Shown here: in pieces, positions 1 to 64,000 of the stretch
Numbering within the stretch: the first letter of the stretch is position 1
Layout: each line of letters starts with the position of its first letter
Source: Spirochaetia bacterium
Lineage (GTDB): Bacteria > Spirochaetota > Spirochaetia > DSM-16054 > Sediminispirochaetaceae
Length of the DNA: 64,000 bases
Assembly: GCA_034520965.1 (NCBI GenBank)
Contig: JAXHMY010000001.1
Coordinates: 800,001-864,000 of the forward strand
Direction: 5' to 3'
The notes under the pieces: generated by a model
Seen by the model: only the letters and a program-made list of their open reading frames with translations
The model's database searches: none
Told to the model about the DNA's origin: nothing
Translations under genes and position numbers: made by a program

Positions 1-938
1 TCGACGGGGCCTGTATCCAGCGCCACGATATTTCCGAGGCAGAAGGCCACGGCTCATTAAAATTCCTGGCCTCGACCTACGACTTTCAGAATCATGTGCT
101 ACGCGACGGCACGAGTTACCAGGGCAAACGGGTTTTGACCTTTGCCAGTATTCTTAAATATAAAATGTTCCCCTTGGCCGAAATTATTAAGGACCTGCTT
201 GAGATGGGACAGACGGCTATTAATACCCCCATCGAAATAGAGTTTGCCGTAGACCTCGATACTCCCGCAAACCAGCCGACTGTATTCAGTTTTCTGCAGA
301 TTAGGCCGATTGTAGAGGGCTCTGAACAGGAAGACATCGACATTTCCGACGAACTGCCCGAAGAAACTCTGATTTATTCCAACAAGGCGATGGGCAACGG
401 GATGTACGAAGAGCTCTACGACCTTGTGTACATAAAACCGGAGACATTTAACCCTTCCCACACCAAGACCATGGCCGAGATGATCGGAGAATTGAACGAA
501 CGCTTTGAAAAAGAGCAGCGCGGCTACATTCTGGTGGTCCCCGGACGGCTCGGCTCCAGCGATCCGTGGCTGGGCATTCCGATTAACTGGTCTCAAATCT
601 CTTATGCCCGGGTAATTGTAGAAATGGGACTGTCGAATTTTCGGGTAGATCCAAGTCAGGGTACCCATTTTTTCCAGAATCTTACCAGCTTGCAGAATGC
701 ATACTTAACCATCAATCCCTTTATGAAGGACGGGGTATTTAATCTGGAATATCTTGAGCAACAAGATTCTGAATTTGAAAATGACTTTTTACGACAGGTT
801 CACTTTGAAAATCCCCTGGGGGTAAAAATTGACGGGCGCAGCAGCCGCGGTCTTATCTTCTACTCCACTAACGACACGGGAAAACAGGACAAAACGGAAG
901 CTCAGACCTCCCAGGCAGCCCTCGAGATTGTCGATTAA
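1..938 (+). CDS. PEP/pyruvate-binding (PEP synthase/PPDK-like) domain protein, C-terminal part, 5' truncated by window
   Basis: Motifs IEIEFAVD, FLQIRP, PGRLGSSDPWLGIP, DPSQGTHFFQNL typical of this family; ORF track 96-938. Confidence 0.7.
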   Translation, partial: DGACIQRHDISEAEGHGSLKFLASTYDFQNHVLRDGTSYQGKRVLTFASILKYKMFPLAEIIKDLLEMGQTAINTPIEIEFAVDLDTPANQPTVFSFLQIRPIVEGSEQEDIDISDELPEETLIYSNKAMGNGMYEELYDLVYIKPETFNPSHTKTMAEMIGELNERFEKEQRGYILVVPGRLGSSDPWLGIPINWSQISYARVIVEMGLSNFRVDPSQGTHFFQNLTSLQNAYLTINPFMKDGVFNLEYLEQQDSEFENDFLRQVHFENPLGVKIDGRSSRGLIFYSTNDTGKQDKTEAQTSQAALEIVD

Positions 939-941
939 ACT

Positions 942-2147
942 CTAGGCTCCTGTGTATAACTCGCTCAGGGCCGTTTTTAAGATCCGCACAGCCCGCTCAA
1001 GCTTGTCACGGGTAAGCACATAGGCCAGCCGAATCTGCTTTTTCCCCAGATCGGGACTTGCGTAGAACCCCTGTGCAGGAGCTACCATCAATGTTTCTCC
1101 GTCTAAATGGAAATCTCTCAGCATCCATACTGCAAACTCTTCGGTGTCCTCTACCGGAAGTTCGGCAATAATGTAAAAAGCACCCTCCGGTGATGAGACT
1201 CGAACGCCTTCAATTGCCTGAAGCCGCTCCACCAGAAAGTCGCGACGGGCTTTATATTCTAAGCGAACCCGCTCCAAGTATTTATCGGAGTTATTGATAG
1301 CTGCGGCAACAGCAATCTGGTCAACCGTAGGAGGACAGAGACGGGCCTGGGCAAAGCGTAGCACCAGGTCAAGAACCTCCTGATTGCGGCTGACCAGCGT
1401 TCCGATCCGAGCTCCACAGGCGCTGTAGCGTTTGGAAACCGAATCGACCATAATGGCATTCTCCTCGATTCCCTCAAATTCCATAATGGAGATAGCGGTT
1501 CGCCCCTCGTAGGTAAACTCGCGGTACACCTCGTCAGAGATGATAAACAAATCGTGTCGACGGGCGAAAGCTACCAGTTCCTGAAGCCTCTCCCTGGAAA
1601 ACACAGCCCCGGAGGGATTGCCGGGATTACTGAACAAGATTGCCTTGGTTTTAGGGCCGACAGTTTTTTCAAACTCTTCGATTTCCGGTAAATGGAACCC
1701 ATCTTCTATACGGCTGGTTACTGGAACAATTTTTGCACCGCTCATAGCGGCAAAGCCGTTGTAGTTCGCATAGTAAGGCTCGGGGATAATAATTTCATCT
1801 CCAGGGGAGGTAACCGCCATCAGTGCAAAAATAATCGCTTCACTGCCGCCGCTGGTCACATAAATATTCTCCATGGACAGCTTCAGCCCGTGGCGCTGGT
1901 AATACTCGGCAAATTTTCCACGCAATTCAGGCAGTCCCTGGCTGGGTCCATAGGCAATTATCTCAGGCGGCCGGCTGTAAGCCTGTTTCATGGCAGGAAC
2001 TGTCTCGATATCAGGCTGTCCAATATTCAGATGAAGAACTTTGATCTCCGCCCGCTTAGCCGCATCGGCATAGGGTACCAGCTTTCTAATAGGACTTTCT
2101 GTCACCAGATTCTTACGTTCCGACAATGGTATTGATGTTCGTTTCAT
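942..2147 (-). CDS. PLP-dependent class I/II aminotransferase (aspartate aminotransferase-like)
   Basis: LNIGQPD, NPGNPSG, DEVY, SVSKRYSACGARIG motifs; likely start MKRTSI inside ORF 942-2213. Confidence 0.9.
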   Translation of the reverse strand: MKRTSIPLSERKNLVTESPIRKLVPYADAAKRAEIKVLHLNIGQPDIETVPAMKQAYSRPPEIIAYGPSQGLPELRGKFAEYYQRHGLKLSMENIYVTSGGSEAIIFALMAVTSPGDEIIIPEPYYANYNGFAAMSGAKIVPVTSRIEDGFHLPEIEEFEKTVGPKTKAILFSNPGNPSGAVFSRERLQELVAFARRHDLFIISDEVYREFTYEGRTAISIMEFEGIEENAIMVDSVSKRYSACGARIGTLVSRNQEVLDLVLRFAQARLCPPTVDQIAVAAAINNSDKYLERVRLEYKARRDFLVERLQAIEGVRVSSPEGAFYIIAELPVEDTEEFAVWMLRDFHLDGETLMVAPAQGFYASPDLGKKQIRLAYVLTRDKLERAVRILKTALSELYTGA

Positions 2148-2216
2148 TCTTTCCTCCGAGTATCTACAGCTAGTAAGTAAGGCATTTTTATACCGATTTT
2201 GAATGGACTTCAAGAG

Positions 2217-3318
2217 TTACTGTTTCAGAGGAAGAGTAAACATAAACAGCGCACCTTGTCCAGGCTCACTCTCAGCGACAATCTGCCCGCCGTTCTTTTC
2301 AACAAACTCCCTGCACAGCACAAGACCTAAACCGGAACCCTTCTCATTCTCCGTACCCTTTTTTAAATGCCGAATATCAATCCGAAACAACTCCGGAAGT
2401 ACTTCAGGGTCAATCCCTACTCCGTTGTCCTGCACCGTTACTACCACATCAGATTCGGTTCGATGACTGTAAAGAGTTATTCTGCCCCCCTTAGGGGTGT
2501 ATTTAACTGCATTCGACAGCAAATTTCGTACAATCGTATTGACCGAATTTTCATCAGCATATGCCGGTTCAGACGTCAGCAGATTATTTTCTATCTGAAG
2601 CTCTTTATTTTCAATATTCATTTCAAAAAGCACCAGGTTTTCCTGCACAATTTGGCTAATATCTATCTCTTCCGGGCTTATCAGCACCCGCCCGGTTTGT
2701 ATACGTGACCATTCTAAAAGATTTTCCAACAGGTTAAATGCGTTTTTGGAGGACTTATGCATCCCTTCTAGGAACTCTTTTGCCGTTTCAGGATCCAGTT
2801 TATCGATGCCGGTGGCTAAAATACTGTGACATTCCAACCAAAGCGGTGAAAGGGCTGCGCAGGTCGTGGGCAATCATGGAGAAAAACTTATCCTTTGCAG
2901 CATTCGCCTCCTGCAGTTGCCGCTGGGTAAAGCGAAGCTGGAGGTGATTCTGAACACGCATGCGCAGCTCAGCACCCCTAAAAGGTTTGGTGATGTAATC
3001 AACCGCACCAAGCTCGAAGCCCTTGGTGAGACTCTCCTCATCATTACGGGCGGTAAGAAAAATAATCGGCAGATCAGCATATTTTTCCATCCCTTTCACA
3101 GTGGCGGCTACTTCAAAGCCATCCATTTCGGGCATCATAATATCGAGTAGAATAAGATCAATCGATGTCTTTTTCAGCAGCTTCAGGCCTTCAGAACCGC
3201 TCTCTGCAATAGACACCTGAAAGCCGGCCTTCCGCAGGATTGCCTGGGCTATCTCCAGATTCATTGCAACATCATCGATTATTAAAACATGAGAGTTTTG
3301 AGTATCTATTTTTTCCAT
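2217..3318 (-). CDS. Hybrid receiver/sensor histidine kinase, split by a frameshift near 2810
   Basis: ORF 2800-3318 has REC and H-box (IAHDLRSPF); ORF 2217-2873 has HATPase (NLLSNAVKY, DNGVG, GSGLGL). Confidence 0.85.
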
Positions 3319-3333
3319 ATATTCCGGTAGATT

Positions 3334-3795
3334 CTAAAGCAACTTTAAAACCTGCTCCTCTAATTCATCTACCTTGATTGATAAAGTGGATGATTTTCCT
3401 TCGGGTTTCGAAATTACTTCTGCTGCACCGAGCATCTTGGCCTTACGCACATTCTCACTGTTTTCGTACATAGTTCCGCTAAGAATAACTATTGGCAAAT
3501 TGTTCGGTATATCGCCGGCCCGCTTTTTTGCACTTATCTCTTTCAGGGCAGTCAGTCCGTCAACCTCCGGCATTTCCACATCCATCAGCACCACATCCGG
3601 TTTTTCGGATACTATTTTATCTATCCCGATCCTTCCGTTTTCTGCTAATATTACATCTTCCCAATTGCCGGTCTTTTTTAATGCCGCCTGCAATCCGCTT
3701 CGTACAAGAAAAGAATCATCGACAATCAGCAGTTTCTTACCCATTTTTATTCCTCCGACAAAATATACATTCGCACACCATTTTGTCGTCGTCAA
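3334..3795 (-). CDS. Stand-alone response regulator receiver (CheB-like REC); probable start MGKKLL
   Basis: IVDDS, DVVLMDVEMPEVDG, ISKP motifs. Confidence 0.8.
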   Translation of the reverse strand: MTTTKWCANVYFVGGIKMGKKLLIVDDSFLVRSGLQAALKKTGNWEDVILAENGRIGIDKIVSEKPDVVLMDVEMPEVDGLTALKEISAKKRAGDIPNNLPIVILSGTMYENSENVRKAKMLGAAEVISKPEGKSSTLSIKVDELEEQVLKLL

Positions 3796-3916
3796 CTATT
3801 AAGGTATTTAACTTCATGCGGTTCTCTCCCATGTAAAAAATAAAAATATAGACTTAGCTGTAGCCTGTCAAATCAGATCGATATCAATAATAGGGAATGC
3901 AAATTTATTAGTTGGA

Positions 3917-5960
3917 TTAATGCTTGCTCAGCAGTTTGATCATATACAGCTCGATGTAGCGGCGAAAAGGTTCTTTGCGTTTTATTCGTTTAAATGCTTC
4001 GTACTCGGCTATCTGTTTACTGAGATTGTGAATGCGCTGTTCATCCGGTGGGGTGACCATCAAACTGCGTTTGATGCGGCGGAGAAAATCGCGTACAGCT
4101 GAGTTTACGTCCTCTATCAAATCTTTCTTTGATTTTCCGTCCACCAAGGGATTCCACTCTTCAATAAGCTCATCAAGGCTCTGATCGATATTACCATTGG
4201 TACCTATATAACTTCGTTTTAGTTCATACAAGGCCTTCTTGAAGGCTACCTGATTACTTCTTCCCGGTCTCCAACCTCGCCTCCGTGGCCGCTGTCGCGG
4301 GCACCAAACTGTTTTGCCCCGGCCTTCTGGTCGCCGGAAATCCATTGTCGAAGGATTCGCCCCCCGCCTGAGGTCGGCCGCGGGATTCTCGGGGTTCGCG
4401 GGATTTTGTAAATGACGCATAGAGGTCCGACGGGTCCTTTAGCCCTTCCGCCCCTCTTACTAACTTCTTCCACAGCTTACCCAGCACTACTCCCATTCGG
4501 CCGATAATCGGGATGCTCTTCCAAAGGGGCAGATAGGTACGCGCATCCCGGATGATCCGCTTTGGATCTAGACGGAGGATTTCATCGACCGGTATCAGGC
4601 GCTGCTGTTTTTCATCGATAATCCGGTTGGCCTCTATATACACCTCTTTTGAGGGTTTGGTCTCGTTCAGACAGGTAAACAACAGCTCGTACTGCAGTAG
4701 ACGGGCCAGCAATGGCTCCTGGTCCGTTATTCGGTTCCATATATCCTTTTGAAACAGTTCGCGGTGGTTCATCATCGCCAGCTTCTTGTAGTCGCCAAGG
4801 ACCTCCGCCCACTCCTTTACATACTGTGCACGCACCTGCCTGGCGAAGGCCTGGGATCTCTGCAACACAAGGTTAAGCAGGCGTTCTTTGCTCACGTAGT
4901 ATTCGTTCTTATCTGCAGACATAAGCCGGACAATATCGGTTAGCGGACCGTTCTTCTCGCGCGTGGTCTTTCGCTCCAAATAGTGGGCCAGCTCCTGCTG
5001 GGAAATCCGTTTTGAGATCGGAGTTCCCACCTTGTCCCGCATGCCGTAGATATCGCTAAAACTGTAGAAATATGGCGGCTTTTTGATTCCCTGCTGCACC
5101 TGCCGCAGGGATTGCTCCTTCTCCAGCTTTTGCTTCTTCAGGCCCTTGTAGTGCAGGGCAAACAGACCAATCAGATAGCAGGCCTGACTGAAGCCGTGCT
5201 CACGGTCAAGTTTATTAGCCTTTTCTCGGAATTCATTCACCACAAAGGTAGATAGATGAGTCCAGAACTGAAAAGTGAAATCATCGGGATCGGCAATAGT
5301 AGTAATTGCAATTTCCCGCTGGGTCATTATGTTTGAAAAAAGGTCCTTTACGGGCTGTTCCTTATGGGGGAATATGCCGTGTATTTTGTTGATTACATAG
5401 TCGGAGTTTTTCTGAAGTGCAAGGTAAGTCCGCAGCTTCAGCACGCACATCGACAAAAGCTGACTGTGAATAAGCTCGCCTATAATGATCATCGAGCGAA
5501 TTCCCTCCGGGAAAATCAGACGAAAGACCGTACTGTTTTTTCCCTTAAGGTTTTTCAACAACGGAACGAAGTGCTCCTTTACCTCGATTACCTCAAGAGC
5601 AGCGTCCGGTATCGTTTCGCCAAGCATATCTTCATTGGGAAATGAATTCTCAGGAGTTTTCTTAGCTTCTTCATAAATCTTGCGGATAATATGGGGAAAG
5701 TACTTGAGGTATACCACCTGCTGGGTGTTTTGTTCATCCTCAATGAGCGCGCAGATCCCTTCCTCTTCGGCCTCTTCAAGTAATGTATCAAACTCGGCTG
5801 GAGCCATCTGCCCGAAGGGGGTGAATCCGGGACGGGTTTTCTGAAATTCCCCAGCCCAGTTTCCGGCGTACCGCTCAAGATTATAGCGAGAAATTGTGGA
5901 AACATTCTTCTTTTGGGTATAGGCACGCAGTATGTGCTCCAAGTCTTTCAGTTTCGACAT
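3917..5960 (-). CDS. Conserved hypothetical protein, probably one frameshifted gene
   Basis: Overlapping long ORFs 4254-5960 and 3917-4420; no recognised motif. Confidence 0.55.
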
Positions 5961-6034
5961 AAACCTACCTTTTTGCTCTTATTTTGAGTATACGTCGAGA
6001 GTTCACAATTTTCAACACAAAGCGTGTAAACTTG

Positions 6035-6754
6035 CTAAGGCCGGATATTATGGTCGAAGGTTTCCCAAAGCACATCCTGTGGCGGGTCAGCCTTTATGTC
6101 CAAAGGGCTGTGCTGCACCGGATGTTCCAGCACCAGCCTGCGAGCATGCAGATGAATACCTCCATTCGGATTAGAACGGCGGGCACCGTACTTCAGGTCG
6201 CCCTTCACGCAGCATCCTACCGTGGCAAGCTGCGCCCGGATCTGATGATGCCGGCCGGTTTCCAGCTCAATCTCCAGCAGATAGTAGTTGTCAGTGGCGG
6301 CTATCAGCGAGTAAGAGAGCTTGGCTAACTTGGCACCTTTTTTCTCAGCCTTTGCCTTCGAGACGGCGTAGGATTTGTTCTGAGACCGGTTTTTCCACAG
6401 ATAATGCTCCAGCACCCCCTTATCGGAGGGCGGCATTTTGTCGACCACCGCCCAGTATATTTTCCGTACATCCCGGCCTTTGAACAGCTTGCCCAGGCGG
6501 GTGAGGGCCTTGTCGGTTTTCGCCATCAGCACTAAGCCGCTGGTGGGGCGGTCGAGCCGGTGGGGAAGACCCAGGAACACGTTTCCCGGCTTGGCATCAC
6601 GCTGTTTGATAAACTCTTTCATTAAATCTAACAGGGCCGGGTCGCCGGAGCTGTCCCCCTGGACAGGTTCGTTTATCCGCTTGTTGATGGCCAGCAGATG
6701 GTTATCCTCGTAGACAATCCGTCCCTCTATATCTTGAAATAAATCTTTATTCAT
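6035..6754 (-). CDS. RluA-family RNA pseudouridine synthase
   Basis: HRLDRPTSG catalytic motif, TGRHHQIR, GDLKYG. Confidence 0.92.
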   Translation of the reverse strand: MNKDLFQDIEGRIVYEDNHLLAINKRINEPVQGDSSGDPALLDLMKEFIKQRDAKPGNVFLGLPHRLDRPTSGLVLMAKTDKALTRLGKLFKGRDVRKIYWAVVDKMPPSDKGVLEHYLWKNRSQNKSYAVSKAKAEKKGAKLAKLSYSLIAATDNYYLLEIELETGRHHQIRAQLATVGCCVKGDLKYGARRSNPNGGIHLHARRLVLEHPVQHSPLDIKADPPQDVLWETFDHNIRP

Positions 6755-6757
6755 ACC

Positions 6758-8686
6758 CTACTTCTTGCTTTTATTACGGAATAGTACCCGTTTTACCGTG
6801 CGCGTCTCTTTGGTAGTAAGCCGTGTTCCGTTGGCCTTCACGCTTTTTACCAGATAATCCTGCACCCGGAACCGTTCTTCCAACACCTTCAGGCGGGGCT
6901 TCTTTTTATACAGGAACACAAATTCTTCATCCTCACGGGTAGTAAAATCGACGATTTCGGCCCCCTCCGGCACCAGATGATAGGTTTTCTTTATTATAAA
7001 CTGTTCTATACTGCAGCGTTTAAGGTAATAGGCCCCGCTGTCCTTCATTTTATACAGAATGGTAAACACATACTTGGCTAACTCGTCCTTGTCGGCCAGA
7101 CCGCAGAAGAGCATACCCTTATCGACAAACAGCTTATCCGGAGCATCGATCACCGAGTAGATACCGCTCTTGCGCATTACCAATACCCGGTCGTACTGGT
7201 TTACCGCACACACGCTCTCTCCGGTCTTTACCTCGTGGCCCAAATAACCGCTGGACTTATCGTAGCGCAGCTCTAGGTTCCGCTGGGCGGCATCGCGGAC
7301 ATCGGTCTTTTCGAAAGAGCCGACCCTGGTAAGCCGCTTGAATCGGTCGGACATCGACTCCATCATTCGGTCTAGAAAACCAATTGCATAATCGCTAATA
7401 TGCTCCAGATGGTACTTTACCTCTTTCAGCCGTGCCTTGATCTCCGCAACCTCTTTGCGGTTTTTGTTAATGTCGTACAGCGAAATGCGCCGTATTGGAA
7501 TTCTCAGCAGCCGCTCGATATCCTCCTGAGTCACCTGACGGGGAATCTCCTTTTTAAAGGGCTCCAAACCGTCAAAGACCGCTTGGATAACCGCCTCCTG
7601 GGTGGTCATCTCTTCGATCTTTTTATAAATGCGCTCCTCGATAAAAATTCGTTCAAGGGTACGGGCGTGGAGCCTGTCCCGCAGGTGTCCCTGCTCGACC
7701 TTCAGCTCCGCCGTAAGCACTTCGATTATGTGATTGGCGTGAAAGCGGATAATATCGCTTATCGACATCACCGTCGGGGTATTGTCCTTTATCACCAGGG
7801 GATTCACCGAAATAGCGTATTCGCAGTCGGTAAAGGCATACAGCGCATCCAGCACATCCTGGGTATACTCACCCCGGGCCAGCTTTATCTCGATCTCCAC
7901 CTTGTCGGTGGTAAAGTCGTTAATACCCGAAATCTTAAACTTGTTTTTGCGGGCGGCGGTTTCTATCGAGTTAATCAGGCTCTCGGTGGTAGAACCGAAG
8001 GGCAGCTCCCGGATGAATATTCGCTTAGGATCAGTCGTATCCACCCGGGCCCGCACCAGAACCTTTCCCAAGCCGTCCTGGTAGTCCGACACATCCACCA
8101 GCCCGCCTCCGGGAAAATCCGGGTACAGCTCAAACTCCTCGCCCCGCAGGGCCGACTTGACCGCCTGCAGCACCTCATGAAAGTTATGCGGCAAAATCTT
8201 GGTGGACATACCCACCGCAATTCCCTCCGCACCGTGGAGCAGAACTACCGGAATTTTAGCCGGAAAAACCACCGGCTCCCTATTGCGGCCGTCGTAGGAA
8301 TCGATATATTCGGTTATGTCGGGATTGTAGAGCACCTGCTTTGCAAAGGGCTCAATCCGGCACTCGATATAGCGGCTGGCGGAAGCCTCATCACCGGTCA
8401 GCAAGCTGCCGAAGTTTCCCTGCCTGTCTATAAACAGCTCTTTGTTGGCCAGTACCACCAGGGCCGAATAGATCGAGGCATCGCCATGGGGATGGTACTT
8501 CATACAGGAGCCGACTATATTGGCCACCTTATGGAACTTTCCGTCATCCACTTCAAACAGAGTGTGCAGAATACGGCGCTGTACCGGTTTCAGGCCGTCC
8601 TTCAGATCAGGTATAGCCCGGTCTTTAATTACATACGAGGCGTATTCGAGAAAGTTTTTATTGTAGATACTGCGAACATATGACAT
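6758..8686 (-). CDS. parC: DNA topoisomerase IV subunit A
   Basis: DRAIPDLKDGLKPVQRR, YHPHGD, SRYIE active-site Tyr; short spirochaete/Bacteroidota-type form. Confidence 0.9.
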   Translation of the reverse strand: MSYVRSIYNKNFLEYASYVIKDRAIPDLKDGLKPVQRRILHTLFEVDDGKFHKVANIVGSCMKYHPHGDASIYSALVVLANKELFIDRQGNFGSLLTGDEASASRYIECRIEPFAKQVLYNPDITEYIDSYDGRNREPVVFPAKIPVVLLHGAEGIAVGMSTKILPHNFHEVLQAVKSALRGEEFELYPDFPGGGLVDVSDYQDGLGKVLVRARVDTTDPKRIFIRELPFGSTTESLINSIETAARKNKFKISGINDFTTDKVEIEIKLARGEYTQDVLDALYAFTDCEYAISVNPLVIKDNTPTVMSISDIIRFHANHIIEVLTAELKVEQGHLRDRLHARTLERIFIEERIYKKIEEMTTQEAVIQAVFDGLEPFKKEIPRQVTQEDIERLLRIPIRRISLYDINKNRKEVAEIKARLKEVKYHLEHISDYAIGFLDRMMESMSDRFKRLTRVGSFEKTDVRDAAQRNLELRYDKSSGYLGHEVKTGESVCAVNQYDRVLVMRKSGIYSVIDAPDKLFVDKGMLFCGLADKDELAKYVFTILYKMKDSGAYYLKRCSIEQFIIKKTYHLVPEGAEIVDFTTREDEEFVFLYKKKPRLKVLEERFRVQDYLVKSVKANGTRLTTKETRTVKRVLFRNKSKK

Positions 8687-8687
8687 C

Positions 8688-10511
8688 TTAGATGAGGTTC
8701 TCCATTATGTAATTACGCCTTTCGGGGGTGTTTTTGCCCATATAGAACGAGAGGGTTTCATGCAAATTTTTAAGCGACTTCATATCCACCTCGATTAAGC
8801 GAATGTCCTCACCGATAAACTGGCCAAACTCTTTCGGGGAAATCTCACCAAGGCCCTTAAAGCGGGTAACCTCCGGAGCCGAAAGCTCTTCCAGAGCCTT
8901 ATCCCGTTCTTTAGGATTATAGCAATAACGGGTTGTTTTTTTATTCCGTACCCGATACAGGGGTGTCTCCAGAATATACAGGCGGCCCGAGACCACCAGC
9001 TCTTCAAAATAATTCAAAAAGAAGGTCAGTAGGAGGTTACGAATATGAAACCCGTCGTGGTCGGCATCGGTGGCGATAATAATTTTTCCGTAGCGCAGAC
9101 CTTCGACATCGTTTTCAATGCCCAGGGCCATCATCAAATTAAACAGCTCTTCATTTTTATAAATAGCAGTTTTATTTTTTCCAAACACGTTCTGGGGCTT
9201 TCCTCGCAGTGAGAAAATGGCCTGGGTATACACATTACGGGCCGATACCATTGAACCGGAGGCGGATTGGCCCTCGGTAATAAAGATCATGGACTCGTCG
9301 CCGTGCTTATCGCCAAGATGGTACTTGCAATCCTTCAAATTGGGAATCTTGAGGGCTACCTTTTTGGCCGCATCCCGGGCCTCTTTCTTTACGGCGTTCA
9401 ACTCTTTACGCAGTTTTTCGTTACTCTCGATTTTCTGCTCCAGGCGCTTGGAGGCCTCTTTGTTTTTGTGCAGAAAGTCGACTACCGCCGATTTTACCTC
9501 GCCCACAATCCAGCTGCGGATTTCGCTGTTGCCCAGCTTGTTTTTGGTCTGACTCTCAAACACCGGGTTTTGAAGCTTTACCGCAATGGCCCCGGCAACC
9601 CCCTCCCGTACATCCACGCCGCTGTAGTTCTTCTTAAAAAACTCGTTGGTTCCCTTTAACAAACCCTCGCGGTAGGCGCTCAGATGAGTACCCCCGTCGC
9701 TGGTATACTGACCGTTCACGAAAGAGAAATAGGTCTCGCCGTAGGTATTGGTATGGGTAAAGGCAAACTCAAGATGGTCCCCCTTCAAATGCCCGATTTC
9801 ATAGAGAGTCTCATCTCCGATTTCTCCGTCCAGCAGGTCAAGCAGCCCGTTTTTCGACAGGAACTTCTTTTTATTAAACCAGAGGGTCAGCCCTGCATTT
9901 AGACAGGCGTAATTCCACATCCGCTGCTCGATAAATTCGAAGTTGTAGCTGAACTCGTCAAAAATCTCCGGGTCGGGAACAAACTCTACGTAGGTGCCGT
10001 TCTTTTCGTCCTTTTTGTTGCCCTTGCGTTCGCTGAGGAACTTTCCCTTTGAAAAGACCGCCTCATAATACTTGCCCTCCCGGAAGGAGACGACCCTGAA
10101 ATGATTGGAGAGGGCGTTGACCGCCTTGGTCCCTACCCCGTTGAGGCCGACGGAGAATTGAAAGACCTCGTCGTTGTATTTTGCACCGGTATTGATTACC
10201 GAAACGCATTCCACCACTTTTCCGAGGGGAATTCCGCGTCCAAAGTCTCGAATTTTCACCCGGTCCCCATCAACTTGAACGATGATGCGCGAGCCGTGGC
10301 CCATGATATACTCATCGATGCTGTTATCGATCACCTCTTTCAGCAGAATGTAGATACCGTCATCTACATTCGAACCATCTCCCAGACGGCCGATATACAT
10401 ACCGGTCCGCAGGCGAATATGCTCGAGGCTGCTGAGGGTTTTGATCGTACTTTCATCGTACTCTTTGTTCTTTTTAGAACTTTTCTGTGTTGCTTGTGTA
10501 AATTTTGCCAT
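8688..10511 (-). CDS. parE: DNA topoisomerase IV subunit B
   Basis: EVIDNSIDE, GLNGVG, TEGQSA, LRGK, ATDADHDG, RFKGLGE. Confidence 0.9.
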   Translation of the reverse strand: MAKFTQATQKSSKKNKEYDESTIKTLSSLEHIRLRTGMYIGRLGDGSNVDDGIYILLKEVIDNSIDEYIMGHGSRIIVQVDGDRVKIRDFGRGIPLGKVVECVSVINTGAKYNDEVFQFSVGLNGVGTKAVNALSNHFRVVSFREGKYYEAVFSKGKFLSERKGNKKDEKNGTYVEFVPDPEIFDEFSYNFEFIEQRMWNYACLNAGLTLWFNKKKFLSKNGLLDLLDGEIGDETLYEIGHLKGDHLEFAFTHTNTYGETYFSFVNGQYTSDGGTHLSAYREGLLKGTNEFFKKNYSGVDVREGVAGAIAVKLQNPVFESQTKNKLGNSEIRSWIVGEVKSAVVDFLHKNKEASKRLEQKIESNEKLRKELNAVKKEARDAAKKVALKIPNLKDCKYHLGDKHGDESMIFITEGQSASGSMVSARNVYTQAIFSLRGKPQNVFGKNKTAIYKNEELFNLMMALGIENDVEGLRYGKIIIATDADHDGFHIRNLLLTFFLNYFEELVVSGRLYILETPLYRVRNKKTTRYCYNPKERDKALEELSAPEVTRFKGLGEISPKEFGQFIGEDIRLIEVDMKSLKNLHETLSFYMGKNTPERRNYIMENLI

Positions 10512-10625
10512 GATACTTCAACCGCGGAGTGTAGCACATTTACAGAAGGTTGTCAGCTGTCTGCAGCCAAACCAACAATTGATACTTATTATTGACAATA
10601 GAAACATATGAGGGTTAATTTATAG

Positions 10626-10699
10626 TGAGTCCTGGGATGGCGAAAGCAGGCCACGAACCTTGTGTGATAGCAATATCACCTAGCGTCCGATAGGACTCA
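10626..10699 (+). ncRNA. Candidate small structured RNA, family unidentified
   Basis: TGAGTCCT...AGGACTCA closing stem, GGATG/CGTCC, GC-GAAA-GC and GTGATA-GCAA-TATCAC GNRA hairpins; TTGACA at 10592-10597. Confidence 0.4.
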
Positions 10700-10702
10700 T
10701 GT

Positions 10703-12057
10703 TTATAAAACCGCTTTCCCTTTCTCTGTTAATCGATATCTCTGTTTGCTGCTTGTTGGTTTCTCAGGTATGGTCATTTCTATTACCTTCGCTTCCAATG
10801 CTGGTTGAAGATAGTTTAACCTGAAATACTCTCTATCAGATAGCTTCAGTTTTTCCTGTAATTCCTGTCGGTTTAATTCACCCTCAACTACCTCTAAAAG
10901 CTTTTTAACTTGCGGGGTAACTTGCGGGGTAACTTGCGGGGTAACTTGCGGGGTAACTTGCGGGGTAGCCTTTTCAATGGCGGGAAAAGCCATCCGTAAA
11001 AAGTTCTCAGAGAATTGGAAACATTCTTTTGCCATAATGTTCCAAAATACGCGGTATACCCGACCCCAACTGTTCTACCATCTCTAAATCTTTATATATT
11101 CTCATTAACTCCTTGTTTCGGGGAATGGAAAAGCCTTCGAAAAACTCTTCCCTGCTCAACCCTTCGGGCAATGACCCTGCTGATGTAATCTCAATCCGGT
11201 CGCTGAAAATCTCAAACTTGGGTGGAATCTCCCGGGTGTAGTCGTTGTGGACAAAAGCGTTAATAATGGCTTCCCGCAGGGCAATGGCACTCCACAAACG
11301 TTGTTCTTTCCGTCTCTTTAGAGGTTATTGTGGCAGCCGTACGATTTTCCAGGTCAATTTTGTTCAATACGCTTTTGGTAGATTTGATGAGCGAACAATA
11401 GCCGTATTCGTTGTTTTCGATAAGGTTAACCCGATTTTTTCCACTGTACTTGGCGACTTTTATGGAAAGGTTGTTTTCATCCGCCAGCAGGTAGGCAGCA
11501 TAGTTGAGCGCCCCTTCTTCTGTGGTTAGTTCCAGATTCTTTTTAAACTGCTTATTGAGCGGTTTTTTCTTTTCCTCGTAGTAAATACGCAGTTGCTCAA
11601 AACTCAAATCTTGCCGGTGGGCTTTGATTTTACCAATAGAATTACGGGTACGGGTGGCAAACAGTTTATCGATCATGGTCTGGGGCATTGGTTCTGCCGC
11701 CGTACCCAAACGGATAAAACAGCCCTTTTCGGTCATGCCATATTTCTTTTTGAAATAGGGCTTCTCACTGCCGCTGGCTACAATGATCTTGAGGACATTC
11801 CTGCCTTCCTGCTCTTCTACTACCACATCAAACAGGCCTAGAGCAGAAGGAGCGATATTGTTTTTAATACGATCTTTGATCTTGAGCATATCCCCATCAG
11901 GATCTTTCACGCCAACTACTTTGCCTTTTGTGTCAACTCCAATATAGATCAACCCGCCTTCCCGATAATTCAAGAAAGCCACAACTTCCTTTTCCAGGTC
12001 CAGATCTTTGGTGAAGGATAATTTGTATTCTATGCGGTTTGTTTCAGACATAATCAT
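10703..12057 (-). pseudogene. Schlafen/AlbA_2 + HATPase_c_4 + HTH protein in three frames
   Basis: ETNRIEYK...EVVAFLN..GG.IYIGV; ALREAIINAFVHNDY, IEITSAG, VEQLGSGI; C-terminal wHTH; two frameshifts, possibly sequencing errors. Confidence 0.75.
10907..10966. repeat. 12-bp tandem repeat x5 (AACTTGCGGGGT) encoding a TPQV linker
   Basis: Five perfect copies read directly. Confidence 0.95.
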
Positions 12058-12457
12058 ACCCTAATAATCCGAATACTCATGCCAAACCGGCGGTCGCCGA
12101 GTCCTTCTCCTGACCGTTCAGCATAACCTTGGTAGGCGATTGTTCGGCCACCTTCAGCAGCAACGAAGTTCATCACAACTGGCCCAGAGGCTCGAGTAGA
12201 GTTCAGATTGTTATTACATTATGCTACTGAGAAAAATAGTAAACCCTTTGATACGCCGGGTCAACATAGAGTTTTTGGCTAGTGTATGCAGGTGCAAAGT
12301 CGATCAGATTTGGTGATAGTTGTGTACCTGAGACTTCCAATTTACGGGAACTCAAAGGCAACTTATGGTTAAGCTATTTCGCATTCGATTTTTCGCAGAT
12401 TTTCTGTAATTCTGTTTTTCTGTTGTAGATTTTACGAAATTGTAGTATATTATTGCT

Positions 12458-12772
12458 ATGAGGGTAACGCTTACGGTAACAGATAGAGGAACTGTCACGC
12501 TTCCGGCAAAACTCCGGAAGGAAATGGGCATTGATGCTGACTCCTTGCTCATCGCAGAAACTACCGAGGAAGGAATCTTAATTAGACCTGCGGTGGCCCT
12601 TCCGGTAGAGGTGTATTCTCGAGGATTGGCTGCAAAAATTCGCCGCAGCGGAACAGGACCTGACAGAATGGTACGACAGCGAGTCCCGGTGAGTAATGCG
12701 GATATTCCTAGATGCCAATATTTTATTTTCAGCTGCTTACTCCGACGCTGCCCTTCGGCGCCTGATCAATGA
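12458..12772 (+). CDS. AbrB/MazE-family antitoxin; 3' end probably frameshifted
   Basis: TVTDRGTVTLPAKLRKEMGI...EEGILIRP; upstream of a PIN gene. Confidence 0.75.
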   Translation: MRVTLTVTDRGTVTLPAKLRKEMGIDADSLLIAETTEEGILIRPAVALPVEVYSRGLAAKIRRSGTGPDRMVRQRVPVSNADIPRCQYFIFSCLLRRCPSAPDQ

Positions 12773-13112
12773 TCTCGAGGCGGCATCTTGTTCACTCGTT
12801 GCTGATCGCTACGTTTTTGAAGAAGCGCTCCGAAATCTTACGATACAACGAGCCGAGGCCGTCCCCCGGCTTCATGTACTCGTGAGCGTGCTGACCATCG
12901 TTTCCACCCATATTTCCTCAAGTGCGATTCCTCCCGATGTTCATCTTCCTGATAAAGATATTCCTGTGCTCGCAAGTGCAATTGAGGCAGGCTGCGACAT
13001 TCTGATGACCGGAGACTCTCGCCATTTCGGTCCGCTTTTCGGAAGGTCCATCGAAGGGCTTTCCATCCGCTCGCCGGTTGAAACGGCTAAGCATATACTG
13101 GGCTGTCATTGA
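12696..13112 (+). CDS. PIN-domain (VapC-like) toxin
   Basis: IFLDANILFSA, KDIPVLASA, MTGDSRHF. Confidence 0.85.
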   Translation: MRIFLDANILFSAAYSDAALRRLINDLEAASCSLVADRYVFEEALRNLTIQRAEAVPRLHVLVSVLTIVSTHISSSAIPPDVHLPDKDIPVLASAIEAGCDILMTGDSRHFGPLFGRSIEGLSIRSPVETAKHILGCH

Positions 13113-13163
13113 CGTGTACCACACAGCCAAGTAGGATAAAGCTTTAACTTCCAGGAGGCCGCA

Positions 13164-14081
13164 ATGTTCAAAATGCATTATGTAAAGCTGTTCTTTGTTC
13201 CAATTCTCTGGGGCGGGGCCCTGGTGGCCGGCAGGGTGGTTGCACCAAACCTGCCGCCCTTCACCACCGCTTTTCTGCGCTTTTTGGCGGTCAGCCTGTT
13301 TTTACTGCCCTTTCTGTATGCCCGGGAGGGGATTTCCCAGACCTTCACGCAAGTCGGCTCTGCTGCTGGTGCTTTTGAGTTTTACCGGGGTAATGATGTT
13401 TAACTTTTTTCTCTTTTCCGGTCTGCGGACGGTAACCGCCGTTCGCAGCGCAGTTTTTATTGCCTTTACCCCGGCGGTGGTTGCCCTGGCTTCGGCCCTG
13501 TTTTTCCGGAGAGAATTAACCTGCTGATGGGCCTTGGAATCGTGAGCGCATTTATTGGGGCGGTGATTACCATTACCAACGGAGACATACAGGTGCTGCT
13601 CTCCAGAGCTGTTTCCACGGGCGATCTGTTCCTGCTGGGCTGTGTGGCAATGTGGACCATCTATTCGATTACCGCCAAATTTGTCATGAACGAGATTGCC
13701 CCCTTTACCCTGCTTACCTACGGTTCGCTGATAGGGTCGCTGCTGATGATTCCCTTTGTGCTGTACGAAGGGGCGATATTCAACCTGAATAGCCAGCCCA
13801 TCGAAACCTGGATAGGCCTGCTGTATTTGAGTATTGGTGCGGCCGGAATTGCCTATCTGTGGTACTACGAGGGGATAAAGGCGGTAGGTGCTCCGCGGGC
13901 GGCTATTTTCTTGAACCTGGAACCGGTGGCTGCTATGGGTTTGGGAATTGTCATCTTAAACGAACAGGTAACTCTGCCGGTGCTCCTCGGTGCTCTGCTG
14001 GTTATTTTCGGACTGCTGCTTACCAACTACCCGGTGAAAAAACCGAAAAACGTGAGCCCCCAGCCGGATATATCTGTGTAA
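13164..14081 (+). CDS. EamA/DMT transporter, frameshifted across three ORFs
   Basis: LWGG...PPFTTAFLRF; GIAYLWYYEGIKAVG, FLNLEPV. Confidence 0.8.
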
Positions 14082-14160
14082 GCTGTTTCCATGGACAATC
14101 ACTGGCCGGGCTGGTAGAATGTGATATATCACTATATTTTGAGTTGAAGAGGAGGATGGT

Positions 14161-15258
14161 ATGTCTTTAGAGTTAAAACCGCGCGAATCCTGCGCATACG
14201 ATTGTATTTCCTTGGGTGAGATTATGCTGCGCCTGGACCCCGGCGAGGGAAGGGTCAAGAACACCCGGCACTTCAATGTGTGGGAGGGCGGAGGCGAATA
14301 TAACGTTACCCGCGCCCTGAGGCGCTGCTTCAATTTACGTACGGCAACGGTTACATCCTTTGCGGATAACGAGATTGGCCGCCTGGCCGAAGATTTTATT
14401 CTGCAGGGCGGGGTGGATACCCGCTTTATCAAATGGGTCCCCTACGACGGGGTGGGCCGGAGGGTACGCAACGGCCTCAATTTTACCGAACGGGGCTTCG
14501 GTCTGCGGGCTGCCCTGGGGGTATCGGACCGCGGTAATTCCGCGGCGAGCCAGTTAAAACGCGGGGATATCGACTGGGAAGAAATTTTCGGAACCCACGG
14601 CGTCCGCTGGCTGCATACCGGCGGCATTTTTGCGGCCCTCTCCGAGACCACCCCCGGGGTAATCGAAGATGCGGTAAAGACGGCAAAAAAACATGGCACC
14701 ATTGTCAGTTACGACCTCAACTACCGCTCATCCCTCTGGAAGAGTATCGGCGGCAAGGAGAAGGCCATCGAGGTAAACCGCCGGCTGGCCCCCTATATCG
14801 ATGTAATGATCGGCAACGAAGAAGACTTTACCGCGGCCCTCGGCTTTGAGGTAGAGGGAATGGATGAGAACATCAGCAGCATCCAGATTGACGGCTATAA
14901 GAATATGATCGCCTACGCCACCGAGCAGTTTCCCAATTTTAAGGTAATTGCTACCACCCTGCGAACGGTAAAGACCGCCACGGTCAACGACTGGGGCGCT
15001 ATTTGCTGGCACGACGGCCAGTTTTACGAGGCCGCCCATCGCGAGAATTTGGAAATTCTGGACCGGGTAGGCGGGGGTGACAGCTTTGCCTCGGGCCTGA
15101 TCTATGGATTCTTGACCTTTAACGATGCCCCCCGGGCGGTGGAATACGGGGCGGCCCACGGGGCCCTGGCAATGACCACCCCCGGCGATACCAGTATGGC
15201 CTCCCTTAAGGAGGTGGAACATCTGGTACAGGGCGGCAGCGCACGGGTAAAAAGGTAA
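14161..15258 (+). CDS. kdgK: PfkB-family sugar kinase (2-keto-3-deoxygluconate kinase)
   Basis: GEIMLRL, GGGEYNV, YDLNYR, DRVGGGDSFASG; hexuronate context. Confidence 0.8.
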   Translation: MSLELKPRESCAYDCISLGEIMLRLDPGEGRVKNTRHFNVWEGGGEYNVTRALRRCFNLRTATVTSFADNEIGRLAEDFILQGGVDTRFIKWVPYDGVGRRVRNGLNFTERGFGLRAALGVSDRGNSAASQLKRGDIDWEEIFGTHGVRWLHTGGIFAALSETTPGVIEDAVKTAKKHGTIVSYDLNYRSSLWKSIGGKEKAIEVNRRLAPYIDVMIGNEEDFTAALGFEVEGMDENISSIQIDGYKNMIAYATEQFPNFKVIATTLRTVKTATVNDWGAICWHDGQFYEAAHRENLEILDRVGGGDSFASGLIYGFLTFNDAPRAVEYGAAHGALAMTTPGDTSMASLKEVEHLVQGGSARVKR

Positions 15259-15279
15259 CAACCAAAAAAGGATGCAGGA

Positions 15280-15816
15280 ATGGCACAGATTGACCGCCTA
15301 GCCCTTGAAGGGCTCCACGACATGTATCTCTCATCCCACCCCCTGGAGGAGGTCCAAGACAGCGGCGATGTCCGCAGCCGGGTGGAGGCGTTTATTGGGG
15401 ATATTAAGGCCAGGGGGGTTGGGACAGTGGTGGTGCTGCTGCCCTCCCACGAGATTGACGACCTGTACGGAGATGTCGACCTGGTGGACGAATACCGGAA
15501 GCATGGCCTTGGGGTGGTGCACTTTCCTCTAGAGAACTTCACCGTCCCCGACAAGATAGAGCTGTTCGATGAGCTTATTGCGCGGCTGGTCGGCATTTTA
15601 GGGGAGCAGCCCATTCTGGTGCACTGCATGGCAGGCTGCGGGCGGACCGGGCTGATAGCCGCGGGAGTCCTGGTGCGGCACGGCAGTTCTGCGACCGAGG
15701 CAATCGAAGTGGTACGGAATATTCGTCACGGCAGTATGGATATGCTCCGGCAGGTTCTGTTTTTACGCAGTTACCGGCGCTATATAGACGGGCGGAAGCA
15801 GGACGGGCAGGGATAG
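15280..15816 (+). CDS. Cys-based protein tyrosine/dual-specificity phosphatase
   Basis: HCMAGCGRTG P-loop. Confidence 0.85.
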   Translation: MAQIDRLALEGLHDMYLSSHPLEEVQDSGDVRSRVEAFIGDIKARGVGTVVVLLPSHEIDDLYGDVDLVDEYRKHGLGVVHFPLENFTVPDKIELFDELIARLVGILGEQPILVHCMAGCGRTGLIAAGVLVRHGSSATEAIEVVRNIRHGSMDMLRQVLFLRSYRRYIDGRKQDGQG

Positions 15817-15864
15817 GGAGACAGACAAAACCGGGGCGGTGGAGCGACTCTTGGTATAAGCATA

Positions 15865-15901
15865 AAAGCTGCACCCAGTGCTTTTCACGGGGTGCAGCTT
15901 T
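15865..15901. terminator. Probable bidirectional intrinsic terminator
   Basis: AAAGCTGCACCC...GGGTGCAGCTTT between convergent genes. Confidence 0.7.
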
Positions 15902-15926
15902 GTTATATGGGGCAGCACAGGCGCCT

Positions 15927-17399
15927 TTAGGCGTTGTACGTTCCTGATGCAACATCATCCATACCCGTTCCCGTCCAGTTGGTATGAAAGAATTCACCCC
16001 TAGGGGTGTCGACCCGTTCGTAGGTATGTGCACCAAAGTAATCGCGCTGGGCCTGCAGCAGGTTGGCCGGCAGGCGGCTGCTCCGATAGCCGTCGTAAAA
16101 GTTGAGGGCCGTGGTCATAGCCGGCACTGGAATTCCCAGCTCGATAGCCTTGGAGGCAACCCGGCGCCAGGAGGCCTGGGCATCTTCGATAAGCTTCCGG
16201 AAGTAGTCGTCCAGCAGCAGATTCGACAGGTCGGGGCTGCGCTGGAAGGCCTCTTTAATATTGCCCAAAAAGACACTGCGGATAATACAGCCTTCACGCC
16301 ACATCATGGCTATTTCCCCGTAATTGAGGTTCCAATTGTACTCGCCGGCGGCCTGGCGCATCAGCATAAAGCCCTGGGCGTAGGAGATTATCTTGGAGGC
16401 CAGCAGGGCCTTGCGGATGTCGTCGATGAAGGCCTTGCGATCACCGCTGAAGGTGGTCTCCGGGCCCTTGAGGATTTTGGAGGCCTCTACCCGCTCCTCT
16501 TTGAGGGCCGAGAGGTAGCGGGAGTAGACCGCCTCGCCGATGAGGGTAACCGGGATACCGCTCTCCAGGGAGTTGACGGCGGTCCATTTGCCCGTGCCCT
16601 TTTGGCCGGCGGTGTCGAGGATTTTTTCGACCAGGGGCCCGCCGTCTTTGTCCTTAAAGGCCAGAATGTTGGAGGTAATTTCGATCAGGTAGCTGTCCAG
16701 CTCGCCGGTGTTCCAGTCGGCAAAGACCTTGCTCATTTCGTTGGGGCTGAGGCCCAGGCCGTTTTTCATTAGGTCGTAGGCCTCGCAAATAAGCTGGATG
16801 TCGCCGTACTCGATGCCGTTATGCACCATTTTCACGTAGTGTCCGGCGCCGTCGGAGCCCACCCAGTCGCAGCAGGGCTCGCCTTCGGAGGTTTTGGCGG
16901 CGATGGCCTGGAAGATTTCCTTAACCAGGGGCCAGGCTTTGGGGTCGCCCCCGGGCATCATGGAAGGTCCGTGGCGGGCCCCTTCTTCGCCGCCGGAGAC
17001 TCCGGTACCGATGTACAGCAGTCCCTTGTCCTTCAGATACTTGGTGCGGCGGATGGTATCGGGAAAGTGGCTGTTGCCGCCGTCGATAATCAGGTCGCCC
17101 TGCTCCAGGTGGGGCAGGAGCATTTCGATAAACTTGTCGACTACCTCGCCGGCTTTTACCAGCAGGATTACCTTGCGGGGCCGCTCTAGTGAGTCGATAA
17201 ACTCCTCGACGCTGTGGGTGCCGATGATTGTATCCCGGCCCTTGGCGGCGTTCTCTTTGAAGGAGTCTACTTTAGAGACGGTCCGGTTAAAGACGGACAC
17301 CGTATACCCCTTATCGTTCATATTCAGCACCAGGTTCTGGCCCATTACGGCCAGCCCAATTAGCCCTATGTCGGCTTTTTTATTCGCTGTTTTACTCAT
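15927..17399 (-). CDS. gnd: 6-phosphogluconate dehydrogenase, decarboxylating
   Basis: [35 protein letters not shown]. Confidence 0.97.
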
Positions 17400-17481
17400 T
17401 TATTTTATCCTCCAATATTTTTTTGGCTATTTTTTTAACTCTGTTTTTGGCTCTGTTTTTGGCACAGCCGGCTGCGCCGGT

Positions 17482-18750
17482 TTAATCCAGTTCGCGGGCG
17501 GTCCACAGGCCCAGGGCGGGGTTGCGGATAAAGTAGATCTCCTCGCCGTCGGGCAGGCGGTTATAGCCGTCCTTGAGTGTGTCCGGCTTGTAGCGCTCCA
17601 TGGCCTCCTCCGGATCGCGGTATCCAAAGTGGACCGACTCTATCTCCTCGCGGCTCAGATGGCCGGGGCAATAGGTTATTGTGAAGCGCCCCTCGGAGCT
17701 GCCGTGCACCAGGTGGGCCATCGCTCCAAGGTTATCCTGCAGCTCGGGGTTCTCTTCCACCAACTGCAGTACCTTCGGAGTGCCGCAGTAGCCGTAGCGG
17801 CGGATCAGCTTGTCGATTTGGGGATCTTCGCCAAATTCCTTGACCCCCGGGGCCAGCACAATCAGTTCTCCCCCGTCTTCGATGGCCATGCGCGAGCGGT
17901 ATACGGATTTGTTTCCGATCCAGGTGCTGCGGTACTCGCTGGGGTCCATGTAGGCGACTACCCGCTTAAGGGGTTTTTCCACCTGCACAATATTGACCTG
18001 CTGGGCTAAAGCCGCCGCCTTCTCGTAGCACTCCCGGTCGTCGCCGATGAAAAGCCCCTTGGTAGCCAGGGTTCCGTCGGCTTCGACGGCAACCACCGTA
18101 AGGACGTACACTACAGGAAGGTCCCCGGCAAAATGATCGTCGGCGTAGTTCATTAGTTCACGTACGGGGGTGTTGATTCGTCCCATAATCCGCTCTGTAC
18201 CGTAGACTGCCCCCAGGTAGTGGCTTTTGTTGATGCCCTCCACTCCGCCGGTGCCGACAAACAGGTTTTTGTTGTAATTGGCCATTCCAATTACTTCGTG
18301 GGGAACCACCTGTCCCACCGAGAGGATCAGGTCGTAACTGCCGGTAACCAGCCGTTCGTTGACCTGGGCGGGCCATTCGAAGTTGAGTTTACCCTCGGAG
18401 AGCTTGTTGATTACCTCCGACGGCACAGTTCCCAGGGTGGCCAGTCCGCCCCGCCAATCGTGCTCGCGAAAGAGCTCCTGCGGTGTTTCACCGTACATCC
18501 GGCTGATTTCTTCACTTGTCATTGGGGTATGGGTGCCGACCGCCGGCAGTACGTCGGTTAGTCTGTCCCCGTAATAACGCCATGCCTGCTCTGTAAGGTA
18601 TCCGGCACGGGAGTGAAAGCGGGTTACATCGGGAGGAACCGCGATTACCCTGTCCCGCTCTCCGAGGGCGTTCAGAGCGGTAAAAAGCCCCTCACGCAGC
18701 TGTTCATCCGTTAATCTTACATCTTTTCCGCCATGTGCATAATACAGCAT
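17482..18750 (-). CDS. LarA (lactate racemase) superfamily protein, candidate D-mannonate/D-gluconate 2-epimerase
   Basis: PPDVTR, AVGTH, EHDW, VVPHEVIG motifs; located between hexuronate genes and gnd. Confidence 0.7.
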   Translation of the reverse strand: MLYYAHGGKDVRLTDEQLREGLFTALNALGERDRVIAVPPDVTRFHSRAGYLTEQAWRYYGDRLTDVLPAVGTHTPMTSEEISRMYGETPQELFREHDWRGGLATLGTVPSEVINKLSEGKLNFEWPAQVNERLVTGSYDLILSVGQVVPHEVIGMANYNKNLFVGTGGVEGINKSHYLGAVYGTERIMGRINTPVRELMNYADDHFAGDLPVVYVLTVVAVEADGTLATKGLFIGDDRECYEKAAALAQQVNIVQVEKPLKRVVAYMDPSEYRSTWIGNKSVYRSRMAIEDGGELIVLAPGVKEFGEDPQIDKLIRRYGYCGTPKVLQLVEENPELQDNLGAMAHLVHGSSEGRFTITYCPGHLSREEIESVHFGYRDPEEAMERYKPDTLKDGYNRLPDGEEIYFIRNPALGLWTARELD

Positions 18751-18762
18751 GTTACCTCCAGT

Positions 18763-19650
18763 CTAGGAATTCCAGGCCGGTTTTTCCGGCAGGGAGGAAT
18801 CGAATTCCACCGCTAATTGTTCGCCATATGTACCCTTATAACTTCCGTTTAGAAAGCGATCAAGCCCCTCTTCAAAAAAACGCTGCCAGGAGAACTCCTC
18901 CTGCCCGGGTATAATCGGATAAAACAGCGCCTGATTGGCCTGGGCGGCCCTTAGGTCGCCCGGAGCATCCCCTATCATTAATATATGGTCGGCAGGATAT
19001 TTTCCATCCGCTCCCAAGGCGATATGTTCGGTTTTGGTGCCCATCTCCTGACCGGCAATCAGGCGGGTGTACTTGTCTATTCCATGCTCCTCCCACTCCC
19101 GTTTGAGAGCTTCGAGGGGGGTTTGGGAGACCACTAGAACATCCGCCTGACCCTGTAATTTTTGTAAGCCCAGGGGTAAGTGGGGAAAGGGGGGAAGGTT
19201 AAAGACGATTTCCTCCACGCTTTGATTCACTCCCTTTGACCACCGATAGGCCAGCTGCAGGTCCGGATCCGGATTGCGCTGCAGTTCCGCTTCTAAGGCC
19301 GGGTTACCTAGCTTGCTTTCCCGTTCCACCCACTCCCGCAGCCCCTGCATTTCTGGGATATCCACCTTTCGCTCCCGAACTTCCGGTCGCTCCCGCAGCA
19401 GATCCAGAGCAACTATCACAGCCCTGAAGCGATTATAGCCCCGGGTTTTTGAGTAAAGGTTTACAAAGTCCCAGGTTTCGCGGGCATACTTGGATACCGC
19501 CTGCAGACCGAAGTGTTTTATGAAGTTGGGACAGAAACACTCTTTATGCTTTAGTTCCATTGAGTCAAAGGCACAGCCGTCCGAATCAATTCCAATGAAA
19601 AAGCCGCTTTTCGGCTGAAAGTCCTTTAGCTGCTGAACAAGATCCCGCAT
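18763..19650 (-). CDS. HAD-superfamily hydrolase
   Basis: IDSDGCAFD motif I, MIGDAPGD motif IV. Confidence 0.8.
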   Translation of the reverse strand: MRDLVQQLKDFQPKSGFFIGIDSDGCAFDSMELKHKECFCPNFIKHFGLQAVSKYARETWDFVNLYSKTRGYNRFRAVIVALDLLRERPEVRERKVDIPEMQGLREWVERESKLGNPALEAELQRNPDPDLQLAYRWSKGVNQSVEEIVFNLPPFPHLPLGLQKLQGQADVLVVSQTPLEALKREWEEHGIDKYTRLIAGQEMGTKTEHIALGADGKYPADHILMIGDAPGDLRAAQANQALFYPIIPGQEEFSWQRFFEEGLDRFLNGSYKGTYGEQLAVEFDSSLPEKPAWNS

Positions 19651-19731
19651 AGTTTCTATTCCTTTCGTTTTTGGATACTATACGAAAATTATTATCATGA
19701 AACAAGAGCGCAGTCAAGCACAGTTTCATGT

Positions 19732-19760
19732 TTGACATCTAAAAACTTTCGTTATATTAT
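19732..19760 (+). promoter_or_regulatory. sigma70-type promoter of the DeoR/uxa operon
   Basis: TTGACA-17 bp-TATTAT; TTTCGT/ACGAAA repeats nearby may be operators. Confidence 0.65.
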
Positions 19761-19792
19761 GAAAAAATAAAACTAACGAAAGCAGGATACAC

Positions 19793-20566
19793 ATGGCGCA
19801 ACCGACCCGACATGATGAAATTATCAATATTATAAGCCGACGCCGGCAGGTGACCGTCCAGGAGCTTACAGAACGCCTGAAGGTATCCGAGGTGACCATC
19901 CGCAAGGACCTCAGCTTTTTAGAGGAGCAGGGCTACCTTATGCGGACCCACGGAGGCGCCCGTCTGGCCGAGGATATCGGCCGACTGCACTCTATCAGTG
20001 CCCGCCGTGAGGCCCATACCGCTGAAAAATGTGCAATCGCAAAAGCTGCGGCTTCGTTATTGAACGAAGGCGACACTATCCTGATCGACGCCGGCAGTAC
20101 CTGTGCCTCCCTGGCCCACGCCATCCGCGATATGAACCTGCGGGTTATTACCAACTCCCTCGATGTAATGGTAGAGCTGGCGGACTCCCACTCAATCTCG
20201 CTGCACTCGGTAGGCGGCAGTTATCGCATGGATGCCGGCTCGTTTATCGGCCCCGCAGCCGAAGAGTCGCTTCAGCAGTACCGGATAGACAGCTGTTTTA
20301 TCGGAACCCCCGCCTTTACCAGTGACGGAGTGTTCTCCTCTCAAAACACCATTGAGTCCCACTTCAAAAGCCAGGCACTCAAGATTTCCAAGCGTCGAAT
20401 AGTCCTGTCCGATCATACCAAGTACAATAAAACGACCTTTTCCGTCTTCAGCCGGGCGGAGAACATCGATATTTTGGTGGTTGACGACAACTTTGAAGGC
20501 ATAGAAAAGCTGCGGTCCCTGGGCATTGAGGTGCTGGTCGCAGAGGAAGCAGATTCAAACTGTTAA
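19793..20566 (+). CDS. DeoR/GlpR-family transcriptional regulator
   Basis: VSEVTIRKDL..LE..G...RTHGGA HTH; IDAGST. Confidence 0.92.
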   Translation: MAQPTRHDEIINIISRRRQVTVQELTERLKVSEVTIRKDLSFLEEQGYLMRTHGGARLAEDIGRLHSISARREAHTAEKCAIAKAAASLLNEGDTILIDAGSTCASLAHAIRDMNLRVITNSLDVMVELADSHSISLHSVGGSYRMDAGSFIGPAAEESLQQYRIDSCFIGTPAFTSDGVFSSQNTIESHFKSQALKISKRRIVLSDHTKYNKTTFSVFSRAENIDILVVDDNFEGIEKLRSLGIEVLVAEEADSNC

Positions 20567-20606
20567 AAATAAATTCACGAAAATACGCAATTACAAAGGA
20601 GTATGT

Positions 20607-21428
20607 ATGATTAATGCAAAAGAGATGTTTGATTTGAGCGGAAAAAAGGCGGTTATAACCGGGGGCGGCGGAGTACTGGCCGGAGTAATGGCGGAGAGCC
20701 TGATTGGCGCCGGAGCCACCGTATCACTGTGGGGACGCGGGCGCAGCGCGCCGGTAGCCGATATTGTAAAAGAGATAGGAGAGAAGACCGGCCGGCCTGA
20801 GCAGGTGAAAGGGGTTACCGTCGATACCAGCGACAAAGCCGCCGTAGAGAAAGCCCTGGAGCAGACCGAACAAGAGCTTGGTATGCCGGATATTCTGGTA
20901 AACGGAGTTGGGGGAAACCTCGGGAAAAACTCGTTTATTGATGCAGACCTGGATACCTTCGATAAAATTCTCAAGATGAACATACTCGCCGGCCTGGTAA
21001 TTCCGACCCAGGTATTCGCCAAAAGATGGATTGAAGCCTCCCAGCCGGCAAGCATCATCAATATGGCCTCGATGGCCTCTTACATCCCGCTATCAGGAGT
21101 ATGGGCCTACGGGGCGGCGAAATCCGCAGTTATGAACCTTACCATGGCCACCGCAAAGGAGTTTGCCCCCCACAAGATCAGGGTAAACGGCATCGCCCCC
21201 GGCTTTTTTATCGGGAATCAGAACAAGGCCTTGCTGATTGCAGATGAGGCCAAGGGGACTCTGACCGACCGCGGGCAGTCGATTATCGACCACACCCCCT
21301 ACGGCCGCTTCGGCGCCCAGGAGGATTTAGCGGGCACCACCGTCTTTCTGGCCAGCGAGAAGGCCTCCGGCTTTATTACCGGGGTAACAATTCCGGTCGA
21401 CGGAGGATACCTGGTCCATAACGTATAG
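20607..21428 (+). CDS. SDR oxidoreductase (UxuB-like fructuronate/mannonate reductase)
   Basis: TGGGGVL, YGAAK, VNGIAPGFF; next to uxaC. Confidence 0.75.
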   Translation: MINAKEMFDLSGKKAVITGGGGVLAGVMAESLIGAGATVSLWGRGRSAPVADIVKEIGEKTGRPEQVKGVTVDTSDKAAVEKALEQTEQELGMPDILVNGVGGNLGKNSFIDADLDTFDKILKMNILAGLVIPTQVFAKRWIEASQPASIINMASMASYIPLSGVWAYGAAKSAVMNLTMATAKEFAPHKIRVNGIAPGFFIGNQNKALLIADEAKGTLTDRGQSIIDHTPYGRFGAQEDLAGTTVFLASEKASGFITGVTIPVDGGYLVHNV

Positions 21429-21437
21429 GGGAAGTAT

Positions 21438-22949
21438 ATGAAAACATTTATTACAGACGATTTTATGCTGCAGAATGATACAGCCCGCGAGTTGTATCAT
21501 TCCTATGCAAGGGAAATGCCGATATTCGATTTCCATTGTCACCTGCCGCCAAAGGAAATTGCCGAAAACAGCCGCTATTCTTCGATTACCGATGTTTGGC
21601 TGGGGGGCGACCACTATAAGTGGAGGGCGATGCGCTCCGACGGAGTTGATGAGCGTGCGGTAACAGGAGATGCGAATGACTGGAAGAAGTTCGAAGCCTG
21701 GGCAGCGACCCTTCAGCATGCCGTAGGCAACCCCCTGTACCACTGGAGCCACCTGGAGCTGCTGCGCTATTTTGGAATTGACGAGGTGCTTACGCCGGAG
21801 TCGGCCCCCCGGATATACGAGGAGGCCAACCGGCAGCTGCGGCAGGACGAGTTTAGAGTACGGCCCCTGCTGACAAAGATGAAGGTGAAGGCGGTCTGTA
21901 CCACCGACGATCCGGCGGATACCCTGGAGCATCACCAGGCGATTGCCGGGCTGGGCTCCGGGCTCGGCGCCGGCAGCAAGGTCAACGCGGGGGGCAAGAC
22001 AGGGGGCGAATCGGGCGGCAAGATAGGGGGCGCCGCCGCAGGCGGCTTTGATACCACCGTGGTGCCCACCTTCCGCCCTGATAAAGCCCTGGCCATTGAA
22101 GATCCCCAGGCTTTCCGCCGTTACCTGGAGACCCTCGGCCGCTCCGCCAATCTGGAAATAAAGTCCTACCGCGACCTGATCGATGCACTGGACTCGCGGC
22201 ACGCCTTTTTTCACAGCATTGGGGGGCGGGTATCCGACCATGCCCTGGTGGCTCCCTTTGCAGAAGAGGGCAGCGAAGCCGATGTTGCGCGAACATTTGC
22301 AAAGGTGCGCAGCGGCGAGAAGGCCGACCGCTACGAGACACTGCAGTTCAAGACGGCGGTACTGCGGGAAATCGGGCGGATGAACTACCGCCGCGGCTGG
22401 ACTATGCAGCTGCACATCGGGGCCCAGCGCAACAACAACAGCCGCATGTTCAAGACCCTAGGGCCCGACACCGGTTTCGATTCGATGGCCGATGCACTGG
22501 TAGCAGCCCCTCTGGCCCGTTTTCTCGACATGCTCGACTCGGAACAGCATCTGCCCAAAACCATTATGTATGTGCTGAACCCGCGGGATAACGACCTGGT
22601 CGCCAGCATTATCGGCGCCTTTCAGGACGGCAGTGTTCCCGGAAAAATTCAACTGGGCTCGGGCTGGTGGTTTAACGACCACAAGGACGGAATGGAGCGG
22701 CAGATGACCGCCCTGGCGAACATGGGCCTGCTGTACAGATTTGTGGGTATGCTGACCGACTCGCGCAGTTTTCTCAGCTTTCCCCGGCACGAATACTTCC
22801 GCCGAATATTATGTAATTTAGTCGGCGAGTGGGTTGAGCGGGGAGAAACTCCGAAGGATATGAAATTTCTCGGCGAGATGGTTCAAAAAATTAGCTATCA
22901 AAATGCCGAGGACTACTTCGGTATTGCTACAGGAAGCTCTGTTGATTAG
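21438..22949 (+). CDS. uxaC: Glucuronate isomerase
   Basis: DFHCHL, GDHYKWRAMR, TTDDP, WWFND, LTDSRSFLS.PRHEYFRR. Confidence 0.96.
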   Translation: MKTFITDDFMLQNDTARELYHSYAREMPIFDFHCHLPPKEIAENSRYSSITDVWLGGDHYKWRAMRSDGVDERAVTGDANDWKKFEAWAATLQHAVGNPLYHWSHLELLRYFGIDEVLTPESAPRIYEEANRQLRQDEFRVRPLLTKMKVKAVCTTDDPADTLEHHQAIAGLGSGLGAGSKVNAGGKTGGESGGKIGGAAAGGFDTTVVPTFRPDKALAIEDPQAFRRYLETLGRSANLEIKSYRDLIDALDSRHAFFHSIGGRVSDHALVAPFAEEGSEADVARTFAKVRSGEKADRYETLQFKTAVLREIGRMNYRRGWTMQLHIGAQRNNNSRMFKTLGPDTGFDSMADALVAAPLARFLDMLDSEQHLPKTIMYVLNPRDNDLVASIIGAFQDGSVPGKIQLGSGWWFNDHKDGMERQMTALANMGLLYRFVGMLTDSRSFLSFPRHEYFRRILCNLVGEWVERGETPKDMKFLGEMVQKISYQNAEDYFGIATGSSVD

Positions 22950-22978
22950 GCTTTAGGCCATCGAAGTATTAGAAGAAC

Positions 22979-24535
22979 ATGAGGAGCACACAGATGAAAA
23001 GAATTGTACTTGAAATAAATGAAAAAGGGCTGATGGATAAAAGCCAAGCCCAGTTAGACCAGCTAAAGACGGACCCCCATAACCTGATTCAAAAAGACGG
23101 TATGCGCTTGTATCCCCGTTCCCTCTACCGGCGGGGAGAAGCCCTCTACTGCATTGCGATGCTGGACAATGTAAAACAGCTCTACCGAATTTCCAAAGCC
23201 CCGGTACATGACGGGTTGGAAGGTGCCGAGGCGAAGATCGAGGGGCTGCATGTGCTCGAGGCAGCCCTTACCACACAAAACGCCGAAGCCCTGCACAGCC
23301 TGTTTCCATTTACCACTCCAAAGTCTCTGCGGGAGGAACGGACTACCATTGGCTGCGGCGACCGTCTGGGCCTGGCCACCGCCGCACATCTGCGGGCGGT
23401 ACGTAAGTTCAAAGCCTTTCCGGTGCTCGCCCAGCAGTCGATCCGGGAGCTTAACTTTACCGGTCGAAACTTCGAGGGGGTGGTAACCGACGCCTCTTTC
23501 CTGGTATTTCAGGAAGGGTATGAAGGCGGCTGGGGAGCCGACGGGGACCATCTGAAAACCATAGATGATATCGATGTGGCTCTGCAGGCAAAAATGCCGA
23601 TGATCACCCTAGACCTGACCGCGGTGCTGCATCCGGAAGCCGCCGATTATTCTGAAGAGAAACTGAAGTCAGAGTTCGACAAGCTCCCCCAGGAGGTCCG
23701 GGAGTACATTGAGAAATACTACAGCACCCGGATTTTTAATATCGGCGAGGGTACCATTTCACTTAGCGAGAGCGAAGCCGGAAAGTGTGCCCTGATGTAC
23801 TGGGATGCCCTGGAGTTTGCCGCCAAGGTCGACACGCACCTGCGCAGTAAGCGGGGGGACCAATACGACCTGGAGATCAGCATAGATGAGACCACCTCGC
23901 CAACCCTGCCTGCCCACCACTTGTTTATCATTATGGAGCTGCAGCGCCGGGGAGTAACGGTAAATTCGCTGGCCCCGCGCTTTATAGGCGACTTTCAGAA
24001 GGCCGTAGACTATATCGGCGTGGTAGACGTGTTCGAAAGGCAGTTCAGGGTACATTGCGACATTGCCAAGGCCCACGGGGACTACAAAATTTCCATACAC
24101 TCGGGGAGCGACAAATTTTCCGTGTATCCGGTTATTGGAAAACACACCCACGGTAAGCTGCACCTCAAAACCGCCGGGACCAGCTGGCTTGAGGCGCTGC
24201 GGACTATTTCCCAGGCCGATCCCGAGCTCTACCGGCTTATCCACCTCAAAGCGGCCGAGTACTACCCGGAAGCCCTAAAGAGCTACCATATTACCGCCGA
24301 TATCTCGGTGCTGCCGAAACTCGAGGATACCCCGGATGCAGATTTGGGCAAGTTTTTGGAGATAAGCGAATCGCGGCAGATGCTGCACATCACCTACGGA
24401 GGCCTGCTGAACGACCCTGAAGTACGGGAGCGTTTTTTCGCAGCCCTTGCTGAGCATGAGGAACTGCACTACGAGCTGCTGGAAAAACATTTTACAAAAC
24501 ATCTTGAGAGATTGGGCTTAGAGCGCGTACAATAG
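22979..24535 (+). CDS. uxaE: Tagaturonate/fructuronate epimerase
   Basis: GDRLGLA, AQQSIRE, GADGDHLK, EISIDET, SIHSGSDKF, HLKTAGTSWLEA. Confidence 0.9.
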   Translation: MRSTQMKRIVLEINEKGLMDKSQAQLDQLKTDPHNLIQKDGMRLYPRSLYRRGEALYCIAMLDNVKQLYRISKAPVHDGLEGAEAKIEGLHVLEAALTTQNAEALHSLFPFTTPKSLREERTTIGCGDRLGLATAAHLRAVRKFKAFPVLAQQSIRELNFTGRNFEGVVTDASFLVFQEGYEGGWGADGDHLKTIDDIDVALQAKMPMITLDLTAVLHPEAADYSEEKLKSEFDKLPQEVREYIEKYYSTRIFNIGEGTISLSESEAGKCALMYWDALEFAAKVDTHLRSKRGDQYDLEISIDETTSPTLPAHHLFIIMELQRRGVTVNSLAPRFIGDFQKAVDYIGVVDVFERQFRVHCDIAKAHGDYKISIHSGSDKFSVYPVIGKHTHGKLHLKTAGTSWLEALRTISQADPELYRLIHLKAAEYYPEALKSYHITADISVLPKLEDTPDADLGKFLEISESRQMLHITYGGLLNDPEVRERFFAALAEHEELHYELLEKHFTKHLERLGLERVQ

Positions 24536-24541
24536 GGGGTA

Positions 24542-25939
24542 ATGACGGAAAACCGAAGGACCCTGCTGATAGACGACGATACTACCGCACTTGAGCTGAT
24601 TAAAGACCTGCTCGAGCCAAAGGGCATTCAGGTCCATTTAGCTAACTCGGTGGACAGGGCAATTGAAAAACTTGCCTTTAACAGCTACCAGGTTGTGGTT
24701 ACCGATTCAAAGATGCCCGGCAAGAGCGGCATGGATATGCTCGATTATTGCCGGGCACACTTTTCTGAAATTCCGGTGGTTATTCTGACCGGCCACGCTA
24801 CAGTTCCCAGTGCAGTGGAAGCCCTAAAGAAAGGTGCCTTTGACTATATTTCCAAACCGATTCAAATTGAAGAGCTTGAGCTGGTTATCAATAAGGCCAT
24901 CTCCCACGAAAAACTCAAAGCCCAGAACATCTTCCTCAAAGAGGAGCTGGAGAAGCGGGAAGAGTTGCTGTTCGACACTCACAGTACCGAGCTCCAGCGG
25001 GTCTATGAAACCATCCATAATCTGCACGACATAAACTCGACGGTACTGCTTACCGGCGAGTCGGGAACCGGCAAAGAGGTTATTGCCCGGCTGATCCACC
25101 GCAGCAGTTCCCGCGGGGCCGGCAGCTTTGTACCGATAAACTGCGGAGCCATTCCGGAGCAACTGATTGAGTCGGAGCTGTTCGGTTATGAGAAGGGCGC
25201 CTTTACCGATGCAAAGCAGCGCACCAAGGGAAAACTGGAAATTGCCGACGGGGGAACCCTGTTTTTGGATGAGATTAACGAACTTCCCCCCAAGGCACAA
25301 GTTTCGCTGCTGCGCTTTATTCAGGAACGGGTGGTGGTGCCCCTCGGTTCAACCCGGCAGGTGCATGTGGATGTAAGGATAATCGCAGCCTCCAATAAGG
25401 ACCTGGCACAGCTTGTGCGGCAGAACCTATTTCGGGAGGATCTGTTTTACCGCATCAATGTGATTCCTCTTGCAATGCCGCCGCTGCGCCGCAGAACCGA
25501 AGACATTGTTCCATTAGCCCAATGGTTTTTGCGAAAGTTCAGCCGTGAATACAACCGGCCGGTCCGCGGCCTGAGTAAAGCCGCCAAAACAGCCCTCAAG
25601 AATTATGACTGGCCGGGCAATATACGCGAGCTTCGCAACTGTATCGAGCGGGCTTCAATCATAGGAAATTCCGAGTATTTGGATACTGCCGATCTGTTCC
25701 TTCCGGGAAGCGGCGCTGGTGCTGAGGCCGAAAGCGCAGGCGGCAAAAAATCCAGCCGGCAGCACTGTCGCGGCTGCTTTCAGGATTTGGGAATTATTCC
25801 GCTGAAACACTTGGAAGAGGAGTATATCCGTTTTGTAGTGCAAGAGCTGGGGGGCAACAAGAGCCGGGCGGCGCAAAGTCTTGGAGTTTCAGTACGGGGC
25901 CTGCGATACAAATTGAATAATGAAGCAGATACGCAATAG
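24542..25939 (+). CDS. NtrC-family sigma54-dependent response regulator
   Basis: REC, GESGTGKE, GAFTDA, WPGNIREL, Fis-type HTH. Confidence 0.95.
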   Translation: MTENRRTLLIDDDTTALELIKDLLEPKGIQVHLANSVDRAIEKLAFNSYQVVVTDSKMPGKSGMDMLDYCRAHFSEIPVVILTGHATVPSAVEALKKGAFDYISKPIQIEELELVINKAISHEKLKAQNIFLKEELEKREELLFDTHSTELQRVYETIHNLHDINSTVLLTGESGTGKEVIARLIHRSSSRGAGSFVPINCGAIPEQLIESELFGYEKGAFTDAKQRTKGKLEIADGGTLFLDEINELPPKAQVSLLRFIQERVVVPLGSTRQVHVDVRIIAASNKDLAQLVRQNLFREDLFYRINVIPLAMPPLRRRTEDIVPLAQWFLRKFSREYNRPVRGLSKAAKTALKNYDWPGNIRELRNCIERASIIGNSEYLDTADLFLPGSGAGAEAESAGGKKSSRQHCRGCFQDLGIIPLKHLEEEYIRFVVQELGGNKSRAAQSLGVSVRGLRYKLNNEADTQ

Positions 25940-27587
25940 ACTGTTTATCCAGATTCTCATTCCCACGATGATTATCTTTTTTCTGGTAATCGGCGGAGGC
26001 CTGCTGTACGTGAACCGCTCCTTCGAGCAGCAGGTGGTAGAGCAAAAATCAAGCGAACTTACCAAAGCATCCCGGGCGATTCATAATTGGCTGGTAGCTC
26101 GAATATCCAACTTAATTCAACTTTCACGTACACCCCTTATGCACAAGAATAGTCGAAGGGAGGTGAGCGAATTTTTACGGGAAGAGAGAAAGCGGCTCGC
26201 CTTCATCTATGATGCCATGTACTATATTAACCTCGACGGGAGCTACTGGAGTACCTCGGGGGAGTCGGGCAGCCTTGACGGTGACTTGCCCCTGTTTGAT
26301 AACTTGATAGAAGGGAATCGCCTGTTTTACTACCACGGGCCGGTACTCGACAGTGAGGTTTTCTCCGATTCGATTCTGATCGCCGTTCCAATCGAAAATG
26401 GCGACAGCCGCAGCGCAGTTCTGGCGGCAACTATTCCCATCCCCACCTTTCAGCGGATGGTAAGCTACTTTACCATGGAGGAGTTCGACAGCTTTATGAT
26501 GGTAAACCCCCGGTCAATCATCATAGTACATTCGGACACAAATATGATTGGCACCAGCGAGCGGGGCGAGTACGGAACCACCTTCTCCTCCGACACACGC
26601 CGGCGGGATGATATGGTGTTTGTTTCGGTTCTGCGCACTACATGGAAGCTCGTGGGCTTTATAGATCGTAACAAAATGCTCGCTCCAATTGTTCAGATAA
26701 ACCAACTTGCCACGGTCTTTTTTTTCCTGGTTCTTCTAATCATCGGATCGGTTTCTCTTGCCATTTCGTACCATGTAGCCCGTCCGATCCGCCGGCTTAC
26801 CAGCCGGGTAAACTCTATTATGGAGGGCAACTATCGCCAAAAAATACAATTGAACACCCAGGATGAGCTGGAGGAGCTGGCGGAGGCCTTTAACCGCCTG
26901 AGCGACCGGCTGATACGACTCAGAACCGACGATAGGTTTGTATTCTTAGGTCATGTATCAGCCCGGGTGGCCCACGAGGTCCGTAAACCCCTGCACATTA
27001 TCCAGCTCGTAGTGCAGACACTAAAAAAGAATTCCTCCGAAAACGAGAAACATCTGCACATGATAGAGAGCGAGGTGGAAAACGCCGACCGGTTTGTGGG
27101 AGAGATACTCAACTTCGCCCGTCCCGAACAAATTAACAGTACCCGTTACGACCTTCACTTACTACTGGAAAAGATCATTCGCAAGTACCAAATAATGGCT
27201 GAGGAGGCTGAGATCCAGCTGAGCTTGGAGGAAAATGAAAAAATCCATCCGCTTTATATGGATATTATTAAGATGGAAGAGGCTATTTCCAACCTGCTGA
27301 TCAACTCCATCGAGTCTCTTGAGGACATGAAAGAGGGGGAACGACGGATTACCGTCTCCCTCTACACCCGGGGCAATGAGATAATAATTGCGGTGGAAGA
27401 CACCGGCCCCGGCTTTCCGGAGGATGATATAGACAAACTTCTGGACCCCTATTTTACTACCAAGGACGAGGGAACCGGCTTGGGCCTGTCGATCAGTTAT
27501 CGTATTTTAACCGCCCACGGGGGCAAGCTGATTTTGGAGAACACCCTGGAACACCACGCCCGTATCCTTATCACCCTGCCCCTATAG
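25920..27587 (+). CDS. Membrane sensor histidine kinase (Cache/HAMP)
   Basis: Two TM segments, HAMP, VAHEVRKPL, GTGLGL. Confidence 0.92.
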   Translation: MKQIRNRLFIQILIPTMIIFFLVIGGGLLYVNRSFEQQVVEQKSSELTKASRAIHNWLVARISNLIQLSRTPLMHKNSRREVSEFLREERKRLAFIYDAMYYINLDGSYWSTSGESGSLDGDLPLFDNLIEGNRLFYYHGPVLDSEVFSDSILIAVPIENGDSRSAVLAATIPIPTFQRMVSYFTMEEFDSFMMVNPRSIIIVHSDTNMIGTSERGEYGTTFSSDTRRRDDMVFVSVLRTTWKLVGFIDRNKMLAPIVQINQLATVFFFLVLLIIGSVSLAISYHVARPIRRLTSRVNSIMEGNYRQKIQLNTQDELEELAEAFNRLSDRLIRLRTDDRFVFLGHVSARVAHEVRKPLHIIQLVVQTLKKNSSENEKHLHMIESEVENADRFVGEILNFARPEQINSTRYDLHLLLEKIIRKYQIMAEEAEIQLSLEENEKIHPLYMDIIKMEEAISNLLINSIESLEDMKEGERRITVSLYTRGNEIIIAVEDTGPGFPEDDIDKLLDPYFTTKDEGTGLGLSISYRILTAHGGKLILENTLEHHARILITLPL

Positions 27588-27797
27588 TGGCTTAGCAGCA
27601 GAGACTTTTTAGCGGAGCCTGCCCTGCAAAAATTGCCGCTGAGTAGGAATTATTTGCCTATCCGGCGGGAACCTGTGGTTCAAAGCTTGTGGGTTCAGAG
27701 CTGGATTGGGCGACGCCCGATTCTCGGACGGCGCCTTTCTTACTCCCTTGCAATGATTTAAAATAAATTACATAAAGCTGCTTCCCACCAGGCCAGA

Positions 27798-27813
27798 TGG
27801 CATAAAGATTGCA
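27798..27813 (+). promoter_or_regulatory. sigma54 -24/-12 promoter
   Basis: TGGCAT-AAAGA-TTGCA with GG-N10-GC spacing, 34 bp before the SBP gene, next to an NtrC-type activator. Confidence 0.8.
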
Positions 27814-27846
27814 TTTGCATAAGAAACCATAGAAAGGAGTGTAGCA

Positions 27847-29160
27847 ATGAAAAGGTTTCTTATTGTGCTATTGATTCTGTGTGTCGCTACCGCCCTGTTT
27901 GCCGGAGGGCAGCAAGAGGCGGCGGAACCTCAGGAAGAACAACAGGAGGTTAGAACCCTGCGCGTAGCCGCCCCGCCCTGGATTTACTTGAAATTCGATT
28001 TGGAGAACTACGCTAAGGAGTTTGATGCGGCCCATCCGGAGGTAAAACTGGAGCTGATCCGGGCGGACAAATGGGGAGGCCCCACCTACATCACTGAATG
28101 GAAGCAGGGTACCACCCCCTTTGACGTGTTTGTCGGCGGAAGCGGCTCGATGCTGGCACCTCTGATTTCCGGAGGATGGACCGAACCGATGGACTCGATG
28201 TTCACCGGCGATATGGCCAAGGACGAGTTTGTGGGCGGATTCCTTTCCGCCGGACACTACAAAAAACCGGAGGGCGACGGCACCTACTATCCGTGTATTC
28301 CCTTTGTAGGCGAGGTCTCTATCATTGGCGTAAACACCTCGATTATGAAAGATGCAGGACTCTGGGAAGGTGGAAGCCCGAAACCGATTCCCGGCTGGGA
28401 GCCTCAGGCCTTCAGAAACTGGTTCGGGGCACTGAACGAGGCCTCGGAACTGGGCGCCCACGTACAGATTTGGGACCGAGAGTTTATGCAGTACAACTAC
28501 GCCGGCCCGATTAAAGCCATGACCGGCACCTTTATGGAGGAGGACGGCAGAGGTTTTGATGTAACCAGCGATGCTGCCAAGCGCTGGCTCACCTATCTAC
28601 AGGAGATGCACGATGAGGGCGTAGCCGCCTACACCACATCCGACGATCAGGGCTACCAGAAATGGAAAACCAATGCTACCGGTTCGTTTTACGCAGCCCA
28701 GGGCCACATTATGGAGCTGGTCAGTGTCACCGAAGATGAATCCGACATAGCATACATCGGATGGCCGGATGCCGACAAAAATGGAAGCATTATTTGGACC
28801 CACTCGGTGTGGATACCCAAGGTCGCGAAAAACAAGGACCTGGCCAAAGCCTTTATCCGCGAGGTGGTTTTTTCTAAAGAGATGCAGCAGTGGAGTTTTA
28901 ACAACTACGGAAAACTGCCGGTTATGAAGGATTACTACGGCGAGGGCATTACCTGGTTTCAGGACCAAATGCCGACCATTTTGTCGGTGGCCGATGCATC
29001 CAGCCCGATTCCTCTGTTTGCGGACCTACAGGAATACCTGGACATACTGTATAAATATCTGCCGGAAGCAGCCTTTGGACGCATGAGTGTCGATAAAGCC
29101 CTGCAGAACATCCAAGATGAATCTGAAGACCTGGACTTCTCGGACCTGCGCGCCCAGTAA
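27847..29160 (+). CDS. Carbohydrate ABC transporter substrate-binding protein
   Basis: Leader ending LFAGGQQE; followed by two permeases. Confidence 0.8.
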   Translation: MKRFLIVLLILCVATALFAGGQQEAAEPQEEQQEVRTLRVAAPPWIYLKFDLENYAKEFDAAHPEVKLELIRADKWGGPTYITEWKQGTTPFDVFVGGSGSMLAPLISGGWTEPMDSMFTGDMAKDEFVGGFLSAGHYKKPEGDGTYYPCIPFVGEVSIIGVNTSIMKDAGLWEGGSPKPIPGWEPQAFRNWFGALNEASELGAHVQIWDREFMQYNYAGPIKAMTGTFMEEDGRGFDVTSDAAKRWLTYLQEMHDEGVAAYTTSDDQGYQKWKTNATGSFYAAQGHIMELVSVTEDESDIAYIGWPDADKNGSIIWTHSVWIPKVAKNKDLAKAFIREVVFSKEMQQWSFNNYGKLPVMKDYYGEGITWFQDQMPTILSVADASSPIPLFADLQEYLDILYKYLPEAAFGRMSVDKALQNIQDESEDLDFSDLRAQ

Positions 29161-29193
29161 GGGCGAGCAGTAGCATAAAGGCCGGCGGGGGCG

Positions 29194-30162
29194 GTGAGTC
29201 GCCCTCGCCCGGCCTATTTTACTAGAGTCTTAAACTATGTTCTTGAGGTGGCATTCATGAAACAGCTGACAAAAAACAGTCTGCAGGACCGACTGAATCT
29301 AGCTTTTTTTCTTTTTCCGACCATGTTGTTTGTAATTATATTTATCGCCTTTCCCGTTCTATTTTCCGGGTACTTGAGTTTGACCGAGTTCAACTACGCC
29401 TCGGACCCGGCACCGAAGTTCATTGGCCTGAATGGCTACATCGAAATGATAAAAAACGACGTTTTTTTTCACACCGCCCTTTTTAACCAGATGCGCTTTG
29501 CGGTAGCCTACTTTGTACTCGCTTTTGCAGTATCCCTTGTTTTGGCAATTTTCGTAAATGAACTTCGGCGGGGGGTTCAAGTTTTTCAGGTTATCTTCTA
29601 TATGCCGATGATCGTGCCGATGTCCCTGGTAGGTATTACCTTTGCCTGGATTCTATCTCCGGACCTGGGTATTTTTAACCATGTATTGAAGCTCCTTGGT
29701 TTGGGCCATGTCACCCACGACTGGTACGGTGAGCCGAGCACAGCCCTCAACAGTCTGGTACTGGCCCGAACTTGGAAGATGATCGGCTTTACCCTAATAA
29801 TTTTTTTAGCCGGGCTACAGGGAATTTCAAAATCCCTGAAGGAATCCGCCCGGGTGGATGGGGCAAACTTTTTTCAGGAGATTGTGTTTATAGTACTACC
29901 GAACCTCAAGCCTTACATGTTGATCGGGGGCATCTGGATCCTCATCAATTCGCTGAAGGTCTTTGTCCTGCCCCAGGTTATTACCGGGGGCGGTCCCGGT
30001 TCAGCAACCATGACACTGTATCTCTACTCATGGAAACTCGCCTTTGAGCGGCTGCATATGGGAGAAGCTTCCCAGGTTGCCTATTTGACGGCTCTTATCA
30101 TCTTATTTTTTACCTGGATTCTTAACCTCATTTTCAAGCCTGAAACAGCCCAGAAGGGATAG
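29194..30162 (+). CDS. Carbohydrate ABC permease (MalF-like)
   Basis: FLAGLQGI...ESARVDGA EAA loop. Confidence 0.9.
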   Translation: MSRPRPAYFTRVLNYVLEVAFMKQLTKNSLQDRLNLAFFLFPTMLFVIIFIAFPVLFSGYLSLTEFNYASDPAPKFIGLNGYIEMIKNDVFFHTALFNQMRFAVAYFVLAFAVSLVLAIFVNELRRGVQVFQVIFYMPMIVPMSLVGITFAWILSPDLGIFNHVLKLLGLGHVTHDWYGEPSTALNSLVLARTWKMIGFTLIIFLAGLQGISKSLKESARVDGANFFQEIVFIVLPNLKPYMLIGGIWILINSLKVFVLPQVITGGGPGSATMTLYLYSWKLAFERLHMGEASQVAYLTALIILFFTWILNLIFKPETAQKG

Positions 30163-30171
30163 GAGTAGATT

Positions 30172-31009
30172 ATGAAAATGGCCCATAGACGAGAAAAAAT
30201 ACTATTTATCTTTGTATTAGCATTTGCGATTCTATTTCTCTTCCCGATAGTATGGATGTTCATTACATCGATTCGAACTACCCAGGACCTGTACAAGTAT
30301 CCCCCCACCCTAATTCCCCATACCCTTACCTTGGAAAACTTTGTCTATATCTTTACCGAGATGGGCGGTTTTATTAGATACGTAATGAACAGTTCTAGTT
30401 GTCACTATTTCAACGGTTCTCATCGTGCTGGTTTCCAGCGCCATGGGCGGGTATGCCTTTGGCATGCGCAAGTTCAGGGGGCAGAATATTCTGTTTATGA
30501 TGATTGTGGGAGTACTCACTATTCCCTACATCATGTATCTGATTCCAATTTTTCTGATGGAATATGAAGTCGGTTTGCAGAACACCTGGTTGGGCCTGAT
30601 TTTTCCCTATGTCGCCCTTAACCTGCCCTGGGGTTTGCTGATAATGCGGGGGGCCTTTTCCACCATCCCCCTGGATATCCGGGACGCCGCCATTATCGAC
30701 GGCTGCACCGAAATTCAAATGTGGCGGAAAATACTGGTGCCGATCAATCGCCCTGCCCTGGCGGCCACCACCATTATTACCTTTGTGTTTGCCTGGCAGG
30801 AGTACATGTTTGCCAGCACCCTCATGACGAAGAACGAGTGGCAGACCCTGCCGGTGGGTATTGTGTGGCTGCGGGACGAGCTGCAGACCCTGGTAATGGG
30901 ACGGGTCGGTGCAATGGTAATTGTAACCATTCTGCCGGTGCTGATTCTCTTTTTTATCTTTCGCGACTTTTTCATTGAAGGCTTGAGCGAAGGGATGCTG
31001 AAAGGGTAA
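30172..31009 (+). CDS. Carbohydrate ABC permease (MalG-like), frameshift near 30395
   Basis: ORFs 30172-30567 and 30425-31009; DAAIIDG EAA loop, TLPVG. Confidence 0.85.
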
Positions 31010-31011
31010 GC

Positions 31012-32025
31012 TTGATTGTTATGAACAGAAAAACTTTGATACTGCTGCTGCCGGTCACCATTGTACTGGCAGCAACGGTGCTGTGGCTGACACTTTTATC
31101 ACCGAACCGCTCTTCCGAAGAAAACATTGTGTTAAAAGCGGCGGACGACCACGAACTGACCTACCCCACCACCCAAGGGCTGATTAAGATGGGAGACCTC
31201 TTGAAAGAGTGGACCCGCGGGCGGATTACCGTACAGGTATATCCCTTGGCCCAGCTCGGCTCGGAGAAGGAAACCATCGAACAAACAAAGCTGGGTGCAA
31301 TCGACATTAACCGGGTCAATATCAACCCGCTCACCCAAACCGAACCGAGTCTGAAGGTATTCTCCCTGCCCTACCTCTTCCGGGATGCGGAGCATATGCA
31401 CAAGGTGGTGGACGGCCCTATCGGCCGTGAGATGCTGGAAAAACTCGAATCTTCCGGACTAATCGGGCTGGGCTACTACGACTCCGGCCAGCGCAGCTTT
31501 TACAATTCGGTCAAGCCGATCCGCTCGATTGAGGACCTGCAGGGGCTAAAGATCCGCGTACAGAAGGCCGAGATAATGCAGGACCTGGTACGGGCGGTGG
31601 GGGCCGAACCAATCCGCCTGGCTTTTGAAGAGGTGTATACCGGCCTGCAGACCGGTGTTATTCACGGGGCGGAAAACAACTACCCCTCATGGATTACCAA
31701 GGGCCACTACGAGGTGGCAAAATACTACAGCATGGACTCCCATGTCAGGACTCCGGAGATTATACTCTTCAGCAAAAAAACCTGGGACCGGCTATCCGAG
31801 GAGGACCAGCAGCTTATCCGCCGTGCAGCCCAGGAGTCGGTTCCTTACCAGAGAAAACTGTGGCGTGAAAAGGTAGAGGCAGCTATTCACAAAGCCCGCG
31901 AGGCGGGCTGTGAAGTAATAACCGATATTGACATTTCCAGCTTTCGCGATGCCATGGAACCGGTGTATTCTATCCACGGAAAGAACCTTAACGAATACAT
32001 CGAGCGTATTCGGGCGGTGGAATGA
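31012..32025 (+). CDS. dctP: TRAP transporter solute-binding protein (DctP family), no dctQM adjacent
   Basis: QLGSEKE, DLQGLKIRV, EVYTGLQTGVIHGAEN. Confidence 0.88.
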   Translation: MIVMNRKTLILLLPVTIVLAATVLWLTLLSPNRSSEENIVLKAADDHELTYPTTQGLIKMGDLLKEWTRGRITVQVYPLAQLGSEKETIEQTKLGAIDINRVNINPLTQTEPSLKVFSLPYLFRDAEHMHKVVDGPIGREMLEKLESSGLIGLGYYDSGQRSFYNSVKPIRSIEDLQGLKIRVQKAEIMQDLVRAVGAEPIRLAFEEVYTGLQTGVIHGAENNYPSWITKGHYEVAKYYSMDSHVRTPEIILFSKKTWDRLSEEDQQLIRRAAQESVPYQRKLWREKVEAAIHKAREAGCEVITDIDISSFRDAMEPVYSIHGKNLNEYIERIRAVE

Positions 32026-32367
32026 AAATGCATATACCTGTAGCAATGCTGTGAACGGCTTTCTGATTGGCGCATTAGTCTTCCTGGGCGGCGGCGGATG
32101 GAGCGCGAAGCGGCGGTGATTACCTTTTTAAGCTCACGGGAGTACTATGCTGTGTCGTTTTTCCAGTAAGGAATCAATCTAAAAGTTCATCGCCTGCAAT
32201 AATTTTTTTTTCACTATTCTTTGCAGCGTTAATATAGTTTTCGATAAACCGAATATCTTGAATATCTTCATATAGCTCTGATTGGCGACAATTATAATTA
32301 CCATTTCCATCTGTTCGTGGAAAAGTTCGCCCATAAAAACATATCAAATATGGCAAAGGCCTGAACA

Positions 32368-33606
32368 GTGCACTATACTTTAGCTATGATCAGTCCTATA
32401 ACGACTTGGCGGGCTCGAGTTTCTCTTTTCCTCTTCCTCACGATTGCCCTAGTGCTGTACAACAGCAGTCTGTTTGCCGCGGAGCAGACCGCTGAATTCA
32501 GCGACAGAAGACCAATTAGAATTGGAGCAAGCCTCTCGATAACCGGTATTTACAATGAACCGGCCAATATGATCAAGCGGGGCTACGAGCTCTGGGTACA
32601 GGAAACCAACCGCAAGGGCGGTCTGTTAGGTCGCCCTCTTGAGCTGCAAATTATAGACGACCGCAGTAAGGTCGAAGAAGCCCAGCGTATTTATCGTTAT
32701 TTCATCGAAGAGCAGCAGGTCGACCTGCTGCTGGCGCCCTACGGAACCCCTATAACCCTGGCGGTAAGCGAAATAACCGAAACCGCCGGATATGTACTGG
32801 TATCCGCCGGGGCCTCGGGAATTCACATTTGGGAACGGGGTTTCAAATATATCTTCGGAGTCTATGCCACTGCCGACCGCTTCTTTATCGGCTTTTTAGA
32901 TTTGATTGCCCGCAACGGCATCGATGAAGTAAGCATCCTGCATGAGAACAACCCCTTCAACATAGACGTGGCAAGGGGGGCTGTTGATTGGGCGGAAAAA
33001 CTGGGGATACGGATAAACCGGAAGATCGAGTTTTCTCCTGAGACATATAAACCAGAAAAAATTCTGCAGCAGGCATCCCTCTCGAATAATGCGGCCCTGA
33101 TTTTATGCACCTATCCGGAGGAAGGCTATGCTCTTCTGCGGGCCCTGCAAGAGCATTCGCAACAACCCGCGGCCGTGTGCATGACGATAGCTCCGGTGCA
33201 CCCCCTATTTGCCAAACGGCTCCAAGGGGCGGCAGAGGGGGTTTTCGGCCCATCCCAATGGGAACCGGAGGAGCGCATCCCCTATCCGGGGACCCGCGAA
33301 TTCATCAGCGCCTTTCGACGCTTTGCCCATATCCCCCCTTCCTACCATGCCGGCGCCGCCTTTGCAGCCGGCCAGGTGCTCGCCCGGGCAATCGAAGCCA
33401 CCGGCAGCCTCGACAATTCCCGCTTACGGGAAGCCATTGCGACAATGGATACGGTCACCATAATTGGGCGCTTCAAGGTCGATACCTCCGGCCGGCAGAT
33501 CGGCCACAATCCGATACTGATTCAGTGGCAGGGGGGCAAGAAAGAGGTTGTCTACCCCACTCAGCTTAAAACCGCCGAACCCCGCTTCAATACCGAGCCC
33601 AGGTAA
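32368..33606 (+). CDS. Branched-chain amino acid-type periplasmic binding protein
   Basis: IRIGASLSITG, GGLLGRPLEL..DDRS. Confidence 0.85.
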   Translation: MHYTLAMISPITTWRARVSLFLFLTIALVLYNSSLFAAEQTAEFSDRRPIRIGASLSITGIYNEPANMIKRGYELWVQETNRKGGLLGRPLELQIIDDRSKVEEAQRIYRYFIEEQQVDLLLAPYGTPITLAVSEITETAGYVLVSAGASGIHIWERGFKYIFGVYATADRFFIGFLDLIARNGIDEVSILHENNPFNIDVARGAVDWAEKLGIRINRKIEFSPETYKPEKILQQASLSNNAALILCTYPEEGYALLRALQEHSQQPAAVCMTIAPVHPLFAKRLQGAAEGVFGPSQWEPEERIPYPGTREFISAFRRFAHIPPSYHAGAAFAAGQVLARAIEATGSLDNSRLREAIATMDTVTIIGRFKVDTSGRQIGHNPILIQWQGGKKEVVYPTQLKTAEPRFNTEPR

Positions 33607-33611
33607 CCCCC

Positions 33612-35006
33612 ATGCAACTGCGGAACCTGATTCCTAATTCAATTTTTATGTACATTCTTATTCCAGTAGCCGGAGCGGCAGTAGTGAGTGCCCTGCTGTT
33701 CAACCTGCTGTTGACCCCCGTGTTCATCAATCATTTTACCCGCAGGAGCACTGCGGATCTCGAGTTGGCTACCTCCCTGGGGCTCGAACACTGCGAGGAA
33801 AACTTCCTCAACCTCTTATCCCTGCGTTTAAGCGATGACCAGATGATGGTGGAAACTATGTACCAGGAGAGCCTGAGAGGCATTACCCAGATACATAAAC
33901 AGATGGCATCGGTTCATATGCTGGCGGTAAGCAGCAGCGGCAGGGTCGACGCCAGTACTTATCCCGAACTGCCGACGGGGTCAGATTTTAAAGTCCCTGA
34001 TTTTTGGAGTGGAGAAACCCGAGAACTAAGGGTAAAAGGACAAAAGATACTGTACCGCTCGGCCTATTTTCCCTTTTGGCGGGTGCATATTGTTGCCGTC
34101 GTACCCCTCGAGTTTATATCGGCTCCCGTACAGCTGATGCAGCAGGGACTTCTGATAGCCCTGGTTGCAATCAGTTTTATTCTATTACTCACCCTGCTGA
34201 TAACCCTGAACTATGCGGTCAAACGTCCCTTGAACCGAGTAATCACAGCAACCCGGGAAATCAGCCGGGGCGCTTTTCCCTATATTGAATCAGTACGGAA
34301 GGATGAAATCGGCGAGGTCTGCACCGCCATAAACGTGATGTCCCGTCAGTTGAAAGAGAACCATACCGCCCTTGAACGCTCGATAGCCGAGAAGAACGTG
34401 CTGCTTCAGGAAATTCACCACCGGGTGAAAGACAACTTGAATGTGGTGGTGAGCCTGCTGCACCTGCAGTCCGACCAGGTCGAAAACCACCGACAGGCGA
34501 AAGAGGTTTTGAACAGCAGCTGCGACCGAATATACTCAATGGCCCTGGTGCATGAAAAGCTGTACCAATCCGAAAGCTTTTCCCATATTGATCTCGAAGC
34601 CTATATACAATCAATTGCCGATCAGTTGTTCAGTATTTACGGACAAAACAAAGCGATAGATAAAATAATCCGTGGCCGCCACATTTTTATAGATTTGTCG
34701 GTAGCCATGCCCTGCGGTCTGATTCTGAATGAACTTATTACTAATTCACTGCTGCATGCCTTCCCGAATCAAAACTCCGGGAAAATCGAAATAATCGTCG
34801 AGGAACAGGCCGAAGGGAATCTGGTACTAACCTATTCCGATAACGGCATCGGAATTAAGCAGGAACCTGATTTTTCCACACCACAGACAACTCTAGGACT
34901 CAGTTTAATTCATATTTTGGGTCAGCAGTTAGGCGCCAAGGTCGAGCTGAATACCCATCACGGGTACTGGCTGCGGCTAAGGATACCCCGACAGGGGACA
35001 GTATAA
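33612..35006 (+). CDS. HisKA_2-type sensor histidine kinase with HAMP
   Basis: EIHHRVKDNL, ALVHEKLY, LNELITNS, DNGIG. Confidence 0.9.
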   Translation: MQLRNLIPNSIFMYILIPVAGAAVVSALLFNLLLTPVFINHFTRRSTADLELATSLGLEHCEENFLNLLSLRLSDDQMMVETMYQESLRGITQIHKQMASVHMLAVSSSGRVDASTYPELPTGSDFKVPDFWSGETRELRVKGQKILYRSAYFPFWRVHIVAVVPLEFISAPVQLMQQGLLIALVAISFILLLTLLITLNYAVKRPLNRVITATREISRGAFPYIESVRKDEIGEVCTAINVMSRQLKENHTALERSIAEKNVLLQEIHHRVKDNLNVVVSLLHLQSDQVENHRQAKEVLNSSCDRIYSMALVHEKLYQSESFSHIDLEAYIQSIADQLFSIYGQNKAIDKIIRGRHIFIDLSVAMPCGLILNELITNSLLHAFPNQNSGKIEIIVEEQAEGNLVLTYSDNGIGIKQEPDFSTPQTTLGLSLIHILGQQLGAKVELNTHHGYWLRLRIPRQGTV

Positions 35007-35204
35007 GTAGCCGTTACTGCGCGATTGTGAATCAAAATATCCATATATAATACCAACTTCAAAATCTAAAAATGTATATTCCGGTAAAACCGGACAGCTG
35101 TGATATGACGACAGTGGATTTCCTACGATGGCGGTTCTCAAGGATCTCAAGCAGGGAAAGCCGTGCGGTATCTGATTGATAAACCAACTAACATCCCAGG
35201 CAGA

Positions 35205-35684
35205 TCATGCCTCTGGATCAGTACTGTCGAGAATCTTCATCTCAAAATGCCACCCCTCAAATACCTCAAGCATCATAACAAACTCTTCAATCGTTATACG
35301 CTTTCCATCTATGAAGAAGGCCCGTTCAAAATCGGTGTCAGAATCTTTTTCACTCCAGTCAATTCTTCCACGTAGAAGAAAGTTATCATTGATTTGCCAT
35401 CTTCCGTTCGATTTTTCCAGATGTCTTCTGTTTATGCCTCTTTTAATTTTTTCCTTTAGAAATTGCTCGGCCTTCGCAGTGTCTGCATCAAAATCAGATA
35501 ATACGGTAAATCTGTAAGATAGCGATTCATCATTCTTCACTTCTATAGCCTCAGAAAGAAGACCGCCAGGGCATGGAAATGTCGAAATTCTGAAGAGGTA
35601 TTCATGTTTCCAGCGGTCTTTTATCCGAAAGTCGTATCCTTCATCGAGGGTGCTGTGGATGTAGTGGTCACCTTCTAATCTCAT
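35205..35684 (-). CDS. Hypothetical protein
   Basis: 159-aa ORF with AAAGGAG RBS; no recognised motif. Confidence 0.6.
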   Translation of the reverse strand: MRLEGDHYIHSTLDEGYDFRIKDRWKHEYLFRISTFPCPGGLLSEAIEVKNDESLSYRFTVLSDFDADTAKAEQFLKEKIKRGINRRHLEKSNGRWQINDNFLLRGRIDWSEKDSDTDFERAFFIDGKRITIEEFVMMLEVFEGWHFEMKILDSTDPEA

Positions 35685-35857
35685 TTGTTTTTCTCCTTTA
35701 GATATTTTCTACACTCGTTAATTGGGTGCCATCTTCTATTATGGCCCCAATTGTTACTGGAGGTATTTATATCGGCAGTACCGCACCATCTTCTGGTTTC
35801 ATTTTCTTAAGATCCCCGCGCCCCACCGCCGGAGCACAGGACGTGCGGAGGCGGTTC

Positions 35858-38185
35858 TTAGGCTGCCGGATTTACATATAAGTATCTCTGGAACGCAATA
35901 AAGGTCACTTTTATCTCTTCTATTCCGCCAAGCTTCTCTGCCGCATCTGTGATTGAATAGTATTTCAAGGAGAGCAGGTCGGGCAGTTTTTCCTGATCGA
36001 GTTCGTCTACGCCGGATTCGATATATTTGGAGAGAACGAAATCAAGAAAATCCTTCTGATCTTGATTTAACCCGTTAAAAATAAACGGCCTGGCTTGTGC
36101 AACCCGTTCTTCCCGGCTCATGGGTTTTACTGCGAATGAGACATACTCAAGCACATCAAAGATATCGCTGTTTTCTGCGTTTACAAGTTTCTGTAGAATA
36201 GACAACTCATCTTTACCGTACCCCGATTCTTTAAGACTTTCGAGTAATCCCTTTCTTGTAGACGGTACAGACCAGATTTTTCGCAGTTCATCTTCATCCT
36301 TGAAAAAATCAGGCAGCTTGCCAAAGAGGTTTTGCAAGAACTCCTCTGCAGAAATGGGCTTACCGTCGGCACTCCAGAATGAGGTGGCTATCATATGCTG
36401 GATTTCCCGTTCTTTTCCGTCTCTCAGTTTGATTTTCAGCTTTTTCGGACGCTTTGTTTCTTCAGACTCTTCCGGATCACCCGGTTCTTCTTTTACCTCT
36501 GAAGGTTCTTTCGGTTCCGGCAGTGAATAGGGTTCCGGTTCCAGGGGCTCACCGTCCCATTCCGGATCGAGAAAGTGATGGTACGCGCCGACATAGTCGT
36601 ACAGGGTAAAATAGTCTTTGCCTTCAAACAGGCGGGTGCCTCTTCCGATAATCTGTTTGAATTCGATCATGGAGTTTACCGGTCTCAAAAGTACGATGTT
36701 CCTGATGTTCCTTGCGTCAACACCGGTGGAAAGTTTCTGGGATGTCGTCAGTACTGTAGGAATACTTTTTTCATTGTCCTGAAAATCCCGAAGGTGCTGC
36801 TCGCCAAGCTTTCCGTCATTGGCGGTAACCCGGTGACAGTAATTGGGATTATTGCTTTGCTTGTGCTGGTTTATCAAATCACGAATAGCCAGGGCATGTT
36901 CCTGATTGGCACAGAACACGAGTGTTTTTTCTTTTTGGTTTATTTCATCAAGGATAATTTTTACCCGCTTTTCTTCACGTTCTTTTATCTGAATAATTCG
37001 ATTAAAGTCCTCTTCACCATACACCCGGCCTTCTTCAACCTCCCCCTCCACTACCGTATCATCCGGGGTAAAGACGTATTCATCGATGGTCGTCTGTACC
37101 CGTTTTACCTTGAAAGGAGTAAGAAAGCCGTCATTTATCCCCTCTTTTAATGAGTAGATATAGACCGGCTCGCCAAAATAGGCATAGGTGTCAGCGTTAT
37201 TCTTCCGTTTCGGGGTGGCGGTTAAGCCAAGCTGAACAGCAGGAGAGAAATACTCCATGATTCCCCGCCAGTTGCTTTCATCATTTGCTCCGCCCCGATG
37301 ACACTCGTCAATAATGATAAAATCGAAATAGTCGCGCGGATATTCTCCGAAATTGGGAGCCGGGTCTCCATTTTCATCCCTGCCGCTCATGAAGGTTTGA
37401 AATATGGTAAAGAAGATGTTTCCGTTAGTCGGCACGCGCCCTTTTTTTCGAATTGCATCCGGGGCAATACGTACAAGGGCGTCTTCAGGAAAAGCGTTAA
37501 AGGCATTGAAGGCCTGGTTGGCCAGAATATTCCTGTCTGCGAGAAAGAGTATCCGCGGCCGCCTTGATCCGTCTTTTTTCAGATTCCAGCGGGTATGGAA
37601 GAGCTTCCACGCAATCTGAAAGGCGATAAAGGTTTTCCCCGTGCCGGTAGCCAGGGTAAGCAGAATTCTGTTTTTATCTTCTGCAATAGCATCGAGTGCC
37701 CGATGTACCGCTATCTCCTGATAGAAGCGGGGCGGTTGTGTACCGCTTTTGTCTTCAAAGGGTATGCCGTAAAAGGCGTCCCGCCATTTATTTTGCTCCT
37801 CATGCGCCATAGCCCACAGCGCTTTGGGGGTGGGGAATGTATCAGCCGAGCCTTCTTCTCCGGTTTTCATATTTATGCAGTAGATTTCGCGGCCATTGGC
37901 TGCATAGGCAAAATCAAGTTTCAATTTCTCTGCGTATAGTTTGGCCTGGGCAACCCCTTCACCGACTTCGCGCTCTGCGCTTTTGGCTTCTATGACGGCG
38001 AGCTTAACGTTTTTATAGGAGAGGATGTAATCGGCAATAAGAGGTTTACTTCTGATGCCGCCGGTCTGAATTTTACCGTGGGTAATAGTATACTCACGGT
38101 TGATTTTCGATTCGCTGGTACTACCCCAGCCGCACGAAAGCAGATGCGGATCGATCAACTCGGCCCTGGTTTCAGCTTCGTTCAT
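35858..38185 (-). CDS. hsdR: Type I restriction endonuclease subunit R (EcoAI/EcoEI-like)
   Basis: VIEAK, LATGTGKT, DECHR, GLTATP, QIIGRGTR. Confidence 0.95.
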   Translation of the reverse strand: MNEAETRAELIDPHLLSCGWGSTSESKINREYTITHGKIQTGGIRSKPLIADYILSYKNVKLAVIEAKSAEREVGEGVAQAKLYAEKLKLDFAYAANGREIYCINMKTGEEGSADTFPTPKALWAMAHEEQNKWRDAFYGIPFEDKSGTQPPRFYQEIAVHRALDAIAEDKNRILLTLATGTGKTFIAFQIAWKLFHTRWNLKKDGSRRPRILFLADRNILANQAFNAFNAFPEDALVRIAPDAIRKKGRVPTNGNIFFTIFQTFMSGRDENGDPAPNFGEYPRDYFDFIIIDECHRGGANDESNWRGIMEYFSPAVQLGLTATPKRKNNADTYAYFGEPVYIYSLKEGINDGFLTPFKVKRVQTTIDEYVFTPDDTVVEGEVEEGRVYGEEDFNRIIQIKEREEKRVKIILDEINQKEKTLVFCANQEHALAIRDLINQHKQSNNPNYCHRVTANDGKLGEQHLRDFQDNEKSIPTVLTTSQKLSTGVDARNIRNIVLLRPVNSMIEFKQIIGRGTRLFEGKDYFTLYDYVGAYHHFLDPEWDGEPLEPEPYSLPEPKEPSEVKEEPGDPEESEETKRPKKLKIKLRDGKEREIQHMIATSFWSADGKPISAEEFLQNLFGKLPDFFKDEDELRKIWSVPSTRKGLLESLKESGYGKDELSILQKLVNAENSDIFDVLEYVSFAVKPMSREERVAQARPFIFNGLNQDQKDFLDFVLSKYIESGVDELDQEKLPDLLSLKYYSITDAAEKLGGIEEIKVTFIAFQRYLYVNPAA

Positions 38186-38196
38186 TGCCTTGGTCC

Positions 38197-38256
38197 TTTA
38201 CAGGCTCATTTACAGGCTCATTTAGGGTCTCATTTACAGGCTCATTTAGGGGCTCA
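38197..38256. repeat. 12-bp tandem repeat x5 (TTTACAGGCTCA-like)
   Basis: Three perfect and two variant copies between rhuM and hsdR. Confidence 0.9.
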
Positions 38257-38269
38257 ATTCGAGCAGCTG

Positions 38270-39292
38270 TCATTGTTTATACCTTTTAAGATACTCTTCA
38301 AGTTTCTTAATATCTTCTTTATCGGCCTTCTTAGCTTCTTCTATTTTTCTTTTTTTATCAAACTGCTCATACCGCTCTTCTGCAAGTTTTTTGGCAACTA
38401 CCGCTTTTACCTTTCCGGCATGGGTAAGTAGTTCCTGTTCGTTGAACTCCAGAAAGGCATCCAGTTTATCCGACCACTGCTCCATGGTGACGGTTTTTCG
38501 CTGCCTGGCCTGCAGTTCGGCGTAATCGAGGTACATGGTGACAATCTCGTTGAGGTCTTTTATCTCACCTGCCTTCAGGTAATTCTTGGCAATATCCACA
38601 TCATATTTTCGCACGATGGAACCTCGCCAGGAGGTAAGTCCCATATTGGGAGCCCACTGGTCGCTTCGTAATTCGATGAGCTCGGCGGCGGTTTTGCCGG
38701 TGACAGCCCAGAGCATCTTGTTCTGAACCTTCTTGAAGAAGTTCTGTGCCTGCTGTGAGTTTTTATCGTAATCGATGGCCGTGGCATAAATATCCCGGAT
38801 TTTCTGGTAAAAGCGTTTTTCCGAAGCCCGGATATCCCGAATACGCTCCAACCACTCGTCAAAATAGTCCCACCGGTCGGCCTGTTTCAGGCGTTCATCA
38901 TCCATGGCAAAGCCCTTGATGATGTATTCTTTGAGGATATTGGTTGCCCAGATACGAAACTGGGTGGCCCGTTTGGAGTTGACCCGATATCCGACGGCAA
39001 TGATGGCGTCGAGGTTGTAGTATTTTAACTGCTTTGTCTGGTTTTTTCCCTCTATGGCGCCGTGGGAAGTGGTATGTTCCAAAATGGAACTTACCACTTG
39101 TTCGTCCAACTCACCGCTTTCAAAGATGTTTTTCAGATGCTTGGTAACAGCCGGCCGTTTTACACCAAAAAGCTCCGCCATCTGCGCCTGGGTCAGCCAG
39201 ATGGTTTCGTTCTGGAAAACAGTATCTATTTTGATATTGCCGTCGGTGGTTTTGTAGAGAATGATTTCTGTTTGGTAGGAGGGTTGGGTCAT
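38270..39292 (-). CDS. RhuM-family (Virulence_RhuM) DNA-binding protein
   Basis: ETIWLTQAQMAELF, YNLDAIIAVGYRVNS..ATQFRIWA, IRDIRASEKRFY. Confidence 0.9.
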   Translation of the reverse strand: MTQPSYQTEIILYKTTDGNIKIDTVFQNETIWLTQAQMAELFGVKRPAVTKHLKNIFESGELDEQVVSSILEHTTSHGAIEGKNQTKQLKYYNLDAIIAVGYRVNSKRATQFRIWATNILKEYIIKGFAMDDERLKQADRWDYFDEWLERIRDIRASEKRFYQKIRDIYATAIDYDKNSQQAQNFFKKVQNKMLWAVTGKTAAELIELRSDQWAPNMGLTSWRGSIVRKYDVDIAKNYLKAGEIKDLNEIVTMYLDYAELQARQRKTVTMEQWSDKLDAFLEFNEQELLTHAGKVKAVVAKKLAEERYEQFDKKRKIEEAKKADKEDIKKLEEYLKRYKQ

Positions 39293-40542
39293 AATTCCCC
39301 CTCGAAGGCTTTTTTGAGAATGGATTTTTTTAGTTCGTCCAGAGCTGTTATTTTATCATTGTATATTTTTTTTAATTTAGATGTTTCTTTTGAAAAATAA
39401 TATACTTTTTTGATCAATTCATTTTGTGTTTTCTTGCTTGGTAGTTTTAACCTGATTTTTTTCAAAGTTTTTACTGACGATACATTCTTAATAGCTGCTC
39501 CTTGAGAGTGTTTTGCAATTTGATTTAGAAAGTCATTACTTTCCATCCATAGCTTTAAGAAACGAACCGAAAGAACTATTTTTGGGTGTTAATTTAGTAG
39601 AGCTTGATTTATTATACCTTTATGGAAGGTCTCTGGAACAATTGCTGTCCTGCCCATAGTTCCTGAGCAACTCATAATCAAATCGCCAGCTTTTAGCTCA
39701 AAGCGTCTCATCTCATTGTATTTTTTTTCATCAATAAAATATCTAATATTTACAAATTGATCATTTATCGCATGTTGCTGTTCATAAACAGCATAACCGG
39801 AGGATTTGAATATTGTTTTTTTTAAGCTGCCTCCAAACGGACCTCTTACAAACTCACAAACATCCCCCAGCTTCTTCGCCTCCCAATCCTCTCCGGGATT
39901 TTCAAAGATACCGTTCAAATAACTCTCAAACAGCTCCTTGGCATTGTCCAGATTCTTCTCCGCGTTGGCCTTCGCCTTGTCTATGGCTGCAAATGCTTCA
40001 TCGAGAATAGCGACAATGCGTTTTTGTTCAGCGAGTGGGGGAAGGGGAATTTGAATTGCTTTTATCTGATCTCTATTTATTGAATTAAAAACTGCTCCAT
40101 TATTTCCTGTTATTTCATTCTTATGTTTAACAAGAAAGTAAAACAGAAAGAACTTATCTACTGTATTTCTAGCCCTTATTGCTGACAAGCCACGTCCAAT
40201 ACAGATATTTTGTGTAGCAAAATTAACAGGTCCCACAGGTGCTCGAACAGACATCAGTATATCATCTTTTTGTGCTTCTTTTGTTATGTTTGTTGTCCAA
40301 GTATTGGGACTATCAATAAACTTTTCTGTGAATCCTTTTTTCCCTTGATAAAAAGGCAATCCATCTCCATTTTTATTATAAAACTTACTTTTGGGAGATT
40401 GTCCTGATATTACCTCACACACCTCCCCCAGCTTCTTCCACTCCCACCCCTCCGGCAGGGGCTTATTTTTTCCCACCGTCGGTATTTTATCCGCATCCAA
40501 CTGTGTTAATCCGTGGTTTGTATATGCCTCTGTCCTATTCAT
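39289..40542 (-). CDS. hsdS: Type I R-M specificity subunit, frameshift near 39590
   Basis: LPEGWEWKKLGEV, PLPPLAEQKRIV, LKKSILKKAFEGEL; two TRDs. Confidence 0.9.
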
Positions 40543-41617
40543 AATCCTGCTCTGTTTTTTTTGCTTCGTACAAACTGAGCCGTTCGCTGACTATCCATTT
40601 TTCCCGATCCAGTTCTTCTTGCAACTCCTGTTCGCTGGGGAGTACGGTTCTGTATTTAGAAGCAAAAAGATGCTTGTTTTCCTGTAGAACAGAATATTTT
40701 ACGATCGTCTCATCCTTGTCCGTGCAGAGGATTATACCTATTGTCGGGTTGTCATCATCACCCCTTTTCAGTTCATCGAACATTCGTACATACATATCCA
40801 TCTGCCCAATATCCTGGTGAGTCAATTTACCCGTTTTTAGATCGATAATCACGAAACACTTGAGGATATAGTTATAGAAAACAAGATCAACATAAAAATG
40901 GGAAGTCTCGCTGCTTATACGGAATTGCCGGGCTATAAAAGAAAATCCTTTGCCAAGTTCAAGGAGGAACTTCTGCATATTCTCTATCAAAGCACTCTCC
41001 AACAATCTCTCTTTGCCGCTCAGGTCCTCCGGAATACCGAGGAATTCCAGCACATAGGGATCTTTGATATGAGATAGTTTCCCGTCGGCTTCTTTGTCCA
41101 CTGTATTTTTACCCGATGATTGATTTGACAGGAGCCTCTCGAAGTAGCGGCTTTTAATATTTCGCTGCAAGGTTCGTACGCTCCAGCTTTCCCGTCGGGA
41201 CTCTGTCAGATAGAATTCCTTTGCCCTTTCATCATTAATCCGCATGATAAGTCTGATATGGGACCAGCTCAATTCTCTACACAGTGTGTAGAATTTTTGA
41301 TTTTCACGAAAAACCAGGTAGAACTGGCGAAAATTCTTCAAATTCGCAATAGAAAACCCCCTACCAATGGTATCGCCAAGGTACTTTGACAGTTCGGTAA
41401 TCAAATACTCCCCATAACCTGCACGACCTTTACCCTGCTGTTCCTGCTCTACAATTCTTTTGCCAATTTCCCAATAGGTCTCGACCATAACAGAGTTGAT
41501 CTTTCTATACGCGCTTTCCCGGGCAACAATCAGCAAGTGCTTAATATCCCGGTAGAACAGATCTTCACTTTCTTTTGTCACCAACTTCTCCCCGAATGAT
41601 TTTCTTTCACATAACAT
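40535..41617 (-). CDS. YhcG/DUF1016 PD-(D/E)xK nuclease-domain protein
   Basis: YWEIG, LSWSH, IKDPYVLEFL, FLLELGKGF, DIGQMDMY, PTIGIILC. Confidence 0.9.
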   Translation of the reverse strand: MLCERKSFGEKLVTKESEDLFYRDIKHLLIVARESAYRKINSVMVETYWEIGKRIVEQEQQGKGRAGYGEYLITELSKYLGDTIGRGFSIANLKNFRQFYLVFRENQKFYTLCRELSWSHIRLIMRINDERAKEFYLTESRRESWSVRTLQRNIKSRYFERLLSNQSSGKNTVDKEADGKLSHIKDPYVLEFLGIPEDLSGKERLLESALIENMQKFLLELGKGFSFIARQFRISSETSHFYVDLVFYNYILKCFVIIDLKTGKLTHQDIGQMDMYVRMFDELKRGDDDNPTIGIILCTDKDETIVKYSVLQENKHLFASKYRTVLPSEQELQEELDREKWIVSERLSLYEAKKTEQDYE

Positions 41618-41720
41618 TATCAGCCCCTCATATTACCAAAAGCCCAATTGTGCTACACAGTGTGTAGCGTTTTCATAGAACTTATGTTAAACTATCGCAT
41701 TTTTTGCGACAGTTCGATTA

Positions 41721-43175
41721 TCATACCAACTCCCGCACCTTCTTCAAAACCTCGGCGCTCTCCTTATCCAGCGCGGCTATCTCATTCAGTATCTCCTGCG
41801 GATCCCGCAATACAGTGTCGTCCTTTTTATTTGGGTTTTTAACCGATAGGTCGAAGGTCTCTTCGTTCACATCATTTATATCGAGGCTCCAGGAATTGTC
41901 CGAGTCGGCCTGTATCTTCTGCAGCTCTACAAACTCGGCAAGATCCTGCTCGTTCAGTGGATTGGTTTTGCCCAGGTTCCGTCCTGGGTTGAGCTGGTAG
42001 TACCATATCTTTTTGGTCGGTTCACCCTTTTCAAAAAAGAGTACCACAGTCTTCACCCCGGCTCCCTGGAACACGCCGCCGGGAAGATCAAGCACGGTAT
42101 GCAGATTACAGCTTTCCAGAAGGGTCTTGCGCAGGGATATGGAGGCGTTGTCGGTGTTGGAAAGGAATGTGTTTTTAATAACCACACCGGCTCTGCCGCC
42201 GGCTTTGAGTCTCTTGATGAAGTGCTGAAGAAAAAGAAAGGCTGTTTCACCTGTTTTTATAGGGAAATTCTGCTGAACCTCCTTGCGCTCTTTCCCACCG
42301 AACGGAGGATTTGCCAGAATTACATTGAAACGGTCTTTTTCCTGTATGTCGCTGATATTCTCCGAGAGGGTATTGGTGTGGATGATATTCGGCGCCTCGA
42401 TACCGTGGAGGATCATATTCATGGTACCGATAATATAGGCCAGTGATTTTTTCTCTTTGCCGTAAAAAGTCTTCTTTTGCAAGGTTTTCATGTTGCCGGT
42501 AGAAAGATTCTTTTCGCTTCTTAAATACTCAAAGGCTTCACAAAGAAAGCCCGCTGACCCGGCCGCACCGTCATAGATGGTTTCTCCGATTTCCGGCTTC
42601 ACCACTTTAACAATGGTTCTTATAAGCGGCCGTGGAGTATAGTATTCTCCGCCGTTGCGGCCGGCGTTCCCCATGTTCTGAATCTTGCCCTCATACAGGT
42701 GGCTCATCTCATGCTTTTCTTTCTGGCTTCTGAATCGCAGTTCGTCAACCAGATTAATAATTTCCCGCAGGTTGTAACCGCTCTGTATCTTGTTTTTTAG
42801 CTCACTGAAAATCTCACCAATCTTGTATTCGATGGTGTCCGGATTATCTGCCTGGGTTTTGAAACTCCGTAAATAGGGAAAAAGTTTCTGGTCGACAAAA
42901 TCCCGCAGATCATCACCGGTCAAAGCCTTATGATGGTCAAGTTTCCCTTCTTTCGTTTTGGGGGCCGCCCATACATTCCATTTGTACTCGTCTGCAATGA
43001 TAGATGAATATGATTTTGATGAAAGCCTGGCCGCAGCTTCCTTGTCCTTCTCAAGGTCATCGAGGTATTTCAGAAAAAGAACCCAGGAGGTCTGTTCCAC
43101 ATAATCCAGCTCACTGGAACATCCGGCATCTTTCCAGAGGGTGTCGTCGATATTCTTAAAGGTCTGTTCAAACAT
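41721..43175 (-). CDS. hsdM: Type I R-M N6-adenine methyltransferase
   Basis: GEYYTPR, DGAAGSAGFL, NPPF. Confidence 0.95.
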   Translation of the reverse strand: MFEQTFKNIDDTLWKDAGCSSELDYVEQTSWVLFLKYLDDLEKDKEAAARLSSKSYSSIIADEYKWNVWAAPKTKEGKLDHHKALTGDDLRDFVDQKLFPYLRSFKTQADNPDTIEYKIGEIFSELKNKIQSGYNLREIINLVDELRFRSQKEKHEMSHLYEGKIQNMGNAGRNGGEYYTPRPLIRTIVKVVKPEIGETIYDGAAGSAGFLCEAFEYLRSEKNLSTGNMKTLQKKTFYGKEKKSLAYIIGTMNMILHGIEAPNIIHTNTLSENISDIQEKDRFNVILANPPFGGKERKEVQQNFPIKTGETAFLFLQHFIKRLKAGGRAGVVIKNTFLSNTDNASISLRKTLLESCNLHTVLDLPGGVFQGAGVKTVVLFFEKGEPTKKIWYYQLNPGRNLGKTNPLNEQDLAEFVELQKIQADSDNSWSLDINDVNEETFDLSVKNPNKKDDTVLRDPQEILNEIAALDKESAEVLKKVRELV

Positions 43176-43232
43176 ATTCTTTACTCATTCCTTTCTTTTT
43201 TCTCTGCCATGGACTTGGTGCGGTATTGCCTT

Positions 43233-43319
43233 TAACTTCCCGCGAGTACCCGAAGTTGGCGACCGACGGGAACCAATTTGGGCGAAGGCCGAATGGCCGT
43301 AGTCAGATACTCGCTGTTA
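43233..43319 (-). repeat. attC-like site 1
   Basis: TAAC-ttccc-GCGAGTA...TACTCGC-t-GTTA. Confidence 0.85.
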
Positions 43320-43329
43320 TCTGCTGTGC

Positions 43330-43589
43330 CTATTTTTTCCATTCTGCATAATGATCTGTGTATGTATCTAAAACTTTACGAATCATTTGTTGATATGGAA
43401 TATGTGTTTCTTCCGAGATTCGTTTGAAGAAATCAATGCTTTTTTTTGAAAGTGAGATGGTTACCTTCTTTGTCTCTTCTTTTGGTATTAACAACTCTGG
43501 TGGGGGAGTACATTTTCAATCTCGTTAGCTTCTAACAATGCTTCTCGTATGTCTTCCGGTGCCTCTTCATATTTAAAATTTTTCTTCAT
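43330..43589 (-). CDS. CopG/BrnA-like antitoxin, homopolymer frameshift; absent from ORF track
   Basis: Hand translation MKKNFKYEEAP...VLP/PPELL..KKVTISLSKKSIDFFK...IPYQQMIRKVLD. Confidence 0.7.
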
Positions 43590-43849
43590 ACCGCTGTTTT
43601 CCTTCACGCCAATATCCGGCGCCAACCAATCTTATAGCATTCTTTCGTATTGTAAACCTTACAGTGACGATTCCAGATTCAATTTTCCCAATACAAAAGA
43701 ACCTATCTTCATCGATACTATGCTTTTTATCTTCTAAAATTATCCTTTTAGAATCTAAAAAAGCAAATTGTGCTTCTTCGAATGAGATATTGTGTTTCTC
43801 TTTGTTAAGTACATTCTTATTCTCATCCCATATAAAGGCTCATAGACAT
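43573..43849 (-). CDS. BrnT-family toxin, frameshift just after start; absent from ORF track
   Basis: Hand translation FIWDENKNVLNKEKHNISFEEAQFAF.D...HSIDEDRF..IG. Confidence 0.75.
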
Positions 43850-43896
43850 ACACGACCTACTAACGACATTATATACAAGAAAATGGGCATTGCAGA

Positions 43897-43980
43897 CAGA
43901 CGTCTGCGAGTACCCGGAGTTGGCGAATGCAGAATGTGCCGAAGGCCAAGGCCGAAGCTCGCCGCATATACGCCCTGTTA
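43897..43980 (-). repeat. attC-like site 2, degenerate and chimeric
   Basis: Left core CAGAC instead of TAAC; the two halves resemble different site subtypes. Confidence 0.7.
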
Positions 43981-43996
43981 TCGGAAGTTTGGACGA

Positions 43997-44290
43997 TCAC
44001 GAGACTTTCATCCTTTGGATTCCACTCAATTCATCTCCAATTTTTGACCGCTCTTCTTCAAGATCATAATCATCTTGAAGCCCCAACCAGAATTGTGCAG
44101 AATTGCCAAAAAACTCAGAAAGCCTCAAGGCTGTATCTGCTGTTATTCTGCGTCGGCCTTGTAGTATCTGTGAAATTCGTGTTTGTGGTATTTTTATTTC
44201 TTTTGCTAACCTGTATGCAGTAATACCAAATGGTTCAAGAAATTCTTCCTGTAATATTTCTCCCGGGTGTATATTTCGTAACCTATCCAT
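43997..44290 (-). CDS. higA: HigA antitoxin
   Basis: IHPGEILQEEFL, ITADTALRL..FFG.SAQFWLGLQ. Confidence 0.92.
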   Translation of the reverse strand: MDRLRNIHPGEILQEEFLEPFGITAYRLAKEIKIPQTRISQILQGRRRITADTALRLSEFFGNSAQFWLGLQDDYDLEEERSKIGDELSGIQRMKVS

Positions 44291-44302
44291 AATTATCTCC
44301 TA

Positions 44303-44584
44303 TTAATGGTAATCCACAATTTCTACGTTCAATGCATTTCCATTTTGCCATTGAAAACATATCCTCCATTGTGAATTGATTCTAATGCTGTAAAGCCCTT
44401 CTCTGTCTCCTTTTAAGGATTCCAATCTATTATTGGGAGGAATCCTTAAATCATTAAGATCTTGTGCATTGTTCAACATTCTCAGTTTTTTTCTGGCTGG
44501 ATTTTGAATATCTATTGGTAGCTTCAATGATGTATTTCCATTCCAGATCTTTTCTGTTTCTTTAGATCTGAATCCGATGATCAT
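44303..44584 (-). CDS. higB: HigB toxin
   Basis: DLRIPPNNRLESLKGDR.G.YSIRINSQWRICF. Confidence 0.92.
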   Translation of the reverse strand: MIIGFRSKETEKIWNGNTSLKLPIDIQNPARKKLRMLNNAQDLNDLRIPPNNRLESLKGDREGLYSIRINSQWRICFQWQNGNALNVEIVDYH

Positions 44585-44661
44585 ACTTAGAATACTAACG
44601 GCTTGTGATAGTATTGTCAAGTAATATTATCGTAATCATTGCTTCGTCCGAATTTCCGAAG

Positions 44662-44746
44662 TAACGTTTTGCCGTGTAGCCGAAAGTTGGCGACCAATGA
44701 GAGCCAATTTTGGCGGAGCATAGCGGAGGCCGGGTACTCGTTGTTA
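44662..44746 (-). repeat. attC-like site 3
   Basis: TAAC...GTTA; vapC stop codon in the core. Confidence 0.8.
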
Positions 44747-45157
44747 TGTGATGTTTGGCTCAACAATCCAGTTTTCAATTTTTATTTCCGGTACCCTTTC
44801 GAATTCCTTTACATTATTTGTAACTATGCAAAGGTCTCTTGAAATACATTGAGCTGCTATCTGTAGATCGTATGGACCTATTGGTGTTCCTTTTTTATTC
44901 AAATGAACCCTAAGAAATCCAAAATTTTCGCAATCCTTTTCTGAAAAAGGAATTATTTCAAAAGGAGTAAGAAACTCCAATAATGTATCTCTATTATTCT
45001 TTGGATAGAAGCTTTTGGCAATTCCATATTCCAGTTCTGCTACAGTAACTGCAGATATGGCAATATTAAAGGTGTCCTTTTCTAAAACTTTTTCAATTAA
45101 AGTAGGATACTTCTTTTTTATTAAGTAGATGCATATGTTGGTATCAAGAAGATACAT
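44744..45157 (-). CDS. vapC: VapC PIN toxin
   Basis: YLLDTNICI, IGPYDLQIAA, VTNNVKEFER. Confidence 0.92.
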   Translation of the reverse strand: MYLLDTNICIYLIKKKYPTLIEKVLEKDTFNIAISAVTVAELEYGIAKSFYPKNNRDTLLEFLTPFEIIPFSEKDCENFGFLRVHLNKKGTPIGPYDLQIAAQCISRDLCIVTNNVKEFERVPEIKIENWIVEPNIT

Positions 45158-45387
45158 TAGAAAAAATCCCTTTCCTGCTGTTCCGGTTGTTCTCTTCCAT
45201 TTTTAAAAACATCATCAGAAAACTTATCCAGACTTTCTTCAAATGTTCTCCACAAGTCGTCTTTTGATGTGAGAATAATTGATTTGCCAACTTTTTGAAT
45301 ATATAGTTCTTTCTCATCAATAAAAAATTCTTTGGGTATACGTATAGCTTGGCTGTTTCCGCTTTTAAATACTTTAACCGTTTGCAT
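45157..45387 (-). CDS. vapB: VapB (AbrB-fold) antitoxin
   Basis: KVFKSGNSQAIRIPKEF. Confidence 0.9.
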   Translation of the reverse strand: MQTVKVFKSGNSQAIRIPKEFFIDEKELYIQKVGKSIILTSKDDLWRTFEESLDKFSDDVFKNGREQPEQQERDFF

Positions 45388-45449
45388 ATTGTCCTCCTTC
45401 ATAGAGGTATATACTTGTGTGTATACATTGTCAAGAGCCAAATATCACG

Positions 45450-45537
45450 TAACGTTCCCGGGGTTTATGACATTTGCCCGCAGGGCAAATGTGCCAAAGG
45501 CCAAGGAGCGGTGCAACGCCGCATATACCCCGTGTTA
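45450..45537 (-). repeat. attC-like site 4 (subtype shared with site 19)
   Basis: TAAC-gttcc-CGGGGT...ACCCCG-t-GTTA, inner ATTTGCCC-GCA-GGGCAAAT. Confidence 0.85.
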
Positions 45538-45554
45538 TTCGCTGTTTTTATTCT

Positions 45555-45869
45555 TTAGTATGCTTTGTCTCTTTGTTCCATGGACGTTATAGAAACTATT
45601 TGTATTGAGTCATCAATGATATAAAAAACTCGATAATCTCCTACCCGATAGCGCCAAGTTTCAGGAGACCAATTTCGAAGTTTTTTAATGTTTTTTCCAT
45701 AATACGGATTAACACGTAATTGGGGATAAACATAATTATGAATTTTCTGATATCTAGAATCAGTTTCCTTAATCCTGAGTCTCTTTAAATCCTTAAGGAA
45801 CTGATCAGTTTCAAAGATTTTAAATAAATCAGGCAAATCGGCCTCTACCTTTTGAGGCATCAATCGCAC
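45555..45869 (-). CDS. RelE/ParE-family toxin; true start probably near 45837
   Basis: NIKKL....ETWRYRVGDYRVFY.ID. Confidence 0.85.
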   Translation of the reverse strand: MRLMPQKVEADLPDLFKIFETDQFLKDLKRLRIKETDSRYQKIHNYVYPQLRVNPYYGKNIKKLRNWSPETWRYRVGDYRVFYIIDDSIQIVSITSMEQRDKAY

Positions 45870-46068
45870 CTTGTTTTAAGCGATCAACCAATTCTGGGTT
45901 ACCTGAAATGCTTTCCATTTCGAATTCATCAACATAGTCAACTTCATCTATATATCGCTTGGTAGCAGTTTCGATGAAGTTTGAAATAGATCGATTTTCT
46001 GCTGCAGCATGAATCTTCAGAGATTGATATAATGTGTTATCTACCCTTAATGAAATAGTTTTAGACAT
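45829..46068 (-). CDS. Ribbon-helix-helix antitoxin
   Basis: KTISLRVD...AAAENRSISNFIE. Confidence 0.8.
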   Translation of the reverse strand: MSKTISLRVDNTLYQSLKIHAAAENRSISNFIETATKRYIDEVDYVDEFEMESISGNPELVDRLKQGAIDASKGRGRFA

Positions 46069-46150
46069 AGTTAACCTCCGTATACAATGTATTCTTATGT
46101 AATTAATTTAATTCAAAAAAGAAAAAAATGTCAAGAATAAAAATAACGCA

Positions 46151-46237
46151 TAACGTTTCGCGAGTACCCGAAGTTGGCGACCAACGGGAACCAATTTGGG
46201 CGAAGGCCGAATGGCCGGAGCCGGGTACTCGCTGTTA
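46151..46237 (-). repeat. attC-like site 5
   Basis: TAAC-gtttc-GCGAGTACCCG...CGGGTACTCGC-t-GTTA. Confidence 0.9.
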
Positions 46238-46265
46238 TCGGAAGGTTTTGGTGGTTCATTTCAAC

Positions 46266-46660
46266 TTACATAAGCGCTATCTTAATCTTCTTTCCTAAAG
46301 CCTTTGCTACTTTTTCTATTGTTGATAGTTTAATATCCTCCGAATGATTTTCCATCCTCGATATAACACTTTTTGTTGTATTAATTCTATTTGCTAACTC
46401 TTCACCGGATATTCCTTCATTTTTTATTCTTTTATCTACGTAATCATTGAGATTCATGTTTTTTCCTCCTAAAATAGTCTGTCTTATAAGTTTCAGCTTT
46501 TTTTATTTCATTTCGAGATGTCTTTTGTGTTTTCTTAATAATTCCAAGTGTTATTACAATCAGATTATTCTTAACCCAAAAACTGAACAACCTGTAAATG
46601 TTTGTATTAACCTTTATTCTTACTTCCCAAATTCCATCAGTTGATGCCAATTTCTTCTAT
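46266..46660 (-). pseudogene. Decayed copy of the Gp49/RelE-like toxin + XRE-HTH cassette
   Basis: Near-identical to 51655-52276; toxin 5' part missing, HTH has an 81-bp in-frame deletion. Confidence 0.85.
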
Positions 46661-46709
46661 TATTGATTTGTTCTTTTCTGTGTGTTCTGTGCATTTCGTG
46701 GTTCTTTCT

Positions 46710-47315
46710 TCACAGCTCATCGGTCTTAAATTCGCTGTAGCCTTCATAGAAATAGCTGACATCGATGCCTTTCATAAACAGGGAGTGGTCATCAATCTGA
46801 TCGGTCAATGCGCTTTTTAACAGTTCTTTGATTTCCACATCTTTGACCGGACTGCGCTCCATGGCAGACAGGTATTCCTCTTTATCGACCTGGTTCCAGT
46901 CGATGACCTTCCGAATCTCTTTTTTCAGGATGAGATCTAACCAGATGCGGGTAGCGCGGCCGTTACCTTCCCGAAAGGGATGGGCAATGTTCATCTCGAC
47001 ATATTTTTCGATTATCTCATCAAAGTTGCTCTGCGGCATGGTCTCGATGTGTTTGAGCGAGTGTTCCAGATACATAATCGGCGCAAAACGGAAATTGCCT
47101 TTGGTGATATTCACGTCACGGATACTGCCGGCAAAATCATAAATCTCACCAAACAGATAGGTATGAATGAAGGCCAGTCCTTTAAAGGTGCCGACATTTA
47201 CTTGTTGAATGTCGCCCGACTCAAACAGTTGCTTGGCTTTTTGTTTGCTGATCTTTTCTTCGGCTTTGGCCAGCTCAATTTGATCGGTGATGCCCAGTTT
47301 GTTTTCCAGAATCAT
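46710..47315 (-). CDS. fic: Fic-domain AMPylase (class III, NmFic-like)
   Basis: [13 protein letters not shown]-terminal SYFYEG inhibitory motif. Confidence 0.9.
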
Positions 47316-47331
47316 ATCTTACCTTTTTTTT

Positions 47332-47409
47332 TAACTACGGAATACACAGAATACACTAAAAGCTTTTTAATAAAACTCTTCTTCCGTGTTTTCAATGTGT
47401 TCTGTGGTT
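47332..47409. repeat. Second-family AAC...GTT palindromic element with 9-bp periodic arms; half copy at 46677-46703
   Basis: AACTACGGAATACACAGAATACAC...GTGTTTTCAATGTGTTCTGTGGTT. Confidence 0.7.
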
Positions 47410-47411
47410 TA

Positions 47412-47663
47412 CTATTCTTCTTTCTCATGCGTCACCGCCTTTTTTACGGCTCTCTTTTTTGGCCTGTTTTCCAGTGCGGCGATGGTTTCAAGGTAGTCTT
47501 TTTCCACGTTTACCAGCGTTTTTCCTTTGGGAGTCTGAAAGAGCTTGACAATCTGACCCTGGGTCAGGTAGATGGGTTCGTTCTGCAGGATAGTGTCTAC
47601 TTTTATATCACCTTCAGGAGTTGTGTAGACGATTATTTGGTATTGTTTAGACTCTTTCTTCAT
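47412..47663 (-). pseudogene. Internally deleted RhuM-like gene
   Basis: N-terminus aligns with 38270-39292 (IIVYTTPEGDIKVDTILQNEPIYLTQ vs IILYKTTDGNIKIDTVFQNETIWLTQ). Confidence 0.7.
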
Positions 47664-47701
47664 GCTATTTTTCTCCCATCATCTTGGTGCGGTATTGCCT
47701 A

Positions 47702-47783
47702 TAACGTTCCGCGTGTAGCCAAAGTTGGCGCCCAACGGGAGCCTATTTTGGCGGAGCATAGCGGAACCAGCTATTTGCTGTTA
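47702..47783 (-). repeat. attC-like site 6
   Basis: TAAC...GTTA with the shared AAGTTGGC...CAACGGGAGCC interior. Confidence 0.8.
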
Positions 47784-47804
47784 TCGGTAGTATTTTCAAT
47801 TCTG

Positions 47805-48023
47805 TTACGCTTCTTTAATAATATCCTCAAATGAATGGAATTTTACTTTTCCTTTACTTTCAAGGGTTTCATATTTTTTTATCTCTTCCCTGTCAATAAT
47901 ATCTTCATACATATCATTCAACGATGTTTTTATTACAGTTGATTTATCTTTTTCTAAATAGTCAGTCAGAAAGAAAAGCATCTTTTCCTCTTCTTCGGTT
48001 AGTCTTATTGATACAACACTCAT
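47805..48023 (-). CDS. RHH (DUF6290-like) antitoxin
   Basis: SVVSIRLTEEE...KSTVIK; overlaps toxin stop. Confidence 0.7.
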   Translation of the reverse strand: MSVVSIRLTEEEEKMLFFLTDYLEKDKSTVIKTSLNDMYEDIIDREEIKKYETLESKGKVKFHSFEDIIKEA

Positions 48024-48298
48024 TTATACACATCCTCCCTCTTGGAGATTTTTACTACGATAATATCATCTTCCTGGAAATAAAATATTGCTCGATATTT
48101 TCCTTTCCTTAATCTAAAATACTCACGTAATTCTGATCCTTGCAATCTTTTAATATCAAATAGGGTCAAATCTTTTGTGAGTTCTAGTGATTGAAAAGCA
48201 TGGTGCATATGCTCAAATATGTGCTTTGGAATCAATCCTCTTTTATATGCTTTTAAAACAGCATTTTCATATTTGATCATGTAAACATTGTAATACAA
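48020..48298 (-). CDS. RelE-like toxin
   Basis: DIKRLQG....YFRLRKGKYRAIF...REDVYK. Confidence 0.8.
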   Translation of the reverse strand: MYYNVYMIKYENAVLKAYKRGLIPKHIFEHMHHAFQSLELTKDLTLFDIKRLQGSELREYFRLRKGKYRAIFYFQEDDIIVVKISKREDVYK

Positions 48299-48337
48299 AG
48301 TGTGAGTTTTATCAAGAAATCTTGAAAATATTTCCGA

Positions 48338-48424
48338 TAACGTTCCGCGGCTATGCGAAGTTGGCGACCAACGGGAGCCAATTTGGGCGGAGGCTGAAGG
48401 GCCGTAGCCGGGTACTCGCTGTTA
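48338..48424 (-). repeat. attC-like site 7
   Basis: TAAC...GTTA; left arm GCGGCTATGCG mismatches right arm. Confidence 0.8.
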
Positions 48425-48441
48425 TGTGATGTATCGTGATA

Positions 48442-48735
48442 CTATGAAGCTTTAACATGTGGGATCTTCTCTAATTCCTGTGCTATATGCTTCTTTTCTT
48501 CGCGTAAATCATACTCATCTTGTATCCCGAGCCAAAAATCCGCTGAATTACCAAAGTACTTGGAAAAGCGTAGGGCCGTATCAGCGGTGATCCTGCGATT
48601 GCCTTTAATAATTTGTGATATCCTCGTTGCCGGGACATTCGTATCCTTTGCCAGCCTGTAAGCTGTTATATTCATTGGTTTAAGAAACTCTTCCAATAAA
48701 ATTTCTCCCGGTGTAATTGTTGGTATCTTTTCCAT
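48442..48735 (-). CDS. higA: HigA antitoxin, second paralogue
   Basis: TPGEILLEEFL, ITADTALRF..YFG. Confidence 0.92.
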   Translation of the reverse strand: MEKIPTITPGEILLEEFLKPMNITAYRLAKDTNVPATRISQIIKGNRRITADTALRFSKYFGNSADFWLGIQDEYDLREEKKHIAQELEKIPHVKAS

Positions 48736-48749
48736 GCTTTTACCCTCAG

Positions 48750-49031
48750 TTAATGATAATCTGTAATCTCAACTTCACTTGCAGCTCCATTATTCCAGTT
48801 GAAGCAGATCCTCCATTGATTATTTATTCTAATACTATATTGTCCTTTCCTATTCCCTGCTAATTGCTCCAATCTATTGCCAGGAGGGACCCTCAAATCG
48901 TTTAAATCTTTTGCTCTGTGCAATACAATCAGCTTCCTTAATGCAACTTTTTGCATTTCTTTGGGAAATCTCTTTGAATAGATTTCTTCCCATATTTTTT
49001 CGGTAGCCTTATCTTTGAATGATTCGATCAC
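48750..49031 (-). CDS. higB: HigB toxin, second paralogue
   Basis: DLRVPPGNRLE.L.G.RKGQYSIRIN.QWRICF. Confidence 0.92.
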   Translation of the reverse strand: MIESFKDKATEKIWEEIYSKRFPKEMQKVALRKLIVLHRAKDLNDLRVPPGNRLEQLAGNRKGQYSIRINNQWRICFNWNNGAASEVEITDYH

Positions 49032-49099
49032 AACTTATATTAACCTATAACGTTAATAATGTAAAACGTTAATATTTCTTTCTATCTCGATATATAACA

Positions 49100-49186
49100 T
49101 AACGTCCCGCGAGTACCCGAAGTTGGCGAACAACGGGAGCCAATTTGAGCGGAGGCCGAAGGGCCGTAGCCGGGTACTCGCTGTTA
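49100..49186 (-). repeat. attC-like site 8
   Basis: TAAC-gtccc-GCGAGTACCCG...CGGGTACTCGC-t-GTTA. Confidence 0.9.
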
Positions 49187-49249
49187 AGCGACGGGCCAAG
49201 CTCATCTATATATGTATCTACATTGCCGCACTCTTCATTAAAGACATTA

Positions 49250-50023
49250 TTATTCCTTGATTGCTCTGGTTGCAATAAAAGAGTTAATATACGAATCTAA
49301 CAGATCTCCACCAGAAGAGTCTTCATAGAATCCTTTAATGGTAAATCCAACATCAATCTGACCGCCGATTTGATCCTGTAATGAATGTCCGAATTCTAGT
49401 GTTTCCTTATTCGCAATCCTTAATTCCAGTTGTTCTTTCGGAAGGTGTTCTAAATCAGAATACGGAATCCTATGTCTTACTGTAAGATTTTGATTAACAT
49501 CCCATTCATGCATATCAAAAATATATGTTATTGGGTTTCCAAAGCCTGCTAATAATGGTCCGCCTTTCTTTAGAACTCTATAACACTCTTTCCATACTTT
49601 ATTTACGTCGTCTATGAAGCAATTTGATACTGGATGAAATATCAAATCAAAACTATCATCAGCAAACCTCGATAAATCACGCATATCTCCTTGTTCAATT
49701 GCAATTGACAATCTTTCTCTTGCCGCAACCATCTTGTCTCTTTCGAGTTGATACGGGCTATTGTCAAGCACTGTTACTTCTGCCCCTGTGGCTGCTGCTA
49801 AAACTGGTCCTTGTTGTCCACCACCTGATGCTAAACATAGTATTTTCTTTCCATCAAGTTTTGGAAACCAATCTGAAGGTACAGGTTTGGTTGGTGTAAG
49901 TACGACACTCCATTTCCCCTTTCTGGCTTCCTCTATTTGTTGTGAATTTACAGGTTTGGTCCAAATATTCCCATCTTCGACCTGCTTATTCCACGCCTCA
50001 CGATTGTGATCCAGTATTTCCAT
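49250..50023 (-). CDS. Class I SAM-dependent methyltransferase cassette
   Basis: ILCLASGGGQQ, GDMRDL..F.D.SFDLI. Confidence 0.88.
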   Translation of the reverse strand: MEILDHNREAWNKQVEDGNIWTKPVNSQQIEEARKGKWSVVLTPTKPVPSDWFPKLDGKKILCLASGGGQQGPVLAAATGAEVTVLDNSPYQLERDKMVAARERLSIAIEQGDMRDLSRFADDSFDLIFHPVSNCFIDDVNKVWKECYRVLKKGGPLLAGFGNPITYIFDMHEWDVNQNLTVRHRIPYSDLEHLPKEQLELRIANKETLEFGHSLQDQIGGQIDVGFTIKGFYEDSSGGDLLDSYINSFIATRAIKE

Positions 50024-50116
50024 AGATAATATCTCCTCGTTAATTTAAACTAAATGAAAAGAACTGTTCTATAAATTTCGATGTGAAGCCGGACTTATCA
50101 AGTATGGGCTATCGCC

Positions 50117-50200
50117 TAACGTTACAGAAATATACGAAGTCCGGCTACGCCGCATTTGCCGAAGGCCAAGCCCGTAGGGCGCAGCGCATATTTCTTGTTA
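50117..50200 (-). repeat. attC-like site 9
   Basis: TAAC-gttac-AGAAATAT...ATATTTCT-t-GTTA. Confidence 0.8.
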
Positions 50201-50209
50201 TAAGACGTA

Positions 50210-50497
50210 TTACCTTTTTTGAGTGGTTAATGGGTCAGCTACAGTTTCAGAGTTCTCATAGATATTTTCCGGATCAATATCAATACAGTCATATGGATCA
50301 TAATTTCCAGAAAGATCCCAAGCAAGAGTATTATTCAAAACAGTACATTTGTTTTGAAAATCATCGATATTAGATATTCTAGAGAATACGCCTTTTCCTA
50401 GAAGCGGAGATACATCATATTTTTTTATAATCCCGTCGGAAAAGTAAACAAAAACAGTGAAATCTTTTTGAGGAAGTACTTGTACTACATCATGCAT
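50210..50497 (-). CDS. DUF2442 protein (putative antitoxin)
   Basis: VVQV.P..DFTV.VYFSDG....DV, TLAW, DIDPE.IY. Confidence 0.8.
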   Translation of the reverse strand: MHDVVQVLPQKDFTVFVYFSDGIIKKYDVSPLLGKGVFSRISNIDDFQNKCTVLNNTLAWDLSGNYDPYDCIDIDPENIYENSETVADPLTTQKR

Positions 50498-50507
50498 ATT
50501 GATCTCC

Positions 50508-50768
50508 TTACGTTAAGGGCTCCATCCGATGGATTTCTCCATGTTGTTTTGCGGAATTTCAATTTTGTAAAAGCTCATTTTCATGTAATTCACACCATGC
50601 TAAAACTAGTTTTAATTGTCTAGATGGCAAAGAACCCTTGATAACAACTGCATCATTTATTGACACAAGAGCTTTTTCATTGCCCTATTGAGCATGGAAA
50701 TGAGGAGGTGTATGATCATCCCAATACATATAAATTTTTATTCCGAAAAACTCGCATACTAATGGCAT
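50508..50768 (-). pseudogene. DUF4160 protein (putative toxin) with two in-frame stops
   Basis: MPLVCEFFGIKIYMYWDDHTPPHFHAQ*G...LLQN*NS; TAG 50685-50687, TGA 50559-50561. Confidence 0.85.
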
Positions 50769-50825
50769 GTAGACTCCTGTTGTCCATATTATACTAGAAA
50801 ATTTCAAAAAAGGTAATATGTCGTA

Positions 50826-50837
50826 TAACTCCCATTA
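50826..50837 (-). repeat. Collapsed attC-like site 10
   Basis: TAAC-TCCC-ATTA; both flanks match their partner cassette ends. Confidence 0.65.
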
Positions 50838-50866
50838 AATGTAGTGCCAGGCATTCTTCTCAGCTC

Positions 50867-50896
50867 TCCCTAAAGTACACGGATGTACTTTAGGGA
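50867..50896. terminator. Perfect 13-bp hairpin downstream of the SRPBCC gene
   Basis: TCCCTAAAGTACA-CGGA-TGTACTTTAGGGA. Confidence 0.55.
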
Positions 50897-50957
50897 ATTC
50901 CTTTTCAGCATTTTAAAACTATTAAACGAATATTTTCTGCCAAGTGTAATCCGGGCG

Positions 50958-51404
50958 CTAGACATGTTTTGCTACCTCGTTTTCTACATAGTGCTTAAAT
51001 TCTTTGTTCATATTCTGATATCCAACTGCAGTTTTTGTTATCATTTTTTGCATTAAAAGAATGATAGGGCCTTTAAATTTCTCTATCTGCCGAAATCTTG
51101 TAACCTTATCATCAATATATTCTAGTAAAAACTCATGCATTCCGTTATAGACGAATACCAAGAAGCTACCTCCCCATGATATTCTTTTATTTTGCTCTAT
51201 CTCGTAAATTTTAGGTTTAAAAAACATTTCCTTCATGCCGGGAGACACAACTTTTATAATCATTTTATTTCCAACTTTAAATTCACCTTGAACCATTGGT
51301 ATAAATGAATTCCAGTTCTCCCATGATTTAAAATCGATAAGCATATCCCACACTTCTGATATGGAGGCATTAATATTTATCCAAGAATTTAATTCCCTAT
51401 ACAA
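50958..51404 (-). CDS. SRPBCC (polyketide cyclase-like) protein cassette
   Basis: ININASISEVWDML.DF..W..WN.FI, HEF.LE...TRF.Q.E.F.G. Confidence 0.8.
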   Translation of the reverse strand: MYRELNSWININASISEVWDMLIDFKSWENWNSFIPMVQGEFKVGNKMIIKVVSPGMKEMFFKPKIYEIEQNKRISWGGSFLVFVYNGMHEFLLEYIDDKVTRFRQIEKFKGPIILLMQKMITKTAVGYQNMNKEFKHYVENEVAKHV

Positions 51405-51539
51405 TTTGTCTTTCTTTAATAAAACCTTGCCTTCTCTATCTACACTTAAATCTATTGTATTAATTATTGGTCATCCCCTTTATCTTTCCTCGTCGAACCA
51501 TGGAGGGTTCAACACTGCAATTCCGTCTAGCATTACATT

Positions 51540-51626
51540 TAACGTCTCGCGAGTACGGAAGTTGGCGACCAACGGGAGCCAATTTAGGCGAAGGCGCTTG
51601 TCGCCGGAGCCGGGTACTCGCTGTTA
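51540..51626 (-). repeat. attC-like site 11
   Basis: TAAC...GTTA main subtype. Confidence 0.88.
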
Positions 51627-51654
51627 TCGGAAGGTTTTGGTGGTTCATTTCAAC

Positions 51655-51927
51655 TTACATAAGCGCTATCTTAATCTTCTTTCCCAAAGCCTTTGCTACT
51701 TTTTCTATTGTTGATAGTTTGATATCCTCCGAATGATTTTCCATCCTCGATATGACACTTTTTGTTGTATTAATCCTATTTGCTAACTCTTCTTGTGTTA
51801 ACCCGTTTCTTTCTCTTGCTTCTTTTAAGAAAATCCCGATTTTATAATCCTCATAACCTTCCCAAAACTCTTCACCGGATATTCCTTCATTTTTTATTCT
51901 TTTATCTACGTAATCATTGAGGTTCAT
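51655..51927 (-). CDS. XRE-family HTH antitoxin
   Basis: LKEARERNGLTQEELA.RI.TTKS.ISRMEN. Confidence 0.88.
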   Translation of the reverse strand: MNLNDYVDKRIKNEGISGEEFWEGYEDYKIGIFLKEARERNGLTQEELANRINTTKSVISRMENHSEDIKLSTIEKVAKALGKKIKIALM

Positions 51928-52276
51928 GTTTTTTCCTCCTAAAATAGTCTGTCTTATAAGTTTCAGCTTTCTTAATTTCATTTCGAGATGTCTTTTGTGT
52001 TTTCTTAATAATTCCATGTGTTATTACAATCAGATTATTCTTATCCCAAAAACTGAATAACCTGTAAATGTTTGTTCCAACCTTTATTCTTACTTCCCAA
52101 ATTCCATTAGTTGATGCCAACTTCTTGAAATAAGTTTTTGGTACAAAATCCATTTCTTCTATTATCTTTAATGTCCATGCAATCTTCTTCACTACACCCA
52201 TCTCGAGGCTATCAAGAAATTCCTCAACAGGACATTTTCCTTTATCAGTTGTATAGAAGATCACTTCTCTATGCAT
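51914..52276 (-). CDS. Gp49/DUF891 RelE-like toxin
   Basis: G.CPVEEFL, GIWEVR, THGIIKKTQKT...I..A. Confidence 0.88.
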   Translation of the reverse strand: MHREVIFYTTDKGKCPVEEFLDSLEMGVVKKIAWTLKIIEEMDFVPKTYFKKLASTNGIWEVRIKVGTNIYRLFSFWDKNNLIVITHGIIKKTQKTSRNEIKKAETYKTDYFRRKKHEPQ

Positions 52277-52349
52277 AAGAGCATGTTAGCATGCGTGCTA
52301 ACAATATTCAAGACATTATTTTAAGCTATTTCCTACCAAAACTTTCAGA

Positions 52350-52479
52350 TAACGTCCCGCAAGTACCCGAAGTTGTCCGACCACTTGCTCCGCAAGTGGC
52401 TTGCCATAAAATCTGAGATTTTATGGTCGGGCAATTTGGGCGGAGGCGCTTGTCGCCGGAGCCGGGGTACTCGCTGTTA
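52350..52479 (-). repeat. attC-like site 12, long branched variant, near-identical to site 18
   Basis: Extra hairpins CCACTTGC-TCC-GCAAGTGG and CCATAAAATC-TGA-GATTTTATGG. Confidence 0.88.
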
Positions 52480-52731
52480 TGCGATGAATTGTGAAGCGTC
52501 AACAGAACTTTCTTTATAAAGAATTTCGGGATCTAAATCTGCTCCATTTGGCCATTCAATTGTATCGAATTTTACTGATACTGCATTAAATATTGAAACA
52601 TCCCGTAATTCCGAAAAGATCCCGAAATCAAGATAGGGGGAAACATCAAAATACCGTTTCTCATCATTCTCAAAGATAAGTAACAATTTGTAATCTGAAA
52701 GAGTTTTTACATCTTTAACACCCAAATACAT
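52477..52731 (-). CDS. DUF2442 protein, orphan copy of 60643-60897
   Basis: Near-identical sequence; DUF4160 partner absent. Confidence 0.85.
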   Translation of the reverse strand: MYLGVKDVKTLSDYKLLLIFENDEKRYFDVSPYLDFGIFSELRDVSIFNAVSVKFDTIEWPNGADLDPEILYKESSVDASQFIA

Positions 52732-52771
52732 AAAATCCTCCTTCTTTATTTTTTCTACCTTCACCTGACAA

Positions 52772-53587
52772 TTATTGTTTATTTAGGGTTTTCATGTTTT
52801 TCAACAAGAGTATACTGGAAATTAAACAGCCTGCAGCAATCGGAACCCATAGTGTTAATTCTATGATACTTTCTGACGCACCGGTTTTAAAACCCCAAAA
52901 AGTGGTAGCAGATAATGCAGACAAATAAACAAAACTCTTAACATTCCATATCACAGCCACCACATAACCCCATTGCTGGCGTTTCCAAAGCCAGAAAGCT
53001 CCCAAAAGACCAAGTGAAACAGTTAAAGATAAATCCAATGCTGATATTATGTTGGTACTCTTATCCAGGAGAATGAGAAATTCTGGAATTTGCCCGGTAA
53101 AAACATATTTTAGTGATAAAGATACATGAAAAGCACCTAACAAAACGGATACAATTATCATGTATCCGCTTATTATTTTCGTAGGGGTTTTGGAGCTAAA
53201 CTGATCTGTAACAACTTTTAAATTAAGCGAGGATACTCCAAAAATAAGAGTGTAAATTGAAAGAGTGAATAGTGCAACATAAATCAAAAACAGGCTGTTA
53301 AACGCTGCACCAAACAGATAAAAAGCATAGTTATAGAGAGTGTAAAAGAACATACCTAACAAGACCAACTGCGCTCGTTGTGACCCCCTTTTTGAAAGCA
53401 TCAATGATATGGCTAACATAGGTACAGCTAAAAAAAGCGTTACAAAATCATTCCCATACCATCCGGAAGTAACTAAAAAGTTGTCTTGGTAAAGGTCTTT
53501 GATAAAAATACCTCCCATAGATGCTATGGTTGAGAGAATAATGATTATTACAGACAGTCTAATTGATGTTTTTCGAGTTTTAGTCAT
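52772..53587 (-). CDS. Multi-pass membrane hypothetical protein
   Basis: About 8 hydrophobic segments. Confidence 0.7.
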   Translation of the reverse strand: MTKTRKTSIRLSVIIIILSTIASMGGIFIKDLYQDNFLVTSGWYGNDFVTLFLAVPMLAISLMLSKRGSQRAQLVLLGMFFYTLYNYAFYLFGAAFNSLFLIYVALFTLSIYTLIFGVSSLNLKVVTDQFSSKTPTKIISGYMIIVSVLLGAFHVSLSLKYVFTGQIPEFLILLDKSTNIISALDLSLTVSLGLLGAFWLWKRQQWGYVVAVIWNVKSFVYLSALSATTFWGFKTGASESIIELTLWVPIAAGCLISSILLLKNMKTLNKQ

Positions 53588-53597
53588 AAAGATCCTC

Positions 53598-54365
53598 CTA
53601 TGTATTTAGATGAATAATATATACAGAAAATAGACCAAAAATATTTACTATTGAGTGTATAATCATTGGATAATATATACTTTTCGTTTTCTGAAATACT
53701 ATTGCATAAATTAATCCGAAGCCAAGAGTTGTAACTAATAGCAAGAAATCAATATTTGTTATTGCTATTGTTGGGTAGATGGTATAGTGGATGTGAGCCA
53801 ACGAAAATATTATTGCCGCAATTATACCTGCTTTTGTTATTTCAAATCCAAAAATGTCAGTTTTTTGGCTAAATCCTGCAATAAGTAGTAATTTAATCGG
53901 GAATGCTCTAAATAATAATTCTTCTGAAGGACCAGAAAATAGTCTAAATATAAATTCACCAAATAAGTTTCTATTATTTGTCACATCATAGTACACTTGA
54001 GAAATCATTCCCTTGAAAATACCTAAGTATATTATAAGTATATTGATTAAAAGCCAACCAACTGAAATCCACAAAACACTTTTTATACCTTTCTTTTTAT
54101 TGCCTATCTGAAACCCCCAATCTCTCAGAGGAATCTTTTTGCACAAAACTAAAATAATTACAAGTGGAATCAGAGCTTGCACTAAATGATGTATCATTGG
54201 ATAAACAAAAATTCTGTCTGATTCAATAACTGAAAAAAAAGAAGCAAAATTGTTGGCAACAATTTTCCCTAATTGTGGAGAAAGAATCAAAACAATGATA
54301 ACAAATACTAATAGAGACGCTTTTTTTAACGAGTTTATTTCTTTAACAATATTTTTTCCCTGCAT
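53598..54365 (-). CDS. CPBP/CAAX (Abi-family) intramembrane metalloprotease
   Basis: SEELLFR, FSLAH, IIHSIVN. Confidence 0.85.
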   Translation of the reverse strand: MQGKNIVKEINSLKKASLLVFVIIVLILSPQLGKIVANNFASFFSVIESDRIFVYPMIHHLVQALIPLVIILVLCKKIPLRDWGFQIGNKKKGIKSVLWISVGWLLINILIIYLGIFKGMISQVYYDVTNNRNLFGEFIFRLFSGPSEELLFRAFPIKLLLIAGFSQKTDIFGFEITKAGIIAAIIFSLAHIHYTIYPTIAITNIDFLLLVTTLGFGLIYAIVFQKTKSIYYPMIIHSIVNIFGLFSVYIIHLNT

Positions 54366-54402
54366 TTTTTCTTCCCATATATTTCTTGGTCTTTATTTCG
54401 CC

Positions 54403-54490
54403 TAACGTCCCGCAAGTACTCGAAGTTGGCGACCAGCGGAAGCCAATTTGGGCGGAGGCGCTTGTCGCCGCAGCCGGGTACTCGTTGTTA
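54403..54490 (-). repeat. attC-like site 13
   Basis: TAAC...GTTA main subtype. Confidence 0.88.
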
Positions 54491-54506
54491 TACGACGTTA
54501 ATTCTG

Positions 54507-55313
54507 TTATTGGTCGTCTATTTCATAAGATTCCTCCAAGAAATTAAGTACTAATTCATTAAATCTTACTGGATTAACCAGATTTGAAGGATCCATTGAA
54601 TCCTCAATCACAAGTAACTCTATTTTTAATGCATCAGAAATCTTCCTATTAATATCTATAAAGGACTTTCCAAATTGATTTCCAACCATCACCAAACTTG
54701 GTTTATCTATTTCTTTCAATAGAATTAGTAAATCGACCTTATTAATTGCTTTTCTCGCTATTATCATTTGGTCTAAATCCACAGTCAAACTTATTTCTTG
54801 AAAATAGGATTTTGCTTCTTGTGCATAATCTGCTTTATACGTTGAAGCCATACCTTTAGCTAACATCTTTTTTCCTAAGACTTTGAATATTCTAAATCCT
54901 AAAATTTGTGAGTATCCCAACATTCTTTCTTTAAATGATTTTAGTTCACCAAAACTATCTGATATTACCAAATTTGCCAGTTTGTTAGGATAGGTAATAG
55001 CAAAATGTTGTGCAATTACACCACCCATACTCACACCAATCAATGTAGCCTTTTCTATAGATAAATACTCCATTAATTCGGTAATCTGATTTGACCAATC
55101 GTATAAGGATAAATCCTTCATCTTGGATGATTTTCCATGTGTTAGTAAATCCAAAGCAATAACATGATATCCGTTTTCACTAAATATCTTTCTCTGATGT
55201 TTCCACATATTAGTATCTGCACCAATACCATGCAATAGAACCAATGTTGAATTTTGAGGATTACCATATGTTTCATAATAGGTTACCAAATTATTCTTAT
55301 GTCTAAATTCCAT
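54507..55313 (-). CDS. Alpha/beta hydrolase cassette
   Basis: LLHGIG, DLLTHGKS, GVSMGG nucleophile elbow. Confidence 0.88.
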   Translation of the reverse strand: MEFRHKNNLVTYYETYGNPQNSTLVLLHGIGADTNMWKHQRKIFSENGYHVIALDLLTHGKSSKMKDLSLYDWSNQITELMEYLSIEKATLIGVSMGGVIAQHFAITYPNKLANLVISDSFGELKSFKERMLGYSQILGFRIFKVLGKKMLAKGMASTYKADYAQEAKSYFQEISLTVDLDQMIIARKAINKVDLLILLKEIDKPSLVMVGNQFGKSFIDINRKISDALKIELLVIEDSMDPSNLVNPVRFNELVLNFLEESYEIDDQ

Positions 55314-55356
55314 AGTACACCTTCTTTTATAAATCTATAACAGAATAAATATCGTA

Positions 55357-55444
55357 TAACGTTCCGCGAGTACCCGAAGTTGGCGACCAAGGGGAGTCAA
55401 TTTGGGCGGAGGCGCTTGTCGCTGTAGCCGGGTACTCGCTGTTA
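55357..55444 (-). repeat. attC-like site 14
   Basis: TAAC...GTTA main subtype. Confidence 0.9.
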
Positions 55445-55460
55445 TGGGAAGTTTCTGCTT

Positions 55461-55883
55461 TCACCGGAATGAGTGCTTTGATATGTATTCTAATGCTGCA
55501 TGTGTCAAGAATCCTGATCTGGTTTCTCCTTCTAAGTTTGCAAAATTGTCTATCTTTGAAAGTAGTTTCTCTGTAATTGTGATATTGATACGCTTTACAT
55601 TCTCAGAAAGTTTATTCATATCAATTTCGCAGAGCATCCATATATAATTCGGATTATTAAAGGTCGTTTTCAATTCTTCTACACGGGAAGGTGGTGGTAC
55701 AATTTCCTCATCCATCAGTAATCCTTCAATATGTGTAAGTATTGCCTCTTCTGCATTTAAAATTGCTTCATCAACTGTTGCACCTGCGGAAAAACAACCC
55801 TGGAGATCTGGGACAGTGACACCATAGTCTGAAGTTTGCTCTTTTTCTATAAAAATTGGGTATCTCATATGTACTCCCTCCAA
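55461..55883 (-). CDS. hicB: HicB antitoxin (RHH C-terminus); probable start MRYP
   Basis: YGVTVPDLQGCFSAG.TVDEA, RINITI, TRSGFL. Confidence 0.9.
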   Translation of the reverse strand: MEGVHMRYPIFIEKEQTSDYGVTVPDLQGCFSAGATVDEAILNAEEAILTHIEGLLMDEEIVPPPSRVEELKTTFNNPNYIWMLCEIDMNKLSENVKRINITITEKLLSKIDNFANLEGETRSGFLTHAALEYISKHSFR

Positions 55884-56062
55884 TCAATACCAGCTTGTCT
55901 AAAAATACTCTTTGTAGTACCAATTGGTAGGTCTGATTTTGGATGCGGAACAGTAACTTTTCCGGTTTTGGTATTGTGCTTAAACTGATAATGAGAACCA
56001 CGAATATTATGTACAAACCATCCATCCTTCTTTAGGATTTTGATTATTTCTGAGCTTCTCAT
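55865..56062 (-). CDS. hicA: HicA toxin
   Basis: LKKDGW....RGSH.QFKH....VTVPHPK.DLP.GT..SI..QAG. Confidence 0.92.
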   Translation of the reverse strand: MRSSEIIKILKKDGWFVHNIRGSHYQFKHNTKTGKVTVPHPKSDLPIGTTKSIFRQAGIDWREYI

Positions 56063-56107
56063 GTCTAATAATACACACGATGTGTATAAATGTCAATTGA
56101 TTTAGCA

Positions 56108-57804
56108 AAGCAATTCGAAATGTGAGAAAGCATCGAGAGGGAAGTAACTCTAATATCTCTAACTAGACATTTTATCCTTACTATAGTATAGTGTCCGTAT
56201 GGGAGGGGCCGGATACAGCTTTGCTGTACTGTTACAATTTTTAGAGGACTCAATTACGACATTCCCGGATGTACGCAAAGGGAAGAACACCGTATATGAA
56301 GTACGCGATGCGGTACTATCGGCCTTTTCGATGTTCTTCATGCAATGCCCCTCCTTCCTTGCTCATCAGAGAGCGATGGGCATGAGGAAAGGGAAGAACA
56401 ATGCCGAAAGCATATTCGGTGTTCACAAGATTCCAACTGACACCCATATTCGAAATCTGCTCGATCCAATACCGCCGGAGCTACTATTCCCGGTCTTTGA
56501 CAAGGTCTATGAGTTTCTCCTCACTGAAGGGGTTATCAAGGAGATGATTACCCACGATAATTTACTGTTGATTGCCCTTGATGGGACCTGGTTTTTTTCC
56601 TCCGAGCAGCTCTTCTGTCCCTCCTGCCAAACCAAAACACATAAAAGTGGAAGCGTAACCCATTACCACAGTGCCATTACCCCGGTCATTGTCAGACCAG
56701 GGGTAAACTATGTGGTCGGTCTTCCCTCGGAATATATTACCGTCAATGATGGTGCTACGAAACAGGACTGTGAAAACAAGGCGGTGAAACGGTGGATAGA
56801 GACAATTGGGAGAAAGTACCTGTCGGAACAGCACACTGTTGTACTGTTAGGCGATGATCTGTACAGCAGGCAGCCGGTATGTGAGCACACCATGGCCTCC
56901 GGCTGCAGCTTTATCTATGTATGTAAAACAGCATCACACAAGTATTTATACGAGTGGATCGATGAGTTCACCGCCGAGGATCTGCACGAAAGTTACAAAC
57001 GCATATGGGATGGCAAGAGGCGGCTGACCTATCGCTACCGGTACCGCAACGATGTCCCTCTCAAAGACGGTGATGAGTCGCTGAAGGTAAACTGGATGGA
57101 ACTAACCATCCTGAGCGAAGAGGGGCAGCTGATTAAGCACTTCTCCTTTGTTACCGACATTCCCGTAACTGATACAAATATCGAGGATATGATCTCTTAC
57201 GGTTGAAGCCGGTGGAAGATAGAAAACGGAAACAACAACATTCTCAAGACAAAGGGCTACCATCTGGAACATAACTTTGGCCATGGGGATAAGCATTTAT
57301 CGAACTTCCTGATGACCTTGAACCTTCTTTCCTTCCTCTTTCATACCACTGCCGGGTTGTTCGACAGACGATATATACTACTTCGCAAAACCCTGCCGAG
57401 CCGTCAGACATTCTTTCATGATGCTCAGGCGTTAACCAAATATTTCTTCTATGAAAGTTGGGAGCATCTTCTCAAAACGATGATCATTGGCCTGGAACTC
57501 GAAGACCCGGGCGGATGACCGGTCAACCAAATCCACGCTCTTTTTTGATGTAGAAAGCTCTCCTCACCATCATTCACTCTCAATCTCTCCTCTTTCTACC
57601 TAAAGCTGAGCTCACTGAATTATTTCCCTGAATATGAACTGAACAGAGTTTTAAAGATGATGGAATGTGAGCTTTTCACCATTCACACACTGTGTGAGCT
57701 CTTCAATTTTGGTGCAGGGATTAGCCTCTCCCAACCGCTGTAAAGAAATAAGCCTAGCTGTATCACAGCCTTTACCCGAAATTATGTCACTTTTCGCATT
57801 GCTG
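56108..57804 (+). mobile_element. Insertion sequence (ISNCY-like DDE) with 9-bp target duplication
   Basis: GATTTAGCA at 56099-56107 and 57805-57813; imperfect IRs AAGCAATTCGAAATGTGAGA / revcomp CAGCAATGCGAAAAGTGACA. Confidence 0.85.
56199..57518 (+). pseudogene. ISNCY-like transposase with in-frame TGA at 57204-57206
   Basis: IALDGT, LGDDLYS; frame continues SRWKIENG...GYHLEHNFGHG after the stop. Confidence 0.85.
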
Positions 57805-57824
57805 GATTTAGCAGAAATTTCCGA

Positions 57825-57912
57825 TAACGTCCCGCGAGTACCCGAAGTTGGCGACAGACGGGAGCCAATTTGGGCGAAGGCGCTTGTCGCCGCAGCCGGG
57901 TACTTGCTGTTA
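57825..57912 (-). repeat. attC-like site 15
   Basis: TAAC...GTTA main subtype. Confidence 0.9.
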
Positions 57913-57935
57913 TGTGAAGAAGCCTTTTCCTCTAA

Positions 57936-58349
57936 TCATTTTAGAACTATTTCTAATTCTTTATTGAATATTTTGGCTATTTTCTCCAGAGTTTTAACAG
58001 TAGGATTGCATCTTCTTGGATTTTCCAGTCTTTGATATGATTGATAAGAGATACCAAGTTCTTTAGCTAATTCTATTTGACTTTTTTTATCTCTTATTTT
58101 TCTTAGTCGAAGTGCTACTTCAATATGTGGTTTGATATAGATCCGGTGATAGTTTTTGCCTTTATATTCTTGTGGATCCTTTATTTCAAAACCTCTTTCA
58201 AAATCAGATTCGATGCTTCCATTCAATGCTTCTTCAGCATTTTTAATTGCTTCTTCCACGGTTCTTCCATAAGTGTTTATATGTTGAAACTGTGGAAAAG
58301 AAACAATAAAATCATCGTCTTCTTTATCAATCAATGCATAGTAATACAT
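57936..58349 (-). CDS. hicB: HicB antitoxin with XRE-HTH
   Basis: FIVSFP....NTYG.TVEEA..NAEEAL; SQIELAKELG.SYQ.YQRLE. Confidence 0.88.
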   Translation of the reverse strand: MYYYALIDKEDDDFIVSFPQFQHINTYGRTVEEAIKNAEEALNGSIESDFERGFEIKDPQEYKGKNYHRIYIKPHIEVALRLRKIRDKKSQIELAKELGISYQSYQRLENPRRCNPTVKTLEKIAKIFNKELEIVLK

Positions 58350-58406
58350 ATTAGCTCCTATAAAAAGTCAATCACAAGCTTTCCAGAAAGCTCATAATTT
58401 AGCCGG

Positions 58407-59524
58407 CTATCCGGCCTTTGCGGCATCACATGCTGCCGCCTGCATTTTCAAATACTTTTGAGAGTGCTCCATCCTTAGTGGATCGAAGGACTCTCTGTTT
58501 TTTAGCATCATGTAGATAACCGGTACTCAATTTCCGTGCTGTAGCTATTATGCTCTTCCCGCTACCTTTGTGTTTCTTCATATACTCATAGCGGGTCATA
58601 ACTCTGTACCCGCCGGTTTGTTCTTTTATTTCTGACCATTCCCAATACGCATTGCACCATTGCCGTTCTTATTTCCCTTCGGTCCCCGTTTGGTTATATG
58701 CCCGTGATGGGATCATCTCGTTCTGAGTTCTGTACCCACGGTGCCAGGCCCATATGAGCAGCGAACTTCTTCGGGCTCTCATAACGGTCAATATCATCAA
58801 TAAAAGCCCTCAGTGTAGCAGCAGTTATCAACCCAACTCCGGGAATCGTCTGCAACAACTCTACATCTTTGTCCTCAGCAACCATGCTCTCAAGCACCTT
58901 CTCCAGCTTCTTGACCTGTGCACTAAACTGGTCTAAAGTATCGAAGAGCGGCTTGACCGCTTCGGCAGCGCTTCCGTAAACCTTATGGTCCACGAGACCG
59001 GAAAGGATGCGCTGCCTCTCTTTTTTACTCTGCAGCTGTCCTCTCTTCGTCTCGATCCCATAGCCGAGCAGCATACCGTGAATCTGGTTCTTTATTCCAA
59101 CCAACGCTTTCACCGCTATCGACCTCGTTTTCAATACTCTTCGGATATCCTCACTCGTTTGACTGCACAGCCTCGATTCAGGAAGCATATCCTTCTCCAA
59201 AAACTCCGCAAGTGTTCGTGCATCGTGCTTGTCCGTCTTCTTGACCGACTCGTTGACCACCTTGAACTTCAAGGTGTTTACCACCGTCACTTCAATTCCG
59301 GCACTCAGCAGCCGGTTGCGGAAATAACGGGCGTTACCGGTTGACTCAACCGCCGCATGCACCTCATACCCTGCCTCTACGTACTCGCTACATTTACTGA
59401 GGAACTCTTCATATCCGATTTCTTTTGTCGGATAGATTCCCGTTTCCACTGCTTTCCGGTTTTCCGCCAGAAAACAGACAGTGAATTGGCTCTTGTGCAG
59501 ATCCACTCCAATACTCATCTTCAT
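58407..59524 (-). CDS. IS110 DEDD recombinase with several C-terminal frameshifts
   Basis: IGVDLHK, VESTG, KTDKHDA, TIPGVG, GLAPWVQNS; later frames give GHITKRGP...IIATARKL. Confidence 0.9.
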
Positions 59525-59559
59525 CGCTTCTCTCCTGTTCTGTTCAAAACAGCTCCGGT

Positions 59560-59700
59560 TTGGTGAATTGATTCCATTCTCCTATTCGGTCTCGTAGACC
59601 ATTGAATGCTTCGGTTACGGCTCTTCATTCTCCTCTGACGGTTGTAGACCAATAAAAATGCCGAACAGTAACCTGCTGTCTCAAACTAAGTTTGCGACAG
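59560..59700 (-). ncRNA. Candidate IS110 bridge RNA
   Basis: 5' hairpin (59676-59700) plus two related stem/internal-loop units holding target-like CTCCTCT and donor-like CTCCTAT; boundaries approximate. Confidence 0.6.
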
Positions 59701-59704
59701 TATA

Positions 59705-59926
59705 TCAATCCACAAAGCTTATGAAGACCTTTTTATCATTCCTCCTCTCTATTCCGGCTTGTTTGAGAATTCTCTTTGCTAATCCGATTGGAATCTCTTT
59801 CTTCCCGTGAACTGGTATAGGTATAGATCTTCTCCCTTCCTTGATCATTATATGATGGCTACCAGATATTCTATCTAATACCCAGCCATGGTCTTTTAAT
59901 AATTTTATTAAATCTTTTCCTGTCAT
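59705..59926 (-). CDS. hicA: HicA toxin with C-terminus altered by the IS110 insertion
   Basis: LKDHGW...RISGSHH......IPIPVHG.KEIP.GL...ILKQAG. Confidence 0.9.
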   Translation of the reverse strand: MTGKDLIKLLKDHGWVLDRISGSHHIMIKEGRRSIPIPVHGKKEIPIGLAKRILKQAGIERRNDKKVFISFVD

Positions 59927-60047
59927 TTTAGATAATTATACAACCTTTATGTTGTATAGTCAATTTTATTAATTTTCTTTTCGAAGGTTTTTTGCGGTAG
60001 TAACCAATTTCCTAATCAAAACTCATATTCTTTAAGGCTTTTTCACA

Positions 60048-60123
60048 TAACGGGGCGGCGGGTATCCGCAGTGGCCAGGTAAAGCCGGAGGCTTGTACGG
60101 GCCATTGAGGATACCCGCCAGTT
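60048..60123 (-). repeat. attC-like site 16, distinct GC-rich subtype
   Basis: TAAC-ggggc-GGCGGGTATCC...GGATACCCGCC-a-GTT. Confidence 0.8.
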
Positions 60124-60204
60124 GTCTGAAGTTGCGGAGCAACGGAAGACAGCTGGCGGGCTTGCCCGCCGCTCCGTTCTACAAAAGTGCGAAGCAATTT
60201 TGGA

Positions 60205-60286
60205 CAACGTTCCGCGAATAGACGAAGTTGGCGACCAACGGGAGCCAATTTGGGCAGAGCGAAGCGTAGCCGGGTACTCGCTGTTA
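60205..60286 (-). repeat. attC-like site 17
   Basis: CAAC...GTTA with main-subtype interior. Confidence 0.8.
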
Positions 60287-60362
60287 TATGACGTTTCGGG
60301 GGCGTTCTTAGACATACTATTTTACTTTGTCTCTGGGAAAAATTGATTTTTATTTCCACAGT

Positions 60363-60479
60363 TTAGACATACCCCCCTATGAACACATAACAGATTACCA
60401 CACCACCTGGATCAATTAGCATCTTTTTATTCTTAGATTTAATTAAAAATGTATTGTATCCAAAAAATGTTATTTCCAT
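60363..60479 (-). pseudogene. 38-aa N-terminal remnant of an MBL-fold hydrolase
   Basis: MEITFFGYNTFLIKSKNKKMLIDPG resembles the MBL-fold start. Confidence 0.5.
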
Positions 60480-60516
60480 TCTTCACTCTTGCCATATATT
60501 TGGGGGCAATTGCACA

Positions 60517-60645
60517 TAACGTCCCGCAAGTACCCGAAGTTGTCCGACCACTTGCTCCGCAAGTGGCTTGCCATAAAATCTGAGATTTTATGGTCGGGCA
60601 ATTTGGGCGGAGGCGCTTGTCGCCGGAGCCGGGTACTCGCTGTTA
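60517..60645 (-). repeat. attC-like site 18, long variant
   Basis: Near-identical to 52350-52479. Confidence 0.88.
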
Positions 60646-60897
60646 TGCGATGAATTGTGAAGCGTCAACAGAACTTTCTTTATAAAGAATTTCGGGATCT
60701 AAATCTGCTCCGTTTGGCCATTCAATTGTATCGAATTTTACTGATACTGCATTAAATATTGAAACATCCCGTAATTCCGAAAAGATACCGAAATCAAGAT
60801 AGGGGGAAACATCAAAATACCGTTTCTCATCATTCTTAAAGATAAGTAACAATTTGTAATCTGAAAGAGGTTTTACATCTTTAACACCCAAATACAT
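60643..60897 (-). CDS. DUF2442 protein (putative antitoxin)
   Basis: VKDVKPL.DYKL.L.F.N.E.R.FD, TIEWPNGADLDPE.LY. Confidence 0.85.
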   Translation of the reverse strand: MYLGVKDVKPLSDYKLLLIFKNDEKRYFDVSPYLDFGIFSELRDVSIFNAVSVKFDTIEWPNGADLDPEILYKESSVDASQFIA

Positions 60898-60907
60898 AAA
60901 ATCCTCC

Positions 60908-61174
60908 TTATTGTAATGGATCAATTTTGTAGGGTGATTCACCATTTTGGGCTAATTGCCAATCAGCAAGTAGTTCATCTTTATGTAATTCTGCCCAAGC
61001 TTCTATAAGCTTTATTTGTCGTTTCGGTAGATTGCCTTCAGTCATTTCGCAAATGTTAATATCAAAGATTCCTTTGAAATCCTGATAATATGCATGGAAG
61101 TGAGGAGGGTTATGCTCCTTCTTTCCCAGCTACATTCTAATGACAATTCCAAAAAACATTGAAATAGTAGGCAT
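60908..61174 (-). pseudogene. DUF4160 protein (putative toxin) with in-frame TAG
   Basis: MPTISMFFGIVIRM*LGKKEHNPPHFHAYY...AWAELHKDELLADW; TAG at 61130-61132. Confidence 0.85.
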
Positions 61175-61232
61175 AGCCTATATTATATCATCTCCTTCCA
61201 TTATAGTCTATTTTGCTTCACAATTTGTCGCA

Positions 61233-61320
61233 TAACGTCCCCGGGGTATAAGACGTTTGCCCGCAGGGCAAATGTGCTAAAGGCCAAAGAGCGGAGCGAC
61301 GCCGCATATACCCCATGTTA
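61233..61320 (-). repeat. attC-like site 19
   Basis: Same subtype as site 4. Confidence 0.85.
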
Positions 61321-61372
61321 GACGATGTCACGAACCTTCTTCAAAGCCAAGCAACATGGATGTTGTTTGGCT

Positions 61373-61702
61373 TTATTCTATTAACATTTCTTGCAGCACA
61401 CTTTTGACGAGTTCAATTTCTTTTTTATTTATTTTCCCAATTTTCTTAATCAATCTTTTCCTATCAACCGTCCTCAATTGATCTAAGACTATCCATCCAT
61501 TTTTTTTTTCAAATTGAAGAGGAACACGTGTTGGATATTTATATGATTTCGTTGTCATCGGGGCTATTATGATTGTCTGGATTGATTCATTCATCTCATT
61601 TGGAGAGATTACCAAGCAGGGGCTTGTCTTTTTTATTTCATGGCCAACAGTTGGATCTAAGTTAATTAAATACACTTCATATTGTTGTATTACCATTCCC
61701 AT
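61373..61702 (-). CDS. mazF: MazF/PemK toxin
   Basis: NLDPTVGHEIKKT.PCLVISP, DQLRTVD..RL. Confidence 0.9.
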   Translation of the reverse strand: MGMVIQQYEVYLINLDPTVGHEIKKTSPCLVISPNEMNESIQTIIIAPMTTKSYKYPTRVPLQFEKKNGWIVLDQLRTVDRKRLIKKIGKINKKEIELVKSVLQEMLIE

Positions 61703-61950
61703 TCAAAATCGTCCTGCTCATTTAGATTGTCCAGAAATAATGAATCATCACCATTCTTGTGCATCTTCATAAACTCTTCGGGCCATCCTTCTCTTGGCTT
61801 TTTCTTTATTGGTCGAATCAGAATTTCCGTATTATGCACTTCCAACTCTACTTTCTCTTCAATGTTTAATTGTTGTAAAATACTCTTTGGAATCCTAATT
61901 CCTTTTGAATTGCCTATAGGAACCACTGAAACTAACATATTACACCTCAA
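61690..61950 (-). CDS. mazE: MazE/AbrB antitoxin
   Basis: IGNSKGIRIPK. Confidence 0.88.
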   Translation of the reverse strand: MRCNMLVSVVPIGNSKGIRIPKSILQQLNIEEKVELEVHNTEILIRPIKKKPREGWPEEFMKMHKNGDDSLFLDNLNEQDDFEWEW

Positions 61951-62044
61951 CTAATGTAATTATATAGTAGTTACGTAATTTCGTCAATCTTTTGCTTGCT
62001 AAGGATTGCAAGCTTCTTCTTTCTCTTAGGTTCGTGATTTCGTC

Positions 62045-62132
62045 TAACGTCCCGCGAGTAGCCGAAGTTGACGACCAACGGGAGCCAATTTGGGCGAAGG
62101 CGCTTGTCGCCGGAGCCGGGTACTCGCTGTTA
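62045..62132 (-). repeat. attC-like site 20
   Basis: TAAC...GTTA main subtype. Confidence 0.88.
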
Positions 62133-62160
62133 TCTGGAGGTTTTGGTGGTTCATTTCAAC

Positions 62161-62433
62161 TTACATAAGCGCTATCTTAATCTTCTTTCCTAAAGCCTTT
62201 GCTACTTTTTCTATTGTTGATAGTTTAATATCTTCCGAATGATTTTCCATCCTCGATATGACACTTTTTGTTGTATTAATCCTATTTGCTAACTCTTCTT
62301 GTGTTAACCCACTTCTTTCTCTTGCTTCTTTTAAGAAAATCCCGATTTTGTAATCCTCATAACCTTCCCAAAACTCTTCACCGGATATTCCTTCATTTCT
62401 TATTCTTTTATCTACGTAATCATTGAGGTCCAT
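62161..62433 (-). CDS. XRE-HTH antitoxin (copy)
   Basis: Near-identical to 51655-51927. Confidence 0.88.
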   Translation of the reverse strand: MDLNDYVDKRIRNEGISGEEFWEGYEDYKIGIFLKEARERSGLTQEELANRINTTKSVISRMENHSEDIKLSTIEKVAKALGKKIKIALM

Positions 62434-62782
62434 GTTTTTTCCTCCTAAAATAGTCTGTCTTATAAGTTTCAGCTTTTTTAATTTCATTTCGAGATGCCTT
62501 TTGTGTTTTCTTAATAATTCCATGTGTTATTACAATCAGATTATTCTTATCCCAAAAACTGAACAACCTGTAAATGTTTGTTCCAACCTTTATTCTTACT
62601 TCCCAAATTCCATCAGTTGATGCCAACTTCTTGAAATAGGTTTTTGGTACAAAATCCATTTCTTCTATTATCTTTAATGTCCATGCAATCTTCTTCACTA
62701 CACCCATCTCAAGGCTATCAAGAAATTCCTCAACAGGACATTTTCCTTTATCAGTTGTGTAGAAGATCACTTCTCTATGCAT
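62420..62782 (-). CDS. Gp49/DUF891 RelE-like toxin (copy)
   Basis: Near-identical to 51914-52276. Confidence 0.88.
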   Translation of the reverse strand: MHREVIFYTTDKGKCPVEEFLDSLEMGVVKKIAWTLKIIEEMDFVPKTYFKKLASTDGIWEVRIKVGTNIYRLFSFWDKNNLIVITHGIIKKTQKASRNEIKKAETYKTDYFRRKKHGPQ

Positions 62783-62855
62783 AAGAGAATGTTAGCATGC
62801 GTGCTAACAATATTCAAGACATTATTTTAAGCTATTTCCTACCAAAACTTTCAGA

Positions 62856-62942
62856 TAACGGGCGCGGCTATATGAAGTTTTTGCGTAACGCAGTAAAGCA
62901 AAAATTTGGGTGTTGCGAAGCGTAACCATATAGCTGCTGTTA
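62856..62942 (-). repeat. attC-like site 21
   Basis: TAAC-gggc-GCGGCTATATG...CATATAGCTGC-t-GTTA. Confidence 0.8.
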
Positions 62943-63014
62943 GCGGCAGTTTTTTCTCTTGACCAATATTTTCACATCTTATTCCAAAAATTGATTTTAT
63001 GCAGATAGATAATT

Positions 63015-64000
63015 CTAATACATAGCTTTTAGAATTTCAGGAATGACCCGATAAGGAACTGCTCCAGCACTTGTTTCATCCACACTACCGCAAAGATACA
63101 GGTCGAGTTGTGGACACCAAAATAGCCAGCAGCCGGTTGAACCAGTGTGCCCGATAACTTCTGGTAACTTCTTCATAGAGGTAAAAATCCTAGGTAGCTG
63201 GAAACGCATCAGTCCCAATCCGTATTCAATAGGCCAACCAGGAGAGCGCAATGAAGCACGGTCTAGAGGTAGCCCAAATCGATTCCAATTATTCTGCATA
63301 ATGTTAAATGTGTCTTTCTTATTAAAAACTTGATTCTGTATTAATTTACGCAAAAAAGCAATCATATCGCGTGTAGTGCTGTAAATGCCTCTAAAAGATT
63401 TCATCAGTTTTGGGATTTGAACAATCTGCCCACCAGCGCGCAGTGGTATTGGCAGCTGAGTTAAGACAAGGGGTTGTGAAAACCCAGGGAAATAGGTGTT
63501 TTTAAGTGACAATGGTTTATAGAGCATGTTTTCGTGAACAATGTGCAATGGCGCATTACAAATCGCTTCAATTAGAGCAATAATGAGGATGTAATTTGTA
63601 TCAGAATAACGCACTTTGATCTTTCGACCTGACGGATTTTGTGGCGGGAAATGCGGTTTTAACTTAATACGGACTATTTCCGCAATGTCTATAAAAGAAA
63701 AAGCCATATCACCTTGTGTCAAGATTTGTTCAACGACGCTTTTACCACCCTTTGGAGAATCTTCTAACCAATCGCCCAGACCAGAGGTGTGCGAAAGGAG
63801 GTGTCGGATTGTAATTTTTTTTGAATAGTCGATTCCCTTGTAAGTGTGCAGTCTATGAAAAAGTTCAGATGGCAAGTAGTCTGAAATAGGGTCGTCCAAA
63901 TTTAACTTGCCCTGCTCACTTAATAACATAATAATGGTAGCGTTAAAAATTTTATCTATACTGGCGATGAAGAAGGGAGAATTAGCATTTACTTGCACAT
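63015..64000 (-). CDS. Serine hydrolase (beta-lactamase class C/PBP-like) cassette, 5' truncated by window
   Basis: ASIDK (SxxK), LLSHTSG, YSDTNY, GHTG. Confidence 0.85.
   Translation of the reverse strand, partial: VQVNANSPFFIASIDKIFNATIIMLLSEQGKLNLDDPISDYLPSELFHRLHTYKGIDYSKKITIRHLLSHTSGLGDWLEDSPKGGKSVVEQILTQGDMAFSFIDIAEIVRIKLKPHFPPQNPSGRKIKVRYSDTNYILIIALIEAICNAPLHIVHENMLYKPLSLKNTYFPGFSQPLVLTQLPIPLRAGGQIVQIPKLMKSFRGIYSTTRDMIAFLRKLIQNQVFNKKDTFNIMQNNWNRFGLPLDRASLRSPGWPIEYGLGLMRFQLPRIFTSMKKLPEVIGHTGSTGCWLFWCPQLDLYLCGSVDETSAGAVPYRVIPEILKAMY

What the first reader, a model, noticed from the sequence alone, without database searches (positions are those of the whole stretch)
35774..43236. A 7.5-kb type I R-M locus appears to be one giant cassette
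Seen: hsdM-yhcG-hsdS-rhuM-hsdR is co-oriented with the array and begins right at site 1. Its leader TGGTGCGGTATTGCC (43216-43230) has a 14/15 inverted partner GGCAGTACCGCACCA at 35774-35788, just past the hsdR stop, and the one mismatch is G.T on the + strand as in the small cassettes. No intact att site remains at the distal end (TTTATATC where GTTA is expected; hairpin at about 35721-35751). Inference: a five-gene defence operon was captured as a cassette, much larger than the usual 0.5-1 kb, and later immobilised.
Basis: partly seen in the sequence, partly recalled or inferred. Interest (0 to 1): 0.75.

Follow-up and report, generated by a model that had tools for sequence, protein, structure and literature searches.

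The report
Giant defence cassette in shared frame
A five-gene, 7.5-kb restriction-modification operon sits at the far end of a gene-cassette array between conserved end sequences that in other bacteria enclose other large anti-phage operons and run into an intact recombination site, so it is likely one unusually large mobile cassette that has lost its own recombination site.

Summary
Confirmed and extended. The hsdM-yhcG-hsdS-rhuM-hsdR operon starts at the GTT crossover of the array's last attC. Its 14/15 inverted partner is real (chance about 1e-5 to 3e-4), and its G.T mismatch sits at the position where 17 of 17 well-paired cassettes of this array have one. The 91-nt tail after hsdR is conserved in relatives, where it runs on into the AAC core and often a full attC (12 of 12 GTDB hits reach AAC). 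This copy stops two bases short. A homolog (HsdM 95%, HsdR 93%) has the same two ends 7,028 bp apart. The ends are a shared leader/tail frame with nested inverted repeats and a promoter-like motif. It encloses unrelated, mostly defence, cargo of 2.4-10 kb (several R-M types, Qat, SIR2-HerA, RloC-like) in genomes labelled as seven lineages. The array's recombinase lacks the IntI-specific insertion. Published limits are about 2 kb per cassette and two components per defence system. Excision was not shown, and hsdS carries a stop that may be an assembly error. The scan has noted giant R-M cassettes and analogous conserved ends on other DNA, but not this frame sequence.

The parts
43233..43319 (-). 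Last attC-type site of the array (belongs to the preceding 582-bp cassette); its G|TT at 43236/43235 is the predicted crossover that starts the hsd cassette
43176..43235 (-). Shortened cassette leader: outer arm kept; promoter-like motif, inner arm and most of hairpin B likely deleted between 9-nt repeats
   Evidence: comparison with leaders of G003 and G085
43216..43230 (+). Leader 15-mer (outer inverted-repeat arm)
41721..43175 (-). hsdM, type I methyltransferase, 484 aa, NPPF motif present
40535..41617 (-). yhcG / DUF1016 nuclease-domain gene (PADLOC PDC-S02), 360 aa
39289..40542 (-). hsdS, split by an in-frame TAA at 39589-39591 into 317-aa and 85-aa ORFs
38270..39292 (-). rhuM-family gene (PADLOC PDC-S05), 340 aa
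35858..38185 (-). hsdR, EcoEI-like type I restriction subunit, 775 aa
35770..35860 (-). Conserved cassette tail starting at the hsdR stop codon and cut two bases before the end of the AAC core
35825..35855 (+). Tail hairpin A, with a GGA-containing loop on the + (bottom) strand
35805..35824 (+). Inner inverted-repeat arm of the tail; its partner is in full-length leaders but missing from this copy's leader
35774..35788 (+). 14/15 inverted partner of the leader 15-mer (outer arm)
35205..35769 (-). Unrelated sequence that replaces the attC: a hairpin at about 35720-35752 and a DUF7686/DUF7713 gene (35205-35684)
47664..47705 (-). Second short leader of the same frame, heading a chimeric cassette (rhuM fragment + fic, fused to the 3' end of a gp49-HTH cassette)
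43233..62942 (-). Cassette array in the window: 20 attC-type sites and one attI-like site, mostly toxin-antitoxin cargo; it continues past the window end to a co-oriented recombinase at G000:C1:864849-865922

Best explanation
The type I restriction-modification operon at 35770-43235 lies between a conserved leader and tail that in relatives run from one attC to the next, so it is likely a single 7.5-kb gene cassette that a non-canonical integron recombinase inserted into this array and that is now predicted to be stuck because its own attC was lost. Shown: the boundaries, the frame, the cargo, the intact ends in relatives and the truncation here. Inferred: insertion at the GTT crossover as a circle; later insertions pushed it to the distal end; a deletion removed the attC from two bases inside the AAC core; a second deletion removed the leader's promoter-like motif and inner arm, so expression would depend on read-through. 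Inferred for the family (about 45%): the nested inverted repeats pair the two ends on single-stranded DNA, which lengthens the attC stem in the circle and brings the flanking sites together, offsetting the length penalty on excision, while the leader gives a long operon its own promoter.
For: 12 of 12 GTDB hits to a tail pattern that excluded the core continue into ATAAC. Of 21 distinct tails that reach the model end, all have AAC and 12 have a detector-called complete attC. G085 homolog: attC, leader, hsdM (95%), hsdS, RAYT-like gene, rhuM, hsdR (93%), tail, AAC; 7,028 bp. HsdR 88% + tail + complete attC that folds on the bottom strand, z -3.1. G003 hsdM (97.5%) follows an attC with the long leader; G015 hsdM follows a GTT leader after a collapsed attC-like remnant. 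G.T at position 7 in 17 of 17 array intervals with at least 10/16 end pairs (of 21 intervals) and at the same position in the hsd pair. In run X4, 3 contigs match the tail from exactly 35770 with an attC-like loose end, and a joint links 43317 to 35770. Runs X2, X4, X8 join the hsdM leader to a different attC, without the 582-bp cassette. Inner arms of the same cassette pair better than shuffled pairs: 215 vs 202.8, p 0.004, n 13. Extended -10-like motif in 14 of 18 leaders.
Against: No excision, circle or empty site of this cassette was observed; the X4 joint is one contig with a 31-nt side and fits an intact linear relative equally well. Outer arms show no covariation (162 vs 162.4, p 0.62, n 11), and inner-arm wobbles do not pick a strand (18 G.T on top, 13 on bottom); the pairs are related, so p 0.004 overstates. 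Of 60 scorable HsdR homologs (71 of 80 loci given to the script, 11 with too little flank), only 2 have an attC-like hairpin within 200 nt. G009 has a 93% HsdR next to parE/parC with a worn tail and no attC; its upstream end is off the contig. The site 43233-43319 does not fold unconstrained into the R-box hairpin (z -1.1). The recombinase is below the TIGR02249 cut-off and lacks the IntI insertion; that it acts on these sites is inferred from position. Several large relatives also have damaged attCs (G085, G123, G108 type II).
Confidence: 0.9

Rival explanations
1. The operon is an ordinary defence island that happens to abut the end of the array, and the 15-mer match is chance.
For: Type I R-M loci of this family usually lie outside arrays: 58 of 60 scored homologs have no attC-like hairpin after hsdR. 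No attC follows hsdR here.
Against: Chance 1e-5 to 3e-4; the 91-nt tail is homologous to cassette tails that continue into attC; the closest homologs share both ends.
Confidence: 0.02
2. The frame is the pair of ends of a non-autonomous transposon (MITE- or REP-like, moved by an HUH/RAYT or other transposase) that carries defence cargo and prefers att sites; the integron recombinase does not move it.
For: Inner inverted repeats plus two loop-motif hairpins on the same strand resemble HUH-transposase substrates (recalled). A RAYT-like gene lies inside the G085 cassette, below its family cut-off. Some tails occur without an attC (G009, G030, G096).
Against: Leaders start at the GTT of an attC and tails end at AAC plus attC; the outer arm has the array-wide G.T at position 7; no transposase is common to the framed units; the inner arm occurs once in G000 at 1 mismatch, with two 4-mismatch hits elsewhere that lack the frame; no hit in plasmids or viral contigs.
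Confidence: 0.05
3. The 7.5-kb unit never moved as one piece: it arose in place by fusion of two framed cassettes (leader of one, tail of another), as happened to the chimeric cassette at 46234-47705.
For: Such a chimera exists in this array; the frame is shared, so matching ends alone do not prove common origin; internal genes differ among homologs (yhcG here, RAYT-like in G085; different hsdS).
Against: hsdM and hsdR co-occur with the same two ends in G085, a different family, at 95% and 93% identity; other complete type I operons of 8.3 and 10.0 kb are framed the same way.
Confidence: 0.03

Closest known systems
Gene cassettes of sedentary chromosomal integrons, including anti-phage cassettes (Darracq et al., bioRxiv 10.1101/2024.07.02.601686; Cury et al. 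2016, PMC4889954)
   Same: Array of co-oriented cassettes separated by AAC...GTT palindromic sites, rich in toxin-antitoxin pairs, next to a tyrosine recombinase; defence cargo.
   Different: 7.5 kb and five genes (2.4-10 kb in the family), against about 2 kb for the largest known cassettes (Cury, passages) and at most 2 components per defence system (Darracq, section 5). Conserved 110-nt leader and 94-nt tail outside the attC. Units over 4 kb exceed the default clustering distance of IntegronFinder, so those surveys could not count most of them.
Treponema chromosomal integrons (Wu et al. 2013, PMC3607928; reverse-orientation Spirochaetota IntIs, Ghaly et al. 2022, PMC9668308)
   Same: Spirochaete host (class relatives include records titled Spirochaetaceae); recombinase co-oriented with the cassettes; attC lengths of 77-130 nt.
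   Different: That paper takes three genes as the most reported between two attC sites. I did not compare the recombinase or the sites with those of T. denticola directly.
IntI integron integrases (VchIntIA, PDB 2A3V; integron-like subgroup of Smyshlyaev et al. 2021, PMC8138268)
   Same: Tyrosine recombinase fold with a C-terminus similar to IntI; homologs in G017 and G019 also head attC-type sites.
   Different: 24 residues between the K..K.R motif and the LF of patch III, Xer-like, and a split alignment to IntI4: the IntI-specific insertion is absent. [quoted passage not shown]
EcoEI/EcoAI-like type I R-M systems with nested accessory genes
   Same: HsdM, HsdS, HsdR with EcoEI_R_C domain; nested PDC-S02 and PDC-S05 genes.
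   Different: Packaged between cassette ends; hsdS interrupted in this assembly.

Membership tests
Integron gene cassette | Begins at the G|TT crossover of an att site | tested here: met
   GTTAAAG at 43236-43230 on the - strand, hsdM ATG 61 nt later; same start in G085, G003, G015
Integron gene cassette | Ends in an inverse core (AAC) and an attC | tested here: not met
   In this copy the tail stops at ...GATA and unrelated DNA follows. Met in homologs: L052/L148 full attC, G085 core plus a few bases
Integron gene cassette | No internal att site (one unit) | tested here: met
   No hit between 35770 and 43233 with the array HMM or the hairpin scan; both can miss divergent sites
Integron gene cassette | Found in different array positions or neighbourhoods | tested here: met
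   Different upstream cassettes in G000, G003, G085 and runs X2/X4/X8; movement of the neighbours could also give this
Integron gene cassette | Excised and integrated by the integrase as a circle | not testable with these tools
   One contig joint 43317-35770 in X4 is compatible but ambiguous
Canonical attC site | Conserved AAC and GTT triplets with complementary arms, 57-141 bp (PMC5027507) | tested here: met
   Sites of 77-130 nt with TAAC/CAAC and GTTA ends
Canonical attC site | Unpaired central spacer of 5-6 nt on each arm, and extrahelical G/T bases near L'' | tested here: inconclusive
   Longest perfect stem starts 1 nt after AAC and 5 nt before GTT in 7 of 12 sites, an asymmetric spacer unlike the canonical one; extrahelical bases were not mapped; the IntegronFinder model was not available
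IntI integron integrase | Tyrosine recombinase domain PF00589 next to the array | tested here: met
   G000:C1:864903-865340, E 1.8e-38, about 40 nt from an attI-like GTTA
IntI integron integrase | IntI-specific insertion near patch III | tested here: not met
   Absent against 2A3V; 155 bits against a TIGR02249 cut-off of 265
Type I R-M system | hsdM, hsdS and hsdR present | tested here: met
   PADLOC MTase_I, Specificity_I, REase_I
Type I R-M system | Intact two-domain HsdS | tested here: inconclusive
   In-frame TAA after codon 317 among A runs; no listed contig covered it, so decay and assembly error were not told apart
MITE / composite transposon | Terminal inverted repeats with target duplication and multiple dispersed copies | tested here: not met
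   Ends coincide with att cores; one tail hairpin in G000; at most 3 inner-arm hits per genome in 401 genomes. Target duplication was not searched for separately

The most novel reading that the evidence does not exclude
A class of operon-sized integron cassettes is built on a reusable frame: a leader with its own promoter and a tail, with nested inverted repeats that pair the two ends, served by a recombinase that lacks the IntI insertion. The tail joins unrelated genes at their stop codons, so the frame is the footprint of a mechanism that captures whole defence operons into cassettes, and it moves them across phyla unseen by standard integron searches.
Probability: 0.4. Interest if true: 0.9.

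Novelty: new variant of a known kind. Interest (0 to 1): 0.73.

Why it matters
Integron cassettes are held to be small, and their defence systems to be streamlined to one or two genes. Here whole type I, II and III R-M operons, Qat and SIR2-HerA are cassette cargo of up to 10 kb, which suggests the size limit is partly a product of the 4-kb detection window and of an IntI-only definition. How cassettes are made is an open question (PMC5371416 calls it largely unknown). A fixed frame that meets many unrelated genes at their stop codons gives defined junctions and defined arms to mutate, so both cassette formation and the excision of long cassettes become testable. The frame is also a search key for new defence genes: several framed ORFs had no PADLOC or NCBIfam hit.

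Tried and rejected
Rfam: no relevant family on L049, L001, L136 (only a group II intron end in L136 and a weak snoRNA hit below its cut-off). Plasmids (PLSDB, tail query) and viral contigs (one exact pattern): no match. No RNA holder listed. The hairpin at 35720-35752 as a worn attC: rejected, no GTT core. Empty-site search at the distal end: the same-genus G004 keeps the flanking kinase gene but nothing of 34990-35770; DUF7686 homologs in 3 of 300 other genomes at about 30% identity, contexts not examined. CsrA control: the leader hairpin matches CANGGANG in 15 of 18 and the tail hairpin in 4 of 23, and G000 has csrA, but the motif is antisense to the cargo, so I do not claim it. Outer-arm covariation: none. 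A DNA profile search across genomes was not available, so the class survey used one 20-nt pattern and one 901-nt query, which miss divergent frames. My attC detector is a crude hairpin rule: 0 of 1,200 hits on shuffled flanks, but it missed sites visible by eye (L146, L152, L138). L049, L129 and L153 share sequence, as do L052/L148 and L131/L143; each set was counted once. Literature searches for large or type I R-M cassettes and for shared cassette ends gave no description; the library lacks most subscription papers, Getz et al. 2025 and Kieffer et al. 2025 were not read, and the supplementary tables of the Darracq preprint were not seen and may list type I systems.
Full report
Setting. The window is G000:C1:800001-864000. 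Relatives with shared sequence include records titled Spirochaetaceae and Spirochaetales. From 43233 to beyond the window end runs a cassette array on the - strand: 20 attC-type sites of 77-130 nt and one attI-like site in the window, with mostly toxin-antitoxin cargo. A tyrosine recombinase lies just outside, co-oriented with the cassettes, about 40 nt from an attI-like GTTA.

Observation. All coordinates check. With at most one mismatch the leader 15-mer occurs three times in 3.35 Mb: the leader, an exact copy at 47685 that starts another cassette, and the partner at 35774. Cassettes of this array have about 16 nt of end complementarity beyond the GTTA/TAAC cores. Of 21 intervals, 17 pair at 10 or more of 16 positions, and all 17 have a G.T on the + strand at position 7. 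The hsd pair has its one mismatch at that position. The four poorly paired intervals include the chimera at 46234-47705.

The distal end in relatives. A 901-nt query over 401 class genomes matched 22. Many matched only window 35770-35860, the stretch between the hsdR stop and the truncation. In those loci the sequence continues into ATAAC and an attC, where the window turns to unrelated DNA two bases before the end of the core. A GTDB scan with a tail pattern that left out the core gave 12 hits, and all 12 continue into ATAAC. Of 21 distinct tails that reach the end of my model, all have AAC and 12 have a complete attC by my detector. Public contigs agree: in run X4, three contigs match the tail from exactly 35770 with an attC-like loose end, and contigs in all four runs laid leave the tail at 35853-35860, the stop codon, into different sequences. 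One X1 contig spans 35560-35811 with no difference, so the truncation is not peculiar to this assembly, though X1 may be the source sample.

Whole homologs. G085, from another family, has attC, leader, hsdM (95%), a different hsdS, a RAYT-like gene, rhuM (92%), hsdR (93%), tail and AAC, 7,028 bp from GTT to AAC; its attC also breaks off after a few bases and it too ends its array. An 88% HsdR is followed by the tail and a full attC that folds as expected on the bottom strand. G003 has hsdM (97.5%) behind an attC and a HigAB cassette; G015 has it behind a GTT leader after a collapsed attC-like remnant. Runs X2, X4 and X8 join the short leader to the HigAB cassette's attC without the 582-bp cassette seen here. 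Against this: G009 has a 93% HsdR with a worn tail and no attC beside parE/parC, and only 2 of 60 scored HsdR homologs from metagenomes have an attC-like hairpin within 200 nt of the stop (71 of 80 loci examined, 11 too short). One of the two, at 65% identity, has a short site of another type. So this R-M family is usually not a cassette and was captured in particular lineages.

The frame. Full leaders (110 nt) read: GTT core, outer arm, a TGnTAnAA/T extended -10-like motif (14 of 18), a 21-nt inner arm, hairpin B, then the ribosome site. Tails (94 nt) read: stop codon, hairpin A, the complement of the inner arm, 13-16 nt, the outer arm, AAC. The inner arm at up to 2 mismatches occurs in 26 of 401 class genomes, against 1 hit for the reversed control. 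GTDB titles for tail hits name Spirochaetia, Bacillota, Ignavibacteria, Thermodesulfobacteriota, Bacteroidales, Chitinispirillaceae and Leptospirales; these are bins, some contigs are short, and misbinning is possible. Units with both ends: type I R-M of 7,028, 8,325 and 10,029 bp; QatABCD 5,478; SIR2-HerA 2,959; PDC-S06 (RloC-like, my label) 2,442 and 2,665; a Dcm-Vsr unit of about 5.1 kb; and one non-defence case, an ABC transporter on the opposite strand, 2,924. One-ended cases include further type I subfamilies, type III Res, Lamassu with Ppl, a type II pair, PD-Lambda-2 and a weak HamB match. In 15 of 26 tails hairpin A starts within -2 to +8 nt of the stop of a long ORF; some of these genes are homologs, four tails lie 13-67 nt away, one is at a contig edge and six had no such stop. 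Inner arms from the same unit pair better than shuffled ones (215 vs 202.8, p 0.004, n 13, kin not independent); outer arms do not. The window's leader matches the G003 leader with the part between two 9-nt repeats removed, which takes out the promoter-like motif and inner arm.

Recombinase. It scores 155 bits against a TIGR02249 cut-off of 265, aligns to VchIntIA in two pieces and is Xer-like in length before patch III. Homologs were found in 7 of 40 relatives; in 2 of these 7 short loci my detector found attC-type sites just downstream on the same strand. So the system works like an integron but fails one defining test of IntI membership.

Mechanism. Shown: boundaries, frame, cargo, intact ends elsewhere, truncation here. 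Inferred at about 90%: the operon entered as one cassette and lost its attC. Excision falls with length (PMC5371416, passages: drop from 1.5 kb in some site pairs; bioRxiv 10.64898/2026.03.17.712381, passages: a 4-kb interval was not recovered), so a long unit needs help or moves rarely. I think it most likely (about 45%) that the nested arms pair the two ends on single-stranded DNA and that the leader supplies a promoter. A role at the RNA level or only during cassette formation is not excluded. Whether this copy still restricts is open: hsdM and hsdR are intact, hsdS has an in-frame stop among A runs.

Comparison with print. Cury 2016 (PMC4889954, passages) gives about 2 kb for the largest known cassettes and a 4-kb clustering distance. 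Darracq (bioRxiv 2024.07.02.601686, passages and all of section 5) finds integron defence systems never exceed 2 components. Wu 2013 (PMC3607928, passages) uses three genes as the reported maximum. Also seen as passages: PMC8138268, PMC5027507, PMC9668308, PMC9024848, PMC6692469; and, with nothing relevant, PMC3856429, PMC4119200, bioRxiv 2025.06.18.660453. Eight searches listed no paper on operon-sized cassettes or shared cassette frames; the library is incomplete and supplements were not seen. Earlier notes of this scan describe giant R-M cassettes and conserved end modules in other lineages; a look-up with this tail found none. Those notes are unchecked and are not counted as support.

Verdict. 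It is a new variant of a known kind: an oversized, now immobilised defence cassette belonging to a framed family. Interest 0.73.

Noticed in passing
G000:C1:864849-865922 (just past the window end): The array's recombinase lacks the IntI-specific insertion and has an N-terminal extension; homologs head similar arrays in other Spirochaetia.
   Followed up: partly
window 43316-64811, all cassette ends: About 16 nt of end complementarity beyond the cores with a fixed G.T at position 7 on the bottom strand in 17 of 17 well-paired intervals; possibly a recognition feature of the non-canonical recombinase.
   Followed up: partly
window 46234-47705: Chimeric cassette: frame leader, rhuM fragment and fic fused to the 3' part of a gp49-HTH toxin-antitoxin cassette that has two full copies at 51623-52353 and 62129-62859.
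   Followed up: partly
window 50826-50895: An attI-like GGGAGTTA in mid-array in place of an attC, beside an 11-bp hairpin whose loop has the same GGA motif as the frame hairpins.
   Followed up: no
window 39589-39591: In-frame stop in hsdS between A runs; decay or assembly error not resolved.
   Followed up: partly
window 38182-38259: Five or more 12-bp tandem repeats between rhuM and hsdR, also present upstream of hsdR in G009 and at the start of a gene in G015.
   Followed up: no
window 56199-57400 and 58694-59524: A transposase-like ORF on the + strand with no Pfam or NCBIfam hit (label from my reading of the sequence) and an IS110 gene interrupt two cassettes.
   Followed up: no
L137 (G108:C3) and L138 (G045:C90): Sequences like group II intron 3' ends replace the first bases of the frame leader at the same point in two genomes; Rfam finds a group II intron end in L136.
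   Followed up: no
L126:7000-12500: A type I operon (HsdR 71%) behind an attC-like site with a different pair of inverted end repeats (G-run/C-run), suggesting a second, unrelated frame.
   Followed up: no
L107, just after the hsdR stop: A short classical-looking attC directly after a 65% HsdR homolog: likely an independent capture.
   Followed up: no
L049:1100-4360: A 3.2-kb three-gene Thoeris cassette (TIR, ThsA, ThsB) between two full attC sites, directly upstream of the hsd cassette.
   Followed up: partly
L137:7628-9406, L137:2951-5026, L134:59-1336, L139:16955-18046, L194:14055-15398, L146:7519-8004: Framed or frame-adjacent ORFs with no PADLOC or NCBIfam hit at the thresholds used: candidates for undescribed defence genes.
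   Followed up: no
G000:C9 about 45710-45793 and C7 about 162513-162615: Two isolated, worn attC-like sites outside the array.
   Followed up: no

Follow-up and report, generated by a model that had tools for sequence, protein, structure and literature searches.

A cassette array with asymmetric hairpin sites next to a tyrosine recombinase lacking the IntI insertion: a likely second gene-capture system in a spirochaete genome

Introduction

Does a row of gene cassettes whose joining hairpins are lopsided belong to an ordinary integron, or to a gene-capture system with a recombinase of its own? The question is raised by a chromosomal row of about 22 gene cassettes in a Spirochaetia genome. Twenty of its att sites lie at 43233..62942 of the window, the whole stretch of 64,000 nucleotides analysed here, and a 21st lies just outside it at C1:864214-864295 in genome coordinates; the array exceeds the limits given earlier (43233..62942) at both ends. 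In canonical attC sites the central spacer is unpaired over 5-6 nt on each arm, and an extrahelical G and T are found on the L'' arm (PMC5027507). The canonical recombinase IntI is defined by a specific insertion of about 35 residues near patch III (PMC4889954). Judged from sequence comparison, the array and its recombinase are likely a second kind of gene-capture system, separate from the ordinary integron of this genome.

Results

For every att site, the bottom strand corresponds to the + strand, on which the order is TAAC, 5 nt, stem, then stem, 1 nt, GTTA, with a nearly invariant AAC/GTT core. Registers were scored over 10 positions for all 21 sites, at least 8 Watson-Crick pairs counting as a pass. 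The 5:1 register is passed by 14/21 sites and the 4:1 register by one (62856), while no site passes the symmetric-type registers 4:4, 5:5, 5:4 or 6:6 (0/21; means 1.4-2.2). The remaining six sites are degenerate, with best register scores of 5-7. The asymmetric stem of the original observation, starting 5 nt (4 in one site) after TAAC and 1 nt before GTTA with a non-canonical spacer, is confirmed, and so is the branching of the main subtype, a near-identical repeat, into two hairpins. The subtypes had also been called unrelated in sequence. This appears to hold only for site 60048 (z at most 1.9 against the others); subtypes 46151, 45450, 50117 and 62856, compared with cores removed, give z = 2.9-5.3 in 5/6 pairs and are mostly distant relatives. 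When 18 of the 21 sites are aligned, 89.8% of cells are paired compared with 29-45% in slid registers, and both sides have changed in 12 of 24 pairs. As a chance control, a strict scan of the 3.35-Mb genome gave 22 matches, 13 of them inside the 21-kb array, the locus to which the sites are confined. No array site matched a curated Rfam RNA model at E up to 1, and a canonical attC scan found 0 sites in the window array against 20 on contig C3 of the same genome. A stand-in attC model, built from 10 canonical attC sites and different from IntegronFinder's own, found 8/8 held-out C3 attC sites (E at most 0.003) and none of the window sites at E up to 10, in line with the expectation that attC models would miss them.

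In the following map, sites were described by register scoring and lie on the + strand, and cassettes and their genes lie on the - strand unless noted otherwise; the genes at 43997, 44744, 45555, 48442, 49250, 50958 and 54507 were assigned by Pfam. The 7.5-kb terminal unit (35768..43236) is probably a cassette and carries a type I R-M operon (hsdM, YhcG nuclease, hsdS, RhuM, hsdR). Its far end is degenerate with a mutated GTT core; position 35768 agrees at 16/22 with the flank of site 43233 and at 17/22 with that of site 47702, and the diagnostic position-11 mismatch is present. A main-subtype 5:1 site (43233..43319) and a degenerate site with mutated left core (43897..43980) precede HigB/HigA toxin-antitoxin genes (43997..44620). 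Another degenerate site (44662..44746; best register 6:1, 7/10) is followed by a PIN toxin and MazE-type antitoxin pair, VapBC-like (44744..45441), a second-subtype 5:1 site (45450..45537), ParE toxin and RHH antitoxin genes (45555..46068) and a main-subtype site scoring 10/10 at 5:1 (46151..46237). The unit at 46234..47705 is a deleted composite of a partial Gp49/HTH pair, a Fic gene and a short ORF, with non-cognate ends. Beyond the degenerate site 47702..47783 (6/10 at 5:1) lie a DUF6290 antitoxin-like gene and a weak ParE-like gene (47805..48298), a site with degenerate stem (48338..48424), a second HigB/HigA cassette (48442..49031), a main-subtype site scoring 10/10 (49100..49186), a SAM methyltransferase gene (49250..50023) and a third-subtype 5:1 site (50117..50200). 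The DUF2442 cassette at 50197..50829 has cognate end repeats (14/16) and borders a collapsed junction (50826..50838, + strand), in which, by sequence comparison with the attI-like site described below, the 6-nt attI spacer stands in place of the hairpin body (top strand TAA-TGGGAG-TTA).

An SRPBCC/polyketide-cyclase-like gene (50958..51404), a main-subtype site (51540..51626) and a Gp49/HTH toxin-antitoxin-like cassette (51623..52353) lead to a long site of 130 nt (52350..52479), which travels with the DUF2442 cassette. The next unit (52476..54406) is a composite of a DUF2442 gene, a membrane protein and a CAAX protease with non-cognate ends, followed by a 7/10 site (54403..54490), an alpha/beta hydrolase gene (54507..55313) and a 10/10 site (55357..55444). 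Two cassettes are interrupted. A HicAB cassette (55441..57828) is split by an insert of about 1.7 kb with a 9-bp target duplication and a transposase-like ORF on the + strand that has no Pfam match; its insert-free allele was seen in run X4. Behind the main-subtype site 57825..57912, a HicA/HicB-HTH cassette (57909..60051) is split by an IS110 element, and its IS-free allele is present in runs X3 and X4. The unrelated subtype (60048..60124; 10/10 at 5:1, without side branch) is followed by an ORF-less cassette of 88 bp (60121..60208, strand not assigned), whose GTTG/CAAC core variant at both ends indicates that the fourth core base moves together with its cassette. After site 60205..60286 the first cassette recurs in truncated form, and a long site of 129 nt (60517..60645) precedes a DUF2442 cassette (60642..61236) that duplicates the one at 52476. 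After a second-subtype site (61233..61320) comes a MazE/PemK cassette (61317..62048), copies of which, 82-85% identical, occur in three genomes of another spirochaete family (L111, L114, L116). A main-subtype site (62045..62132), a second Gp49/HTH cassette (62129..62859; 96-97% identical to that at 51623) and the 4:1 site (62856..62942) are followed by a serine hydrolase cassette of the beta-lactamase family (62939..64000), which extends past the window to C1:864217. The 21st site separates it from the first cassette (DUF3795; C1:864292-864809, outside the window), whose end repeats match at 15/16.

Each cassette ends in its own inverted repeats of about 19 bp, compared with 8-11 bp in canonical cassettes. 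Over 22 junctions, cognate ends match at 11.0/16 positions against 5.7 for non-cognate ends, a level reached by 0/100,000 permutations. For 133 cassettes of homologous loci, cognate matching exceeds the same-site level to about position 20, whereas in canonical arrays the limit is position 8 for four loci and about 11 for C3. One co-oriented site follows each gene, the site body moves with the upstream gene, and duplicated cassettes retain it. In run X4 a joint coincides precisely with the first cassette's TAAC, and a contig of this run holds site 55357 and HicAB beside a different left neighbour. These sequence comparisons, with the attI spacer in the collapsed junction as further evidence, show the crossover at the TAAC/GTTA core, within which we infer the exact phosphodiester that is cut.

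Beyond position 64000 a tyrosine recombinase different from IntI had been anticipated, and it is present at C1:864849-865922 (- strand, 357 aa), co-oriented with the cassettes. The protein matches PF00589 with 131 bits and has the catalytic R, K, HxxR, H and Y motifs. Its TIGR02249 score is 155 bits, split over two stretches, and that of an intact homologue 184 bits, both below the cut-off of 265; the IntI insertion of about 35 residues is missing, some 31 + 10 residues being absent compared with IntI1, a spirochaete IntI and PDB 2a3v. Its scores are below the XerC, XerD and XerA cut-offs. The best-scoring model is the XerA-type NF040815 (218.9 bits for an intact homologue, cut-off 220). In a tree the enzyme falls outside the Xer clade and groups with IntI against Xer (100/99). 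The copy of this genome carries an in-frame deletion of 12 residues and is therefore probably impaired; we infer that the array is decaying. Contig C8 of the same genome holds two other full-profile Phage_integrase matches.

The N-terminal domain of about 65 residues is likely HARP-like (PF07443), the matches being weak. Of 26 members, 20 match at E up to 0.05, below the gathering cut-off. With the SMARCAL1 HARP domain as reference for sequence and fold, the best PDB match is 4o66 (profile E 0.012; Foldseek E 0.011, TM 0.60). In VIA the HARP match has Z 4.8 at rank 21, compared with 5.2-5.7 for UvsW, MotA and XPB and 6.7 for eIF1, with eIF1-type folds higher. The domain is absent in 20/92 insertion-less enzymes, some of which are truncated.

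Starting at C1:864806, 39 bp after the recombinase stop, lies an attI-like site without hairpin body. Hairpin-less junctions of this type, whose consensus has an A-rich spacer before GTTA, follow the recombinase in 24/42 scored loci, and that of L109 resembles attI1. The spacer reads as 6 bp in this genome, while the consensus of the 24 attI-like sites suggests about 7.

Homologues of the recombinase with downstream sites span many phyla, archaea included. In 79 homologue loci, register offsets of -4 and -3 give 67 and 35 matches against 3 and 2 in shuffles. Over 96 loci, the 418 kb downstream contain 174 same-strand sites, compared with 4 sites in the 621 kb upstream. Where 3 kb or more of downstream sequence was present (42 loci), 35 loci have a site there and seven have none; two of the seven, L104 and L071, have sites upstream in divergent orientation. 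The single match to Rfam Flavo-1 among 10 homologue loci stems from another kind of element.

Site anatomy was compared in 137 sites from 37 loci. Two inverted boxes, approximately CRYATAA and NTWTRCG, enclose a spacer that measures 6 nt on one arm and 10 nt on the second, which leaves a 4-nt bulge on the bottom strand directly following AAC; this description suits the geometry better than 5:1. In the inner stem, in-register pairing at positions 9-19 amounts to 73-97%. The 3' arm extrudes a side branch in 87/135 sites and has none in 34/135, with 14/135 not assignable. On this arm no single extrahelical base was found, and a bulge of 1-7 nt after position 19 occurs in 0/135 sites. The bottom strand is more stable than the top strand in 123/135 sites, as reported for attC (PMC5027507). 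This strand bias and the covariation may be taken as indirect signs of folded bottom-strand recombination.

Discussion

A cassette array, an attI-like site and an adjacent insertion-less tyrosine recombinase occur together here, and it is likely that this recombinase family captures and shuffles cassettes by cutting single-stranded sites in their folded form, in the manner of integrons but with sites of another shape. Sedentary chromosomal integrons (IntI, attI, attC) have the same co-oriented cassettes with a folding site after each, the same AAC/GTT crossover core, a single attI beside the recombinase, a more stable bottom strand and a cargo rich in toxin-antitoxin genes. The enzyme shares its N-terminal domain with 5/22 IntIs and differs from IntI by the missing insertion. 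Measured against attC as described in PMC5027507, the sites differ by their 6/10-nt spacer with 4-nt bulge, instead of 5-6 nt per arm, and by the extrahelical G, which was not found in them, the side branch often being on that arm. CALINs (PMC4889954) are likewise cassette arrays without recognisable IntI, but the arrays described here combine a site type of their own with a dedicated enzyme. By description, the enzyme is also akin to the 'integron-like' subgroup among simple tyrosine recombinases (PMC8138268) and to NF040815, 'site-specific tyrosine recombinase/integron integrase'; in the available text of these sources, insertion-less members are given no sites, cassette arrays or function. 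A literature search found no published description of such a system.

Could the sites be variant attC that a canonical IntI, here that of C3, recombines in trans, with the adjacent recombinase as bystander or decayed relic? This genome does encode a canonical integron with IntI and 20 attC on C3, and all eight other same-class array genomes checked encode IntI (seven above cut-off, one split), so that cross-talk or trans action is possible in such genomes. Nine of the 13 canonical matches found in 98 insertion-less stretches are true canonical-type attC inside asymmetric arrays of five spirochaete relatives, and the recombinase deletion would fit a relic. However, these 98 stretches hold 198 asymmetric sites, whereas in 42 IntI loci canonical sites number 76 and asymmetric ones 4, and the two arrays of this genome have no site type and no cassette in common. 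Moreover, IntI above cut-off was found in 0/26 named-record genomes with asymmetric sites (26/29 genomes without IntI), which are mostly MAGs of unstated completeness and include kin that are not independent (five Halanaerobium), and in 21/24 scored loci the attI-like site that starts the array lies 23-112 bp behind the insertion-less recombinase. We regard recombination in trans as improbable. Only slightly less improbable is an action on double-stranded DNA in the style of dif modules, with the hairpin serving the RNA as terminator or stabiliser, or being incidental. In Xer/dif-type sites, a 6-bp spacer lies between inverted binding boxes of about 11 bp. Inverted boxes around 6 nt, the ordinary layout of a tyrosine-recombinase site, are found here as well, the enzyme scores best against a XerA-type model, and the hairpins lie directly 3' of genes. 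Yet the half-sites are 60-170 bp apart in duplex DNA and the box-spacer-box unit forms only on the folded single strand, and here there are many cassettes to one recombinase. It is also the non-transcribed bottom strand that is more stable, a T-G wobble on that strand is retained at one outer position in 78% of sites, and pairing between the end repeats of a cassette is possible only in its excised circle. That the sites are REP- or MITE-like repeats, with genes gathered by transposases, is largely refuted. The two IS-like insertions and the near-identical repeats of the main subtype would suit it, but the sites are confined to the locus and co-oriented, each gene has one, and the end repeats are specific to the cassette. 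Moreover, sites with little conserved sequence accompany the same recombinase family in different phyla, and 0 sites were found in nine short loci taken as controls (L093-L101), which comprise one IntI and eight other tyrosine recombinases.

For capture by the insertion-less recombinase, a plausible and rather probable course begins with folding of the bottom strand. A single strand would then be cleaved between A and C of AAC and exchanged with attI or with a second site, and the resulting product would be resolved by replication. Somewhat tentatively, bulge and side branch may replace the extrahelical bases and leave only one strand cleavable, in which case the IntI insertion would not be needed. 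The HARP-like domain could bind branched DNA, a more doubtful suggestion. More broadly, the evidence is evenly poised on whether these loci form a second widespread integron class in bacteria and archaea, in which insertion-less IntI relatives would act on bulged, branched single-stranded sites, coexist with canonical integrons without cassette exchange, and represent the ancestral lineage in which gain of the insertion gave rise to IntI.

In the Treponema-type integron, intI is transcribed toward attI (PMC3607928), and its recombinase is co-oriented with the cassettes as it is here. A promoter search for Pc gave three consensus matches against 1.0 +/- 1.0 expected, none clearly a Pc; one of the three is on the cassette strand, upstream of the recombinase.

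Results

The genome that carries the array has an assembly of 3.35 Mb and is 86% complete; the window corresponds to positions 800001-864000 of its contig C1. Twenty hairpin sites are found between positions 43233 and 62942 of the window and a 21st lies just beyond it. The intervening genes, among which toxin-antitoxin pairs predominate, are located on the minus strand except for one transposase-like ORF. Fourteen of the 21 sites form at least 8 pairs of 10 scored positions in the 5:1 register, that is with a stem starting 5 nt after TAAC and ending 1 nt before GTTA, one site adopts a 4:1 register, and none of the 21 reaches this pairing in a symmetric register. Six of the 21 sites are degenerate. 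A strict scan of the whole genome returned 22 matches, 13 of them inside the window array. Alignment of 18 sites gave 89.8% pairing compared to 29-45% in slid registers, with changes on both sides at 12 of 24 pairs. Hence, the asymmetric geometry put forward in the original prediction is borne out and the array is a real feature. The accompanying claim that the site subtypes are unrelated in sequence holds for the site at 60048 only, while the others are mostly distant kin. Flavo-1 RNA, considered as a known name for these sites, was rejected.

The same genome encodes a canonical sedentary integron on contig C3 (C3:40628-80998; positions 259-10999 of the examined stretch L102). Its 20 attC sites measure 128-130 nt and show 4:4 spacers plus an extrahelical base; its IntI is divergently oriented and split by a frameshift, which may be an assembly error. 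Three further attC sites of 128-130 nt are located on contigs C8 and C2. In the first cassette of the C3 integron (L102 8527-9496), PADLOC identifies a Pycsar cyclase (PycC, E 5e-62) and a transmembrane effector (PycTM, E 3e-23). We found no canonical site in the array on C1, the window's contig, no asymmetric site in the scanned C3 stretches and, by blastn, no DNA common to both arrays. A stand-in attC model, built from 10 canonical attC sites and used in place of the IntegronFinder model, recovered 8 of 8 C3 sites in L102 and gave only three weak matches in the window (E 2.5-8.4), none at the sites. That standard attC models could miss the sites, as had been proposed, is supported with this stand-in. 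Since, in addition, neither a symmetric register nor a canonical site is found in the C1 array, we reject the reading of the sites as canonical attC. Segregation of the site types extends to other genomes: 42 IntI loci contain 76 canonical versus 4 asymmetric matches, and 98 stretches around recombinases lacking the IntI insertion (insertion-less recombinases) contain 198 asymmetric versus 13 canonical matches. Nine of these 13 are true canonical-type sites within asymmetric arrays of five spirochaete relatives, all of which have an IntI above cut-off elsewhere in the genome. Thus, segregation is strong, but not absolute, and its strict form is rejected. Canonical-type attC sites in asymmetric arrays, most with the same self-complementary flanks at the core, are seen at loci L110, L111, L113, L115 and L117.

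Past the window end, the array adjoins a gene (C1:864849-865922, minus strand) for a tyrosine-type recombinase of 357 aa that is transcribed toward the array. The catalytic motifs are present, about 31 + 10 residues found in IntI1, a spirochaete IntI and VchIntI4 are missing, and the IntI model TIGR02249 is matched in two pieces with 155 bits (cut-off 265). The enzyme has lost a 12-residue helix, which 24 of 24 untruncated proteins compared in the alignment retain, and for this reason this copy is probably impaired. A contig of sequencing run X2 carries the same deletion, X2 probably being the source sample and hence not independent, and run X3 has the longer allele, with the helix. The closest homologue among named records comes from an uncultured Sediminispirochaeta, which makes a spirochaete host likely; the ESM Atlas returned only unnamed clusters, all below 0.9, and the plasmid and phage records searched contain distant recombinases only. 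A single-sequence structure model of the full protein (pLDDT 41) was not usable, and a search for the dif site of the genome gave two unconvincing matches. A promoter scan gave 3 consensus matches compared to 1.0 +/- 1.0 expected; one is upstream of the recombinase on the strand of the cassettes, and none is a clear cassette promoter (Pc). At C1:864806, 39 bp past the recombinase stop, is a junction without a hairpin. At window position 50826-50838 a site body is swapped for six bases that are present at this junction, for which an aberrant attI x site event is the best reading. Such an event would mark the C1:864806 junction as a working attI, and the collapsed site suggests an attI spacer of 6 bp. 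The first ~65 residues of the recombinase match the HARP domain weakly but repeatedly. This HARP-like domain is missing from 20 of 92 insertion-less enzymes and present in 5 of 22 IntIs (true IntIs with the same N-terminal domain: L193, L195, L197, L200, L101), and is therefore neither universal in the family nor exclusive to it. The same counts weaken the idea that a HARP domain replaces the IntI insertion.

Homologue loci are widely distributed. From 566 candidates 80 were kept, and the best 79 stem from Bacillota, Bacteroidota, Ignavibacteriota, Atribacterota, Spirochaetota, archaea and others. In these 79 loci, register offsets of -4 and -3 give 67 and 35 matches, compared to 3 and 2 in shuffles. 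Among 96 loci, 174 same-strand sites lie downstream of the recombinase (418 kb) versus 4 upstream (621 kb), while opposite-strand sites number four downstream and nine upstream. At least one downstream site occurs in 35 of the 42 loci that have at least 3 kb of downstream sequence. The combination of recombinase and downstream asymmetric sites is a family trait. Of 42 loci, 24 were scored as having an attI-like start, which lies 23-112 bp from the recombinase stop in 21 of them. The class was sampled with 201 genomes, 26 of which have homologues at E <= 1e-45. An IntI above cut-off is absent from 26 of 29 genomes picked for having asymmetric sites, most of them MAGs and with kin that are not independent; the three with IntI are class-level spirochaete relatives. 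Some loci differ in layout or detail. At L104 (1948-6223) and L071 (1191-5395) insertion-less recombinases are divergent from their arrays, as in classical integrons, with the bulge after TAAC extended to 6 nt in the L071 sites. A short inverted repeat just upstream of the attI-like core is seen at L010, L020, L028, L045, L047 and L049, possibly serving as extra recombinase binding sites. In one genome (G054; L115 and L116) the array exceeds 30 asymmetric sites and contains numerous cassette duplicates, tandem or repeated, which suggest recent activity.

Comparison of 137 distinct sites from 37 loci reveals two inverted boxes and, between them, a spacer that is 6 nt long on one arm and 10 nt long on the opposite one. 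The four extra bases bulge right after AAC on the bottom strand, which is the more stable strand in 123 of 135 sites. Inner-stem positions pair in 73-97% of sites, with a T-G wobble at one outer position in 78%. Past the seventh inner-box base, the 3' arm carries a side branch of 9-52 nt in 87 of 135 sites and none in 34, with 14 unassigned; a bulge of 1-7 nt at that position was found in none of the 135.

Cassette ends are complementary over ~19 bp. Cognate ends match at a mean of 11.0 of 16 positions, a value lowered by two of 22 junction rows that are 1-2 nt out of register and were retained, compared to 5.7 for non-cognate ends. The cognate pairing tops its row at 17 of 22 junctions, and none of 100,000 permutations scored as high. 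Duplicated cassettes keep the same site subtype at the 3' side of the gene, which, as with attC sites, locates the crossover to the far TAAC/GTTA core. Contigs from other samples show different neighbours meeting at these core sequences; one of the joints coincides exactly with the first cassette's TAAC. This comparison uses contigs only, and repeats leave some joints ambiguous. A joint in run X1, leading from window ~56107 back to 55356, is compatible with an excised HicAB circle. Because it is also compatible with an insert-free cassette beside another copy of the repeat, we do not use it as evidence. A MazE/PemK cassette has 82-85% identical copies in three genomes of another family. Two insertions are seen within the array. 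A single-copy 1.7-kb insert (window 56107-57809) shows a target duplication of 9 bp; its transposase-like ORF is interrupted by an internal stop and gave no Pfam or NCBIfam match. An IS110 copy (window 58357-59680) shows several single-base indels compared to run contigs, reflecting either decay or assembly error; a second copy, 92% identical, is located at C1:48143-49577.

Discussion

The data support the original prediction of a distinct cassette-capture system with a non-IntI recombinase and sites that attC models could miss, and we consider it quite likely that the array represents a second class of integron. It probably works like an integron, with which it shares an attI, cassettes and the crossover core, but it lacks both the IntI insertion and the attC fold, and is therefore not filed as a canonical integron. 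In the phylogeny, IntI and the insertion-less enzymes are united to the exclusion of five Xer-type proteins (100/99). In a quick tree of 105 rows IntI is nested inside the insertion-less enzymes; in a careful tree of 32 rows, from which four mis-trimmed rows were dropped and two chosen rows are missing, the insertion-less enzymes are united in 20% of bootstrap trees, and the AU test does not reject their forming a clade (p 0.37). Related observations appear in earlier reports, which describe an integron-like subgroup with an insertion that is not fully conserved (PMC8138268), insertion-less recombinases near attC that are held not to be IntI (PMC4889954), archaeal integrons with canonical features (PMC9668308) and a co-oriented layout of Treponema integrons (PMC3607928). 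The "integron-like element" of C. ulcerans is a different thing, for which the available text lists a recombinase together with a single gene and a toxin gene and describes no array (PMC12103533). Within the full-text literature covered, which leaves out most subscription journals, we found no account of a system with insertion-less recombinase and asymmetric sites.

Canonical attC sites are described with 5-6 unpaired bases per arm and an extrahelical G and T on the 3' arm (PMC5027507). In the system described here, the bottom strand of the site would fold, a single cut would be made at AAC and replication would resolve the product. Bulge and side branch may enforce asymmetry in the role of the extrahelical bases. 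With their length, the end repeats might render an excised circle a better substrate than the integrated site, favouring integration. HARP proteins are reported to bind forks and junctions (PMC4035279), and the HARP-like domain is a candidate junction-binding domain. Further contributions of the locus are a matched canonical integron within one and the same genome, a site model with boxes and bulge, and a junction that would pin the attI spacer.

Integrons are defined and searched by the IntI insertion and the attC fold. Should the system be active, a pool of cassettes escapes integron surveys in groups regarded as almost free of integrons; one complete integron is reported for Firmicutes and very few for Bacteroidetes (PMC9024848). 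Likewise, the evolution of single-strand, structure-specific recombination from Xer-like enzymes and the contribution of the IntI insertion would become testable, and the presence of both systems in one genome provides matched substrates for an orthogonality test. A type I restriction-modification operon (window 35768-43236) with embedded YhcG (PDC-S02) and RhuM (PDC-S05) genes has cassette-type end repeats at both bounds, and since the repeats at 35768 and 43236 match each other, the operon appears to be a 7.5-kb terminal cassette. This probable cassette suggests that whole defence operons are moved by the system. Just past the block, on the same strand, lies a DUF7686/DUF7713 gene (window 35205-35684), possibly an older cassette that has lost its site.

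Follow-up and report, generated by a model that had tools for sequence, protein, structure and literature searches.

Most cassettes of an integron-like array in a Spirochaetia bacterium end in long complementary arms that are private to each cassette and are interrupted at one place, position 11, by a single fixed G.T wobble belonging to the site. The array lies in a window of 64,000 nucleotides (the whole stretch of DNA analyzed) and runs past its end, where it is headed by a tyrosine recombinase that lacks the I2 insertion of IntI. Its site code of long private arms plus one wobble is a different and sharply conserved one, and each element of this code is open to a one-base experiment. The literature that we searched contained no description of such an arrangement of arms and wobble. 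Our preferred reading, which we consider probable, is that the arms are the outer half of the array's own recombination site in an integron-like system with an Xer-like, I2-less enzyme and that the wobble is a strand mark.

Private arms and a fixed wobble in the cassette array

A profile search of the genome recovered 20 tandem hairpin sites with an AAC/GTT core (contig C1, 843233-864295). The cassettes are arranged in tandem in one orientation, all identified cargo genes except one inserted open reading frame are on the - strand, and the cargo is rich in toxin-antitoxin pairs according to Pfam (Table 1). We analyzed 21 consecutive units, of which one lies wholly past base 64000 and the others have their left ends at 43316 to 62939 in the window; this count includes the cassette at 50826..51543 (left end counted at 50834), whose site lacks a hairpin and has two arms flanking a 6-bp spacer that it shares with the attI-like site. 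The AA/C end of the first cassette, 40 bases away from the stop codon of the recombinase, is likewise devoid of a hairpin. By-eye inspection revealed similar attI-like junctions below the recombinase genes of many homologues.

Counting positions from the G of GTT, we defined a unit as paired if at least 10 of its 16 positions from 5 to 20 form pairs between the ends. The initial annotation had described ends complementary for 15-26 bp; this holds in 16 of the 21 units, with stems of 16-26 bases (median, 21; one scores 38 through a loose tail), and does not hold in the other five (left ends 43316, 43977, 46234, 52476, and 60283). The six end sequences quoted there are all in place, with the right-hand numbers being end coordinates. 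Mean pairing over the 16 positions is 11.0 with the own partner versus 5.8 with foreign partners (420 pairings) and 5.3 with the neighbor's arm within the same array site; none of 100,000 permutations reached a mean of 11.0, and the complementarity is thus indeed private to each cassette, as had been proposed. The 7-bp R box used as a baseline was too short, as pairing extends to 9-11 nt in canonical cassettes (PMC2727003; papers are cited by PMC number for individual passages) and to 11-13 nt in the genome's own IntI array.

Three of the five unpaired units open with a left arm belonging to a cassette of which the array contains a complete copy at another place; these borrowed arms match the right arm of the complete copy at 13-15 of 16 positions. 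In the unit at 46234, the left arm and 3' portion come from the Gp49/HTH cassette and are joined to a Fic gene, with the right arm being of the restriction-operon type; the unit at 52476 takes its left arm and gene from the DUF2442 cassette (complete at 60642) and has two more genes fused to them, one for an Rce1-like protease and one unclassified. At the far edge of its right arm, the HicA/HicB cassette at 55441 bears a 1.7-kb insertion (56108-57813, 9-bp direct repeat). A type I restriction-modification operon at the far end of the array has a left arm with a decayed core at one edge (35768) and a right arm at the other (ending at 43236). These arms are complementary over positions 7-10 and 12-21, with G.T at 11; their 14-base pattern occurs genome-wide only there and in two right arms, and the operon is probably a 7.5-kb cassette. 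Used as a barcode, the arms reveal true cassette limits, chimeras, inserted elements, and this operon as probable cargo.

The fixed outer-arm positions are 1-4, 8, and 11. In a table of half-sites, A at 3 and T at 4 are present throughout and C at 8 in 20/22 outer and 19/20 inner arms, while T at 11 is found in 21/22 outer arms versus 0/20 inner arms. Position 11 is G in the left arm and T in the right arm of all 16 paired units, and over all units these bases are found in 21/21 and 20/21 cases, respectively. This position supplies 16 of the 23 G.T mismatches inside the stems, against 9 A.C mismatches (P = 0.02). The earlier tally of about 24 to 4 and the general bias read from it were not reproduced: with position 11 excluded, 7 G.T and 9 A.C remain (P = 0.8), and hence this array has no diffuse strand bias. 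Since the wobble is kept whatever cassettes adjoin, it is a feature of the site rather than a by-product of private pairing.

Table 1. Features of the array and its surroundings (window coordinates, or contig C1 where prefixed)
Feature	Coordinates	Strand	Arms	Position 11	Remarks
Type I restriction-modification operon (hsdM, DUF1016/YhcG, hsdS, RhuM, hsdR)	35768..43236	-			Pfam
att hairpin site	43233..43319	+ (bottom)			AAC, 10-nt spacer side with 4-nt bulge, inner stem, 6-nt spacer side, GTT; profile search, folds, half-site table
Other att sites (starts)	43861, 44662, 45450, 46151, 47702, 48338, 49100, 50117, 51540, 52350, 54403, 55357, 57825, 60048, 60517, 61233, 62045, 62856				Site at 60048 composite, to 60286
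att site (start)	C1:864214				Past window
Unit	43316..43864	-	Unpaired (3/16)		
HigA/HigB toxin-antitoxin unit	43977..44665	-	Not pairing base for base (1/16)		Pfam for cargo
PIN toxin + MazE-like antitoxin	44743..45453	-	19 bases	G.T	PIN gene extends into left arm
ParE-like toxin + RHH antitoxin	45534..46154	-	22 bases	G.T	
Chimeric unit	46234..47705	-	Unpaired (4/16)		
DUF6290 + unclassified gene	47780..48341	-	20 bases	G.T	
HigA/HigB	48421..49103	-	~21 bases (loose score 38)	G.T	
Methyltransferase	49183..50120	-	16 bases (10/16)	G.T	Weakest of the paired arms
DUF2442	50197..50829	-	26 bases	G.T	
Polyketide cyclase/SRPBCC-like gene	50826..51543	-	19 bases	G.T	
Gp49/HTH pair	51623..52353	-	21 bases	G.T	Second copy at 62129-62859
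Chimeric unit	52476..54406	-	Unpaired (7/16)		
Alpha/beta hydrolase	54487..55360	-	24 bases	G.T	
HicA/HicB	55441..57828	-	19 bases	G.T	
HicB-HTH/HicA	57909..60051	-	18 bases	G.T	Split by IS110 element
Truncated copy of first cassette (C1:864292)	60283..60520	-	Unpaired (6/16)		
DUF2442	60642..61236	-	22 bases	G.T	
MazE/MazF	61317..62048	-	21 bases	G.T	
Gp49/HTH pair, second copy	62129..62859	-	21 bases	G.T	
Beta-lactamase-fold hydrolase	62939..64000, on to C1:864217	-	20 bases	G.T	
First cassette, weak DUF3795	C1:864292-864809		21 bases	G.T	Past window
attI-like simple site	C1:864806-864815				Past window, adjoining recombinase
Tyrosine recombinase, 357 aa	C1:864849-865922	-			Heads array just outside window

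Spread among related arrays and the associated recombinase

Pairing at 5 or more of positions 13-19 was recovered in 74 of 94 units of related cellular arrays versus 7 of 410 units of IntI arrays and 0 of 14 in the genome's own IntI array, and at least half of the units are paired in 16/18 related cellular loci versus 0/59 IntI loci. These counts show such stems to be rare in IntI cassettes and bear out the earlier suggestion that they are a signature of this kind of system. Own-end pairing of the 410 + 14 IntI units drops to the background level after positions 8-13. Position 11 in the related cellular arrays is G.T in 84/94 units and a Watson-Crick pair in none. Outside it, the relatives show 25 G.T versus 2 A.C, with 10 of the 25 at position 10 and most of the count coming from one family (f17; 18 to 5 by a separate count); G.T makes up 56% in foreign pairings. 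Phage arrays have shorter stems (25/118 units paired at 13-19) and Watson-Crick pairs at position 11 in about 9%. A search needing no site call recovered 27 arm pairs in 39 loci, and 25 of these pairs carry a G.T/A.C mismatch at 11. The sites of loci L148 and L302 face the opposite way, and there the wobble flips with the site.

Stop codons lie past the arm (position 18 or beyond) in 72/82 units of the relatives, including 36/82 at positions 18-30, versus position 17 or less in 259/348 IntI cassettes. Among nine homologous cassette pairs, pairing is kept in 10 two-sided changes, alongside 4 one-sided changes and 1 two-sided break. The set is small and nonindependent: a single event observed twice accounts for 4 of the 10 changes, and one pair (37% protein identity) for 6. 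A canonical attC detector made 1 and 2 calls on the two strands and one built on the bulge architecture made 16; the two detectors largely sort arrays by recombinase type.

The lack of I2 in the recombinase is evident from its motif spacing (65 residues versus 106) and from its alignment to 2a3v, which breaks at the place of the IntI insertion. We rejected an IntI identity on the basis of this missing insertion and a TIGR02249 score below the cutoff (155 versus 265 bits), and also orthology to XerC (148 versus 335 bits) or XerD (156 versus 330 bits). Its best NCBIfam match, NF040815, scores 173 bits here and 209-219 bits in three intact homologues, below the cutoff of 220 in all four, and among solved structures its closest match in sequence is 4a8e, an archaeal Xer recombinase. 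The protein is 12 residues shorter than 17/17 aligned homologues and may be damaged in this genome. Its small N-terminal domain, modeled as two strands, a helix, two strands, and a helix (confidence, 80-87 over residues 1-60), weakly matches HARP (PF07443; 17.8 bits, E = 0.0024, Pfam mark of 25 bits), a domain that binds DNA forks; HARP is matched at an E value of up to 0.05 in 7/18 homologues. The matches listed by a fold search with the whole protein were all recombinases, and Atlas matches were below 0.9 and unnamed. Of 301 genomes in the phylum, 101 have homologues with an E value of ≤1e-30, though not all need be of the same type.

Folding models, a proposed mechanism, and other readings

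For 15 paired units, equilibrium folding models gave mean energies of -32.7 kcal/mol for the circle junction on the + strand, -27.6 on the - strand, and -21.0 for the array form, with core pairing probabilities of 0.96, 0.74, and 0.36, respectively. The circle junction folds better than the array form, and + better than -, in 15/15 cases, in agreement with the initial proposals that the arms lengthen the att hairpin in the excised circle and that + is the favored (bottom) strand. The isolated arm duplex is better on + by only 1 kcal/mol (12/16 units), so the strand difference resides mostly in the hairpin. A circle-like joint was found in one contig at a depth of 3.3, in a run that is possibly the source sample, and an alternative array order explains it equally well.

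The observations comprise the sequence pattern, how widely it occurs, its scarcity in IntI arrays, and the modeled folds; beyond them, we infer a single-stranded substrate, a role for the wobble, and a bias in insertion. Cutting and joining would take place at AA/C on the + (bottom) strand, a cut point suggested by the duplicated cassettes and the attI-like junction. In the excised single-stranded circle, the right arm, hairpin, and left arm would fold into one rod mimicking a simple double-stranded site, with the site being complete only in this form. Such a rod would comprise an outer arm read over about 11 bases and an inner arm supplied by the hairpin, separated by a 6-nt spacer whose cut strand bears a 4-nt bulge; the private pairs 12-20 would clamp the open end of the rod. 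The cut strand would need T11, and only G would both pair with it on the bottom strand and put C opposite A on the top. Because G.T at 11 pairs on the bottom only, one strand and one gene orientation would be inserted at the attI-like site; because the inserted arms meet foreign partners and the site folds poorly, keeping would be favored over excision. The mechanism leaves unexplained how cassettes with mismatched arms exit the array.

A more far-reaching version, which we hold tentatively and judge rather less likely than not to be correct, treats the I2-less systems as a class apart and a working intermediate between Xer systems and integrons, with a fork-binding front domain, a wobble replacing the extrahelical bases, and arms copied end-to-end onto new genes. 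If true, it would offer a handle on cassette birth and a way to find arrays, including those with multigene defense cassettes, that IntI-based annotation has overlooked.

The same arms might, also or instead, pair across the gene in single-stranded DNA of the array, joining neighboring sites into a hybrid that serves excision. In whole-cassette folds with both flanking sites, own arms do pair with a probability of 0.67-0.98 while local cores drop to ≤0.11 (6/6 cases), and the front domain of the recombinase, with its weak HARP match, points the same way. However, identical folds can be read as a block to excision, equilibrium folding of 770-940 nt disregards single-strand-binding protein and kinetics, a hybrid inner stem of at least 8 of 10 pairs forms in just 4/12 neighboring pairs versus 9/12 for the own site, and the arms also frame a 7.5-kb unit. 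We regard this reading as unlikely.

Somewhat less likely still is Xer-like action on a duplex or cruciform, with G11 and T11 as contacts of two half-sites and the wobble nonstructural. The constancy of these bases regardless of the partner (21/21 left, 20/21 right), the hairpin-less simple site of the cassette at 50826, and an enzyme devoid of the insertion that handles extrahelical bases in IntI (according to the relevant part of PMC4792948) favor it, but it leaves unexplained the complementarity at the variable positions 5-7, 9, and 12-19, the 25:2 G.T excess in the relatives, and the conserved inner hairpin with its one-sided bulge. We find it improbable that the arms are relics of cassette making or maintenance, left by the copying of one end from the other (fold-back synthesis or template switching) and under no selection for function. 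Their privacy, near perfection, and abrupt end at about position 20 would fit such an origin, as would the clustering of stop codons just past them, as if a module had been appended to the gene, and the lack of a reliable model of cassette genesis noted in PMC4792948. Plain copying, however, predicts A opposite T at 11 (0/94 cellular units), tolerated mismatches are skewed to G.T, and homologues with altered arms are still complementary. Copying and selection may both act. Finally, regulation of cassette genes by leader-trailer pairing in mRNA is highly improbable: the arms do flank the genes and overlap a gene end in 3/16 units, but the transcript is the - strand, where C faces A at the fixed position and any tolerated wobble is a mismatch, and pairing begins exactly at the recombination triplet.

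Relation to integrons and Xer systems

The array shares with integrons, among them the sedentary chromosomal ones of Vibrio, Xanthomonas, and Treponema, a recombinase gene with an adjoining attI-like site, tandem cassettes in one orientation, the AAC/GTT core, the bottom-strand cut at AA/C (here inferred), own-cassette pairing across the core, and a toxin-antitoxin-rich cargo. As in Treponema integrons, the recombinase points towards the array; in the same account, Treponema are described as the only spirochaetes with integrons (PMC3607928). G.T pairs would favor the bottom strand here as they do inside attC, where the passage cited gives 1.24 versus 0.39 per site (PMC5027507). In contrast to integrons, there is no I2 and no extrahelical G in the inner stem. 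Instead, we observed a 4-nt bulge beside the core, a 6-nt spacer, the fixed wobble at 11, and an extra N-terminal domain. The attC combination of extrahelical L-box base(s) with a 5- to 6-nt unpaired spacer on both sides is absent, stems of 16-26 bases exceed the canonical limit (the R box and up to 9-11 nt), own-end pairing runs to about position 21 versus 8-13, and stop codons fall outside the arm. Integron recombination is thought to depend on I2, which handles the extrahelical bases, and the origin of this pair is called a chicken-and-egg problem in the part of PMC4792948 concerned.

The archaeal XerA family (NF040815, "site-specific tyrosine recombinase/integron integrase") provides the best NCBIfam match, from which the present enzyme differs by 70-100 extra N-terminal residues and its tie to cassette arrays. 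In contrast to XerCD/dif, one dedicated recombinase beside a cassette array takes the place of the host XerCD at dif, and there are many private arm sequences and an inner hairpin that persists in the array. The inverted 11-bp arms of dif and its 6-bp center (PMC4246890) may have a parallel in fixed positions that reach 11 and in a 6-nt spacer that fits the attI-like site, the 50826 site, and the folded sites alike. A precedent is attP(+) of phage CTX, on whose folded single strand XerC acts and whose integration is one-way because the fold is lost (as set out in the cited part of PMC4246890). Our array would share with it an I2-less recombinase working on a folded single strand (PMC4246890, PMC4792948), a mimic of a simple site present only in the free form, and one-way integration.

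Complementary cassette ends and the wobble at position 11

For each cassette lying between two AAC/GTT hairpin sites (hereafter, unit), the left end was compared with the reverse of the right end, with positions numbered from the G of GTT. The initial annotation held that these ends are complementary over 15 to 26 bp in a manner private to each cassette; the example strings that it quoted are present where it placed them, and the complementarity was recovered in 16 of the 21 units, whose own ends pair at ≥10 of positions 5 to 20. The mean number of paired positions (of 16) was 11.0 for own partners versus 5.8 for ends of other units (420 pairings) and 5.3 for ends meeting at one array site, and 0 of 100,000 permutations reached the observed own-partner mean. 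Within the 16 paired units, each of positions 5 to 19 is paired in 13 to 16 units, except positions 10 (12 of 16) and 11, and pairing drops toward background beyond position 21. A genome-wide search made without site calls retrieved 14 arm pairs in the array, every one with G.T at 11, and 4 outside it, none with a left G and a right T at that position. Of the five units that do not pair, three are cassette copies, truncated or fused, whose counterparts elsewhere in the array are intact.

A genome search for partners of orphan arms yielded copies inside the array alone. It missed the arm of a restriction operon because its core has decayed, and this one was spotted by eye: immediately past hsdR, at 35768, lies a sequence that the right arm at 43233 can pair with over positions 7 to 10 and 12 to 21, with G.T at 11, and the 14-base pattern of this pair is found elsewhere in the genome only in two right arms. 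Judged from these sequences, the operon probably forms a single cassette of 7.5 kb. The same right arm is seen again at 47702, where it precedes a Fic gene as well as a short unclassified ORF.

Mismatches within the stems comprise 23 G.T (read on the + [bottom] strand), 9 A.C, and 15 others. The previously noted bottom-strand G.T excess stands, but its supposed diffuse character does not: position 11 supplies 16 of the 23, and the remaining 7 G.T to 9 A.C show no such bias spread over the stems of this array. At position 11, the left base is G in 21/21 units and the right base is T in 20/21, whatever the partner; therefore, the bias is a single site feature in this array. Position 8 is likewise fixed, as G-C, in 15 of 16 units. 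Outside position 11, related cellular arrays show 25 G.T to 2 A.C (foreign pairings predict 56% G.T; 10 of the 25 are at position 10) and phage arrays show 20 to 5. As these kin are not independent, we give moderate weight to a residual G.T bias in the related cellular arrays. Inside canonical attC hairpins, G.T is known to be in excess on the bottom strand (PMC5027507).

Arms of related arrays and of IntI arrays

We compared arrays beside homologous recombinases with arrays beside true IntI genes, calling sites by the stretch between AAC and GTT, extended by one base at each end, and scoring a unit as paired when at least 5 of the 7 positions from 13 to 19 formed Watson-Crick pairs. Loci that yielded few calls or whose orientation was unclear (L048, L076, L092, L247, L260, L263, L272, L291, L302, L331, and L347), most loci with <3 site calls, the duplicate phage loci L019, L020, and L055, units of <120 or >1600 bases, and repeated end pairs were dropped. 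Missed sites dilute both recombinase classes; for the present array, the automated pipeline scored 6/11, as against 21 units checked by hand.

Among arrays with a homologous recombinase, pairing at 13 to 19 was found in 13/15 units of other spirochaetes, 55/68 of family f17, and 6/11 of metagenomes together with locus L017; on phage contigs, it was found in 25/118 units, with stems that stop near 15. The IntI arrays gave 1/107 in family f2 (which we take to be Treponema-like), 2/72 in the Vibrio atypicus family, 4/147 in the Xanthomonas sp. family, and 0/84 in others, with canonical pairing fading after position 8, 9 to 12, and about 12. The canonical IntI array on contig C3 of the source genome pairs to 11 to 13, with Watson-Crick pairs at 11 in 10/14 units and 0/14 paired at 13 to 19. 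The outcome that would have refuted the initial annotation, stems of equal length as routine in canonical cassettes, was not found in the IntI arrays compared, and PMC2727003 gives 9 to 11 nt for own-end pairing in canonical cassettes. Long-arm pairing is real and general to this class of system.

The wobble accompanies these arms, with G.T at 11 in 84/94 cellular and 82/118 phage units of related arrays and a G.T/A.C mismatch at 11 in 25/27 arm pairs, which came from short spirochaete loci, metagenome contigs, and named genomes. In loci L148 and L302, whose recombinases are without the front domain, the sites face the opposite way relative to the recombinase, and the wobble flips with the site. 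In the Treponema-like group (L117 to L126 and L134), a G.T-type pair is frequent at 11 and 13 (43 to 46%), outside the paired stretch; at 11 it is T(left).G(right) in 46/107 units, a polarity opposite to that of the present array. On many of the viral contigs L018 to L094, the gene for a related recombinase lies close to arrays with sites of the present type; on the expected strand, only 9/118 phage units have an ORF of 80 codons.

Site anatomy, recombinase, and a proposed mechanism

The sites at 52350 and 60517 are near-identical, with the same left arm after them and different right arms before them, an arrangement that would locate the cut, on the + strand, at the AAC end of the site, a position shared with integrons. 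The modelled + strand fold has an outer arm and an inner arm with a 6-nt spacer between them; this spacer faces 10 nt, leaving the cut strand with a 4-nt bulge. A3, T4, and C8 are common to both arms, and T11 is present in 21/22 outer versus 0/20 inner arms. The suggestion that the ends pair on one strand of the excised circle agrees with a fold check, in which modelled circle junctions beat array sites in 15/15 cases and the + strand beats the - strand in 15/15. Stop codons lie at position 18 or beyond in 72/82 units of relatives, and the arm is also avoided in 13/16 units here; in IntI cassettes, the stop codon lies at 17 or less in 259/348. From this avoidance we infer that the arm is a dedicated noncoding module that exceeds the canonical one by about ten bases.

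The integron-integrase model gives the recombinase (357 aa) 155 bits against a cut-off of 265; the best-scoring model is archaeal XerA, with a score still under the cut-off. The IntI-specific insertion (I2) is absent, with 65 residues between two catalytic motifs versus 106 in IntI. Invariant alignment columns include R211, K236, H301, R304, H327, and Y336, presumably the catalytic residues. Residues 1 to 60 are modelled as a small domain that matches HARP weakly; neither a fold search with the whole recombinase nor an Atlas search resolved this N-terminal domain or confirmed a HARP fold. Where the catalytic domain begins, the protein is 12 residues shorter than 17/17 homologues, and a contig of public run X4, from another study, has 36 extra bases at that spot, located at an 8-base repeat. 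Together, these observations suggest that the allele of the source genome may be inactive; the array may be frozen or decaying.

We propose that a Xer-like footprint would span about 11 bases of the arm, that pairs beyond it would form a private clamp, and that the wobble at 11 would keep the required T on one strand only. The nearest precedent for such a mechanism is found in phage CTX, whose folded single strand is acted on by XerC (PMC4246890). In whole-cassette folds, own arms outcompete both local cores in 6/6 cases. Such modelled pairing across the cassette may block excision; that it may instead stage excision is ranked as less likely.

Array content and comparison with integrons

The window spans C1:800001-864000. 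A profile search recovered 20 hairpin-site matches, from 43233 up to C1:864295 on the same contig, and 2 more in the rest of the genome. Between the sites are small - strand genes, with toxin-antitoxin pairs predominating. Just outside the window, the array ends in a hairpin-less, attI-like junction 40 bases from the stop codon of the recombinase gene, which is oriented toward the array. This junction and the hairpin-less site at 50826 have an identical 6-bp spacer; the latter may have arisen by recombination with attI or may represent a primitive cassette. In two cassettes, the arms are still paired around inserted elements. At the IS110-family element, public-run contigs deviate by many one-base gaps.

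Features of the array and of the source genome (window positions unless a contig is named)
Feature	Coordinates	Remarks
Type I restriction-modification operon	35768-43236	Includes RhuM and DUF1016 genes; matching arms on both sides
Hairpin-less simple site, mid-array	50826-50840	Arms complementary to the cassette's other end despite the missing hairpin
Insertion	56108-57813	9-bp direct repeat, imperfect inverted ends; 335-aa ORF without Pfam match
IS110-family element	58355-59745	Inside HicA/HicB cassette
Composite 239-base site	60048-60286	Standard site with a deviating first base (near 60206), joined to a long G+C-rich hairpin
Recombinase gene	C1:864849-865922	
Canonical integron	C3:39329-80998	Frameshifted intI; about 22 attC sites, in which a G is extrahelical; several cassettes repeated
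Solitary decayed site copy outside the array	C9:45712-45790	
Solitary decayed site copy outside the array	C7:162514-162615	

Rfam returned zero matches at the gathering score for the whole window and five at E up to 10 for 43000-64000, all chance-level; no support was obtained for the hairpin site being the Flavo-1 motif. Contigs of four public runs contained no unambiguous cassette circle, several joints falling inside repeated sites. In one contig of run X1, possibly the source sample, the right arm of the HicAB cassette, here free of the insertion, is joined in a circle-like manner to the site of the same cassette (depth, 3.3; 50 letters on the short side); a different cassette order fits this contig equally. 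The public runs listed for the genome include no RNA run, and runs with small shares were left out of the habitat reading.

The frameshifted true intI on C3 was rejected as the driver of this array, as it has its own canonical array at 39 to 79 kb of that contig; the source genome thus carries both systems. Neither the arms nor a recombinase class of this kind turned up in a search of titles and abstracts that covered mainly non-subscription journals. Within the literature searched, the long arms and wobble of this class are apparently undescribed in print, and the mechanism is a proposal. The array would function like an integron, yet two defining features are absent, and we therefore do not file it as a member: integrons have an IntI with the I2 insertion and attC sites with extrahelical bases, whereas this array has neither.

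Follow-up and report, generated by a model that had tools for sequence, protein, structure and literature searches.

What guides an IS110-family element to the boundary between the genes of a hicAB pair, and does the non-coding end upstream of its recombinase gene encode that guide? The question is raised by a locus of a Spirochaetia bacterium (contig JAXHMY010000001.1), studied here within a window of 64,000 nt, the whole stretch of DNA that was analysed. A preliminary description had proposed that this end specifies a bridge RNA, with two loops matching the target and donor junctions over 7 nt each. From the sequence patterns of the element and its relatives, we consider it very likely that the region is a predicted bridge RNA whose target loop would read a translation start and whose donor loop would read the joined element ends, guiding insertion at ribosome-binding sites around a CT core. 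The element and the host genes around it, in window coordinates, are the following.

58355 to 59746, minus strand: IS110-family element with a copy of AGGAG at each junction, 1387 nt by Illumina contigs
58407 to 59524, minus strand: IS110 DEDD recombinase gene, 370 aa if intact; its frame is disrupted in the window, probably through errors of assembly
59705 to 59926, minus strand: hicA, the upstream host gene, whose natural stop (..IERS*) spans the target
57936 to 58349, minus strand: hicB, the downstream host gene, with its ATG 5 nt past the rebuilt GGAG
59935 to 59963, minus strand: host sigma70-like promoter TTGACT-17-TATAAT (11/12) before hicA, from a consensus scan only

The junctions carry CTCCT at 59742-46 (left) and 58355-59 (right). 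To these we aligned contigs from four public sequencing runs, X1, X2 and X4 among them. One X2 contig represents the empty site, joining 58354 to 59742 with 1387 nt skipped and 5 letters that fit on either side. A second copy in the same genome (C1:48143-49577), 91.7% identical, agrees with the window copy at both boundaries, and together the contig and this copy back the element boundaries of the preliminary description. The left end of the second copy begins right after AGGAG, its right end terminates in TTTTTATAGGAG, and an ATG stands directly behind GGAG, with no clear gene downstream in this noisy assembly. Its indels are far more numerous than those of the window copy, reflecting decay or assembly error. 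Further traces in the genome are two exact right ends and a 94-nt fragment on contig C9. Related elements measure 1365-1451 nt.

In the empty site, the last hicA codons and the stop run across AGGAG, and the hicB ATG lies 5 nt past GGAG, which identifies the target as the hicB ribosome-binding site. Since the natural hicA stop spans this target, the hicA C-terminus now runs on into the element. The right end restores an ATAGGAG Shine-Dalgarno motif in front of hicB, and a consensus scan found no terminator-like site across the element on the hicA/hicB strand. The insertion splits hicAB (57936-59926), parting the toxin from the antitoxin and changing the HicA C-terminus, with the empty allele present in X2; if HicA stays active, survival would imply that hicB is still expressed.

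The surroundings are repetitive. Between 50100 and 63000, a ~110-nt repeat bounded by TAAC...GTTA occurs at least 6 times (a related motif 8 times), sitting between single genes and toxin-antitoxin pairs. From its appearance we take the array to be an integron cassette array with attC sites; the element lies within one of its hicAB cassettes. Cassette segments are duplicated at 97-98% identity (51558-51857 and 62064-62363; 52343-52746 and 60510-60912), and a second broken transposase-like ORF pair occupies 56199-57518, its 335-aa part giving no Pfam match.

The sequencing runs also correct the window. In all four of them base 59637 is absent and two extra C are present, after 59642 and after 59643, and the target-loop sequence quoted from the window in the preliminary description is thus corrupted at these three positions; once they are corrected, the loop equals that of its relatives in length. 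X1 and X2, which carry near full-length element contigs, lack all five extra bases that break the recombinase frame (58522, 58617, 58675, 58709, 58724), and X4 contigs lack four of the five. The recombinase is indeed frameshifted in the window, as had been described, but the frameshifts look like long-read errors. Most likely the real element is intact, with a length of 1387 nt and a recombinase of 370 aa, and the window shows a noisy assembly of it; the recombinase is probably intact in the population. The contigs free of frameshifts disfavour a decayed pseudogene as an account of the window copy.

The protein combines PF01548 and PF02371 and scores above the cutoff of NF033542, giving the DEDD RuvC domain and the Tnp domain with catalytic serine of an IS110-family bridge recombinase. 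D8, E60, D98, D101 and S267 are kept in 74-75 of 75 proteins, and the size in the clade is mostly 360-379 aa. The best solved relatives are IS621 and ISCro4, likewise DEDD plus serine recombinases (E ~1e-18). By protein score, the nearest named relatives are ISLin1 of Leptospira and haloarchaeal IS110 transposases (~30% identity, E 8e-32), which are too distant for common guides; an ISLin1 end also reads TTGAC...ATAGGAG. At the ISLin1 locus (L183, 250-300 and 1650-1700), the right-end sequence is repeated to the left of the element and followed by tandem repeats. A protein of the clade, recognised by eye, stands in row 610 of Durrant Supplementary Table 1 without an ISfinder name.

For comparison with relatives, 160 loci were taken from two scans (the best 80 of 125 and the best 80 of 260). 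The first parser, which forced CAT, RGAG, C-R-T-N-C and ATR-GGAG, read 130 of the 160 and missed 30; removal of 2 misparsed rows left 128 loci with 75 RNA variants. A parser relying on the scaffold only read 143 of the 160 and recovered a subclade with reprogrammed target arms. One intact-looking copy (L184) is plasmid-borne in Thiospirochaeta perfilievii, a cultured species, which makes direct testing possible. The parts of the predicted RNA, as placed in the window, are listed below.

59550 to 59717, minus strand: predicted bridge RNA with inferred ends, enclosing the 5' hairpin, the target loop and the donor loop
59705 to 59713 with 59562 to 59571, minus strand: long closing helix of the predicted RNA, from the alignment
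59676 to 59700, minus strand: 5' stem-loop, 4 of 5 pairs with two-sided changes
59651 to 59660, minus strand: 5' arm of the target loop (left target guide, CATTTTTATT), the complement of the host ATG with the bases that precede it
59630 to 59636, minus strand: 3' arm of the target loop (right target guide, AGAGGAG), with the same letters as the left flank followed by GGAG
59604 to 59610, minus strand: 5' arm of the donor loop (left donor guide, A-x-CATTC), which complements the start of the left end, 59737-59741
59579 to 59585, minus strand: 3' arm of the donor loop (right donor guide, ATAGGAG), identical to the right end, 58355-58361

The hairpin, unit B (the target loop, 59626-59660, inside GGTTAC at 59613-18 and GTAACC at 59668-73) and unit A (the donor loop, 59575-59608) lie, like the CTCCT junctions, where the preliminary description had put them, and the order 5' stem-loop, target loop B, donor loop A holds. 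Folding of the 226-nt region gave z = -2.7, with 0 of 200 shuffles as good. We aligned 48 sequences (47 of 62 prepared references, picked by hand, and the window). In this alignment 94.8% of cells were paired and 19 of 31 pairs showed two-sided changes, a result reached by 0 of 500 shuffles and compared with 19-43% pairing in slid controls, for a structure that was itself drawn from the same aligned sequences. The closing helix, the 5' hairpin, the target-loop stem and two inner hairpins are backed by the alignment, and the non-coding end thereby holds a conserved structure with a 5' stem-loop and two internal loops. In IS621 numbering, the scaffold bases G48, U59, A67, G72, A150 and G155 are present in all 75 variants and G121 in all but one, none of them forced by the parser, whereas A43 and A116 are not kept in place (15/75 and 0/75 variants).

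Several further observations concern this RNA. An alternative conserved pairing is available to the 3' strand of the 5' hairpin, with a segment immediately upstream of the recombinase ribosome-binding site (alignment columns 61-65 with 202-206, window ~59545 and 59676); it is present in 40-46 of 48 sequences, shows two-sided changes and makes a possible RNA switch. A related copy (L005 / L012, G019:C15) lacks the donor loop through a deletion spanning between two similar loop ends, suggesting that the loops can recombine as direct repeats. A search of window positions 56000-62000 against Rfam (4227 families, E up to 1) gave 3 weak matches, none over the element.

All four arms covary with the DNA (75 RNA variants, 128 related loci), the target arms with both target halves and the donor arms with both element ends. 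The two 7-nt matches of the preliminary description are real and covary across homologues, yet they make up half of the guide; the two 5' arms had been missed. In the window, the target 3' arm matches its flank at 7 of 7 positions, and both 7-mers occur together in 0.075% of 20,000 shuffles of the 212-nt end. Across 61 variants and 104 sites, this arm matched the left flank at positions -2 and -3 with frequencies of 0.96 and 0.83, compared with 0.66 and 0.38 after shuffling (p = 0.0002). Position -4 showed nothing, as expected for a linker base, and the loop A arm, set against the left flank as a control, gave no signal. Reduction to a single site per protein cluster leaves the signal on the diagonal (z 8-9 at 90% and 6-7 at 80% identity). 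The homologues thus have targets related to loop B within a conserved structure. On the donor side, the 5' arm is a perfect 5-nt complement of the left end in 64 of 68 RNA variants, across five sequence types, with A123 in 75 of 75 variants, and 135 of 139 loci have a 3' arm with the sequence of the right end, ATGGGAG and ATAGAAG variants included.

The variants also define the core. Two loci (L158, L159) pair a target GGAG with a donor GAAG, leaving AG on the gene strand as the shared stretch. Because some variants share only AG between target and donor, the core is CT on the strand opposite to the gene; CTCCT, rightly noted before as common to both junctions of the window, and GGAG are both ruled out as the core. 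The CT core being opposite to the RNA and gene strand, the order of the guides is reversed relative to IS621. The preliminary description had the target match right and overlooked this reversal, as well as the fact that the target is a Shine-Dalgarno motif plus a start codon.

Elements of the clade insert into a GGAG Shine-Dalgarno motif, co-directionally with the host gene, and the motif is rebuilt as ATAGGAG. As in IS900-type targeting, they sit at translation initiation signals: of 107 sites, 102 have an ATG 4-10 nt past GGAG, the proportion for such motifs in this genome being 12-25%. The spacer between GGAG and ATG is 6 nt at 56 sites, 5 nt at 17, 7 nt at 12, 8 nt at 9, 9 nt at 5, 10 nt at 2 and 4 nt at 1. 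No GTG occurs among the first start codons, where the background behind GGAG, taken from one noisy genome, holds 777 ATG, 130 GTG (130/1003) and 96 TTG.

After an initial CAT, the target 5' arm continues with bases that covary with those preceding the ATG. Anchored on the ATG, they matched with frequencies of 0.46, 0.56 and 0.53, against 0.29, 0.33 and 0.44. The covariation was found at spacers other than 6 (p = 0.0001 and 0.0007; 31 variants, 46 sites) and at spacers of at least 7 (p = 0.0016 and 0.004; 19 variants, 28 sites). It also held when each cluster contributed a single site and the shuffles were stratified by GC (1.10 vs 0.66, p = 0.002; 40 clusters). Registers anchored on the core gave a weak signal (sum p 0.03, 0.006, 0.045), and the ATG anchor was preferred; at spacers other than 6, fixed-register anchors were weaker but not null (sum p 0.03, 0.03, 0.07). 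The arm matches at ~50-60% per position only. Where the guide has G, the base before ATG is A (6.3) oftener than C (5.3), and the site of the window itself has a mismatch at that base.

A further group of ten loci (L158, L159, L165, L166, L168, L175, L178, L180, L181, L182), among those missed by the first parser, carries seven distinct non-CAT 5' arms. The loci were selected by eye among 19 rows lacking CAT, the rest being 8 shifted parses and 1 row without a right flank. Their 3' arms match the left flanks in 8 of 9. ATG follows at 2 of 10 sites, where the CAT group has it at 102 of 106. On the right, the flanks agree with their own arm at a mean of 5.1 of 8 positions, compared with 3.4 on CAT-group flanks. 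The offsets of the match are 0 at 3 loci, 1 at 6 and 4 at 1, a spread equal to that of the CAT group (22, 57, 14, 8 and 5). Since the flanks track the new arm, the 5' arm behaves as a guide and variable spacing seems to be a property of the scaffold; p-values overstate here, because the reprogrammed loci are related. The subclade targets short repeat-like CAC..AG motifs, not translation starts.

The two ends of the element carry subterminal repeats, which supply the parts of a predicted promoter.

59726 to 59736, minus strand: left subterminal inverted repeat (ATAAAAAG..), holding the -10 box TAAAAA (59735-59730)
58360 to 58371, minus strand: right subterminal inverted repeat and -35 box TTGACT (58371-58366); rebuilds ATAGGAG for hicB

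These repeats measure 7-11 bp in 66 of 67 variants. Joining of the ends in a circle would create the promoter TTGACT-17-TAAAAA with an upstream TG, predicted on sequence grounds in 56 of 67 variants. No circle was seen among the contigs of the sequencing runs at the locus. Run X12, only guessed to be RNA, yielded a contig from a relative, with 46 differences, and hence no evidence of expression.

By analogy with IS621, a circle would form and its junction promoter would make the RNA, a recombinase tetramer would bind both loops, and the DEDD and serine sites would exchange strands at CT, here on the strand complementary to that of the RNA and the recombinase gene. The patterns within the clade suggest that the 7-nt 3' arm would be the strict determinant, and that the 5' arm would pair at its distal end only, leaving 0-4 extra DNA bases between arm and core unpaired. 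As the element is co-directional with the host gene and rebuilds its ribosome-binding site, host transcription could read through it, supplying the RNA and the recombinase while the downstream gene stays translated. Excision of IS621 is supported by read-through transcription and host genes can supply its RNA, according to excerpts of PMC13626964; an element always landing in sense behind a host promoter would use read-through routinely. With one arm spelling the ribosome-binding site and the other tracking the start codon, insertion likely occurs at gene starts and leaves the genes unbroken.

For the target loop, we favour, with moderate confidence, an elastic reading in which its arms would recognise the Shine-Dalgarno motif and the start codon across a spacer varying by up to 4 bases, which no fixed-register model allows; the element would thereby home to gene starts genome-wide and leave the downstream gene unsilenced. 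That the loops are instead ribosome-binding or regulatory hairpins of the element itself, matching by chance or through the common AGGAG, is hardly credible. GGAG is frequent, with 31,828 occurrences in this genome, and each 7-mer alone appears in ~3% of shuffles, but chance does not make four arms covary with DNA, nor loops switch to CACAAAG and ATAGAAG in step with flanks and ends, and the IS621 scaffold bases are kept. A bridge RNA using its 3' target arm only is a less remote but still improbable reading; the enrichment of ATG would then come from selection against insertions outside ribosome-binding sites, and CAT would form a stem with AATG. The CA-UG pairing is indeed invariant in the CAT-type RNA alignment, the 5' arm matches at no better than 50-60% per position, and the accessible portions of two reports describe insertion with a half-match for IS621 (10.64898/2026.08.31.748434) and top-strand insertion for CazIS110-1 (10.1101/2025.10.25.684509). 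Against this, host selection cannot create covariation of guide bases with the bases before ATG, the ten reprogrammed loci changed their 5' arm and their flanks changed along with it, and 14 of 75 variants have a base other than A opposite the T of CAT in the RNA. Strict use of the 3' arm combined with distal pairing of the 5' arm also fits both reports.

More serious, though still unlikely, is the possibility that the 5' arm works in one fixed register, set for a 6-nt spacer, with other spacings as tolerated mismatched sites. A spacer of 6 is over-represented (55/101 sites vs 199/777 in the genome), and some signal, though weak, remains when other spacers are read with a 6-nt anchor (sum p = 0.03). 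The ATG-anchored signal at spacers of at least 7 (0.61 and 0.63 vs 0.33 and 0.40) is nevertheless as strong as at 6, and single multi-copy elements use spacers of 5-9.

The predicted RNA resembles those of the IS621 and ISCro4 (IS622) bridge recombinases, as far as these are described in excerpts of PMC11208160, PMC11208158 and 10.1101/2025.05.14.653916. It is encoded in the upstream end, runs from a 5' stem-loop through a target loop to a donor loop, and shares the scaffold G and A bases, the CT core, 7-nt right guides and the junction promoter. Unlike in IS621 as described there, the CT core of this clade is opposite to the RNA and gene strand with the guide order reversed, pairing of the left guides does not continue across the core in one register (62/75 variants have A at donor position 130), and the left half of the target stands at a variable distance. 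Furthermore, the subterminal repeats measure 7-11 bp against 2-3 in IS621, and handshake guide 81 is unpaired with donor position 7 (A81 in 75/75, fixed by the parser, against donor C).

With respect to the subgroups of the family, a long upstream end with the RNA is shared with the IS110 group, whereas the order with the bottom-strand match first and absent or short repeats, given for that group in the literature excerpts consulted, does not apply, the clade being reversed and having repeats of 7-11 bp. Subterminal repeats of 7-17 bp and a top-strand complement placed first are instead IS1111-group features that the clade shows (PMC11187229, in part). In the seekRNA elements of that group, such as ISEc11, ISKpn4 and ISPa11 in the same excerpts, the RNA lies downstream, in contrast to its upstream position here. 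The recombinase falls outside the cluster of IS4321, ISKpn2, IS5708 and ISSba8 (37-104 bits vs 190-256 within), in a midpoint-rooted tree of 10 proteins drawn without IS621 or ISEc21, the IS1111 status of ISKpn2, IS5708 and ISSba8 being taken from their clustering with IS4321. It also has Ser-Asn rather than the GL-P----S(t)G motif given in that source (PMC11187229), part of which notes exceptions to the IS110 and IS1111 layouts in general (Siddiquee 2024). The clade belongs to the IS110 family and fits neither subgroup cleanly; its layout is mixed.

IS900 of Mycobacterium avium subsp. paratuberculosis reportedly targets translation initiation signals (Doran 1997), and in this it resembles the present clade as an IS110-family element aimed at such signals. 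IS900 has an antisense hed frame across the element, according to the accessible part of PMC8141618, which contained no description of a guide RNA for it. In contrast, a hed-like antisense frame was not found among 67 variants of the clade (median longest antisense frame 140 aa), whose elements are co-directional with the host gene.

Bridge RNAs as such are already known, and a guide with variable spacing is found in no literature searched. The search, which left subscription journals largely uncovered, returned no bridge RNA reading a Shine-Dalgarno motif plus a start codon and none with variable spacing; the supplements of a 2026 genomic-language-model preprint may include this clade. If true, the elastic target loop would explain at the level of RNA how translation starts are located by IS110 elements, a habit reported for IS900 in 1997. 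A guide loop tolerant of inserted target bases would bear on the choice of off-targets by bridge recombinases, and the element would represent a natural tool for inserting DNA at gene starts. Finally, the mixed layout, with an upstream RNA and an IS1111-like order and repeats, bears on the divergence of the IS110 and IS1111 groups.
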